NCBI GenBank assembly: GCA_022574065.1
Contig: JACZST010000002.1
Coordinates: 1-30,309, forward strand
Reading direction: 5' to 3'
DNA: 30,309 nucleotides
From: Acidobacteriota bacterium
GTDB taxonomy: Bacteria; Actinomycetota; Acidimicrobiia; Spongiisociales; UBA5794
This document shows, piece by piece, positions 1-30,309 of this stretch (its first letter is position 1; the number at the start of each line of letters is the position of its first letter). The notes beneath the pieces are model-generated. The model did not search any database and was not told the DNA's origin. It saw only the letters and a list, made by a program, of their open reading frames with translations. The position numbers were made by a program, and so were the translations under genes.

Positions 1-892
1 CAGTCCGAGGATCAGATCGCCTTCCCAGTGTCCAGGCACGGCACGGTCGTCGGCTCGGCGGGACGTTCGCTGATCATGATCTCGGGAGAAACGAACTTCT
101 TGCCCCGTCCCCGGGTGCGTGCTAGGGGGACCCGCAGCGCTCGTCCGGTCCGCAAGCACGCGACGAGCTCGCGTTTGAGAGCGCCGCGGCCTTGCACGTA
201 GAGGGCTTGTAGATGGCCTCATGAGAGATTCGCATCGCCTCATCATCGGGGAAATCGACCCTAAGCCGATTCGAGATCTGCTCCGGACTCCACGACTTCG
301 CCCACCGCCGATCAGCTCGCTGCCCGTGACGGCGACCGACCCACTTCACCTCAGGGCCCGGCACCAGCTCACCGTCCGGCCTGGCGATCATGCCGGCAAG
401 GCGGTCCTGCACGTACTCGCGAAGCGCGTCGTTCGCAGCGAGCTTGGAGACCTTCGGACGGCTGGCGCGCCGTTCCGCGTGCCACTGCGCCGTCGTTGCC
501 CGATAGACCACGGCATGACTACGAGTTGACGCGTTACGACGCAACTCTCGCGAGATCGTCGACGGTGAACGACCCAGACGGCGAGCGATCTCACGCACAC
601 CAAGATGCTGCGCGTGCAAGATCGCGATCTCTTCTCGCTCGGCAAACGACAAATAGCGCTCCGACACCGGAGCCAAACAGATCGGCGGCATCCCACCAGC
701 CTGTCGGAACCATCTCGAACCAACCGGCTGCGACACGCCAGCCTCACCAGCCGCATCCTCACTCGACAAACCACGAGCGATCGCTTCCCAGAACCGGACC
801 CGGTCCTCACGCCGCGCTGTCGACGGCCGGCCAGGCGACCAGATCTGGCCACGCATCGCACGAATCGCCTGCTGACGCTTGCCAACACCCAT
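1..892 (-). pseudogene. IS30-family transposase, frameshifted and partial
   Basis: HTH region YLSFAEREEIA...REIARRLGRSPSTISRELRRN, then WSPEQIS and ISHEAIY. A 1-bp loss near 205 shifts to QGRGALKRELVACLRTGR, and a second 1-bp loss near 52 shifts to the frame encoding DDRAVPGHWEGDLILG, the first catalytic Asp motif of IS30 transposases. Confidence 0.88.
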
Positions 893-939
893 CGCAACTC
901 CTCACTCTCGAGGTGTTGCGACGACCCCTTGAACCTGAG
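1..939 (-). mobile_element. IS30-family element, left part; runs off the window at base 1
   Basis: The IS3 orfB frame breaks after ...HSDHGTQ (codon 942-940) into unrelated DNA (minus strand CTCAGGTTCAAGGGGTCGTCGCAACAC...), followed by GAGGAG, ATG at 892 and an IS30-type transposase. The exact end is uncertain by a few bp. Confidence 0.8.
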
Positions 940-1537
940 TTGGGTGCCGTGGTCGGAGTGGATCACGGTGGCGTCTGTCGGGTTGCGGTTTCCGATCGCC
1001 ATCCCTAGCGCTGAGGTGACCAGGTTGGCGGTGGGAGTCGAGTCGATCGACCATCCCACCACTCGCCTGGAGAACACGTCGAGGACGACGGCGCAGTAGA
1101 CCTTGCCTTCCCTCGTCCGGTGTTCGGTGATGTCGGTCACCCACAGCCGGTCGGGTTCGGTGCGGGTGAACTGACGGTCGACCAGATCCGCAGCGGTGGC
1201 ACCAGGAATGACGAGCCGTCGACGACGTCGACTCCCGGGAAGACCCGCCAGACCAGCCCTCCGCATCAGCATCGCCACCGCATTGTGACCCACGGTGATC
1301 CCATACCCCATGGTCAGCTCGGCGTGTACCCGATGCGCCCCATAGGTGCCTCGGGAGGCGGCGTGAACCCGGCGGATCATGTCGGTCAGCCACACGTGCC
1401 GGATAGCCCGGGCCGACGGTGGACGACTTCTCTAGGCGTAGAACCCCGACTCAGAGACGCCCAGCACCCGACAGGCGGTCTGCACCGGCAGGCCCTCTCC
1501 GACGATCACAGCGATCGTATCGAACCGTCTTTTGGGG
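940..1537 (-). pseudogene. IS3 OrfB (DDE integrase-core) fragment
   Basis: The -1 frame reads PKRRFDTIAV...ACRVLGVSESGFYA*RSRPPS...GTYGAHRVHAEL...LWVTDITEH...VVLDVFSRRVVGW...IHSDHGTQ. It has an in-frame TAG at 1434-1432 where Trp is expected and is truncated after the second catalytic Asp. Confidence 0.88.
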
Positions 1538-1811
1538 ACACCACCTGAGCCTTCAACAGCTGGTTCGAACGGCGAGTGACTGCCAGCTCAGTCTCCAACT
1601 CGGTAATCCGCCGGCGAGCAGCCCGCAGCTCAGCCTGCTCAGACGACGACAGACCCGGTGCCTGGCCGGTGTCGACCAGCTCTTGTTTCCGCCACGTGTA
1701 GATCGTCTGATCACTCACCCCCAGATCGGCGGCCACCGAGGCCACCGACCTCCCAGCAGCCAACAGATCGAGAACCTTACGGCGGAACTCGGGTGGATAA
1801 CGGTATGGCAT
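1506..1811 (-). CDS. IS3 OrfA (HTH transposase subunit)
   Basis: MPYRYPPEFRRKVLDLLAAGRSVASVAADLGVSDQTIYTWRKQ...ELRAARRRITELETEL, with GAAGGAGG ribosome-binding site upstream. Confidence 0.9.
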   Translation of the reverse strand: MPYRYPPEFRRKVLDLLAAGRSVASVAADLGVSDQTIYTWRKQELVDTGQAPGLSSSEQAELRAARRRITELETELAVTRRSNQLLKAQVVSPKDGSIRSL

Positions 1812-1884
1812 GCGGACCCTCCTTCACGGGTCTCAAGCATGACCGATTCCAGTGTCCCCACTCCACGAAACCCGGGCAATATCA

Positions 1885-1912
1885 GAGTCTCCACTCAACC
1901 CAGGGCGATTCA
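1885..1912 (-). repeat. Second IS3-family (IS6110/IS51-like) 28-bp terminal inverted repeat directly abutting copy A
   Basis: Minus strand TGAATCGCCCTGGGTTGAGTGGAGACTC is 28 bp and has the same start and end pattern as the IS6110 repeat as I recall it (TGAACCGCCC...GGAGACTC). Confidence 0.65.
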
Positions 1913-2003
1913 ATCCTCACGATGCAGCTCATTTGGAGCGTGTGGTCTCTCGCCTGAACGGCGGATTGGCGCCGCGCAACACGACACAACGGATTGCGCG
2001 CGG

Positions 2004-2399
2004 ATGAGCGAGTCGAGCGGTTACCCGAGCAATGAGATTGATAGACGAGTCTCGCCAGGCGGTCTCGTTTGCCCTCTGGTCACGCCGCTTGTCGGAGAAT
2101 CGGAGGAGTCGAACGAACAAGCATTACGTTTCCATACCGAGTGGCTCATACCGCAAGTCGACGGCCTCTTTCTCCTGAGGTCCTCAGGAGAGTTTCCCAT
2201 GCTTCCGCAGCGAGTGGCGACGCAGGTTCTCGACGTCGCTGTTGAACAGGTCGCGGGCCGGTTGCCGTTACTGGTCGGGGTAGAGGACACCGGAACTCGC
2301 CGAACGCTCAACAACTTGATGAATGTGGCACACCGATCAGTGGACTATGTCGTTGTGACGGCACCGTTTTACCAGGCGTACGACACTCAGGACCCATAG
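2004..2399 (+). pseudogene. DapA/NanA-family (class I aldolase/lyase) N-terminal fragment, about 131 aa
   Basis: GLVCPLVTPL, VDGLFLLRSSGEFPML, QVAGRLPLLVGV and VDYVVVTAPFY match the family N-terminal half. It stops before the YNIP and catalytic-Lys (GIKDS) region, and no continuation was found. Confidence 0.8.
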
Positions 2400-2533
2400 G
2401 TGGCGCGAATTCCCCAGGCATTGTGACGTCACCTACTCTCGACCTGTTCCAGTCTTCGTACCCTCCTTCTCCACCACGAACCCACTGGCTCGAGCAAGCA
2501 ACCTCCGAGGCAGCGGCCCAACCTGGTTATTAG

Positions 2534-4091
2534 CCCCGATCATTCACGGATGCGTTTGAGCTGAGGTGCGGTATCCGCGGAAAAGCCGTTCCTGCCTGGG
2601 ATGATTCGTGTTGCAAAAGCACGTATCAACCCGAGTAGAAGGGCATCTCCGAGGTGAACGCTAACAGCACCAGAAACGTGACGGTGGAAGGCGACGGCTC
2701 TCAGGTGGTGGGCCATGTGGGTTTGCACGCTTTGGGCGGGTCCGCTGACCGGATGGGGGTCGGCGACGCGCTATCTCAGGCGTTGGGGTGGCAGGGCCCG
2801 GGGGTGCCAGTTCATGACCTGATCTTGGACGCTCCAGCGGTTGTCCGTGCCGGGGAGGCCGTCGCCCGCATCCGGTCCCAGGTGTGGACCCGCAGCGCGT
2901 CGACGACTGGCACCGGCCCGGTGGTCTTGGACCTGGACGCGTCGCTGGTGGAGATCCATTCGGAGAACAAGGAAGGCGCCGCGGCACACTTCAAGGGCGG
3001 GTTCGGTTTTCACCCGGTGTTCTGTTTTGCCGACGCGACCGGTAAGGCGCTGGCTGCCACGCTGCGGCCAGGCAACGCCACCGCCAACGACGCCGCTGAC
3101 CTGCTTGGTGTCCTCGACGCCGGGATGGTTCAGCTGCCCGCCGATGTCATGGCCGGTCACTGTGTCGCCGACGATCTCGGCAAGGTTCGCCGCCGGGTAG
3201 TGGTGCGCTCGGACTCGGCGGGCTGCTCGGCCGGGTTCGTGGACGGTTGCCGGTCCCGCAACATCGGCTTCCAGGTGGTGGCCCGCCGAAAAGCCACTGT
3301 TTCAGCGGCCGTCACGGCGGCCAACATCGACGACGACCGGTGGGTGAGGGCCCTAGACCAAGACGGCATCCCAGCGGCGCCCAAGCCCGGAGGAGACAAG
3401 GTCGCCATGGTTGTGATGTCACCGATCTGGTCGACCTGACCGGCTGGCCCCACCGAACCCGGCCGAGCATCCGGCGCGAGCCGCTGCATCCCGGTGCCCA
3501 GCAAAGCCTCCTGCCCGATCTCGAATACCGGTTCTGGGGCCACTACACCGACCACGAAGGCGACCCCGCCGAACTGGATCGCCAGATGCGGGCCCACGCC
3601 CACATCGAGGACCACATCAGCCGGCTCAAGGATTCGGGGCTTGTGTCGGTTCCCCTTCACCGATTTCGCCGCCAACACGGCGTGGCTCCAGGTCGTGTGT
3701 TGGGCAGCGGACCTGGTCCGCTGGTTCCAGCTGCTCTGCCTCACCGGCCCTCTAGCCCGGGCGCTACTCAAACGGCTGCGCTGACAACTCTGGCATGCCC
3801 CCGCCCGCATCATCCGAACCGCCCGCCGCGACATTATCCGTATCCTCAACGGCTGGCCCACCGCCCCCGACATCCTCACCGTCTACAGACACGTCGCCGC
3901 GTTCACCTGACCAGCGCCCCGCTCCAATCCGCAACACCAGCCGTGGGACGGCCACGCCCTCACCTCGACCGAACCAGCCACCTCAGCACCATGAAAACCT
4001 CGACATACGCTGATCAGCGAACCATCGCCAAGGGAACACCCCAACCACTCAACGACACCGGTCAACCCGGATCTGCGTTGAAGGATCGGGG
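2534..4091 (+). mobile_element. IS1380-family element, decayed
   Basis: Inverted repeats CCCCGATCATTCA (from 2534) and TGAAGGATCGGGG (ending 4091), flanked by TTAG and CTAG, enclose an IS1380-type transposase remnant. Confidence 0.8.
2654..3910 (+). pseudogene. IS1380-family transposase pseudogene
   Basis: GHVGLHALG, VVLDLDASLVEIHSENKEGAAAHFKGGFGFHP, VVVRSDSAG, REPLHPGAQ, RAHAHIEDHISRLKDSGL and FPFTDFAANTAWL are present. Frameshifts lie near 3412 and 3641, there is an in-frame TGA at 3782-3784, and an N-terminal internal deletion is likely near 2815-2825. Confidence 0.85.
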
Positions 4092-4111
4092 CTAGCTGAG
4101 GGCTAGCTGAG
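4090..4111 (+). repeat. Exact 11-bp tandem duplication GGCTAGCTGAG x2 across the IS1380 right end
   Basis: Positions 4090-4100 and 4101-4111 are identical. Confidence 0.9.
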
Positions 4112-4509
4112 ACGCTGTCCCGACACCCCAGTTCGACAACGGCTTACCCGCTCTCTCTGTGGAAAAAGAACCTGCGGTGGAACTGACTGGACCCGTAGCC
4201 CTGACCCCCTCATGGCGAGCGAGTCTGTAGCAAGGACTCAACTGGGAATGCCTACAAGACCTTGTGGATGGGCGACTCTGGTTCGGGTCATAGCGCCTGT
4301 TGCATCGTTTTCGGTCCTCATGTCGTCGCGGGCGCACTCACGATTGGTCAGTTGGGGGGCTATGGGGATCCTTTTCAGGGTGGGCATAGAAAGGTAGCAC
4401 TGCGACGCGATGTCGATCACTCCACTGTACGTCGATCGCGGCCGGCGGAGACTAAACGCTGCAGTGGCCTTTTGAGTCGACCAAGGCTTTGGAACGCCGG
4501 GGGATCTCT

Positions 4510-5667
4510 TCATGACCAATTCCTCACAGCATTGGCCAGGCTGCTGATTCCCTCAGTAATCGTGTTTTCGTCGGCGGCAAGCGACACTCGGACCATCCCT
4601 CTTGAGCGTGTTCCGAAAGCGTCTCCTGGTGCGACGGCCACGTGGTACTCGTCGACTAGTCGTCGGCAGAACTCGTACGAGTTCATGCCGCATGAGGCTA
4701 TGTTCGCCATGATGTAAAAGGCACCGCTAGGTTCGGTTATCAGCAGCCTTTCAGAGTCAAGAAGGCGCACAGCAAGATCGCGCCGTTGTCGATATTCCTC
4801 TTGTCTTTCGCCAACCAACTCCTGAGAGCCTCCCAGGGCAGCCTCTGCGGCCTTTTGCGACACGCTCGAAGCGCAAGCCGTGACGATCTCTTGGGTCTTC
4901 GCTAGGGTGTCCGCTAGTTCCGATGAAGCTGCCAGATACCCGAGGCGCCAGCCTGTCATTGCGTAGGTTTTTGACATGCTGAAGATGCTTATGACACGTC
5001 CGCTGTCATCGAACCGAGCCGCGCTGACGTGCTCCCCATCGAAAACAATCTCCTCGTAGCACTCATCGGACAACACATACATCTCGTTTTCTTTTGCGAT
5101 TCTGACCATCTGAGCAAGTGTTTCGGCGTCGAACACAGCGCCGGTCGGGTTGGATGGAGTGTTGATGACCAGGATCTTGGAATGCGGCGTGGTCTGGCAC
5201 AGGTGATCGAGGGCTTCGAGATCCGGCAGGAAGGCTTCCCCGGCCAGCAGCGGATAACCGACGGATACTGCCCCCATGGCGGTCGCGGCCATGGCAAAGT
5301 TCGGCCAACCAGGGTCAGGCACCAGCACCGCGTCATCGGGGTCGAGAAGGGCAAGGTATGTGAGCAGAATCGCGTTGGTAGCCCCATTCGCGACCACAAT
5401 CTGTTCGGTAGCGACCTCTAAACCATTTCTCTGCTTGAGTTTCTGGCGGATTGCCGCACGAAGGTCCGGAGTCCCTCGGTTCGGCGTGTATTTTGTATGC
5501 CCCGACTCGGCCGCCGAGGCTGCCGCCCGGATCACGTGAGGAGGTGTGTCGAAGTTCGGTTCTCCGACTTCGAGATGCAGAGTTCCGGGTGTGGCCCATG
5601 CCAGATCCATTATCTCGCGAATTCCTGACCGACGCATGGCGGACACTCCGGCAGCAAGCGATTTCAT
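4510..5667 (-). CDS. Class I/II PLP-dependent aminotransferase (AspC-like)
   Basis: LHLEVGEPNFDTP, YTPNRGTPDLR, INTPSNPTGAV, SDECY, SMSKTYAMTGWRLGY (PLP Lys) and GMVRVSL. ATGA overlap with the upstream kinase stop. Confidence 0.93.
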   Translation of the reverse strand: MKSLAAGVSAMRRSGIREIMDLAWATPGTLHLEVGEPNFDTPPHVIRAAASAAESGHTKYTPNRGTPDLRAAIRQKLKQRNGLEVATEQIVVANGATNAILLTYLALLDPDDAVLVPDPGWPNFAMAATAMGAVSVGYPLLAGEAFLPDLEALDHLCQTTPHSKILVINTPSNPTGAVFDAETLAQMVRIAKENEMYVLSDECYEEIVFDGEHVSAARFDDSGRVISIFSMSKTYAMTGWRLGYLAASSELADTLAKTQEIVTACASSVSQKAAEAALGGSQELVGERQEEYRQRRDLAVRLLDSERLLITEPSGAFYIMANIASCGMNSYEFCRRLVDEYHVAVAPGDAFGTRSRGMVRVSLAADENTITEGISSLANAVRNWS

Positions 5668-6620
5668 CGTTCCACGTCTAGAGATGTGCGACTTCTGACG
5701 GTATCGATGTCGCGAGAGTCTGCAATGAGCGTGTCTCCGTACAACCCAAGAGTCAGCGCGGCCATTGCGAGTCCACGCCGGACTCCTTCCGTGAGGTCTC
5801 CGTCCAAGAGTCCGGTGATAACTCCGGCAGCGAAGGCGTCGCCTGCCCCCACACGGTCCACAATCTCCGTCTCATATGCCGGCTCTCGCTTACAGAAACC
5901 ACTTTCGATCCATGCGGCGCCCTCCGATCCCAGAGTCATGACGACTGCGGACACCCCCAGGATGTCGATGAGCTCCGATAGGGCGGCAGACGGTTCAGAT
6001 TGCACGTTGAACACGATTGCCGCGTCGCTCCGGGTGAGGATTACCAGAGAAGCCAAACTGCACAGAGGCCGGAGAATGTCACGCGCCTTGCTTGAGGACC
6101 ACAGTTGCGACCGGTAGTTGACGTCGACCACGACCTTCACGCCCGCCGCTGCGGCGCGAGTGACTACCTCTTGTGTGAGTTCACGGCACCCATCTGAAAG
6201 CGCAGGAGTGATCCCCGAAACGAAGAGCACGGACGCCGCCTCGACGAAATCCCAGTCGATATCACGAGATGTCATCGCTGATGCCGAAGAAGCCTGTCGA
6301 TCATATATGACCTCGACAGGTCTCGGAGGAGAGTTTTGCTCGACGAAATATGCGCCGAGCCGTTCCCCGGCTACCCAAGTGATGTTAGATGCGTCCACGC
6401 CGTGCCGCCCGAGTTCTCCGGCAACTCGCCGACCGAGACTGCTGTTCGGAAGTCGTGACATCCATGCCACCGACCGCCCCATGCGCGCAAGTGCGATTGC
6501 TACGTTGAACTCTGCTCCCGCCATCGAGACGAAATACCGGTGGGCTGTCTCGATTCGCTCGCCCTTTGGCACCGACAGGCGCAACATTGCCTCTCCGAAT
6601 GTGACAACGTCGGGACTCAC
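5664..6620 (-). CDS. PfkB-family carbohydrate kinase, 2-keto-3-deoxygluconate-kinase-like
   Basis: VVTFGEAMLRLS, AGAEFNVAIALARMG, YDRQASSAS, GITPALS, VDVNYRSQLW and DRVGAGDAFAAG. Start reassigned to GTG at 6620 (GGAAGG upstream) instead of 6731. Confidence 0.9.
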   Translation of the reverse strand: MSPDVVTFGEAMLRLSVPKGERIETAHRYFVSMAGAEFNVAIALARMGRSVAWMSRLPNSSLGRRVAGELGRHGVDASNITWVAGERLGAYFVEQNSPPRPVEVIYDRQASSASAMTSRDIDWDFVEAASVLFVSGITPALSDGCRELTQEVVTRAAAAGVKVVVDVNYRSQLWSSSKARDILRPLCSLASLVILTRSDAAIVFNVQSEPSAALSELIDILGVSAVVMTLGSEGAAWIESGFCKREPAYETEIVDRVGAGDAFAAGVITGLLDGDLTEGVRRGLAMAALTLGLYGDTLIADSRDIDTVRSRTSLDVER

Positions 6621-6753
6621 GTGCGACCTTCCGCGACCCGAGAGCCGCTGGCAGCTAGGTACCATCTCAGAACCAGAAACAAGGCAGATCCTCCCCTCGA
6701 GGCCAAGAACTTGGCCTATCGGTGGCGACAAATGGAGGGATTGTCTCCTCCAC

Positions 6754-6765
6754 GGATATTATATC
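6754..6765. promoter_or_regulatory. TATAAT -10 box (minus strand) within the palindrome GATAT-T-ATATC; divergent kinase/GntR region; candidate operator
   Basis: Perfect TATAAT at 6763-6758 on the minus strand and an 11-bp palindrome at 6755-6765 in GC-rich DNA. Confidence 0.6.
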
Positions 6766-6879
6766 TTACGAGGCACCCAGGAAGAAGGGCTTCCTGAATA
6801 GGCAAGGTCTATTCGAGGGACTCGCAACCGGTAGGGCTATCATGCCTGGTGCAAATCACATGCCAAAGGTGCCGAGACC

Positions 6880-7557
6880 ATGACTGATACCGAAGTTGAT
6901 GCCCCGGTCTCGCTTGTAGACCGTGTCTACGCCGAGTTGCGTGAGGCGATCGTAGATGGGCGACGCGAGGCGGGCACGCCCCTGCGACTTCATGAACTGA
7001 CATCTGAGTTCGGTGTGTCCTTAATCCCGGTGCGCGAGGCCATTCGCAAACTCGAGGTCGAGCGACTCGTCGAGATGACTCCGAACAAAGGTGCTCGGGT
7101 GGCCGAACTTACCGTCGAGGATCTCTATGACAGCTACCGGGTGAGAGCCTCTCTCGAAGCCCAAGCGCTGCGGCTGGCATTTCCCAAGCTGTCCCCTGAG
7201 GACATCGTTGAGGCCCGCGAGATTGTCGACTCCATGGTGCAGGCTTACGACCACGATCCGAGGCTTAGCGCCGAACTGCATCGTGAGCTTCATTTCCTGA
7301 TATACGATCGAGCCGAGTCGGAGTGGCTCGGATATCTGATCAGACTTCTGTGGGCACACACCGAGCGATACCGGCGGCTCGGCACACCGGTGCCGTCGGG
7401 TGGAGATCTCGGAGGTGAACATCTTCGGATGCTTGATGCTTTGGCCGACGGCCGAATCGAGGCCGCCGTTGAAGCGCTTCAAACAGATCTAGAGGATACG
7501 GCCGATCGTGCGATGGTCCGGTTCACACGTCAACAATCACAAGACGCAGCAGGATGA
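6880..7557 (+). CDS. GntR-family transcriptional regulator (FCD domain)
   Basis: wHTH VYAELREAIVDG...LRLHELTSEFGVSLIPVREAIRKLE...PNKGARV, and FCD-type HRELHFLI...EHLRMLDAL. Confidence 0.93.
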   Translation: MTDTEVDAPVSLVDRVYAELREAIVDGRREAGTPLRLHELTSEFGVSLIPVREAIRKLEVERLVEMTPNKGARVAELTVEDLYDSYRVRASLEAQALRLAFPKLSPEDIVEAREIVDSMVQAYDHDPRLSAELHRELHFLIYDRAESEWLGYLIRLLWAHTERYRRLGTPVPSGGDLGGEHLRMLDALADGRIEAAVEALQTDLEDTADRAMVRFTRQQSQDAAG

Positions 7558-7626
7558 GAAGGTTTGAACGGCATCTCGCCCCGCACGCAGTGGTGGTATG
7601 TCGACCTGGCGGCTCTGCGAGTGCTG

Positions 7627-8379
7627 TCAGAAAGCCGCGAGCCGCCAGCCGCCGTCGATCGGTATGGTCACGCCAGTGACCACATCGAAACGAGGACCAC
7701 ATAGTTCGGCAACGATGGCTGCGACCTCGTCCCGAGTGACCAGCCGACCCAATGGTGTGGCGCGGGTGGCGCGCTCCACGAACGTCGGGTCGAACTCCGC
7801 CATGTCGTCCGCCGATTCGGCAATCTGGCCCGGAGCCACACAGTTCACGTTCACGTCCGGAGCAACCTCCACCGCGAGCCCTTCAGTGAACGTGATCAAG
7901 GCATCCTTGGCCAGGGTGTAGATCGAATGGTTCCGCACATATGCCGAACCCGCTGAAACGTTGACGACACGCCCCCAACCGAGCATCTCCGGAACCAACA
8001 ATCGGCTTGTCAGATAGGCAGCCTTCACGTTTGAAGTCCAAATACGGTCCCACTCGGATGGGTCGAGATCAACAAAGGATTCCATCGTGAAAGGCCCGGA
8101 GTTGTTGATCAGGAGATCGATAGGTCCGGGGGCCGCGGCAACGGCAGCATCGACCATGGCCCGGATCCCGCCTTCATGTGAGGTATCGCCGTAAACGGCT
8201 GCGTGGTCCCCAGCCGGGAGTCCCGCAATCAGCTCTTCGGCCTTGTCCATGGACTTGTGGTAGGTGACCAGAACATCGGCACCAGCATTGGCCAGGGCCT
8301 TGACGATGCTCGCTCCCAGGTTCCGCGAGGAAGCCGTTACCAGAGCCGTGTGGCCCTCCAAGTAGGTCTTTCCACTCAT
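7627..8379 (-). CDS. SDR-family oxidoreductase (paralogue 1)
   Basis: LVTASSRNLG, LINNSG, GRVVNVSA, YTLAK (YxxxK), VNCVAPG, TPLGR and TGVTIPIDGG. Confidence 0.9.
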   Translation of the reverse strand: MSGKTYLEGHTALVTASSRNLGASIVKALANAGADVLVTYHKSMDKAEELIAGLPAGDHAAVYGDTSHEGGIRAMVDAAVAAAPGPIDLLINNSGPFTMESFVDLDPSEWDRIWTSNVKAAYLTSRLLVPEMLGWGRVVNVSAGSAYVRNHSIYTLAKDALITFTEGLAVEVAPDVNVNCVAPGQIAESADDMAEFDPTFVERATRATPLGRLVTRDEVAAIVAELCGPRFDVVTGVTIPIDGGWRLAAF

Positions 8380-8388
8380 GGTCCCCCC

Positions 8389-9939
8389 TTATGTTTCCTT
8401 GGCCAGATCACCAACGGCCTTAACCCTGATGCGTATAGCGTTGCTAGGCAGGTACGCGAGCGGCACCTCCTCCACTTCGACGATTTCAACCGAAGGCGGG
8501 TCGGCTCCAGCCGCTATCGCCAGTTGTGATGCCTCCTCCTTAGCTTGCTCGAGTGCCGCCGGGCGGCCACTTTCAGCGATGGAATAAACCCGGTCGGTCT
8601 CCCCTCCCACCTGGGCGATCGCCGCGCCGACGGCGTTGGCCACTGAGAAGTGTTCGGGACGGATGACGACCGAGGCACATGTCAGATGGTCCTCCAAAAG
8701 CACGCCGCCGCCGCCAACAACAATCAACGGGACGGGATCTGAAGAAGTCTTCATACTGTCAACCGCGTCGGACACCGATTGCTGGATATGGCGGACGGCC
8801 CAGCGCACCAGATCACCGTCGAGACCCTTGACCAGACTCGCATCACCAATGTCGGCCATCCCCGCCGCCACAGCCACATCGGTAGCCGTCAGAGTGTCGC
8901 CACCGAACACCCGCGCCCGTGACAGTAAGTCGTAGCCAACGCTGTCAGGGCCGACTTCGATCTGGCCAGATTCACCACGCACCAGGCTGCCACCCCCGAT
9001 ACCCAACGAGAGAACATCGGGCATGCGAAAGTTGGTGCGTACTCCCCCAATCTCCACTCCGATCGATGCCTCCCTTGGGAACCCGCTGACCAGCACCCCG
9101 ATATCAGCCGTCGTCCCACCGACATCGACTACAGCTGCGGCGCTCATATCGCTTAGGAATGCCGCCCCGCGCATCGAGTTCGTAGGTCCCGATGCGAATG
9201 TAGCCACAGGGTATTGCTTGGCGTACTCAGCATTCATCAGCGTGCCGTCGTTCTGGCTGATGTATAGCGGAGCGTCGATGATCAGCTCTTCAAGCGCAGA
9301 TTGGAACGCCTCAACAATAGAAACGGCGAGTGGTCGCAGACAGGCGTTCAGAATCGTGGCGTTCTCCCGCTCGAGCAGCCCGATTCGGCCGATTTCATGC
9401 GACAAGGTGATGACCATATCGGGAACCTCGGACCGTATTACTTCGGCTGCCTCCCTTTCAAACTCGCCGTTGACTGGGGAGAACACTGACGTGATGGCCA
9501 TTGAGCGGACTCCATTGGCTGCCGTTGTTGAGGCAACCCGCTTCAGCTCATCGTGATCGAGTGCGCTGATCTCTCGACCATCGAATTCGTGACCGCCGTG
9601 GCAGATGTACCCGTGGTTGCCGATGGCCTGTCGTAGCCGATCAGGCCAGTCGACCAAAGGTGGTAGCGCCTCGGTCGCCGGTAGACCCAGACGCACGGCG
9701 GCCGTCGGCACCAGACGCCTCGTCTCGACCACAGCGTTGGTGAAGTGAGTGGTCCCAATCATGACGCTCGTCACTTCAGCGGGCAACAATGTTCCTTCGT
9801 CGACGAGAGACCGCAGTGCAGTCACGATGCCAGTGGTCACATCCGGTGTGGTCGGCGACTTGACCGTCCCCAGCACCGACCGCTCAGTCATAACCACTGC
9901 GTCGGTGTTGGTGCCGCCGACGTCGACGCCTACCCGCAC
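8389..9939 (-). CDS. Hydantoinase A/oxoprolinase-family protein
   Basis: VGVDVGGTNTDAV, VMIGTTHFTNAV, GHEFDG, IGLLERENATILNA, SQNDGTLM, SGPTNSMRGA, VDVGGTTADIG and ANAVGAA. Confidence 0.93.
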   Translation of the reverse strand: MRVGVDVGGTNTDAVVMTERSVLGTVKSPTTPDVTTGIVTALRSLVDEGTLLPAEVTSVMIGTTHFTNAVVETRRLVPTAAVRLGLPATEALPPLVDWPDRLRQAIGNHGYICHGGHEFDGREISALDHDELKRVASTTAANGVRSMAITSVFSPVNGEFEREAAEVIRSEVPDMVITLSHEIGRIGLLERENATILNACLRPLAVSIVEAFQSALEELIIDAPLYISQNDGTLMNAEYAKQYPVATFASGPTNSMRGAAFLSDMSAAAVVDVGGTTADIGVLVSGFPREASIGVEIGGVRTNFRMPDVLSLGIGGGSLVRGESGQIEVGPDSVGYDLLSRARVFGGDTLTATDVAVAAGMADIGDASLVKGLDGDLVRWAVRHIQQSVSDAVDSMKTSSDPVPLIVVGGGGVLLEDHLTCASVVIRPEHFSVANAVGAAIAQVGGETDRVYSIAESGRPAALEQAKEEASQLAIAAGADPPSVEIVEVEEVPLAYLPSNAIRIRVKAVGDLAKET

Positions 9940-9963
9940 AACAACTCCGTCGGCGGACTGCCG

Positions 9964-12237
9964 TTAGCCTTCGAGGGCATCGAGGACGGCTTCGGGTGTG
10001 ATGGGGATCTTGTCGATTGGCCTGCCGATCGCGTCCGCCACCGCGTTGGCGATCGCCCCAGCCACGGGCACGATTGGCGGTTCGGCTACTCCCTTGGCGC
10101 CATAGGGCCCGGCGGAGGCCTCGTGCTGCAGGAGCACAGCCTCAACGTCGGGAACATCAACGGCCAGTGGCAGTCCGTAGGTCTCCAATGACCGCTGCAC
10201 ATACTTTCCCCCTTCGATGTCCAGCCTCTCCCACAGTGCGTACCCCAGGCCCTGAGCGACTCCACCCTGGATCTGACCTGCGACGCCCTGAGGATTGATC
10301 GTCTTGCCAACCTCTTGAGCCACGAGATATCGGAGAACGATGACGTTCCCCGTTACCGGATCTACTTCCACCTCAGCAATGTGGAGGTGGTAGGTCGGAG
10401 TGGGCCAGGTTGGCAACAGCATCCCTGTGGCGCATGTCGGATTGAAGGCAGGGATCGGCGTGGTATAAGAGCCAGTGGCAGCGATCGGGCCCTCGGTGAA
10501 CATCGCCGTCGCTGCAACCTCGGCGAGGGTCACCCGTGATGATCGATCGCCTGTCACATGGACCTCACCGTGCTCGACCACGAGATCCTCTTCCGCCGCC
10601 TCAAGCATGGTTGCCGCGGTTTTCAGCACGCTGTTCTTCACCTCGGCGGTAGCTTCGAATGCAGCCCGGCCGACCACGTGCGTTGTGCGGCTTCCCTGGG
10701 AGCCAGCGTCATACCCGGCAGTATCGGTATCGGGCATGGTAACGACGACCTGATCGGCGGACAAGCCGAGACCCTCTGCCGCGATTTGTCGTACCCCCAT
10801 CGTCACGGCGCCGGATCCATTGTCGGTCGCGGCAGTGATGACCCCCAACGTGCCATCCTCGTTGAGCTTGACCGTGGCCTGTCCTGGCGCCGGGTTGGTA
10901 AGCCACACAGCGGCTGCCATGCCCACCCCACAAAGAGGGTCCTTCCCCAACTCAGCCCACGGCGCTCGCTCTTCGAGCACTTCGAATGCTTCCCGGAGAA
11001 TCGAGGCATCACTGAGGATCTGGCCGTTGAGCATTTCATCGCCGTCGTCCATCAACGCCTGTAGCCGGTAATCACGTCTGTTCACCCCCAGCTCGTTGGC
11101 GATGTGGTCCATGTGCCTCTCGAGCGCGAACACCAGATACGTGCCGCTCACTCCTCGAAAGGCGCCCGTGGGCGCGGTGTTCGTGTAGACCGCCCGGGTG
11201 GCCACCCGGGCGGTGCCTACCCGATACACAGAACCAAAAACGAACATCGGGATGCTGGTCAGATACGGCGCATCGATGGCGTAGGCACCACTATCGAAGA
11301 CGACGTCCACATCAAGAGCCAGGATCTTTCCGGCACTGTCCACTGCAGAGCGGATCTTCACCACCGCGTTCTCGCGGCAGGGAGCGGTGAGAAGGTCCTC
11401 CTGACGCGTGTTGACCATTTTGACCGGCCGCCCGGTCCGGCGAGCCAGAAAAGCCGCGTAGGCCTCGAGACCGAGGTCGAGTTTGGCCCCGAACGCCCCG
11501 CCGATGTGATGTCCGATCACGCGCACCGCGGACTTAGGGACGCCAAGAGTCTGGGCGACGCGGTCGCGCACGTTAAAGGGGAACTGATGCGAGACATGAA
11601 TAGTGAACCGGCCAGCTTCATATGTGGCGAGGGCCATCTTGGGCTCGAGGTAGGCCTGGTACTGCCGGGGAGCGCCATAGACGTCCTCCACCACGAGATC
11701 GGCGGTCTCGAACACTGCATCCACATCGCCAGGATCCGCCACGGTCTCACTCACGATGTTGCCGTCTCGCGGCCACTCGAGATTGCCCATGGTCGCGAAG
11801 GTGGCCCAGCCCGGATGTACGAGCCTGGCACCCGGTGCCAGGGCCTGCTCCGGAGTCGCCACCGGCTCCTGCTCCTCGATCTCGAACTCGATGGCCCCGA
11901 GGGCGGCCTTGGCGATCTCTGGGGTTTCTGCCACGACCGCGGCCAACGGCTCTCCCTCGTATGTGATGTAGTCGGTGGCAAAGAGAGGCATGTCGAACAA
12001 AACGATGCCGGTGCGCTCGTTTGGCACTTCTGCAGCAGTGACAACAGCATGCACGCCGTCCATCGACACCGCCGTGCCGGTGGCAATCGACATCAGCCGG
12101 CCCGCTGCGACGGGAGAGCGGAGAAGCTGCGCATAGACCATTCCGGGCAGGGAGAAGTCGACACCGAATACGGCGGCGCCACTCACTTTGGCGTCACCGT
12201 CGCTTCTCGGAGCGCTCGTTCCAACGGTCACCGTCAT
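9964..12237 (-). CDS. Xanthine dehydrogenase-family molybdopterin-binding (large) subunit
   Basis: RSDGDAKVSG, QAYLEP, IGGAFGAK, TGAFRGVSG, QGSRTT, GQIQGGVAQGLG and GAKGVAEPP (catalytic Glu present). Confidence 0.93.
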   Translation of the reverse strand: MTVTVGTSAPRSDGDAKVSGAAVFGVDFSLPGMVYAQLLRSPVAAGRLMSIATGTAVSMDGVHAVVTAAEVPNERTGIVLFDMPLFATDYITYEGEPLAAVVAETPEIAKAALGAIEFEIEEQEPVATPEQALAPGARLVHPGWATFATMGNLEWPRDGNIVSETVADPGDVDAVFETADLVVEDVYGAPRQYQAYLEPKMALATYEAGRFTIHVSHQFPFNVRDRVAQTLGVPKSAVRVIGHHIGGAFGAKLDLGLEAYAAFLARRTGRPVKMVNTRQEDLLTAPCRENAVVKIRSAVDSAGKILALDVDVVFDSGAYAIDAPYLTSIPMFVFGSVYRVGTARVATRAVYTNTAPTGAFRGVSGTYLVFALERHMDHIANELGVNRRDYRLQALMDDGDEMLNGQILSDASILREAFEVLEERAPWAELGKDPLCGVGMAAAVWLTNPAPGQATVKLNEDGTLGVITAATDNGSGAVTMGVRQIAAEGLGLSADQVVVTMPDTDTAGYDAGSQGSRTTHVVGRAAFEATAEVKNSVLKTAATMLEAAEEDLVVEHGEVHVTGDRSSRVTLAEVAATAMFTEGPIAATGSYTTPIPAFNPTCATGMLLPTWPTPTYHLHIAEVEVDPVTGNVIVLRYLVAQEVGKTINPQGVAGQIQGGVAQGLGYALWERLDIEGGKYVQRSLETYGLPLAVDVPDVEAVLLQHEASAGPYGAKGVAEPPIVPVAGAIANAVADAIGRPIDKIPITPEAVLDALEG

Positions 12238-12716
12238 GGTCGCGTTGATTCCGCGGTTACTGCAGCGACCGCTTCGATGATCTGTCGGTAGCCGGTACAG
12301 CGGCAGATGTTGCCGTCAAGGGCTTCCCTCACCTCGAAGGAGGAGGGAGAGGGATTCTCCTCGAGCAACGCCGTGAGCGTCATCAGAAAGCCCGGAGTGC
12401 AGAACCCGCACTGGACCGAGCCGTGGTCGATGAAGGCCTGCTGGAGCGGCCCTAGTGCGCCGTCCCCGGACAACCCCTCGACGGTGCGCACTTGTCGTCC
12501 TTCGAGCGCGGCGGTGAGGAGTATGCAAGAGTCCACTGGTCTGTCGTCGACGAGGACAGTGCACGCGCCGCACTCTCCTTCGACACATCCATCCTTGGTG
12601 CCGGTCAGGCGTAGTCGCTCGCGCAAAGTGCGCAAAAGGGTCTCACCGGGACCAACTTCAAGGCGATGGGCGACCCCGTTGACGCTGAAAGCCACTGCAA
12701 CACCATTGACCGTCAT
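12234..12716 (-). CDS. Xdh/CoxS-family (2Fe-2S)-binding subunit
   Basis: GCVEGECGACTV, QCGFCTPG and NICRCTGY. Start at ATG 12716 overlaps the FAD-subunit stop (ATGA). Confidence 0.95.
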   Translation of the reverse strand: MTVNGVAVAFSVNGVAHRLEVGPGETLLRTLRERLRLTGTKDGCVEGECGACTVLVDDRPVDSCILLTAALEGRQVRTVEGLSGDGALGPLQQAFIDHGSVQCGFCTPGFLMTLTALLEENPSPSSFEVREALDGNICRCTGYRQIIEAVAAVTAESTRP

Positions 12717-13567
12717 GACGTCACCGCTTCTCGGCACTGGATTGCAGCCCGCTCGAGCAAGCCACCCAAGGTGCGCCTGCGATAGGAGGCCGAGGCCCGA
12801 GCATCATCGATCGGGCAGGCCGCGGCGCGTAACGCCTCACCGGCGGCGTCGAACACGCCTCCGTCCAACCGCGAGCCGATCAACGCCTTCTCCGCGTCTG
12901 GCACCCGCCTCGGTGTCGGAGCAACCGAACAAAGGGCAATACGAGCCGAATCGACTGTGCCGTCGGCTGCGAACCCGATCCGTACGGCCATGCCAACAAG
13001 AGCCACCTCCATGGCCCCACGCCTACCAACTTTGAGGTAGACCTCGCCGGAGCCCCTAGGCAATGGGTCGAGATCGATTGCCGTAAGCATCTCGTCCGGA
13101 TCCATCACCGTTTGGCGGCGGTCGAGAAAGAAGTCCATTAGCGCCAGTCGCCGTCTTCCGCGACGAGATGCCAGGGTGACATACGCATCGGCTACGAGCA
13201 GTGGCGGTACAGTATCTGCCGCCGGAGATGCATTGCAGATGTTCCCGCCGATGGTTCCAACTGCCTGCGTTTGCCAACCGCCCACCGTTCGAGCAGAAGC
13301 GGCCAGGGCCGGATGAACTGCTCCGATGACCTCATCAGTGGCGAGTACGCGGTGAGTCACGAGTGGACCGAGCGTGGTTCGGTGGTTGAGAGAGACGGTT
13401 GTCAAGTCTTCAATGCCCTCGATATGGACGAAAGCCTCTGGCGCAATCTCGCCTGCCAGGTATTGAATCACCGCGTCGGTGCCACCAGCGAGTACCAGCG
13501 CATCATCGCCCAGTTCGCCCAAGAGGTCGAGTGCTTCGTCCAGGGTTTGGGCTCGGTGAAACTGCAT
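12713..13567 (-). CDS. Xdh/CoxM-family FAD-binding subunit
   Basis: LAGGTD, TIGGNICNASPAADT, YLKVGRRGAMEV, ARIALCSVAPTP, PIDDARASASYRR. Confidence 0.93.
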   Translation of the reverse strand: MQFHRAQTLDEALDLLGELGDDALVLAGGTDAVIQYLAGEIAPEAFVHIEGIEDLTTVSLNHRTTLGPLVTHRVLATDEVIGAVHPALAASARTVGGWQTQAVGTIGGNICNASPAADTVPPLLVADAYVTLASRRGRRRLALMDFFLDRRQTVMDPDEMLTAIDLDPLPRGSGEVYLKVGRRGAMEVALVGMAVRIGFAADGTVDSARIALCSVAPTPRRVPDAEKALIGSRLDGGVFDAAGEALRAAACPIDDARASASYRRRTLGGLLERAAIQCREAVTS

Positions 13568-13611
13568 ATCTGTCCAACGCTCCCTTTATCCTGCCGTGTC
13601 GTCCCCTGGCC

Positions 13612-13644
13612 CTGACAAAAGGCCATGGCTATTTCATAATATGC
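13612..13644 (+). promoter_or_regulatory. Sigma70/HrdB-type promoter for DUF917 within a divergent region
   Basis: CTGACA (13612-13617), a 17-bp spacer and CATAAT (13635-13640). An overlapping TATTAT on the minus strand could serve the Xdh operon. Confidence 0.65.
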
Positions 13645-13713
13645 CTGTCCTATAACATTGGGCAACGACCGGGCCAATCTTGGTCTGGCTGCCTGAGCCC
13701 TGGAGGTTTTGCT

Positions 13714-14784
13714 GTGTGGGAAGTTGTCGAAGCCGATCTGCTCCCCGTGTCTATAGGAGCAGGGATCCTGGGCACAGGAGGTGGCGGAAACCCTTATCTT
13801 GGTTACCTGAGAGTGAGGGAGGAGCTCCGCTCAGGAGCCACCGTGAAAGTGATCGATCCCGAGGAGATCGAAGACGACGACAGGCTGGTCGTCGTTGGTG
13901 GTATGGGTTCTCCAGTGGTCACTTACGAGAAGATCGCGCAGGGTGGCGAGGAGACAGCGGCAGCACGCGCTCTCGAAGAGCACCTGGGAGAGAAGTTCGA
14001 TGCAATCGCTCCGTTCGAGATGGGCGGCGGCAATTCGATGGTACCGATGATCGTGTCGGCAAGGATGGGAATCCCGTTGGTGGATGGCGATGGCATGGGT
14101 CGGGCCTTCCCGGAGCTGCAAATGATCACCTATCTCATTTACGGCGGCAGTCCTGCGCCTTCGGCATTGGCCGACGAGCGTGGCAACGTGGTTGTGTTTT
14201 CGGAGGTCGTCGATGCCAGGTGGTTGGAGCGAATTGCCCGTGCTGCGACGATCGAAATGGGGGGCCACGCCGGTCTCGCCACCGCGGTCATGGACGGGGC
14301 GTTCTGCAAAAGGTCGATCATCCCAAACACACTCCGGCTTGCCCGATCAATCGGCCGAGCCGTGCTGCACGCCCGGAAAACGAAGAACGATCCTTCGGCC
14401 GCGGTCATCGCCGTCGCCGGAGGAATGCGCTATCTGAGGGGAAAGGTGACAGACGTCCACCGGCGCCCCGCCAAGGGGTTTGCCCGTGGTCACGTGGTCC
14501 TTGAAGGAGTGGGCGAGGATGCCGGGCGCTCGATCCGGATCGAGTTCCAGAACGAAAACCTGGTGATCTGGGAAGACGACGAGCCAAAGGTGACTGTTCC
14601 TGATCTGATCAGCCTCGTCATCACCGAGACCGGGGAACCGATCACGACCGAGCTAATCCGCTACGGCTTTCGCGCCGACGTCCTCGTCCTCAAGCGCCCA
14701 GACCTACTCGCGACCGAGGAAGCGCTCGCAGTCGTCGGCCCACGCGCCTTTGGCATCGACCTCGACTACCAGCCGGTCTTCTAG
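13714..14784 (+). CDS. DUF917-family protein
   Basis: GAGILGTGGGGNPY, VGGMGSP, FEMGGGNS, DGDGMGRAFPELQM, IEFQNENL, PDLISL, TTELIRYG and VVGPRAFG. Start set at GTG 13714 after GGAGG. Confidence 0.9.
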   Translation: MWEVVEADLLPVSIGAGILGTGGGGNPYLGYLRVREELRSGATVKVIDPEEIEDDDRLVVVGGMGSPVVTYEKIAQGGEETAAARALEEHLGEKFDAIAPFEMGGGNSMVPMIVSARMGIPLVDGDGMGRAFPELQMITYLIYGGSPAPSALADERGNVVVFSEVVDARWLERIARAATIEMGGHAGLATAVMDGAFCKRSIIPNTLRLARSIGRAVLHARKTKNDPSAAVIAVAGGMRYLRGKVTDVHRRPAKGFARGHVVLEGVGEDAGRSIRIEFQNENLVIWEDDEPKVTVPDLISLVITETGEPITTELIRYGFRADVLVLKRPDLLATEEALAVVGPRAFGIDLDYQPVF

Positions 14785-15182
14785 GCCTTCGAGCCTGGCT
14801 CGTACTTCTCGAAATGCTCGTGAACGAGTCGAACGTCGTTGTTCTCGTGAAGCGACACGATCTTCCCTTCTCTGACTTCAAAAACATCGACACCATGGTT
14901 GCTCCAGGGTGCCCCTGCGGCGGTACGAGCGGTTTCGGTCCAAGTCACCGCAGCATGATCGCCATCGATCACCTTGCGCTCAATCCGAAAGTCGAGGTCA
15001 ACGAGCAGTCCCGCAGAGTGATCAAAGAATCGCCGCGCCTCGTCGATGCCTTGTTCATCAACCTGCCCTAAGAACCGAAAAGCGATGTCTTCGCTGAAGG
15101 TCGCCAACATCCCTGCTGGATCGCCAGCGAGATAGGCTTCGTATAGATCGTCGATGACTCGCCGAGTTTCTTCATTCCCCAT
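14781..15182 (-). CDS. NTF2/SnoaL-like protein
   Basis: 133 aa with VIDDLYEAYLAGD...FSED...GDHAAVTW...GVDVFEVREGKIVSL, and AAGGAGG ribosome-binding site. Confidence 0.88.
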   Translation of the reverse strand: MGNEETRRVIDDLYEAYLAGDPAGMLATFSEDIAFRFLGQVDEQGIDEARRFFDHSAGLLVDLDFRIERKVIDGDHAAVTWTETARTAAGAPWSNHGVDVFEVREGKIVSLHENNDVRLVHEHFEKYEPGSKA

Positions 15183-15246
15183 ATACCCTCCTTAGTTCGT
15201 CTGCTCAGCACGGAGACACATCACACCGTCTGCGCGAGCCAGACCG

Positions 15247-16005
15247 CTAGAACGTGTTGAGGCGCAACCCGCCATCGACCGGAACCGTCACGCCGGTGAC
15301 CGAGTCGAACACCGGGCTACACAGCAACACGACCATGTCGGCGAGCTCCCGCCGTGTGACAAGACGTCCCCGTGGCGTTGAGTTCATCACTTTCTCAGCC
15401 CATTCGGGGGCTTTTTCCCTGAGTTCTCCGAGACTTTCGTAGATCTGACCGGGAGCGATGGCATTGACCAGAATCTCCGGGGCCAGCTCCAGCGCCAGCT
15501 CCTCGGTGAGTGTGATGATCGCTGCGTTCGCCAGGGTGTAGATGGATCGATTGCGAACGTATGCAGACGACGCAGAGAGGTTGACGATGCGCCCCCAACC
15601 ATGATCTTTCATCCCAGGAGCAGCAGCACGCGTCATCAGATATGTTGCCTTCGCTTTGACATTCCAAACTCGATCAAACTCGCCTTCCTCCAGCTCGAGA
15701 AAAGGCTTGGCAATGTAAGGACCGGCGTTGTTTACGAGGATGTCGATCGGTCCGTCAAGGGCTCGCTTGGCCTCCGCAATGATCCGCTCGGAGTCGCTCG
15801 GATCGGAGACATCTCCGCCCACAGCCAAATGACGACCGTGGTCCACATCCGGGAGAGACGCTACGACCACCTCAGCCTCGTCACGGGAACTACGGTAGTT
15901 GACGGCGACAGCGGTTCCCGAAGCCGCCAGACGGAGGGCGATCTCGGCACCAAGGTTGCGTGAAGCGCCTGTTACGACGGCTCGGTGCCCGGCGAGCTCA
16001 GCCAT
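15247..16005 (-). CDS. SDR-family oxidoreductase (paralogue 2) with atypical active site (YxxxN)
   Basis: VTGASRNLG, LVNNAG, GRIVNLSA, YTLAN, VNAIAPG, TPRGR and TGVTVPVDGG. The start could instead be 16026. Confidence 0.88.
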   Translation of the reverse strand: MAELAGHRAVVTGASRNLGAEIALRLAASGTAVAVNYRSSRDEAEVVVASLPDVDHGRHLAVGGDVSDPSDSERIIAEAKRALDGPIDILVNNAGPYIAKPFLELEEGEFDRVWNVKAKATYLMTRAAAPGMKDHGWGRIVNLSASSAYVRNRSIYTLANAAIITLTEELALELAPEILVNAIAPGQIYESLGELREKAPEWAEKVMNSTPRGRLVTRRELADMVVLLCSPVFDSVTGVTVPVDGGLRLNTF

Positions 16006-16048
16006 GGTTGCGTGAGTGCCGGTCATGTCGGCCACGAGTTGGGGTAGC

Positions 16049-17287
16049 TCACGAATCCTGAATCTGCGCTTGTAGTGCCGGAAGAGTCGGCTCAATGAGC
16101 GGTACTTCATCAAGTCGAGCGGCGGTCGTTTCGATGTCCTTCAGTCCAGTCGAGGTGCCTATCGCCACAATGACTTCGTCCTCTGCAATGAGATCCTCCG
16201 CTGCGAGTCGCTCTGCAGCTTGAACAGCCGTGACCGAGGAGGCCTCGAGATATAGGCCTTCGTCGGCCGCCAACATCAGCTGGCTGCGCATGATCTCTGT
16301 GTCCTCCCCGACAACGACAGCACGGCCATTGGTCTGTCTCAGCACGCGTACGCCCTGGTAGGTGGCCACATTACCCGCGATCGAGAATGCGACTGACGGA
16401 CGGGCCTGGGTGGTCGCCGGCACGTCACTGCCCTCGAGCAGTGTGGCCGAGAAGGGACCCAACGGCTCAGCGGCTACCAGCCGGGGCATGCTCTCAGAAT
16501 GGCCAAGGGCAGCCAGATCGGCAAATCCACGGAAGATGCCAGCGAGCCCGTCACCGTAGGCGGTCGGCACGACAACCACGTCGGGAACTCCGCCAACCTG
16601 CTCGTAGATCTCATAGGCGATGGACTTATACCCTTCGATGCCAAACGGGTTCGATCCTATTGGAGGGTCCACGAGTCCCGACAGCGGGACCCAGCCCCAC
16701 TCCTCAACGGCCAAACGCATCAGCGACCACCTGTCTTTTGGGCGCTCAACCGCCACGACCTCCGCGCCGTATGCCTGCATGAGCACTTTCATCGTCAGCG
16801 GAACCGAGGCCAACGTCAGAGCGATGCAACGCATGCCAGCTGCAGCAGCGTAGGCAGCAACGGCCGCACCATGGTTCCCGGTGGTCGCCACAACCACAGT
16901 GTTAGCGCCGTCGGCGAGGGCTTTGGTCGTAGCGACGGCGGCAAGCCGATCCTTATACGACCAGGTCGGGTTTCGAGTTTCGTCCTTCAGATAGAGGCGA
17001 GAGAGGCCGAGCCGAGCGCCGGTCCGTTCCAGGTGAAGTAACGGTGTATTTCCCTCGCCCAGGCTCACGACCGGTGCCGCCTCCGGCAATGGCAGCATTC
17101 CTTTTCGCTGAAATAGCCCTGGAGCCGCCGGGTCGGGCGCCCATGATTCCGCCCCGAATTCATATACGGGATGAACGTTGACCGGCACACCTTGGCCGGC
17201 ACACACAGAGCAGCCGTACATGAAGGCCTTCTCCTCGACCTGGGCACCACAGCGTGGACAGGCCAAATAGCACAGATACGCGCTCAC
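16049..17287 (-). CDS. Threonine-synthase-like fold-type II PLP enzyme
   Basis: N-terminal CPRC...CSVC, SLGEGNTPL, LYLKDETRNPTWSYKDR (PLP Lys), ATTGNHG, EGYKSIAYEI and TSTGLKD. GTGA overlap with the upstream gene. Confidence 0.88.
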   Translation of the reverse strand: MSAYLCYLACPRCGAQVEEKAFMYGCSVCAGQGVPVNVHPVYEFGAESWAPDPAAPGLFQRKGMLPLPEAAPVVSLGEGNTPLLHLERTGARLGLSRLYLKDETRNPTWSYKDRLAAVATTKALADGANTVVVATTGNHGAAVAAYAAAAGMRCIALTLASVPLTMKVLMQAYGAEVVAVERPKDRWSLMRLAVEEWGWVPLSGLVDPPIGSNPFGIEGYKSIAYEIYEQVGGVPDVVVVPTAYGDGLAGIFRGFADLAALGHSESMPRLVAAEPLGPFSATLLEGSDVPATTQARPSVAFSIAGNVATYQGVRVLRQTNGRAVVVGEDTEIMRSQLMLAADEGLYLEASSVTAVQAAERLAAEDLIAEDEVIVAIGTSTGLKDIETTAARLDEVPLIEPTLPALQAQIQDS

Positions 17288-18429
17288 GGCTCGATCACTC
17301 GCAGTGACCGGTCGGAGACCGTCAACATATCCGCGCCATCGGCGGTCACCACGAGAGCGTCCTCGACCATCATCCCGCCCCAGCCGATCTCGTAGTAGGG
17401 CGTCTCAAAGCAGAAAACCATTCCTGACTCCAACACGGTGGGCCATGCTGGGGCCACCACCGGACGCTCGTAAACCTCGGTGCCAATGGCATGGCCGCAG
17501 TGCTGGCGACGGTATGGAATGAGTCCGGAGTCCTCCACCGCGGACACCGCTACATCGAAGAGGTGCTCTGCCGAGATGCCGGGTCGAACCGTTTGCAGTT
17601 GCGCTTCCTCTCCCGCCAGAATCGCCGCGTATCGAGATGCCACGAGATGGTTCGGCTCACCCACGACGGCTGTGCGTCCAATGTCCGACCAGTAGCCCTC
17701 GAAAGTGCATCCCACGTCGAAACGCACCAGATCGCCCTGCCGAAGCACCCGGTTCGTCGGTCGCGCATCCGAAAACGCGCTCCGAGGACCTGATGTCACC
17801 ACGGTGAAGCGAGGAAATCCTCCACCGGCGGCCATGGTAGTCGCCACCGCCTTCGCCAATTCGAGCTCCGATATGCCTGCACCTGCTGTCTCGATTGCGG
17901 CGTCGATGCCTTGCTCGGCAAGCCGTGCAGCCACACGCAGTCGCTCAACCTCTTCCGGTAACTTCACGGCCCGGCGGTCATACATCCAGTCGGTGGCGTC
18001 GAGCGGCTCAGCTCCCACACTCGAGATCGCCGGAGCAAGATCACTCGCACCGGCGTCGAACCCAACCCGTCCGGCGATGTTGGCCCGAGACATGGCGTCG
18101 GTCACGGCTTCCTGAAAAGACTCGTGTCGCCCGGTGAGTTGCGACTCAGGAGCCTCACCGCCGACAGATTCAAAGTAGAAGGTGCCAAACGGAATGTAGG
18201 TCTCGGCGGAGATACCCGCCTCGAAGGCCGCAGCCCCGTCCGATGCGCCACCCACCACAAAGGTCTGGTCGCCAGACATCAGGACGAGCATCCGATGAGA
18301 TTCGAACAGATCACCGGCGACGCTTCGGTAGCCCGTCGAATAGCCGATATGCGTTTTTGACCCGAGCGCGAGCCAGTCGTAGGCAGATTCATCGAGGGCC
18401 GCACGTAGCTTCGCCGCGGTCTCGATCAT
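17284..18429 (-). CDS. M24-family (Xaa-Pro peptidase/creatinase fold) metallohydrolase
   Basis: KLPEEVERLRVAARLAE, with all five metal ligands: FDVG, SDIGRT, GHAIG, FETP and VEDAL. Confidence 0.92.
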   Translation of the reverse strand: MIETAAKLRAALDESAYDWLALGSKTHIGYSTGYRSVAGDLFESHRMLVLMSGDQTFVVGGASDGAAAFEAGISAETYIPFGTFYFESVGGEAPESQLTGRHESFQEAVTDAMSRANIAGRVGFDAGASDLAPAISSVGAEPLDATDWMYDRRAVKLPEEVERLRVAARLAEQGIDAAIETAGAGISELELAKAVATTMAAGGGFPRFTVVTSGPRSAFSDARPTNRVLRQGDLVRFDVGCTFEGYWSDIGRTAVVGEPNHLVASRYAAILAGEEAQLQTVRPGISAEHLFDVAVSAVEDSGLIPYRRQHCGHAIGTEVYERPVVAPAWPTVLESGMVFCFETPYYEIGWGGMMVEDALVVTADGADMLTVSDRSLRVIEP

Positions 18430-19460
18430 GCGCGACCCTTTCGCCCATACGGAGCGATGACCTGCTCAGAGAATTGCTCCATGGCTTCCAAAGTCTCCGC
18501 GACCGTGTTGGTTGCAAAAAGCAACCCCGCAAAAGCCTCGACTCCCGACTCCAGGTATGCCTGCACTTGCTCAGCCACATCATCTGGCGTGCCAACGAGG
18601 TTACGCATCTCGAGGGAGTCGGCGAGTCGGCCTTTCATCGTCGAGGTCCCAAGAGAGGTGAGATGGGTCTGGATCTGGGAGGAGCGAAAGCGCTCGACGG
18701 CCCCCTCGTGGCTGTCGTGAATGGAAACCGCTAGCTGCATCGCCGCCTCGAAGGGGCGGTCCGCAACGATGTCCGACTCATCCTCGAGAAGGCGAATCTC
18801 GTTCAACCCTGCGGCGTATTCCGGCGGCGTCAGGCACGCCGGCAGCCATCCGTTCGCCCTCGTCGCTGCTCGACGGCGAGACGCTGCTGAGTTGCCTCCA
18901 GACAGGATCGGCAGAGGACTCTGAACCGGCTTGGGGTAGCTCTCGATGTCCTCGAAACAGATGAACTCTCCCGAGTAGGTGGCGCGCCGTTCTGAGAACA
19001 GGACATCAAGCGCCGCAAGGAACTCATCGGCATAGCGTCCTCGGTGCAGATCGCGCCCCGGGTACATAGCCTCGAACTCTTCTCTGTAGGCGCCAACACC
19101 AACACCAACAATCATCCGCCCATTCGAGAGTTGGTCGAGCGTTGCCACCTGTTTGGCCGCCATGACCGGGTGATGGAACGGAGCCACGAGGACACAGGTG
19201 GCCAACCGAAGCGTCGCCGTTGAAGCTGCAACATAGGCGAGATACGTCAGCGGGTCGTAGAAGCGAGGCGGTTCGTCGAAGGCTCCCCTGATGTATTGCT
19301 GGGTTGACACGTGGTCGTTGCCCCAAACAGAGTCGAAACCGAGCCGTTCCGCAGCCACGGCAAGTTGGACAGCCTCATCGACATCAGCGAACGGAATCGG
19401 GTACATCAGTCCTTCGGTGGCCGTCGGAACTCCGAGTCCGAAGCGCGGCGTTCCGCTCAC
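18426..19460 (-). CDS. LLM-class oxidoreductase, probable F420-dependent (Rv2161c-like)
   Basis: AERLGFDSVWGNDHV, DPLTYLAYVAASTATLRLAT, HPVMAAKQVATLDQLSNGR, PKPVQSPLPI and GWLP. GTG 19460 has AGAGGA upstream; ATG 19508 is an alternative start. Confidence 0.88.
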   Translation of the reverse strand: MSGTPRFGLGVPTATEGLMYPIPFADVDEAVQLAVAAERLGFDSVWGNDHVSTQQYIRGAFDEPPRFYDPLTYLAYVAASTATLRLATCVLVAPFHHPVMAAKQVATLDQLSNGRMIVGVGVGAYREEFEAMYPGRDLHRGRYADEFLAALDVLFSERRATYSGEFICFEDIESYPKPVQSPLPILSGGNSAASRRRAATRANGWLPACLTPPEYAAGLNEIRLLEDESDIVADRPFEAAMQLAVSIHDSHEGAVERFRSSQIQTHLTSLGTSTMKGRLADSLEMRNLVGTPDDVAEQVQAYLESGVEAFAGLLFATNTVAETLEAMEQFSEQVIAPYGRKGRA

Positions 19461-19498
19461 CGGTCCATCCTCTGTGCTTGAAGCCGCGGAGGTCGATT

Positions 19499-20488
19499 TT
19501 AGAGCCATGGCATTACCGCGTCGGCGGTGAGACGGACGATGTCGTCGACTCGATCGGTTGCGACCGGGTATAGGGCAACCGAGTCGGCACCGGCGTCGTA
19601 GAAGCCCTTTATCCTCGCAGCGCACTCTTCCGGCGTACCGGCGATGGTCAGATCGTCGACCCACTGGTCGGGCATCCCTGCCAGCAGCGCGTCGTATCCA
19701 CCGGTGGCGATGAGCGCATTGAGCTCGTCCGAGATTCCGTACACGTCGGTTAGGGCGTTGGCACCGTGCTGCCCATAGAAGGCGAGTGTTGTCTTGGCAG
19801 ACTCGCGAGCTGCGGCCCCGTCTGCATCCACGGAGTAGATGGCAAACACAGTGATCGGATGATCGTCGGTGCGGCCGCCCCGCTTCCGCCCTTCGTTGAT
19901 GCGGTTTCTCGCCCATTGCACGTATTCGTGACTGGCGGCAACGGACAGCACCGAACCATCGGCTACCTCTCCCGAGAGTCGGAGCATTCTTGGTCCTGAT
20001 ACGCCCATGCGAATCGGGGTCGGCTTGCCCACCTCAGGGTAGGTCAGAGTCACGTTTTCGAATGTGTACACCTGGCCGTCCTGATGCACCGTCTCGCCGC
20101 GCAACAAGCTCTTGACGCTGGTGACGCACTCACGCAAAGCCGCCAGCGTCGACGGCGGGTACAGACCCATCTGACGTACCCACGCCGGCACCCCCAGCCC
20201 GATGCCGGCGATCAGGCGATTAGGGTGCACACGCGAGATCGTCGAGATCTCCATCGCGAGCAGGGCAGGGTGGCGAGCCATCGCTGAAACCACGCCGAGC
20301 CCGACTTTGACACGAGAAGTACTGTCAAGGGCGAGCGCCACGCCGGAGATGCCTCCGGTGGAGAAGAAGTCCTCCGCCAGCCAGACCTCGTCAAATCCGG
20401 ACGCCTCTGCCGTTGCGGTCGCACCGGGGACCTGCCCCGGCGCAATCGCGCTACCAATCACCAAACCCAAGCAATGCTGAGTGCTCAT
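19499..20488 (-). CDS. LLM-class flavin/F420-dependent oxidoreductase (Mer-like)
   Basis: AEASGFDEVWLAED, RHPALLAMEISTI, IAGIGLG, PIRMGVSGPRMLRLSGEVADG, IAGTPEEC and GADSVAL. Confidence 0.9.
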   Translation of the reverse strand: MSTQHCLGLVIGSAIAPGQVPGATATAEASGFDEVWLAEDFFSTGGISGVALALDSTSRVKVGLGVVSAMARHPALLAMEISTISRVHPNRLIAGIGLGVPAWVRQMGLYPPSTLAALRECVTSVKSLLRGETVHQDGQVYTFENVTLTYPEVGKPTPIRMGVSGPRMLRLSGEVADGSVLSVAASHEYVQWARNRINEGRKRGGRTDDHPITVFAIYSVDADGAAARESAKTTLAFYGQHGANALTDVYGISDELNALIATGGYDALLAGMPDQWVDDLTIAGTPEECAARIKGFYDAGADSVALYPVATDRVDDIVRLTADAVMPWL

Positions 20489-20570
20489 TCGGCACGCCTC
20501 ATTTCGTTCTTTGGAAACGGTCTAGGATCGAGTGATAACTTGGGACCAAAGGAATGGAGGCCACAAGACA

Positions 20571-20951
20571 ATGGGATCCAAAGACGATGCCCGGCTGCTC
20601 GTCGATCAGATCGTGGCTGCCTACAACTCGTGCGACGTTGATGCACTCGTAGCGCTCTATCAACCCGACATCACATATTGGAGTGCTCTCGATGGCCTGC
20701 AAACGGGCATCGACACGGTGCGAGAGCATCTCGATCACCTCCGCGAGACACTGCCGGACGACCAGATGCAGGCCCAGACGATCATCACCGACGGGGAGCT
20801 GGTCGTCGTCGAGTTCGAGAGCACTGGAACAAACCCGGCGGGCCAGCCATACGCGATCGAATTCACCGAGGTATTCGAGCTACGTAACGGCAAAGTGGCG
20901 TCGATCAAGGCATACCTCGATCCTGAAGAGGTAACAAACGCGATGAGCTGA
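20571..20951 (+). CDS. NTF2/SnoaL-like protein, antisense to both neighbours
   Basis: 126 aa with IVAAYNSCDVDALVALYQPD...DGELVVVEF...FTEVFELRNGKVASIKAYLD, and GGAGG upstream of ATG 20571. Confidence 0.88.
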   Translation: MGSKDDARLLVDQIVAAYNSCDVDALVALYQPDITYWSALDGLQTGIDTVREHLDHLRETLPDDQMQAQTIITDGELVVVEFESTGTNPAGQPYAIEFTEVFELRNGKVASIKAYLDPEEVTNAMS

Positions 20952-20963
20952 AGCCGGGTGCCA

Positions 20964-21917
20964 TCAGCCCGATGCCGCCAGTGTCGGCACCGCGAAGCAT
21001 TCGACATCGTGACCCGATGTAAACGTCTCCAATTTGGGCATCTCCTCCCGACACCGCCCATGGACAAGTGAGCAGCGGTCCTGAAAGGCGCAGCCCGCGG
21101 GAACATCAGCCGGATTAGGGGTTTCCCCTTTGAGAATGATGCGGCGGGTGCGTTGGTTCGGATCGAAGGAAGGCACCGCCGACAGCAGGGCCTTGGTGTA
21201 CGGATGCTGAGGAGACTCGAACACCTCCTCCGTCTCAGCGACCTCGACAACACGTCCCAGGTACATGACGGCAACGCGATCAGCGATGCGTCGCACCGTG
21301 CTGAGGTCGTGGCTGATGAACAGGTAGGCGACATTCCGCGCGCTCTGGATCTCGCGCAGTAGCGATATTATTCGGCCGCGAACCGACTGGTCCAGCGACG
21401 ACGTTGGCTCGTCGAGCACGACAAGCTCGGGTTCGCTCATGAGGGCCCTCGCCATGGCGATTCTCTGCTGCTGGCCTCCGGAGAGCTCTCGGGGAAGCCG
21501 CGACTTGTAAGCCGGACCTAGACCCACCAGTGTCAGAACCTCGTCGACTTCCTTCTCGATATCGGAGCGGCTGCCCCCTTTCATCAGCTGGAGAGGCTCA
21601 CGAACGGTGGTACCCGCTCTAAATCGTGGGTTCAGCGACGAATCCGGATGCTGGAACACCATCTGAATCCGACTGCGGAAGCCTTTGCTGCCCACCAGAT
21701 CCTCCAAGCGCTGGCCATCGAAAATAACGTCCCCGGCGGTTGGGGCTTGCAGTCCTACCACAATGCGGCCGAGGGTCGTCTTGCCACACCCGGACTCTCC
21801 AACGAGGCCAACCGTCTCTCCTCGGTGCACCTCGAGATCTACGCCTCGCAAAGCAGGGACCGCCTTGGACCCGTGCCCGAAGACCTTGTGCAGGCCTCGT
21901 ATCTCAAGAAGTGACAA
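20964..21917 (-). CDS. Oligopeptide/dipeptide ABC transporter ATP-binding protein (OppF/DppF-like)
   Basis: [31 protein letters not shown] and [11 protein letters not shown] start after AAGGAGG. Confidence 0.95.
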
Positions 21918-22848
21918 CGCGGCCCTCCTTGTTCAGAAAACATGCAGAAGCGTGACCGTCGCCGATGGCAAAAAGCGGAGGGAACTCGTTGCATGCGTGA
22001 TAGGCATGAGGACAGCGATGTGAGAAGCGGCACCCTTTGAGCGCGAAGTTGACTCCGACATCGATCACCCGGTGATCAACCTCCTTGTCGGTAGCCTCGA
22101 GGAGGTAGCGCGTATACGGATGCTCCGGATCATCTAGAAGATCGGTGATACCGGCTGTCTCCATGATCTGTCCCCCGTACATGACCACGACGCGACCACA
22201 CATCTCGGCGACGGCGGCGAGGTCGTGGGTGATAAACAGCACACCACATCCGATCTCGGCGACGAGGGAGCGGATCAGATCGAAAATCTGTGCCTGGATA
22301 GTGACGTCGAGAGCTGTCGTCGGCTCATCGGCGATCAACAGCCGAGGCCTGCACGCCATTGCCATTGCGATCATCACCCGCTGGCACATTCCACCCGATA
22401 GCTGGTGGGGGTAAGCACGCGCCACTCGGTCGGCGCCGGAGATGCCGACGCGCCGAAGCATCTCAATGGAATGGGCCTTGGCGTCTTTCTTGCCGAGATC
22501 CTGATTCGTCTCCAGCACCCGGGCAACCTGTCGACCGGCCCTCATAGTGGGGTTGAGGGCGCTCCGTGGCTGCTGGAAGATCATCGAAATATCTGCCGTC
22601 ACTCGCTCGGAAGCCCGATCAGCGTCTGCCAGCTCCAGATTCTCGAGCTTGATGCTTCCGCCGCGGAGCTCGATGCCGTTGGGCAGCAACCCAATGACAG
22701 CGAGTGCCGCCATGGTCTTACCAGACCCAGACTCACCGACAATTCCCAGGACCTCACCCGCCTTGACGTCGAAGTTGACATCGCGCAGGAGGAGGTGCGG
22801 CGATCCAGCTACCCCCACGCTGAGGCCTTGGACTTCGAGCAGGCTCAA
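21904..22848 (-). CDS. Oligopeptide/dipeptide ABC transporter ATP-binding protein (OppD/DppD-like)
   Basis: [35 protein letters not shown] and [11 protein letters not shown] 22848 overlaps the permease stop (TTGA) after GGAGG. Confidence 0.93.
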
Positions 22849-23738
22849 GACGCAGCCTCCCCACCGAACTCGTCGCCGATGAAGTGAAAGGCCATGACGG
22901 CGAGGACGATCATTCCGCCCGGAAACATTGATGTCCACCACTCGCCGGTGATTATGTCCTTTGCGCCTTCACCCACCATCACCCCCCACTCGGGGGTGGG
23001 TGGCTGGATTCCGACGCTGAGAAATGCCAGTCCTGCGACCGTCAGCACTGCGTATCCGGTGACCAGCGTGGCACCGACGACCGATGGCCCCAATGAGTTC
23101 GGCAGGACGTGGCGGAACGCCACACGCATTGAACTATTACCAGCCAGTCGCGCCCCGTCCACGTATTCGAGCTCGCGTTCCTTGAGCACCTGAGCGCGCG
23201 TCAGACGGATGAAGTAGGGCACGAACGCAACGGACACGGCGAGGATGACGTTGACCATGGTCTCCTCGAGTGCGGCAACGATGATCAACGCCAGCACAAA
23301 TCCAGGAAAGGCCAGGACCACGTCGGTCAAGCGCATTATGACCTCGTCGGTCGAACCGCCGAAGTAGCCGGCGATGACCCCGATGAATGATCCCACCGTC
23401 AAGGCAAGCAATGAGATCGTGATGCCGATCGTGAGATCGAGACGAGCAGCGTGAACCGAGCGCGCAAACACATCACGCCCGAACCTGTCCGTACCAAACC
23501 AGTGGGCGGCTGAGGGTGCCTGGAAGGTGTTGGCCGGGTCTGTGGACAGGGGGTCGCCCACAAGAAACGGGCCAACAATCGCCAGGCCGACAAGGAGCAC
23601 CAGCAGAGACACGCCGACGACCAGCAGCGGCTTACGCCGCACGAAGCCGAGAGACATCTTGGTGCGCGACTGCCGGTCTGGGCCCTCAAACTCCTCTGGG
23701 ACGAACTCGGGGCTGCGATCTGGGACCGTCTCGGTCAT
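22845..23738 (-). CDS. ABC transporter permease (OppC/DppC-like)
   Basis: HWFGTDRFGRDV, EYVDGARLAG, RHVLPNS, LAFLSVGIQPPTPEWG and WWTSMFPG. Confidence 0.95.
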   Translation of the reverse strand: MTETVPDRSPEFVPEEFEGPDRQSRTKMSLGFVRRKPLLVVGVSLLVLLVGLAIVGPFLVGDPLSTDPANTFQAPSAAHWFGTDRFGRDVFARSVHAARLDLTIGITISLLALTVGSFIGVIAGYFGGSTDEVIMRLTDVVLAFPGFVLALIIVAALEETMVNVILAVSVAFVPYFIRLTRAQVLKERELEYVDGARLAGNSSMRVAFRHVLPNSLGPSVVGATLVTGYAVLTVAGLAFLSVGIQPPTPEWGVMVGEGAKDIITGEWWTSMFPGGMIVLAVMAFHFIGDEFGGEAAS

Positions 23739-24760
23739 GTCGACGCTGAACCCCCCAGTCGGATGCGCGGGTCGGCGAGCGCGTAGGCGACATCAATCAC
23801 GATGTTGAGGATCACGTAGAGAATCCCCACCAAGATCACAAAGCCCTGGAGTGATTCGAGGTCACTGGTCGAGATCGCGTCGAACGCGTATCTGCCCACG
23901 CCCGGCCAGGAGAAGAGAAACTCAACGATGATATTTCCTCCCAGCATGAAACCCAACACAATGCCGATCGTGGTGATCACAGGGATCAGCGCGTTCCGAG
24001 TGCCGTCAACTAACAGCATGCGCATCCGCGGTACGCCGACGGCCTTCGCCGTGCGGATGTAATCACTGTCGAGAGCTTCGATCATCGCGACTCGCACCAT
24101 CTTCAGGATCGACGCCGCCAGCACGAAGCCCAGGGTAAACACCGGGAGCGCCAGATAGCGCACTGCCTCCCAGGCGACGGCGAACTGGCCGGAGAGCACC
24201 CCATCGATCGTGTAGAAGCCGGTGACCGTCGGAGGGGGGGCCGTTCCCACGGCGAGCCGATCCACTGGACCCGGAAACCAGCCGAGACCGAAGGCGAAAA
24301 AGAAGATCAAGAGAAGGCCCAGCCAGAACAGAGCCATCGACGACCCGATCACCGCGAAGAAACGCGCGGAGTTGTCGAGCCAGGAGCCCTGCCTCGCCGC
24401 CGCGACGATCCCAAGTGGAACCCCGATCAGAACCGCCAACAACACCGAGTAGAGGGCCAGTTCGAGCGACGCCGGAAGCCGATCCAGTAGCTCGCCGAGC
24501 ACCGGCTGGTTGGTGCGGATCGACACTCCGAGATCGCCGCGTACGAATCCGGACATGTAGTCGACGAATTGTTCGGATATCGGATCGTTGAGACCGTACT
24601 GGTCAGCGATGTACTGGATTCGCTCCTCGGTTGCATACGGGCCCGCCCGCAACGACGCTGCGTCGCCGGGAACGACCCGCACGATGAAGAACACCACTAC
24701 CACAATACCAAAGACGGTCAGAAGGCTTATTGCGAACCTCTTGGCCAGATACCGTCGCAT
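23735..24760 (-). CDS. ABC transporter permease (OppB/DppB-like)
   Basis: VRVVPGD, GDLGVS, RLPASLEL, LPVFTLG, DYIRTAKAVG, NIIVEFLFSWPGVG and DVAYALADPRIR. Start set at ATG 24760. Confidence 0.95.
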   Translation of the reverse strand: MRRYLAKRFAISLLTVFGIVVVVFFIVRVVPGDAASLRAGPYATEERIQYIADQYGLNDPISEQFVDYMSGFVRGDLGVSIRTNQPVLGELLDRLPASLELALYSVLLAVLIGVPLGIVAAARQGSWLDNSARFFAVIGSSMALFWLGLLLIFFFAFGLGWFPGPVDRLAVGTAPPPTVTGFYTIDGVLSGQFAVAWEAVRYLALPVFTLGFVLAASILKMVRVAMIEALDSDYIRTAKAVGVPRMRMLLVDGTRNALIPVITTIGIVLGFMLGGNIIVEFLFSWPGVGRYAFDAISTSDLESLQGFVILVGILYVILNIVIDVAYALADPRIRLGGSAST

Positions 24761-24774
24761 GCCCACCTTTGATA

Positions 24775-24810
24775 GCAGTGTGGCGGCGCGCTTGGGCGCC
24801 GCCACACTGC
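24775..24810. other. Perfect 15-bp stem-loop between the SBP and first permease genes (probable mRNA-stability or attenuation hairpin)
   Basis: GCAGTGTGGCGGCGC (24775-24789), a 6-nt loop and GCGCCGCCACACTGC (24796-24810). No U-tract follows on the coding strand. Confidence 0.8.
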
Positions 24811-24826
24811 CTACCTAGATTGTGTG

Positions 24827-26521
24827 TCAGTTCTTCGAGAGGTTCTCGAACCTCGGAACTTCGGTGAAGTCCTTGGTTACACCGGTGATATTCGCCCCAG
24901 TCGCCAGAATCCAATCCTCAGACCACAGGTAGATCCGATTGGCATCTTCAACCATCAACTGCTGGGCCTCGAGCCCCAGCTCGTTGCGCCGCTGCTGATC
25001 AGTCTCGAACGTCCCCTCGGCGATGATCTCGTCGAGGCGTTCGTTGCAGCCATCGGCGAAGTTGGTGAACGCGCCGCATTTGGCGAGGAAGGTCATCTGG
25101 TAGAACGGGTCGTCGCCCCATGAGAACCACTCGGTGAAGAACATCGCAAATTCGCGGCCATTCAATTTCTCACTGTACTCACCTTGGGGCAGCACATTGA
25201 TGTTCACGGTGATCCCGATCTCCCTGAGGGCATCCTGGATAAACACCGCCGCCTCCTGGTCCTGGGACCGCGCGTTCTGCACCGCCAGCTCGACCTCGAA
25301 GGGGGCGACTCCGGACTCATCCATGAGTGCCTGCGCCTTTGCCAGGTCAGTCGTGTAGATCCCGGCGGCATCACCCTGATAGGTTTCCATGGGAGACGTG
25401 ATGAGCGTTCCGGCCGTGGAAGCGAAACCAAACATCACGTTGTCCAGAAGAGCCTGGTAGGGGACCGCGTATGAGATCGCCTGACGAACCAGCTTGTTGC
25501 TGAGGTTGGGGTCGGTTGTGGCGTTCATCCCGATGTAATTGACCCGTGTCGACGGTGCGGTATACACGTTGATGTTCGGATCGTCCGCTAACTCGCTGAC
25601 CAGCCGTGGCGGCAGGCCGACGGCGACGTCGATGTCGCCGTTCTGGAGCAGCAGTGCTCTCTGCTCGGCGTCTGGGATATTGCGCACGATGATGCCACCA
25701 TTGGCAACTTGACCGGGCCAACCCGGGTTGGGATCCAGAATGACCTCACCGCGGGCCTGGTCCCAACTAGTCAGCGTGTAGGGGCCTGAGGCGTTGGCGT
25801 TGGTTGTGAAGTAGTCGAATGCGAACGGATCCTCCTCCGTCGCCTGTTCGTTAGCGAGGGACTCCTGGAGTGGGCCAAACACCTGGAACGTCATGAACCG
25901 GCCGAATAGCGCGGTTGGCTGATTCGGTGTGATCGTGAAGGTCAGTTCGTCGACCACTGTGAACGCATCCGGCGAGTCGATCGCAATAAAGGGCAGCAGC
26001 AGAGGGATATAGCTCCCCGGCGCCTCGATGCTGCGTCGGAGCATGTAAACCGCGTCCGCAGCTGTGATGGAATCACCGCTGGCAAACTTGGCGTCCGGGT
26101 TGAGCGTGAAGGTGGCTGTGCCGTCGTCCGCAACTTCGTAGGAATCCAGTAACGGGCTGGGCACGACTTCGCTCGTTCCGAGCCGGGCACCACCCTCGTC
26201 GACGTACACCTGATCGAGGAAAGGCTGATAGAGAGCTCTAGTCACTGCATAGGAGCCGGTGCTCCGGAACAGGTGCTGCTCGAGGATGTTGATGTCTGTC
26301 GACAGAGAAACGATGATCTTCTCCGATGTCGGAGCCGGCACCTCAGTGGTCGCGGGGGCATCCGGATCCGGTGCATCCGTCGCTGGCGGTGCCGTGGTAT
26401 CGGTTGCCTGTGTGGTATCCGCCGGCTCGGCATCCTCCCCACACGCGGCTGCAACGAGCGCCAAAGCCAGTAACACCGAAGCGATCAGCAGGGGTCGGAA
26501 TAGCCTATTTCCTGTCATCAT
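24827..26521 (-). CDS. ABC transporter substrate-binding lipoprotein (family 5, DppA/OppA-like)
   Basis: Signal peptide and lipobox LVAAAC, a T/A/P/D-rich linker, LNPDAKFASG, SGPYTLTSW, VRQAISYAVP and AKAQALM. Confidence 0.93.
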   Translation of the reverse strand: MMTGNRLFRPLLIASVLLALALVAAACGEDAEPADTTQATDTTAPPATDAPDPDAPATTEVPAPTSEKIIVSLSTDINILEQHLFRSTGSYAVTRALYQPFLDQVYVDEGGARLGTSEVVPSPLLDSYEVADDGTATFTLNPDAKFASGDSITAADAVYMLRRSIEAPGSYIPLLLPFIAIDSPDAFTVVDELTFTITPNQPTALFGRFMTFQVFGPLQESLANEQATEEDPFAFDYFTTNANASGPYTLTSWDQARGEVILDPNPGWPGQVANGGIIVRNIPDAEQRALLLQNGDIDVAVGLPPRLVSELADDPNINVYTAPSTRVNYIGMNATTDPNLSNKLVRQAISYAVPYQALLDNVMFGFASTAGTLITSPMETYQGDAAGIYTTDLAKAQALMDESGVAPFEVELAVQNARSQDQEAAVFIQDALREIGITVNINVLPQGEYSEKLNGREFAMFFTEWFSWGDDPFYQMTFLAKCGAFTNFADGCNERLDEIIAEGTFETDQQRRNELGLEAQQLMVEDANRIYLWSEDWILATGANITGVTKDFTEVPRFENLSKN

Positions 26522-26578
26522 CTACCTCCCATGAGTCGGACGGCCATGCATCAGCACGCTGCCTACAAGCCATTGATC

Positions 26579-26611
26579 GCATATTATAACAAGTATTAGG
26601 AAGGGGGTCGT
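26579..26611 (-). promoter_or_regulatory. Extended -10 promoter (TGnTATAAT) for the ABC operon
   Basis: Minus strand TGT-TATAAT with the hexamer at 26588-26583, about 60 bp upstream of the SBP start. The -35 position at 17-bp spacing coincides with the IS insertion point. Confidence 0.7.
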
Positions 26612-26732
26612 GGGCTTCCCCTCGAATCGTGGAGGGTTTCTGATAGCTGGTCGGATCTTCTCATAGGTCGGCACCGTGGCGCAATCGGAGCGGACTCCGC
26701 GGGCGTGAACGCCATCTGTGAGAGGCCGGTTT

Positions 26733-27638
26733 TCATGCTGCTCGTTCCTGGGCGGCTCGGTCGGCGAGAATCTGCTCGTAGGTGACGGGGGGCTGCATCT
26801 CGCAGCTGCTGTGGCGGCGCTGGTGGTTGTAGCGGTCGATGAACTCCGCTACCTCGCGGCGGGCCTGGGCTTTGGTGGCGAAATGCCGGCGTGAGAGCAG
26901 CTCCCATTCGAGGGTGGAGTTGAAACTTTCCGAGGCTGCGTTGTCCAGTGCGGATCCGACCCGGCCCATCGACTGGACCACACCCAACGCCTCACATGCT
27001 TTGGCGAAGGTGGTACCGGTGTACTCGCCTCCTTTGTCGCTGTGAAAGATCACACCGGCAACGTTGCCGCCGCGCACCGCAGCCGCCATACACAACGCGG
27101 CTTTGGCCAGCTCGGCGTCGTGGTGGGAACCAATCGCGAACCCCGGGAGCCGGCGCGAGGCCAGGTCCTTGACGGTCGCCAAATACAGTTTGCCCTCATC
27201 GGTGGGGATCTCGGTCAAGTCCCCGCACCACTTCTGGTCGATCCCCTTCGCGTTGAAGTCACGTTTAACCAGGTCAGGGACCGGCGCCGCGGCCTTATCG
27301 GGGCGGGTCAAGCCCCGTCGTTTGCGTTTCGGGGACCGGCCATAGAGGCCTTGGCGGGCCATCGACTCGGCCACCGTGTTCACCGACACCACCCACCCGT
27401 CTTCGACCAGGTCCTCGAACACCCTCGGTGACCCATAGGTCCCCGGCGTCCCCCCAGAATCGTCAAAGGATTCCTTCACCGCCTCATCGAGACGACTCCG
27501 GCGGGCCTGGCGTGGTGTCGGCGGGCGATCCCGCCACTTATAAAACGTCGAGGGCGGCACATCGAGAGCCCGGCAAGCCGCCGCGTGGGGGACACCATGG
27601 TCGGTCCTCTGGGCGGCGATAAACGATGCCACGATCAT
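26733..27638 (-). CDS. IS3 OrfB transposase (DDE)
   Basis: [38 protein letters not shown] and YNHQRRHS, with D-D-E intact. ATG 27638 overlaps the orfA stop (ATGA). Confidence 0.93.
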
Positions 27639-27925
27639 CGTGTCGCCTCTTTTACCCAAAGGACCACTGAACGCTTGAGGACATCACGCTCCATTCGCAG
27701 CTCGGCGTTCTCGCTCTCGAGGAACACCAGACGAGCCCGCTCGTCGACGGTGAGGCCCTCAGCCTCGCCACGCTCGATGCGGTCCCTCTTCAACCAGTTC
27801 CCCAGGGTGCCGGCGTTGATTCCCAAATCCCGAGCCACCACCGCTATCGGCTTGTTGGTCTCCCGGACAATCCGGACAGCTCCCTCACGAAACTCCGGGT
27901 CATACTTTCTACGTAACTCTGACAT
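27635..27925 (-). CDS. IS3 OrfA
   Basis: [18 protein letters not shown]...[15 protein letters not shown]...[14 protein letters not shown], with GAGGAG ribosome-binding site. Confidence 0.93.
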
Positions 27926-28128
27926 GACATCTCCTCATAGTGGAAGTCTCCACACTTTGAGGGGATACCCGGTCGAGTGAACATCGCTCGACGGAGGCTC
28001 CCGGAACTCGTGGCCCTACCTTCCGATCCGCTCCGGCACGCCTGCAGCCACAAATCGATTCTCCCCACGGAGGATGCCTCTCGCCTATATGATCGCCACG
28101 AGCCGATGCCACCCCGCTCCCCTTCCCT

Positions 28129-28755
28129 GTGACAGAACTCGATGCCTCCCTTATTCGGATGCCCCTGATTGGGATCCTCCGCGGCTGTCCGGTGCAATAC
28201 GTTAATGCCATGGCGACCGCCGCAGAGGCCGCCGGGCTCACTGCTCTGGAAGTCACGCTCGACTCAGCGGACCCCTTCGGCGCAATTCGGTCCCTGGCCC
28301 AGAACCACCCGAACATGTCGGTTGGCGCCGGGACGGTGCGGTCGGTGCGTGAGGTCGCTGACGCGGTGGAGGCAGGAGCACGGTTCATAGTCTCACCCCA
28401 CTTCGACCCAAAGGTGGTCGCCGCGGCCTTAGCGGCTGGTGTGGTTTCTGTGCCAGGCGCCGCGACCCCGACCGAGGTGTTGCGAGCAGCAGACAGCGGA
28501 GCAGAACTGGTGAAACTGTTCCCCGCTCGCGAACTAGGAGGTCCCGAATTCGTGAAGGCCATCCGCAGGCCTCTCGGAGAACCCGCACTCGTGCCAACCG
28601 GGGGAGTCGATGTCTCGAACGCCGCTGCCTTCCTGAAGGCGGGCTCGACTGCCCTGGGCGTCGGGGGCGCTGTATTCCCGCAGGCTGCCCTCGATTCTGG
28701 TGACACCGCCGAGGTTGAGCATCGATGCCGCATCCTCATCTCGGCGATCCAGTGA
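28129..28755 (+). CDS. eda: KDPG/KHG aldolase
   Basis: LIGILRG, LEVTL, VGAGTV, GARFIVSP, PGAATPTE, VKLFPA (Schiff-base Lys) and PTGGV. Confidence 0.92.
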   Translation: MTELDASLIRMPLIGILRGCPVQYVNAMATAAEAAGLTALEVTLDSADPFGAIRSLAQNHPNMSVGAGTVRSVREVADAVEAGARFIVSPHFDPKVVAAALAAGVVSVPGAATPTEVLRAADSGAELVKLFPARELGGPEFVKAIRRPLGEPALVPTGGVDVSNAAAFLKAGSTALGVGGAVFPQAALDSGDTAEVEHRCRILISAIQ

Positions 28756-28756
28756 G

Positions 28757-29590
28757 TTATGACCTCGTCACGCTCCGAGGGAGGTCCGAACGTGTCGATG
28801 GAGCACCGACCGACAGCCCCCCTCCGACGATGCGATCGATGGCGGCGACACGGGCCGAACTTCGGCCAAGCGACGCAGTGAGCGTGTCGAGGGCGTCTCC
28901 CCGATCCTGGTGGGTGAGATGAGTGCACTGTTCGTCGCCGGGTTCGGGGTTGGCGAGGTAGAGGGTGTTGGCCTGGCGGCCTCGGCTCATCGCGACGTAG
29001 GCCCATTCCCGGTCGGCGCTTCCGCCAATGATCGTGAAGGTGCGGCCGGTGGTGACGCCTTGGGCTTTGTGGCCGGTGAGGGCGTAGCCATGGTCGACGT
29101 GGTCTTGGTCGAGGTACCAGGCGGGCAGCTCCCGGATCTCGGGGTCACGGTACTGCGGGGCCCCGGCACAGCCGATGGCGAGCACGCCTTGCTCGTTGGC
29201 GGCGCGGGCTGTAGGACCACCGACGTCGAAGTCACAGGACGTGATGATGATGTCGGCGCCGGCCTCGATAGCCTCGATAGCCGCCGACTCGAGCAGCGCG
29301 AAGTCGGTCTTGTGGTCAATGACTATGATCTCGATCTGCCTGCCCAGGATCCCGCCAGCCGCGTTGATCTCGGCCACCGCCAGCTCCACGCCCTGCAGCA
29401 CTGGAATGTCGAAGAGCGACATGAAGCCGGTCTGGCCGGACACCACCCCCAGCACGAGCGGCTCCTGGTCGCCGCCCCCTTGCGTCGTAGTGGTGGTCGT
29501 GTCTGCAGCGTCGTTGTCTCCGCAGGCCGCGGTCACCAACGCCAGCGCGAGCACGGCACCGAGCACCTTCGTCTGGGCCTATATGCTCAT
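28757..29590 (-). pseudogene. Chimeric ORF: LivK-type ABC substrate-binding lipoprotein N-terminus fused in frame to the C-terminus of a MobF/TraA-type relaxase-helicase
   Basis: The N-terminal part has lipobox LVTAAC, GVELAVAEINAAGGILGRQIEIIVID and IITSCDFDVG. After ...GAPQY (about 29150) it switches to ELPAWYLDQDHVDHGYALTGHKAQGVT...REWAYVAMSRGR (SF1 helicase motifs V and VI). ATG 29590 follows GGAGG. Confidence 0.8.
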
Positions 29591-29592
29591 GT

Positions 29593-30309
29593 TTATTCCT
29601 CCAATAGTGTTTCGGCCGCCTTGGCGGTGATCGCCTCAAGGACAGCCTCGGGTGTGATGGGAATAGTGTCGAAGGGCGCCCCGATCGCTTCACTGACCGC
29701 GTTGGCGATCACAGCTGCAGGGAGCAGAACGGGAGCCTCGCCGACGCCCTTTGCGCCGAAGGGGCCATCGGGATCTGGATGCTCCAAAGGATAGAACTCC
29801 ACCCGGGGTATGTCGACGGCTAGTGGGAGTCGATAACTCTCCAACGACCGTTCCTGATAACGGCCGTCCTCCCCGATGCGAAGACTCTCGTACAGCGTAT
29901 AGCCGATCCCCTGAGTGACGCCGCCAGCGACCTGACCATAGGTCCCCGACGGGCTGATCACCTTGCCGACCTCCTGGGCCACGATGTACCTCGTCACCGC
30001 GACCCGGCCAGTCACAGGATCAACCGCGACCTCCGCCAGATGGACGTGGTAGGTGGGCGTGGGGAACGAAGGGAACATGAGGCCGGTAGCACATCCCGGG
30101 TTGAAATCGGGGAAAGGGGTCACGAACGAGCCGGTTCCCTGGATAGGCCCAATCGTCCACGTTGCCGCCGCCGCCACCTCGGCGAGGGACAGGCCACTGT
30201 CGGGGGAACCAATCACTGCAACCCTCCCGTCGGCGACGACGATGTCCTCTGCGGCGGCCTCCAGGAGGTCGGCAGCAACACTCTTGATCTTCTCGATCAC
30301 CTCATCGGC
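29593..30309 (-). CDS. Second xanthine dehydrogenase-family Mo-binding subunit, C-terminal part (5' end outside the window)
   Basis: HLAEVAVDPVTG, GQVAGGVTQGIG, GAKGVGEAP and IPITPEAVL. The frame is open to the window edge. Confidence 0.92.
   Translation of the reverse strand, partial: ADEVIEKIKSVAADLLEAAAEDIVVADGRVAVIGSPDSGLSLAEVAAAATWTIGPIQGTGSFVTPFPDFNPGCATGLMFPSFPTPTYHVHLAEVAVDPVTGRVAVTRYIVAQEVGKVISPSGTYGQVAGGVTQGIGYTLYESLRIGEDGRYQERSLESYRLPLAVDIPRVEFYPLEHPDPDGPFGAKGVGEAPVLLPAAVIANAVSEAIGAPFDTIPITPEAVLEAITAKAAETLLEE

Follow-up and report, generated by a model that had tools for sequence, protein, structure and literature searches.

Our data show that the window (the whole stretch of 30,309 nucleotides analysed here) carries a real, conserved gene cluster of marine and sediment Acidimicrobiia, not a chance mosaic, and that this cluster consists of two modules, A and B, each of which also occurs separately. 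We tentatively read it, with a little less than even confidence, as an accessory catabolic supercluster in which a route through a Mo enzyme, a HyuA–DUF917 pair and F420-dependent steps would lead to an Entner–Doudoroff-type end. Its role is probably the import and breakdown of a small polar nitrogen-containing ring compound, and the substrate that we infer is a small, polar N-heterocycle whose carbon skeleton is sugar-like; as the two modules occur apart, they may act on different substrates that are no more than related. This reading draws on gene content, conservation, modularity, linkage to F420, an M24 metal site that is intact, and the predicted HyuA–DUF917 interface.

Layout and borders of the cluster

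Pfam and NCBIfam profile searches found in the window all the gene types named in the preliminary description. Its claim of tight operon coupling also fits, as many gene junctions of the cluster have 4-base overlaps, consistent with translational coupling. Module A comprises an importer, two F420-type LLMs (luciferase-like oxidoreductases), an M24B metallohydrolase, a ThrC-fold PLP enzyme, an SDR and SnoaL proteins. In Module B a DUF917 gene diverges from an operon that encodes the three subunits of an Xdh-family enzyme, a HyuA-like ATPase and an SDR; these are followed by a regulator, a PfkB protein resembling KDG kinase, Eda and an aminotransferase. Eda, earlier grouped with the other cluster genes, is indeed present but is separated from the SBP5 operon by an IS3-family element (26579–27975; rve and HTH_21 transposase), which is not part of the pathway and whose flanks align to the unbroken Eda–SBP5 spacer of locus L018. 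The left border of the cluster is IS debris (122–3439), and 28757–29566 is a gene remnant rather than a pathway gene. The term 'island' applies only if it is taken to mean a rare accessory cluster (present in 2 of 300 genomes of the class); the IS elements are later insertions and did not carry the cluster in. A 10-base element shared by the three main promoters of the window (three matches versus 0.14 expected) includes a TATAAT box, and its evidential weight is modest.

Conservation across genomes

The same gene order is found in at least 15 Acidimicrobiia-type contigs at 36–86% protein identity, and both modules are syntenic in L010, L011/L012, L015, L017, L018, L019, L020, L024, L027, L028, L029, L030, L033, L062 and L068. 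Identical order in so many independent contigs places the gene association far beyond chance. The neighbourhood and co-occurrence check that had been proposed for the cluster thus came out in its favour: the transporter, LLM, M24 and ThrC parts and the Xdh, HyuA and DUF917 parts are conserved together in these contigs.

Each module also has a life of its own. The four-enzyme core of Module A is present in more than 40 genomes, from Actinomycetota to Rokubacteria. The ThrC-fold enzyme served as anchor for 80 genome loci. Among 59 loci with sufficient flank, M24 is found in 51/59, LLM1 in 46/59 and an LLM2-like gene in 45/59, while LLM1 and M24 are tightly adjacent in 43/59. Module B stands alone in L100 and L101 (one Streptosporangiaceae contig and one metagenome contig), where Xdh, HyuA, DUF917 and SDR are 54–65% identical to those of the window and kinase, aldolase and aminotransferase 37–46%.

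Importer and enzymes of Module A

The importer lies on the minus strand and consists of two Opp/Dpp-type ABC ATPases (20964–22941; PF00005 and PF08352), two permeases of the same type (22845–24805; PF00528, PF12911 and PF19300) and a family 5 solute-binding lipoprotein, SBP5 (24827–26521; PF00496, 1e-73). The last meets no equivalog model, its top PDB match being AapF (1e-32). Orthologues of the permeases (52–62% identity) accompany the core in Micromonospora, Dactylosporangium, Cellulomonas and Pseudactinotalea, and the importer as such is interchangeable, being a CodB-like NCS1 permease, a Dpp-like ABC or a LivK-like ABC system. Among the core-only loci (n = 31, about 22 of them actinobacterial) the CodB-like NCS1 permease occurs in 16/31 and a PucR regulator in 18/31. 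That the core is served elsewhere by CodB-like NCS1 or LivK-type ABC importers speaks for a small substrate and against a peptidyl conjugate. Together with the stand-alone occurrence of each module, this leaves the three-part conjugated substrate suggested in the preliminary description not borne out, and none of the candidates put forward there (peptidyl-nucleosides, cofactors, glycated amino acids) gained support from our results.

Both LLM oxidoreductases noted earlier are present, and by their sequences they are of the F420 type, not FMN monooxygenases. LLM1 (18426–19460, minus strand, GTG start at 19460) is a TIGR03619 (Rv2161c-type) F420-dependent LLM (201.3 bits, above the cut-off of 166.9) and shows 47–78% identity in core loci; the Mer-like LLM2 (19499–20488, minus strand) matches Mer (PDB 1z69, 1.4e-40) and scores 166.9 against NF002619, under its cut-off of 276. 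Known LLM-fold F420 enzymes, for example Mer, Fgd, Adf and LmbY, are hydride transferases (PMC8518648). The MAG has cofH and cofE above the cut-offs, with a cofD-like gene beside cofE at 248.8 bits, slightly below 257.45. In Firmicutes the Module A core has CofE and an ECF S-component as neighbours, joined in L067 by Fno.

The prolidase-like M24B metallohydrolase (17284–18429, minus strand; PF00557), aligned to 1pv9/1wy2, conserves all five metal-ligand positions known from Pyrococcus furiosus prolidase. M24B enzymes usually cleave Xaa-Pro peptides, and the one in the cluster may be an ordinary dipeptidase. The ThrC-fold PLP enzyme (16049–17287, minus strand; PF00291) has an N-terminal Cys4 motif and stays under the thrC cut-offs (127.3 versus 167.1). 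Its substrate loop reads TTGNHG, whereas STGNTS is found in the ThrC of the MAG itself and SSGNHG in its dehydratase-type paralogue; in this motif it resembles dehydratases, not threonine synthase. SDR2 (15247–16005, minus strand; PF13561) is kept at 58–78% identity in L010, L011, L015, L017, L018, L020 and L062. SnoaL/NTF2-like protein 1 (14781–15182, minus strand; PF12680) adjoins DUF917 in extended loci at 50–84% identity, and protein 2 (20571–20951, plus strand, ATG at 20571; PF12680, 9e-21) holds the same position in L010, L011, L015, L017 and L018.

Module A would begin with hydrolysis of an amide, dipeptide-like or cyclic; the PLP enzyme would deaminate or dehydrate the hydroxy- or amino acid set free, and the imine or enone would be reduced by F420H2. 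This logic (PLP enzyme, reductase, M24) resembles that of EutB/EutC/EutD in hydroxyectoine breakdown.

Enzymes of Module B

The Xdh-family enzyme is encoded on the minus strand by a molybdopterin subunit (9964–12237; PF01315, PF02738 and PF20256), a 2×[2Fe-2S] subunit with 8 Cys (12234–12737; PF00111 and PF01799) and an FAD subunit of 284 aa without an extra Fe-S insert (12713–13567; PF00941 and PF03450). In the Mo subunit GGAFGAK and GAKGVAEPP are present and AYxCSFR is absent, motifs of the hydroxylase type without the CODH Cu motif. The C-terminal 238 aa of a second Mo subunit (29593–30309, minus strand; PF20256), cut by the contig end, are 60% identical to the first copy, and two Xdh–DUF917–HyuA sets are also found in the marine loci L027 and L033. 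SDR1 (7627–8379, minus strand; PF13561) is the last gene of the Xdh operon and is kept after HyuA at 54–76% identity in L010, L024, L027, L033, L068, L100 and L101.

Of the 'hydantoinase' noted earlier, the ATPase half is present as a HyuA-like gene (8389–9939, minus strand; Hydant_A_N and Hydantoinase_A; top PDB match the N-terminal part of N-methylhydantoinase, 7e-26), but neither the window nor the 60%-complete MAG nor any related locus examined yielded a HyuB. The one Hydantoinase_B gene of the related loci, ~2.5 kb downstream of HyuA–DUF917 in L103/L104, looks unrelated. The DUF917/S-Me-THD-like protein (13714–14784, plus strand, GTG start at 13714 with GGAGG upstream; PF06032 and PF20906) is divergent from the Xdh operon. 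The HyuA and DUF917 genes are neighbours in L027 and L033, and in L103 they also overlap; no HyuA-like gene occurs in the stretch read of L011 and L015, both of which stop just beyond the DUF917 and SDR genes. The two proteins are predicted to bind: the best run of the complex prediction gave 0.83 (three runs, 0.81–0.83), a mark reached in 58/80 solved complexes and 2/110 mismatched pairs, versus 0.26 for the best control, with partner pLDDT of at least 89 and contact agreement of at least 84%. Memory of a solved complex is an unlikely source of this score, because the sole structural relative of DUF917 is 2o3i (Z 35.5). The proposed pair would be functionally akin to HyuA/HyuB hydantoinases and oxoprolinases, with DUF917 replacing HyuB.

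The remaining genes point to a sugar-acid end. A PfkB sugar-acid kinase, KDG/KDGal-kinase-like (5664–6731, minus strand; PF00294, 7.5e-51; top NCBIfam match NF041332, 293.5 bits, under the cut-off of 440), shares a 4-base overlap with the aminotransferase gene at the end of the module (4510–5667, minus strand; PF00155, 5e-68), which is of the general class I type and under all NCBIfam equivalog cut-offs. Divergent from this operon is a GntR/FCD regulator (6880–7557, plus strand; PF00392 and PF07729), with orthologues in L029, L027 and L068 (42–50% identity) and an IclR gene in its place in L017, L100 and L101. Eda, the KDPG/KHG aldolase (28129–28755, plus strand; PF01081; TIGR01182, 175.9 over 156.05), has a 75% identical counterpart in L018, directly divergent from SBP5. 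As kinase, aldolase and aminotransferase again come after the Xdh genes in L017, L100 and L101, even as non-orthologous copies, a sugar-acid-like end product is favoured. The sugar-acid arm suggested earlier gains from this recurrence but not from L010, the closest full relative, which has none of the three between SDR1 and the contig end (3.3 kb) or, on the upstream side of the importer, within ~10 kb; the Entner–Doudoroff-type end is thus dispensable or encoded elsewhere.

In Module B the Mo enzyme would oxidise the C-H beside the ring nitrogen to give a lactam, the ring would be opened by HyuA–DUF917 at the expense of ATP, the resulting amino acid would be transaminated and its oxidation state adjusted by the SDR, and a 2-keto-3-deoxy sugar acid would then be phosphorylated and cleaved by Eda to pyruvate and triose phosphate. 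The lactam is a guess, since among solved structures the Mo subunit matches best a reductive dehydroxylase (4-hydroxybenzoyl-CoA reductase alpha subunit, 1.5e-87) and Xdh-family enzymes also oxidise aldehydes.

Alternative explanations

It is unlikely, though worth serious weight, that two (or three) operons with separate functions and different substrates were brought together here by accessory-gene accretion: an Opp-type system for a peptide or amino-acid derivative and a Mo-hydroxylase system for a heterocycle or aldehyde, with an Entner–Doudoroff-type sugar-acid branch. The separate occurrence of core and Module B, the IS-rich window, the lack of the trio in L010 and a regulator that varies by locus (GntR, IclR or PucR) would fit. 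However, the A–B fusion survives deep divergence (down to 36–60% identity) and rearrangements, DUF917 and SnoaL1 remain joined to Module A where Xdh is missing (L017 and L019), and the promoter element is shared. We consider somewhat less probable still the breakdown of cyclic dipeptides (diketopiperazines), hydantoin-like rings or oxidised pyrazinone forms. The ring would enter via the Dpp-type importer, Xdh enzymes would put oxo groups on an aromatic pyrazine or imidazole form, LLMs would reduce the dehydro ring with F420H2, HyuA–DUF917 would open the first amide and the M24B dipeptidase cut the second, and PLP enzymes would deaminate the amino acids set free. Cyclodipeptide-oxidase clusters without a synthase are reportedly enriched in DUF917 proteins, called uncharacterised and likely hydantoinases, as well as in peptide-type ABC importers and racemases (10.1101/2023.09.25.559410). 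L103 has in a row a racemase, an SBP5 ABC system, HyuA, two DUF917 genes and a fused nitroreductase-type protein, a nitroreductase follows SDR1 in L010, and the prolidase-type metal site of M24 is complete; two Xdh, two LLMs and two HyuA–DUF917 sets in L027 and L033 would suit a symmetric ring. Yet the kinase/Eda/aminotransferase trio is left unexplained unless the side chains resemble sugars, the widespread core does without DUF917, HyuA and Xdh and can have a CodB-like permease, and neither a cyclodipeptide oxidase nor a racemase is present in the window.

Membership in a known pathway is improbable, be it purine/pyrimidine breakdown (xanthine dehydrogenase with hydantoinase or allantoin steps) or that of nicotinate/picolinate, ectoine/hydroxyectoine (Doe/Eut), creatinine or homarine. 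The family-level likeness of the Xdh-type subunits and HyuA is real, M24 is distantly DoeA-like (PDB, E 3.5e-11), the PALP enzyme, reductase and M24 parallel EutB, EutC and EutD, and the NCS1 permease of core-only loci is CodB-like. Nevertheless, each relevant equivalog model is missed by far (XdhA 426.6 versus 780, DoeA 64.8 versus 575, EutB 51.4 versus 413, thrC 127.3 versus 167.1), uricase, allantoinase, HyuB, a DoeB-type deacetylase, creatininase and a ring dioxygenase are all absent, and the homABCDER enzymes belong to other families (PMC13236597). None of the cluster enzymes scores above the NCBIfam equivalog cut-off for a substrate-specific family that has been characterised; the only models passed, TIGR03619 (LLM1) and TIGR01182 (Eda), are general ones, and our literature search found no published pathway matching the cluster. 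The earlier view of a catabolic block whose combination is not a described pathway is supported on both counts, and we could map the block to no characterised pathway. We give least credence to breakdown or salvage of a cofactor (pterin, flavin or deazaflavin) that bears an amino-acid tail, a candidate of the preliminary description. LLM2 is Mer-like and the substrate of Mer is a pterin, pterin hydroxylation is known for Xdh-family enzymes, and both SDRs give generic matches to pteridine reductase models, but these matches are non-specific and far under the cut-off. A kinase and Eda end is not expected from a pterin, and the cluster lacks a pterin deaminase as well as GTP cyclohydrolase-like and riboflavin-type enzymes. 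The Firmicute neighbours of the core (CofE, the ECF S-component and, in L067, Fno) might speak for such salvage, but CofE and Fno are more simply seen as supplying an F420-dependent enzyme with its cofactor.

Organization and conservation of the cluster

The window makes up all of contig C70 in a MAG of 1.72 Mb and 60% completeness, and the labels of its nearest protein relatives are those of Acidimicrobiia. Pfam and NCBIfam scans found every gene type that the preliminary description had listed. Reading along the minus strand (26521 to 14781), genes for an importer (the family 5 solute-binding lipoprotein SBP5, two permeases and two Opp/Dpp-type ATPases) come before those for the enzymes of Module A, which are the Mer-like LLM2, LLM1 (a member of the F420 family TIGR03619), an M24 hydrolase, a PLP enzyme of ThrC fold, an SDR and a SnoaL protein; the other SnoaL gene, at 20571–20951, has plus-strand orientation. 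Module B comprises DUF917 (13714–14784, plus strand, start position refined) and, divergent from it, an Xdh-family operon running from 13567 down to 7627 (genes for the FAD, 2Fe-2S and Mo subunits, the HyuA-like protein and the other SDR), as well as a GntR/FCD regulator (6880–7557), from which the kinase operon (PfkB kinase, class I aminotransferase; 6731 down to 4510) diverges, and Eda (28129–28755). At the contig end a second Xdh Mo subunit is cut, leaving its C-terminal 238 residues in the window. A 4-base overlap is found at most of the gene junctions.

We used the ThrC-like protein as the anchor of a locus survey, in which a scan of 185,579 species genomes gave 80 loci; these were compared with the window proteins in a tblastn matrix, and about 12 metagenome contigs complete the survey. 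Metagenome contigs with anchor relatives at 75%, 68%, 62% and 60% identity keep the window gene order (importer, SnoaL, LLM, LLM, M24, PALP enzyme, SDR, SnoaL, DUF917, Xdh subunits), and the full arrangement is present in 11 of the 80 genome loci, mainly from Acidimicrobiia, including open-ocean and sediment bins. The association of the listed genes is thus real. Sampling of the class turned up the anchor in 2 of 300 other genomes and sampling of the phylum in 2 of 400; the 16 genomes examined from the same family had none. This rarity makes the cluster an accessory trait. Three loci labelled as Poseidoniales archaeon and Gammaproteobacteria (L024, L027 and L028) carry the Acidimicrobiia-type extended cluster at 57–70% identity; the labels probably reflect a binning error, or else lateral transfer.

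IS debris fills the left flank (122–3439), and an IS3 element (26579–27975) lies between the SBP5 gene and Eda. At the related locus L018 (75–86% identity) Eda is directly divergent from SBP5, and both IS3 flanks of the window align to its uninterrupted spacer, so the insertion postdates formation of the cluster. A composite transposon was rejected, as the IS remnants on the two flanks are not of one family and relatives carry the same cluster without IS elements; a DNA search of a plasmid collection with 13600–26521 gave no match. Amid the IS debris, within the ORF at 1419–2399, positions 2058–2399 (plus strand) encode the N-terminal ∼110 residues of a DHDPS-family gene. Loci L011 and L012 hold a complete DHDPS-family gene within the cluster, closest to the 5-dehydro-4-deoxyglucarate dehydratase model (171.6 bits against a cut-off of 278), and the window may have lost its copy through IS activity. 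The ORF at 28757–29566 (minus strand), which combines a LivK-type binding-protein N-terminus (PF13458) with a weak UvrD_C_2 match, is a remnant and not a pathway gene; binding proteins of the LivK type occur both as this remnant and in the importer of the Module A core in Rokubacteria.

The three main promoters share a 10-base element, YATAATATSC (6754–6763, 13635–13644 and 26579–26588), with 3 matches against 0.14 expected, a number reached in none of 100 shuffles. The copy at 26579 abuts the IS3 end, and the L018 counterpart agrees at just 7 of 10 positions. Given this weak match and the TATAAT box that it contains, the element may belong to the promoters rather than being a GntR operator.

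The F420-linked core of Module A

Four genes of Module A, those of LLM1, the M24B hydrolase, the ThrC-like protein and the Mer-like LLM2, form a unit far more widespread in the tblastn matrix than the other window genes. Among the 59 genome loci with enough flank, M24 lies near the anchor in 51, LLM1 in 46 and an LLM2-like gene in 45, with LLM1 and M24 tightly adjacent in 43. Carriers include Jiangella, Dactylosporangium, Micromonospora, Cellulomonas, Gordonia, Nakamurella, Rokubacteria/Methylomirabilota and a few Firmicutes. One relative at 56% identity (P0093) has unrelated neighbours of a housekeeping type, and orthology thus weakens at about this identity. In several Mycobacterium spp. (L035–L037, L039, L041, L055, L063 and L064) a ThrC-like orthologue at 55–58% identity has no LLM1 or M24 match nearby.

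The importer of the core is exchangeable between lineages. An orthologous Dpp-like ABC system accompanies it in Micromonosporaceae and Cellulomonas and a LivK-type ABC system in Rokubacteria, while among 31 core-only loci examined (∼22 of them actinobacterial) 16 have a CodB-like NCS1 permease and 18 a divergent PucR-type regulator. That nucleobase-, peptide- and amino-acid-type importers all serve Module A argues for a small, polar substrate rather than a large conjugate, and the three-part conjugated substrate proposed in the preliminary description therefore finds no support. For SBP5 in the window, the best solved relative (AapF) matches at just 1e-32.

Two Firmicute contigs (L077:8134–13698 and L067:385–5884) have a row of genes that all point the same way, encoding the ThrC-like protein, a Mer-like LLM, an ECF S-component, the F420 glutamyl ligase CofE and a HAD phosphatase of the Cof type; in L077 an M24 gene and a YheO-type regulator precede the ThrC-like gene, and in L067 the LLM is followed by Fno, the NADPH:F420 oxidoreductase. 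This arrangement looks like a cassette for F420 uptake and retailoring attached to the sole visible F420 user. LLM-fold F420 enzymes such as Mer, Fgd, Adf and LmbY are hydride transferases (PMC8518648). LLM1 passed TIGR03619 (201.3 against a cut-off of 166.9), while LLM2 is Mer-like only (166.9 against 276; Mer structure 1z69 at 1.4e-40). The MAG has the F420 synthesis genes cofH (483.9) and cofE (245.7), both over their cut-offs, and a cofD-like gene adjoining cofE falls just under its own (248.8 against 257.45). Together with the CofE, ECF S-component and Fno neighbours of orthologous LLM genes in Firmicutes, these matches indicate that LLM1 and LLM2 are most likely F420 hydride transferases and not oxygenases. 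We judged an FMN/O2 monooxygenase role unlikely, the core being found in anaerobe-type Firmicutes beside CofE and, in L067, also Fno.

Aligned to 1pv9 and 1wy2, the M24 protein retains all five metal ligands (Asp, Asp, His, Glu, Glu) of Pyrococcus furiosus prolidase. It missed the cut-off of the Xaa-Pro dipeptidase model PepQ_Arch (125.6 against 630) and is far nearer to prolidases (7e-35) than to DoeA (3.5e-11). The ThrC-like protein has the PALP fold (PF00291) and the Schiff-base lysine motif SxKDR in the form SYKDR, invariant in 15 orthologues, and missed the cut-offs of TIGR00260 (127.3 against 167.1) and PRK08197 (204.6 against 303). Its substrate loop reads TTGNHG, as compared with STGNTS in the ThrC of the same MAG and SSGNHG in a dehydratase-type paralogue. 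Serine/threonine dehydratases and racemases have a GNHG loop, and on this basis we infer a lyase or dehydratase rather than a phospho-lyase.

As in hydroxyectoine and ectoine catabolism, Module A brings together in one operon an M24 hydrolase, a reductase and a PLP enzyme of fold type II whose loop reads GNHG. In the Eut/Doe scheme these roles fall to the dehydratase-like EutB, the reductase EutC and the M24 hydrolase EutD/DoeA, a logic that Module A follows with different families: its PLP enzyme has the ThrC and not the IlvA fold, its reductases are F420 LLMs, its M24 protein is nearer to prolidases than to DoeA, and no deacetylase family, DoeB/EutE included, was found in the window. Models of DoeA (64.8 against 575 and 53.7 against 613) and EutB (51.4 against 413) were all missed.

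The core of four genes (two for F420 LLMs, one each for the M24B hydrolase and the PLP enzyme) thus spans several phyla with no assigned function and, in Firmicutes, with F420 supply genes of its own. If confirmed, it would join the few catabolic roles that F420 has beyond methanogens and mycobacteria. Cultured carriers of the core, among them Jiangella muralis DSM 45357, Cellulomonas sp. RIT-PI-Y, Gordonia sp. DT219 and Dactylosporangium, make the question experimentally approachable.

A putative molybdenum hydroxylase and a predicted HyuA–DUF917 pair in Module B

The contexts of DUF917 relatives show Module B alone in two contigs (L100 and L101), one of them a metagenome contig labelled Streptosporangiaceae. 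The order there is DUF917 divergent from Xdh-FAD, FeS, Mo, HyuA and SDR, followed by regulator, PfkB, aldolase and aminotransferase, with 54–65% identity for the Xdh/HyuA/DUF917/SDR set and 37–46% for kinase, aldolase and aminotransferase. At locus L017 a non-orthologous trio of aminotransferase, aldolase and PfkB kinase adjoins DUF917 without any Xdh, so the trio belongs functionally with Module B; in L010, which is the closest of the full relatives, neither side of the cluster has it. Kinase and aldolase genes are translationally coupled in L101.

The Xdh-family enzyme has its MoCo-binding, two [2Fe-2S] and FAD domains on three adjacent genes by Pfam, with 8 Cys in the FeS subunit and the usual hydroxylase motifs in the Mo subunit. 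In its three-subunit Mo/FeS/FAD make-up and hydroxylase-type motifs it is like the enzymes that initiate known N-heterocycle pathways (Eubacterium barkeri nicotinate, nicotine Ndh/Kdh and quinoline Qor), and its PDB matches include Kdh (3.4e-65), Qor (1.7e-61) and nicotinate dehydrogenase (1.2e-59). It missed the equivalog cut-offs of XdhA (426.6 against 780), XdhC (182.2 against 217) and XdhB (188.7 against 310), as well as those of 4-hydroxybenzoyl-CoA reductase (TIGR03194, 454.3 against 994.55; TIGR03195, 104.4 against 404.55). The latter enzyme carries an extra [4Fe-4S] insertion in its FAD subunit; the FAD subunit of the window has 284 aa and lacks a Cys-rich insert. The copper loop AYxCSFR of aerobic (form I) CO dehydrogenase is absent from the Mo subunit (TIGR02416, 267.8 against 991). 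The second Mo copy at the window end is 60% identical to the first. It has a parallel in the marine loci L027 (2825–6412) and L033 (176–6426), where a second, paralogous DUF917–HyuA set lies upstream of LLM2 at 41–61% identity to that of the window, accompanied by all three Xdh subunits in L033 and by a match to the FAD subunit alone in L027.

The HyuA-like protein has both Hydantoinase_A domains (PF05378 and PF01968) and matches the A part of N-methylhydantoinase (7e-26), 5-oxoprolinase (7e-22) and also the alpha subunit of caprolactamase. The hydantoinase named in the preliminary description is therefore present as its ATPase half alone, HyuB not being found in the window. No Hydantoinase_B partner or domain was found in the window, in L010, L100 and L101 or in the MAG at its 60% completeness; L103 and L104 have one separate Hydantoinase_B gene ∼2.5 kb beyond their HyuA–DUF917 genes. 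Proteins of the HyuA-like type are very abundant in metagenomes (at least 8000 candidates, every scored one past E 1e-40).

DUF917 matches PF06032 (2e-58) and PF20906 (1e-65), the family of the thiohydantoin desulfurases and of DUF917 proteins in cyclodipeptide-oxidase clusters, and missed two thiohydantoin/S-methyl-thiohydantoin desulfurase models (73.8 against 450 and 51.5 against 440). Its structural model (pLDDT 85.5) resembles solely the structural-genomics entry 2o3i (Z 35.5, next match Z 4.7), and no HyuB-like chain is among the matches listed for the fold from ∼48,000 PDB representatives and Foldseek. The HyuA-like and DUF917 genes are adjacent in marine loci, and adjacent and overlapping in a Chloroflexi-labelled contig. 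From alignments of 25 sequences each, a complex of the two proteins was predicted with scores of 0.83, 0.81 and 0.83 in three runs (best control 0.26), the partner pLDDT never falling below 89 and the runs sharing 84% or more of their contacts; 58 of 80 solved complexes attain that mark, as do 2 of 110 mismatched pairs. Only 2o3i resembles DUF917, so it is unlikely that the score reproduces a solved complex. This modelling supports a predicted binding of the HyuA-like protein to DUF917, which together would form a two-protein enzyme. Such an enzyme would share Hydantoinase_A domains and a two-protein make-up with the HyuA/HyuB cyclic-amide hydrolases (N-methylhydantoinase, 5-oxoprolinase and caprolactamase), but would have in place of HyuB a partner whose fold is unrelated to solved ones save 2o3i, and a HyuA-like protein of 516 aa against ∼690 aa in the matched HyuA subunits. 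If confirmed, it would give DUF917 a function and hydantoinase A a second type of partner.

Eda passed TIGR01182 (175.9 against 156.05), while the PfkB kinase is closest to, but below the cut-off of, the haloarchaeal KDG/KDGal kinase model NF041332 (293.5 against 440). A KDG-kinase-like PfkB and the KDPG aldolase Eda are shared with the semi-phosphorylative Entner–Doudoroff pathway; here they go with an aminotransferase and Xdh/HyuA/DUF917 and not with sugar dehydrogenases and dehydratases. Marine and sediment Acidimicrobiia are mostly uncultured and their substrates poorly known, and the link of an Xdh-family enzyme to this kinase-and-Eda end, if confirmed, would point to a path in them from an N-heterocycle into central carbon metabolism.

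Proposed route and alternatives

Sequence models place none of the substrate-defining enzymes at family level beyond the general fold, and literature searches returned no paper on this gene combination. The preliminary view of a catabolic cluster without a described pathway is thereby supported, and we rate it as a candidate heterocycle catabolic cluster initiated by a Mo hydroxylase, in which the HyuA–DUF917 pair, the F420 LLMs, the M24B hydrolase and a putative lyase of ThrC fold are partners unusual for this type. Readings as ectoine, creatinine, purine, nicotinate or CO-dehydrogenase genes were rejected on equivalog scores and missing partner genes. The homarine hom operon, in which the FAD reductase HomA and the oxygenase HomB go with a peptidase and a protein resembling aldehyde dehydrogenases (PMC13236597), was rejected since the enzyme families differ, all these enzyme types being absent from the window.

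We propose that in Module A the M24B enzyme would cut an amide, the ThrC-fold enzyme would deaminate or dehydrate the released amino acid, and the F420H2-dependent LLMs would reduce the resulting imine or enone. In Module B the Mo enzyme would oxidise the carbon adjoining a ring nitrogen to give a lactam, which HyuA–DUF917 would open with ATP; the aminotransferase would take off the amino group, the SDR would set the alcohol or ketone state, and kinase and Eda would split the keto-deoxy acid. The E. barkeri route follows the logic of hydroxylation, reduction and lactam hydrolysis, which the proposed scheme shares. In contrast to known Mo-hydroxylase pathways, the reductases here would be F420 LLMs and the ring opener HyuA–DUF917, the downstream steps end in kinase and Eda, and no equivalog cut-off is reached. 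Every step of the two-module scheme is put together from predicted functions, and we hold the whole tentatively, as a reading that falls a little short of probable.

Module B stands alone in some contigs and the core of Module A recurs in core-only loci, while the two keep one order in the relatives with the full arrangement; that they are independent pathways merely travelling together seems to us unlikely. Somewhat less likely again is a diketopiperazine, hydantoin or pyrazinone system. It draws on the published link of DUF917 with cyclodipeptide-oxidase clusters and peptide importers (10.1101/2023.09.25.559410), a company of peptide-type ABC importers that DUF917 also keeps in the window, and on the gene row of L103 (3359–14649), found in L104 too. 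There an Asp/Glu/hydantoin racemase, an SBP5 ABC importer, a HyuA-like protein 67% identical to that of the window, two DUF917 and a fused double nitroreductase-type protein stand in a row that resembles the synthase-less cyclodipeptide-oxidase clusters of that work. Neither a cyclodipeptide oxidase nor a racemase was found in the window.

The boldest reading, and one we consider improbable, is an undescribed route dependent on F420 and molybdenum that would open a sugar-derived N-heterocycle, such as a polyhydroxyalkyl-pyrazine or -imidazole from amino sugars or an iminosugar lactam, to amino-deoxy-aldonic acids. The ThrC-fold lyase or the aminotransferase would deaminate these to 2-keto-3-deoxygluconate, to be followed by kinase and Eda; HyuA–DUF917 would represent a novel type of lactam hydrolase driven by ATP, with DUF917 replacing HyuB, and the core a widespread N-scavenging unit.

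The same MAG has at least 4 more Xdh-family Mo subunit genes on contigs C2 and C127, at 32–40% identity, which may belong to another heterocycle cluster, and a second ThrC paralogue with an STGNAAA loop on C127.

What the first reader, a model, noticed from the sequence alone, without database searches (positions are those of the whole stretch)
15247..16005. SDR with a reciprocal Asn/Lys swap in the catalytic tetrad
Seen: the two paralogues align without gaps in these segments. Paralogue 1 has the canonical helix-E Asn (DRIWTSNVKA) and YxxxK (YTLAK). Paralogue 2 has Lys at the Asn position (DRVWNVKAKA, codon AAA at 15657-15655) and Asn at the Lys position (YTLAN, codon AAC at 15528-15526). Established: these two residues are neighbours in the SDR proton relay, and the Lys binds the nicotinamide ribose and lowers the Tyr pKa. 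Inference: the catalytic Lys has migrated from helix F to helix E as a compensatory pair, so this is probably a working enzyme with a rewired active site. A non-catalytic partner subunit is the alternative.
Basis: partly seen in the sequence, partly recalled or inferred. Interest (0 to 1): 0.7.

Follow-up and report, generated by a model that had tools for sequence, protein, structure and literature searches.

The report
SDR with ketoreductase-style Lys/Asn swap
A stand-alone short-chain dehydrogenase carries its catalytic-type lysine on helix E and an asparagine in YxxxN, the layout known from polyketide and fatty-acid synthase ketoreductase domains, but most of its orthologues have no lysine at either site, so this was a late gain and not a paired swap.

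Summary
The SDR at 15247-16005 (-) has Lys117 (AAA) at the helix-E Asn site and YTLAN (Asn160, AAC). Its paralogue at 7627-8379 (-) has the canonical Asn and YTLAK.

The change is not an error. Ten distinct sequences in three 90% clusters from several archives carry it.

The "compensatory pair" reading holds only in a weak form:
- About 150 orthologues sit in the same conserved gene cluster in three states: N/K (canonical, 106), N/N (39) and K/N (5).
- YxxxN defines a supported clade of 50 in which about 80% keep the helix-E Asn. Lys loss therefore came first, and the Lys-less state persists under purifying selection (dN/dS 0.11-0.31).
- Helix-E Lys arose twice (AU test rejects one origin, p = 4e-6), only on the YxxxN background.
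- The nearest sister lineage (82-88% identical) has canonical N/K.

K117…Y156xxxN160 matches PKS and FAS ketoreductase domains column for column, with the same 39-residue K-to-Y spacing. The layout is a known working solution.

All other cofactor and catalytic motifs are invariant, which argues against a dead partner subunit. The Lys geometry and the activity remain untested.

The scan has unchecked notes of YxxxN SDRs in two other genomes.

The parts
15247..16005 (-). SDR gene (P0001, 252 aa; possible longer starts at 16026 or 16035)
   Evidence: PF13561 155 bits, PF00106 134 bits; AF2 model pLDDT 93.9
15655..15657 (-). Lys117 codon AAA at the helix-E (tetrad Asn) site
   Evidence: orthologues have AAC/AAT (Asn)
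15526..15528 (-). Asn160 codon AAC at the YxxxK lysine site
   Evidence: canonical orthologues have AAG (Lys)
15538..15540 (-). Tyr156, catalytic tyrosine, invariant in all 152 relatives aligned
15565..15576 (-). S144-A145-S146-S147: serine region after strand 5. The strict catalytic-Ser register falls on the invariant A145; S147 is invariant
15949..15972 (-). Cofactor motif T12-G-A-S-R-N-L-G19
   Evidence: conserved in all state classes
15718..15732 (-). N92-N-A-G-P96 motif
7627..8379 (-). Canonical paralogue (P0002, 250 aa; Asn117 at 8029-8031, Tyr154, Lys158 at 7906-7908), located next to the hydantoinase-A-like gene
16049..17287 (-). Threonine-synthase-like PLP enzyme, conserved upstream neighbour
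14781..15182 (-). SnoaL-like protein, conserved downstream neighbour

Best explanation
The gene encodes an intact, probably NADP(H)-dependent, stand-alone SDR. It is the orthologue of an SDR that always lies between a threonine-synthase-like PLP enzyme and a SnoaL-like protein, inside a conserved catabolic cluster of about 20 kb. That cluster carries an Opp-like ABC transporter, two LLM oxidoreductases, an M24 hydrolase, a DUF917 (thiohydantoin-desulfurase-like) gene, and often an XDH-like enzyme, a hydantoinase-A-like gene and a second SDR. In one clade of these orthologues the YxxxK lysine became Asn (AAG to AAC) long ago, and most members have Asn at both sites. In the window's shallow lineage the helix-E Asn then became Lys through one third-position transversion (AAC to AAA). 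The result, K117...S144/S147...Y156-x3-N160, is position for position the tetrad of PKS/FAS ketoreductase domains. I infer that K117 reaches Tyr156 and the nicotinamide ribose from helix E and does the usual lysine job (lowering the Tyr pKa and holding the ribose), while N160 takes the structural role. Shown here: the positions, the order of events, the two origins, purifying selection, and the match to KR domains. Inferred only: the geometry, the activity and the cofactor.
For: Position: K117 aligns with the canonical Asn of solved SDRs and of 106 canonical relatives, without indels. Precedent: nine KR domains from PKS genes of the same phylum have Lys in the K117 column, and seven of them read YAA[AG]N in the YTLAN column. 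FAS KR uses K1995, S2021, Y2034 and N2038 (PMC4394236, PMC12058525), and its K-to-Y spacing is 39, the same as here. 'Complex' SDRs are defined by YxxxN (PMC2792337). Association: every helix-E Lys lies on the YxxxN background. There are two origins (P0001/P0004/P0005, and P0039/P0273); the AU test rejects a single clade (delta lnL 105, p = 3.6e-6). All four changes at site 117 fall in the YxxxN clade, which holds 29% of the tree length (P = 0.007). Integrity: TGxSRNLG, D65, NNAGP, S144, S147, R151, N152, R153, S154, Y156 and PGQIxES are invariant or nearly so in the K/N, N/N and N/K classes. Site 160 is only ever N or K. dN/dS is 0.16 within the K/N lineage and 0.11-0.31 overall. The AF2 model is a confident classical SDR fold, with K117 inside helix 107-135 and Y156/N160 in helix 154-174. 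Orthology: all three states sit in the same gene order.
Against: 39 of 46 YxxxN clusters have no helix-E Lys, yet they are conserved in the same cluster. The protein's job in this clade therefore does not need a Lys at either site, and K117 may be merely tolerated. The K/N lineages are shallow (dS 0.32 between P0001 and P0004), so retention of AAA is weak evidence of selection. The substrate is unknown and there are no biochemical data. The whole family is atypical near the catalytic Ser (invariant Ala at the strict register, a Ser-Tyr loop 2-4 residues shorter), so canonical mechanistic expectations may not transfer.
Confidence: 0.55

Rival explanations
1. Lys-independent enzyme with near-neutral N/K toggling. 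In this clade the SDR works without a tetrad lysine, helped perhaps by the family-specific R151/R153 loop, the frequent His189, or a different chemistry. Asn and Lys interconvert by single third-position transversions, so K117 and the K160 of the sister lineage would be tolerated drift and not catalytic.
For: The N/N state dominates (39 clusters) and is under the same purifying selection as the canonical forms. All changes are AAY/AAR transversions. Site 117 also shows Ser and Gly in the clade (P0012, P0046), which suggests relaxed constraint once K160 is gone. R151, N152 and R153 are invariant just before helix F.
Against: Site 160 is only ever N or K across saturated divergence (dS above 1.5), so it is not free. 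K never appears at 117 in the 106 canonical clusters. In the best tree, sister lineages each hold exactly one Lys, at one site or the other, and none holds two. His189 is variable (H, Q, L, S, N, R, Y, F, E), so it is not a fixed substitute.
Confidence: 0.3
2. Non-catalytic partner subunit. The YxxxN protein would be a pseudo-enzyme that pairs with the canonical paralogue (P0002 type), as in heteromeric SDRs.
For: A canonical second SDR lies in the same cluster in the window and in L001, L002, L017, L018, L020 and L021. The classical catalytic Lys is missing.
Against: Tyr156, the serines and all cofactor motifs are invariant, and dN/dS equals that of the canonical orthologues. The two SDR genes are 7 kb apart, each tied to different neighbours (PLP enzyme and SnoaL versus hydantoinase-A-like). 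Two N/N loci (L019, L022) lack the XDH-hydantoinase-SDR2 module altogether within the 8-9 kb held downstream of the SDR. Canonical N/K orthologues occupy the very same position.
Confidence: 0.08
3. Strict concerted swap. Lys moved from helix F to helix E as an obligatorily coupled compensatory pair.
For: Helix-E Lys occurs only with YxxxN. The AU test does not quite exclude a rooting that puts the K/N trio at the base of the clade (p = 0.061).
Against: YxxxN occurs without helix-E Lys in 39 clusters. The best tree needs Lys loss first, then two separate gains.
Confidence: 0.05
4. Sequencing or assembly artefact, or a private mutation of this MAG.
For: The genome is a 60%-complete, 211-contig MAG.
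Against: The same K/N state is seen in ten distinct sequences on independent contigs from four archives, and again in a second lineage.
Confidence: 0.01

Closest known systems
'Complex' SDRs: ketoreductase domains of modular PKS and animal FAS (K1995/S2021/Y2034/N2038 in FAS)
   Same: Lys at the helix-E site and Asn in YxxxN, column for column, with the same 39-residue Lys-to-Tyr spacing.
   Different: This is a stand-alone 252-aa protein with no structural KR subdomain. Its cofactor motif is TGASRNLG, not GGxGxxG. It is nested among classical SDRs, and relatives 82-88% identical have the canonical tetrad, so the layout is convergent and not inherited.
Classical NADP(H) SDRs of the FabG / glucose-1-dehydrogenase / FabL / pteridine-reductase kind (4mow, 4jro, 3oic; NF005559, NF005975, NF006598 below cut-off)
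   Same: Fold (TM 0.84-0.89), length, the NNAG motif, the catalytic Tyr, and 30-37% identity.
   Different: YxxxN replaces YxxxK and Lys replaces the helix-E Asn. Family-wide, the Ser-Tyr loop is short (SAxSA[YFW]VRN[RH]S[IV]Y) with Ala at the strict Ser register. No NCBIfam model reaches its cut-off.
Heteromeric SDRs with a degenerate subunit (for example BbsCD; BbsD is PDB 7pcs_B among the hits)
   Same: Two SDR paralogues in one gene cluster, one of them lacking a canonical catalytic residue.
   Different: Only the Lys is displaced. Tyr, Ser and the cofactor motifs are intact. The genes are not adjacent, and the second SDR is absent from some orthologous clusters.
Halohydrin dehalogenases (Ser-Tyr-Arg SDR relatives)
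   Same: A natural SDR-fold family in which the tetrad Lys is replaced and another basic residue supports the Tyr (PMC2792337).
   Different: Those enzymes lost cofactor binding and carry Arg at the Lys position. Here the cofactor motifs are kept and the basic residue sits on another helix.

Membership tests
Classical SDR (PF00106/PF13561; TGxxx[AG]xG + YxxxK) | Rossmann-fold protein of about 250 aa scoring above the Pfam cut-offs | tested here: met
   PF13561 155 bits, PF00106 134 bits; AF2 pLDDT 93.9 and Foldseek TM 0.84-0.89 to FabG-like chains
Classical SDR (PF00106/PF13561; TGxxx[AG]xG + YxxxK) | Cofactor motif TGxxx[AG]xG | tested here: inconclusive
   T12-G13...G19 are present with the right spacing, but position 17 is Asn (TGASRNLG). 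This holds across the whole family
Classical SDR (PF00106/PF13561; TGxxx[AG]xG + YxxxK) | YxxxK active-site motif | tested here: not met
   Y156-T-L-A-N160
Classical SDR (PF00106/PF13561; TGxxx[AG]xG + YxxxK) | Asn on helix E (tetrad Asn) | tested here: not met
   Lys117 lies in that column
Classical SDR (PF00106/PF13561; TGxxx[AG]xG + YxxxK) | Descent: nested among proteins with the canonical tetrad | tested here: met
   The sister lineage P0006-P0008 (82-88% identical) and 106 family clusters are N/K
Complex SDR (PKS/FAS KR domain) | YxxxN active-site motif | tested here: met
   YTLAN aligns with YAA[AG]N in seven of the nine KR domains
Complex SDR (PKS/FAS KR domain) | Catalytic Lys upstream of the Ser, at the helix-E site | tested here: met
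   K117 shares its column with the KR Lys; K-to-Y spacing is 39, as in FAS K1995/Y2034
Complex SDR (PKS/FAS KR domain) | GGxGxxG cofactor motif | tested here: not met
   TGASRNLG
Complex SDR (PKS/FAS KR domain) | Domain of a multidomain synthase with a structural KR subdomain | tested here: not met
   Stand-alone ORF of 252-259 aa between unrelated genes; the KR controls lie in open frames of 431-8069 aa, mostly above 2000
Pseudo-enzyme subunit of a heteromeric SDR | Degenerate catalytic Tyr/Ser or cofactor motifs | tested here: not met
   All are invariant in the K/N and N/N classes
Pseudo-enzyme subunit of a heteromeric SDR | Constant co-occurrence with a catalytic paralogue | tested here: not met
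   No second SDR in L019 or L022 within the 8-9 kb held downstream of the SDR
Pseudo-enzyme subunit of a heteromeric SDR | Physical heteromer | not tested
   No complex prediction was run, because 51%-identical paralogues would pass by likeness

The most novel reading that the evidence does not exclude
This orthologue set may be a living series of catalytic-residue hopping. The tetrad lysine was lost (N/N, stable for a long time). It was later re-created by single transversions either at the old helix-F site (P0006-P0008) or at the helix-E site (twice). That would independently re-invent the PKS/FAS ketoreductase active site and show the viable intermediate through which that layout can evolve.
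Probability: 0.35. Interest if true: 0.65.

Novelty: new variant of a known kind. Interest (0 to 1): 0.45.

Why it matters
The Lys/Asn exchange is the hallmark that separates PKS/FAS ketoreductase domains from classical SDRs, but how one layout turns into the other is not documented. Here near-identical orthologues in one gene cluster show the canonical, the Lys-less and the swapped states. Each differs by a single nucleotide, so the functional equivalence of the two lysine positions, and the activity of the Lys-less intermediate, can be tested with a handful of natural proteins and point mutants. It is also a warning for annotation: YxxxN in a stand-alone SDR does not by itself mean a dead enzyme.

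Tried and rejected
- **Shifted alignment.** A two-residue shift (NVKA of P0001 onto NVKA of P0002) would make N115 the tetrad Asn. I rejected it because orthologues 60-90% identical align without indels and show N117 replaced in place. N115 is a separate clade-wide D-to-N change.
- **Artefact or private change.** Rejected.
- **Lys geometry.** The AF2 model is confident, but its coordinates are not exposed to scripts, so no distance was measured.
- **His189 as a fixed substitute for the lost Lys.** It is enriched in N/N (26 of 39) but variable, so not convincing.
- **Proving that P0006-P0008 are true revertants.** The best tree nests them inside the YxxxN clade, but forcing them outside costs only 27.8 lnL (p-AU 0.061). 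This is not decisive.
- **Literature.** Five full-text searches for an explicit statement of the KR Lys/Asn exchange found none in the open library. I used the SDR review table and FAS KR residue numbers, plus my own alignment of PKS KR domains. One of the ten KR loci (L009) was read in the wrong frame and ignored.
- **Rest of the L019 contig.** A search for a second SDR there failed because the record is not held.
- **Naming the pathway.** Among seven neighbouring proteins tested, only TIGR03619 (F420-dependent LLM) reached its NCBIfam cut-off. The substrate stays unknown, and a DUF917 literature search gave nothing useful.
- **Complex prediction of P0001 with P0002.** Not run. Two 51%-identical SDRs would be expected to pass by likeness to solved SDR dimers, so a pass would not shift the odds.

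Full report
**The observation**

The minus-strand ORF at 15247-16005 translates to a 252-aa protein, P0001. It scores far above the Pfam cut-offs for adh_short_C2 (155 bits) and adh_short (134 bits).

- P0001 reads VWNVK117AKA and Y156-T-L-A-N160. The codons are AAA at 15657-15655 and AAC at 15528-15526.
- The second SDR of the window, P0002 (7627-8379, minus strand), reads DRIWTSN117VKA and Y154TLAK158.
- The two proteins are 51% identical, and both motifs align without gaps.
- HMMER alignments to three solved SDRs (4mow, 9fe6, 3oic) place their canonical Asn opposite K117.

The start codon is uncertain: the database gene call begins at ATG 16026 (259 aa, P0003), and a GTG lies at 16035. I number from 16005.

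**It is real and recurrent, not private**

The same K/N state is present in ten distinct sequences that form three 90%-identity clusters: P0003 with P0309-P0311, P0004 with P0312-P0314, and P0005. They come from NCBI, ENA, Logan and JGI contigs. A second lineage, only 65% identical to P0001, also has K/N: P0039 with P0315, and P0273 at 83% identity to P0039.

**What the orthologues show**

I aligned about 150 full-length relatives from two searches. The states, written as helix-E site / YxxxX site, are: N/K 106, N/N 39, K/N 5, S/N 1 and G/N 1. The exhaustive representative search shows a small specific family. Only a few dozen 50%-identity clusters score above the generic SDR background, and their representatives all carry YxxxK, nearly all with the helix-E Asn.

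An IQ-TREE tree built with the two trait columns removed gives this picture:
- All YxxxN sequences fall in one clade of 50 rows (SH-aLRT 97), nested among canonical sequences.
- Inside that clade N/N is the rule.
- K/N appears in two separate places.
- The window's K/N trio is sister (SH-aLRT 100) to a trio with canonical N/K (P0006-P0008, 82-88% identical to P0001).

Three further tests bear on the order of events:
- An AU test rejects a single origin of K/N (delta lnL 105, p = 3.6e-6).
- All four changes at site 117 on the tree fall in the YxxxN clade, which holds 29% of the tree length (P = 0.007 under equal rates).
- Whether P0006-P0008 regained Lys160 or kept it is not settled. Forcing them outside the clade costs 27.8 lnL (p-AU 0.061).

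The most parsimonious history is this. Lys160 changed to Asn once, early. Much later, Asn117 changed to Lys twice, and probably Asn160 changed back to Lys in the sister trio. Every one of these steps is a single third-position transversion between AAC/AAT and AAA/AAG.

**Same gene, same job**

Ten orthologous loci share one gene order: SnoaL, LLM, usually a second LLM, M24 hydrolase, threonine-synthase-like PLP enzyme, sometimes a 2-hydroxyacid dehydrogenase or IclR gene, then the SDR and a second SnoaL-like gene. An Opp-like ABC transporter lies upstream wherever the contig reaches that far, except in L018 and L021. A divergent DUF917 (S-Me-THD-like) gene follows the second SnoaL-like gene in most loci. 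They cover K/N (L001, L016), N/N (L003, L019, L020, L021, L022), the nested N/K (L002) and the canonical sister clades (L017, L018). One locus (L002) lacks the M24 and PLP genes. Wherever the contig extends past DUF917, except in L019 and L022, an XDH-like three-subunit enzyme follows, and in most of these loci a hydantoinase-A-like gene and a second SDR of the P0002 type as well. The three states are thus orthologues in one pathway.

Of the seven neighbouring proteins tested, none reaches a curated NCBIfam cut-off except an F420-dependent LLM (TIGR03619), so the substrate is unknown. The gene content suggests catabolism of an imported peptide-like or N-heterocyclic compound. That is only an inference.

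**Is the protein intact?**

The following residues are invariant or nearly so in the K/N, N/N and N/K classes alike:
- T12-G-x-S-R-N-L-G19
- D65
- N92-N-A-G-P96
- S144, A145, S147
- R151, N152, R153, S154, Y156
- P185-G-Q-I-x-E-S191

Site 160 is only ever Asn or Lys, although synonymous divergence across the clade is saturated (dS 1.2-2.7). Pairwise dN/dS is 0.11-0.31 for all comparisons and 0.16 within the K/N lineage. The AF2 model is confident (pLDDT 93.9, pTM 0.93). K117 lies inside helix 107-135, and Y156 and N160 lie in helix 154-174. Foldseek finds classical NAD(P)-dependent SDRs at TM 0.84-0.89. Nothing suggests decay.

The R38-S39-S40 stretch after strand 2, and NADP-bound nearest structures, suggest NADP(H). 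This rests on my own knowledge of SDR cofactor rules and was not tested.

**Comparison with the known swap**

The SDR review of Kavanagh et al. lists YxxxN as the active-site motif of 'complex' SDRs, the ketoreductase domains of PKS and FAS (PMC2792337). For animal FAS the KR catalytic residues are K1995, S2021, Y2034 and N2038 (PMC4394236, PMC12058525). The Lys lies 39 residues before the Tyr, exactly as K117 lies before Y156.

I also tested this directly. I took ten PF08659 matches from giant PKS open frames in genomes of the same phylum and aligned them with P0001, its orthologues and generic SDRs. Nine KR domains have Lys in the K117 column; seven of them have YAA[AG]N in the YTLAN column and two have Ser there. 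The tenth was read in the wrong frame and ignored.

What is new is finding it in a stand-alone classical SDR, arisen recently and twice, with canonical and Lys-less orthologues alongside.

**Verdict on the interpretation**

The strict claim is that the Lys migrated as a compensatory pair. A weaker claim survives and is my best explanation (confidence 0.55): K117 is a secondary gain on a Lys-less background that supplies the tetrad Lys from helix E, as in KR domains.

The main rival (0.3) is that this clade's enzyme does not need a tetrad Lys at all, and that Asn/Lys toggling is close to neutral. The long-lived N/N majority is the strongest argument for that view, and it is also the most unusual feature of the family.

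A non-catalytic partner subunit (0.08) is disfavoured for three reasons:
- The motifs are intact.
- The two SDR genes are 7 kb apart with different neighbours.
- Two N/N loci have no second SDR in the stretch held.

**Limits**

Model coordinates could not be read, so the key distance was not measured. No activity, cofactor or oligomer data exist. The trees are quick searches on metagenomic sequences.

Two unchecked notes of this scan describe YxxxN SDRs in other genomes (e1-3360503 and e1-4300089). They suggest Lys-less stand-alone SDRs are not unique to this family. I did not test them.

Noticed in passing
window 15565-15576 (-), residues 144-147; family-wide: In the whole family, canonical members included, the strict catalytic-Ser register (Asn142 + 3) is an invariant Ala145 flanked by S144 and an invariant S147. 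The Ser-Tyr loop is 2-4 residues shorter than in FabG-like SDRs (signature SAxSA[YFW]VRN[RH]S[IV]Y). Which serine is catalytic is unclear.
   Followed up: partly
P0001 residues 47, 110, 115, 146, 157, 251 (alignment): Six substitutions go with the loss of Lys160 at the base of the YxxxN clade: L47V, W110F, D115N, V146S, G157T and R251T. Together with K160N they remove one acidic and two basic residues. P0024 and P0038, which have Lys160, also keep Asp115.
   Followed up: partly
window 15439-15441 (-), residue 189 in PGQIxES: His is common at this position in N/N orthologues (26 of 39) but rare in K/N (1 of 5) and in canonical orthologues (mostly Leu or Ala). It could be a partial stand-in for the lost Lys, but it is variable.
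   Followed up: partly
L019 and L022 versus window 8389-13567: One subclade of the cluster (IclR gene before the SDR) lacks the XDH-like, hydantoinase-A-like and second-SDR module. It goes straight from DUF917 to aminotransferase, KDPG-type aldolase and PfkB kinase, so the module is an optional add-on.
   Followed up: partly
L021:11340-15788: In this locus (record labelled Acidobacteria MAG) the DUF917, Mo-hydroxylase and hydantoinase genes are called in pieces (109 aa; 84+184+383 aa; 228+277 aa), while both SDRs are whole. This is either a decaying module or assembly errors.
   Followed up: no
window 18426-19916 (-): The 496-aa ORF has an Arg-rich N-terminal 170 aa with no Pfam match, and it overlaps the upstream LLM gene (19499-20488). 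The real LLM gene probably starts near 19400, where it matches TIGR03619 above its cut-off.
   Followed up: partly
window 26733-27659 (-): An IS3-type transposase (rve integrase core, HTH_21) sits between the ABC transporter's binding-protein gene and the next gene.
   Followed up: no
window 16005-16051: Start of the SDR gene is ambiguous (ATG 16005, ATG 16026, GTG 16035), and none has an obvious Shine-Dalgarno sequence. Orthologues are called at 251-263 aa.
   Followed up: partly
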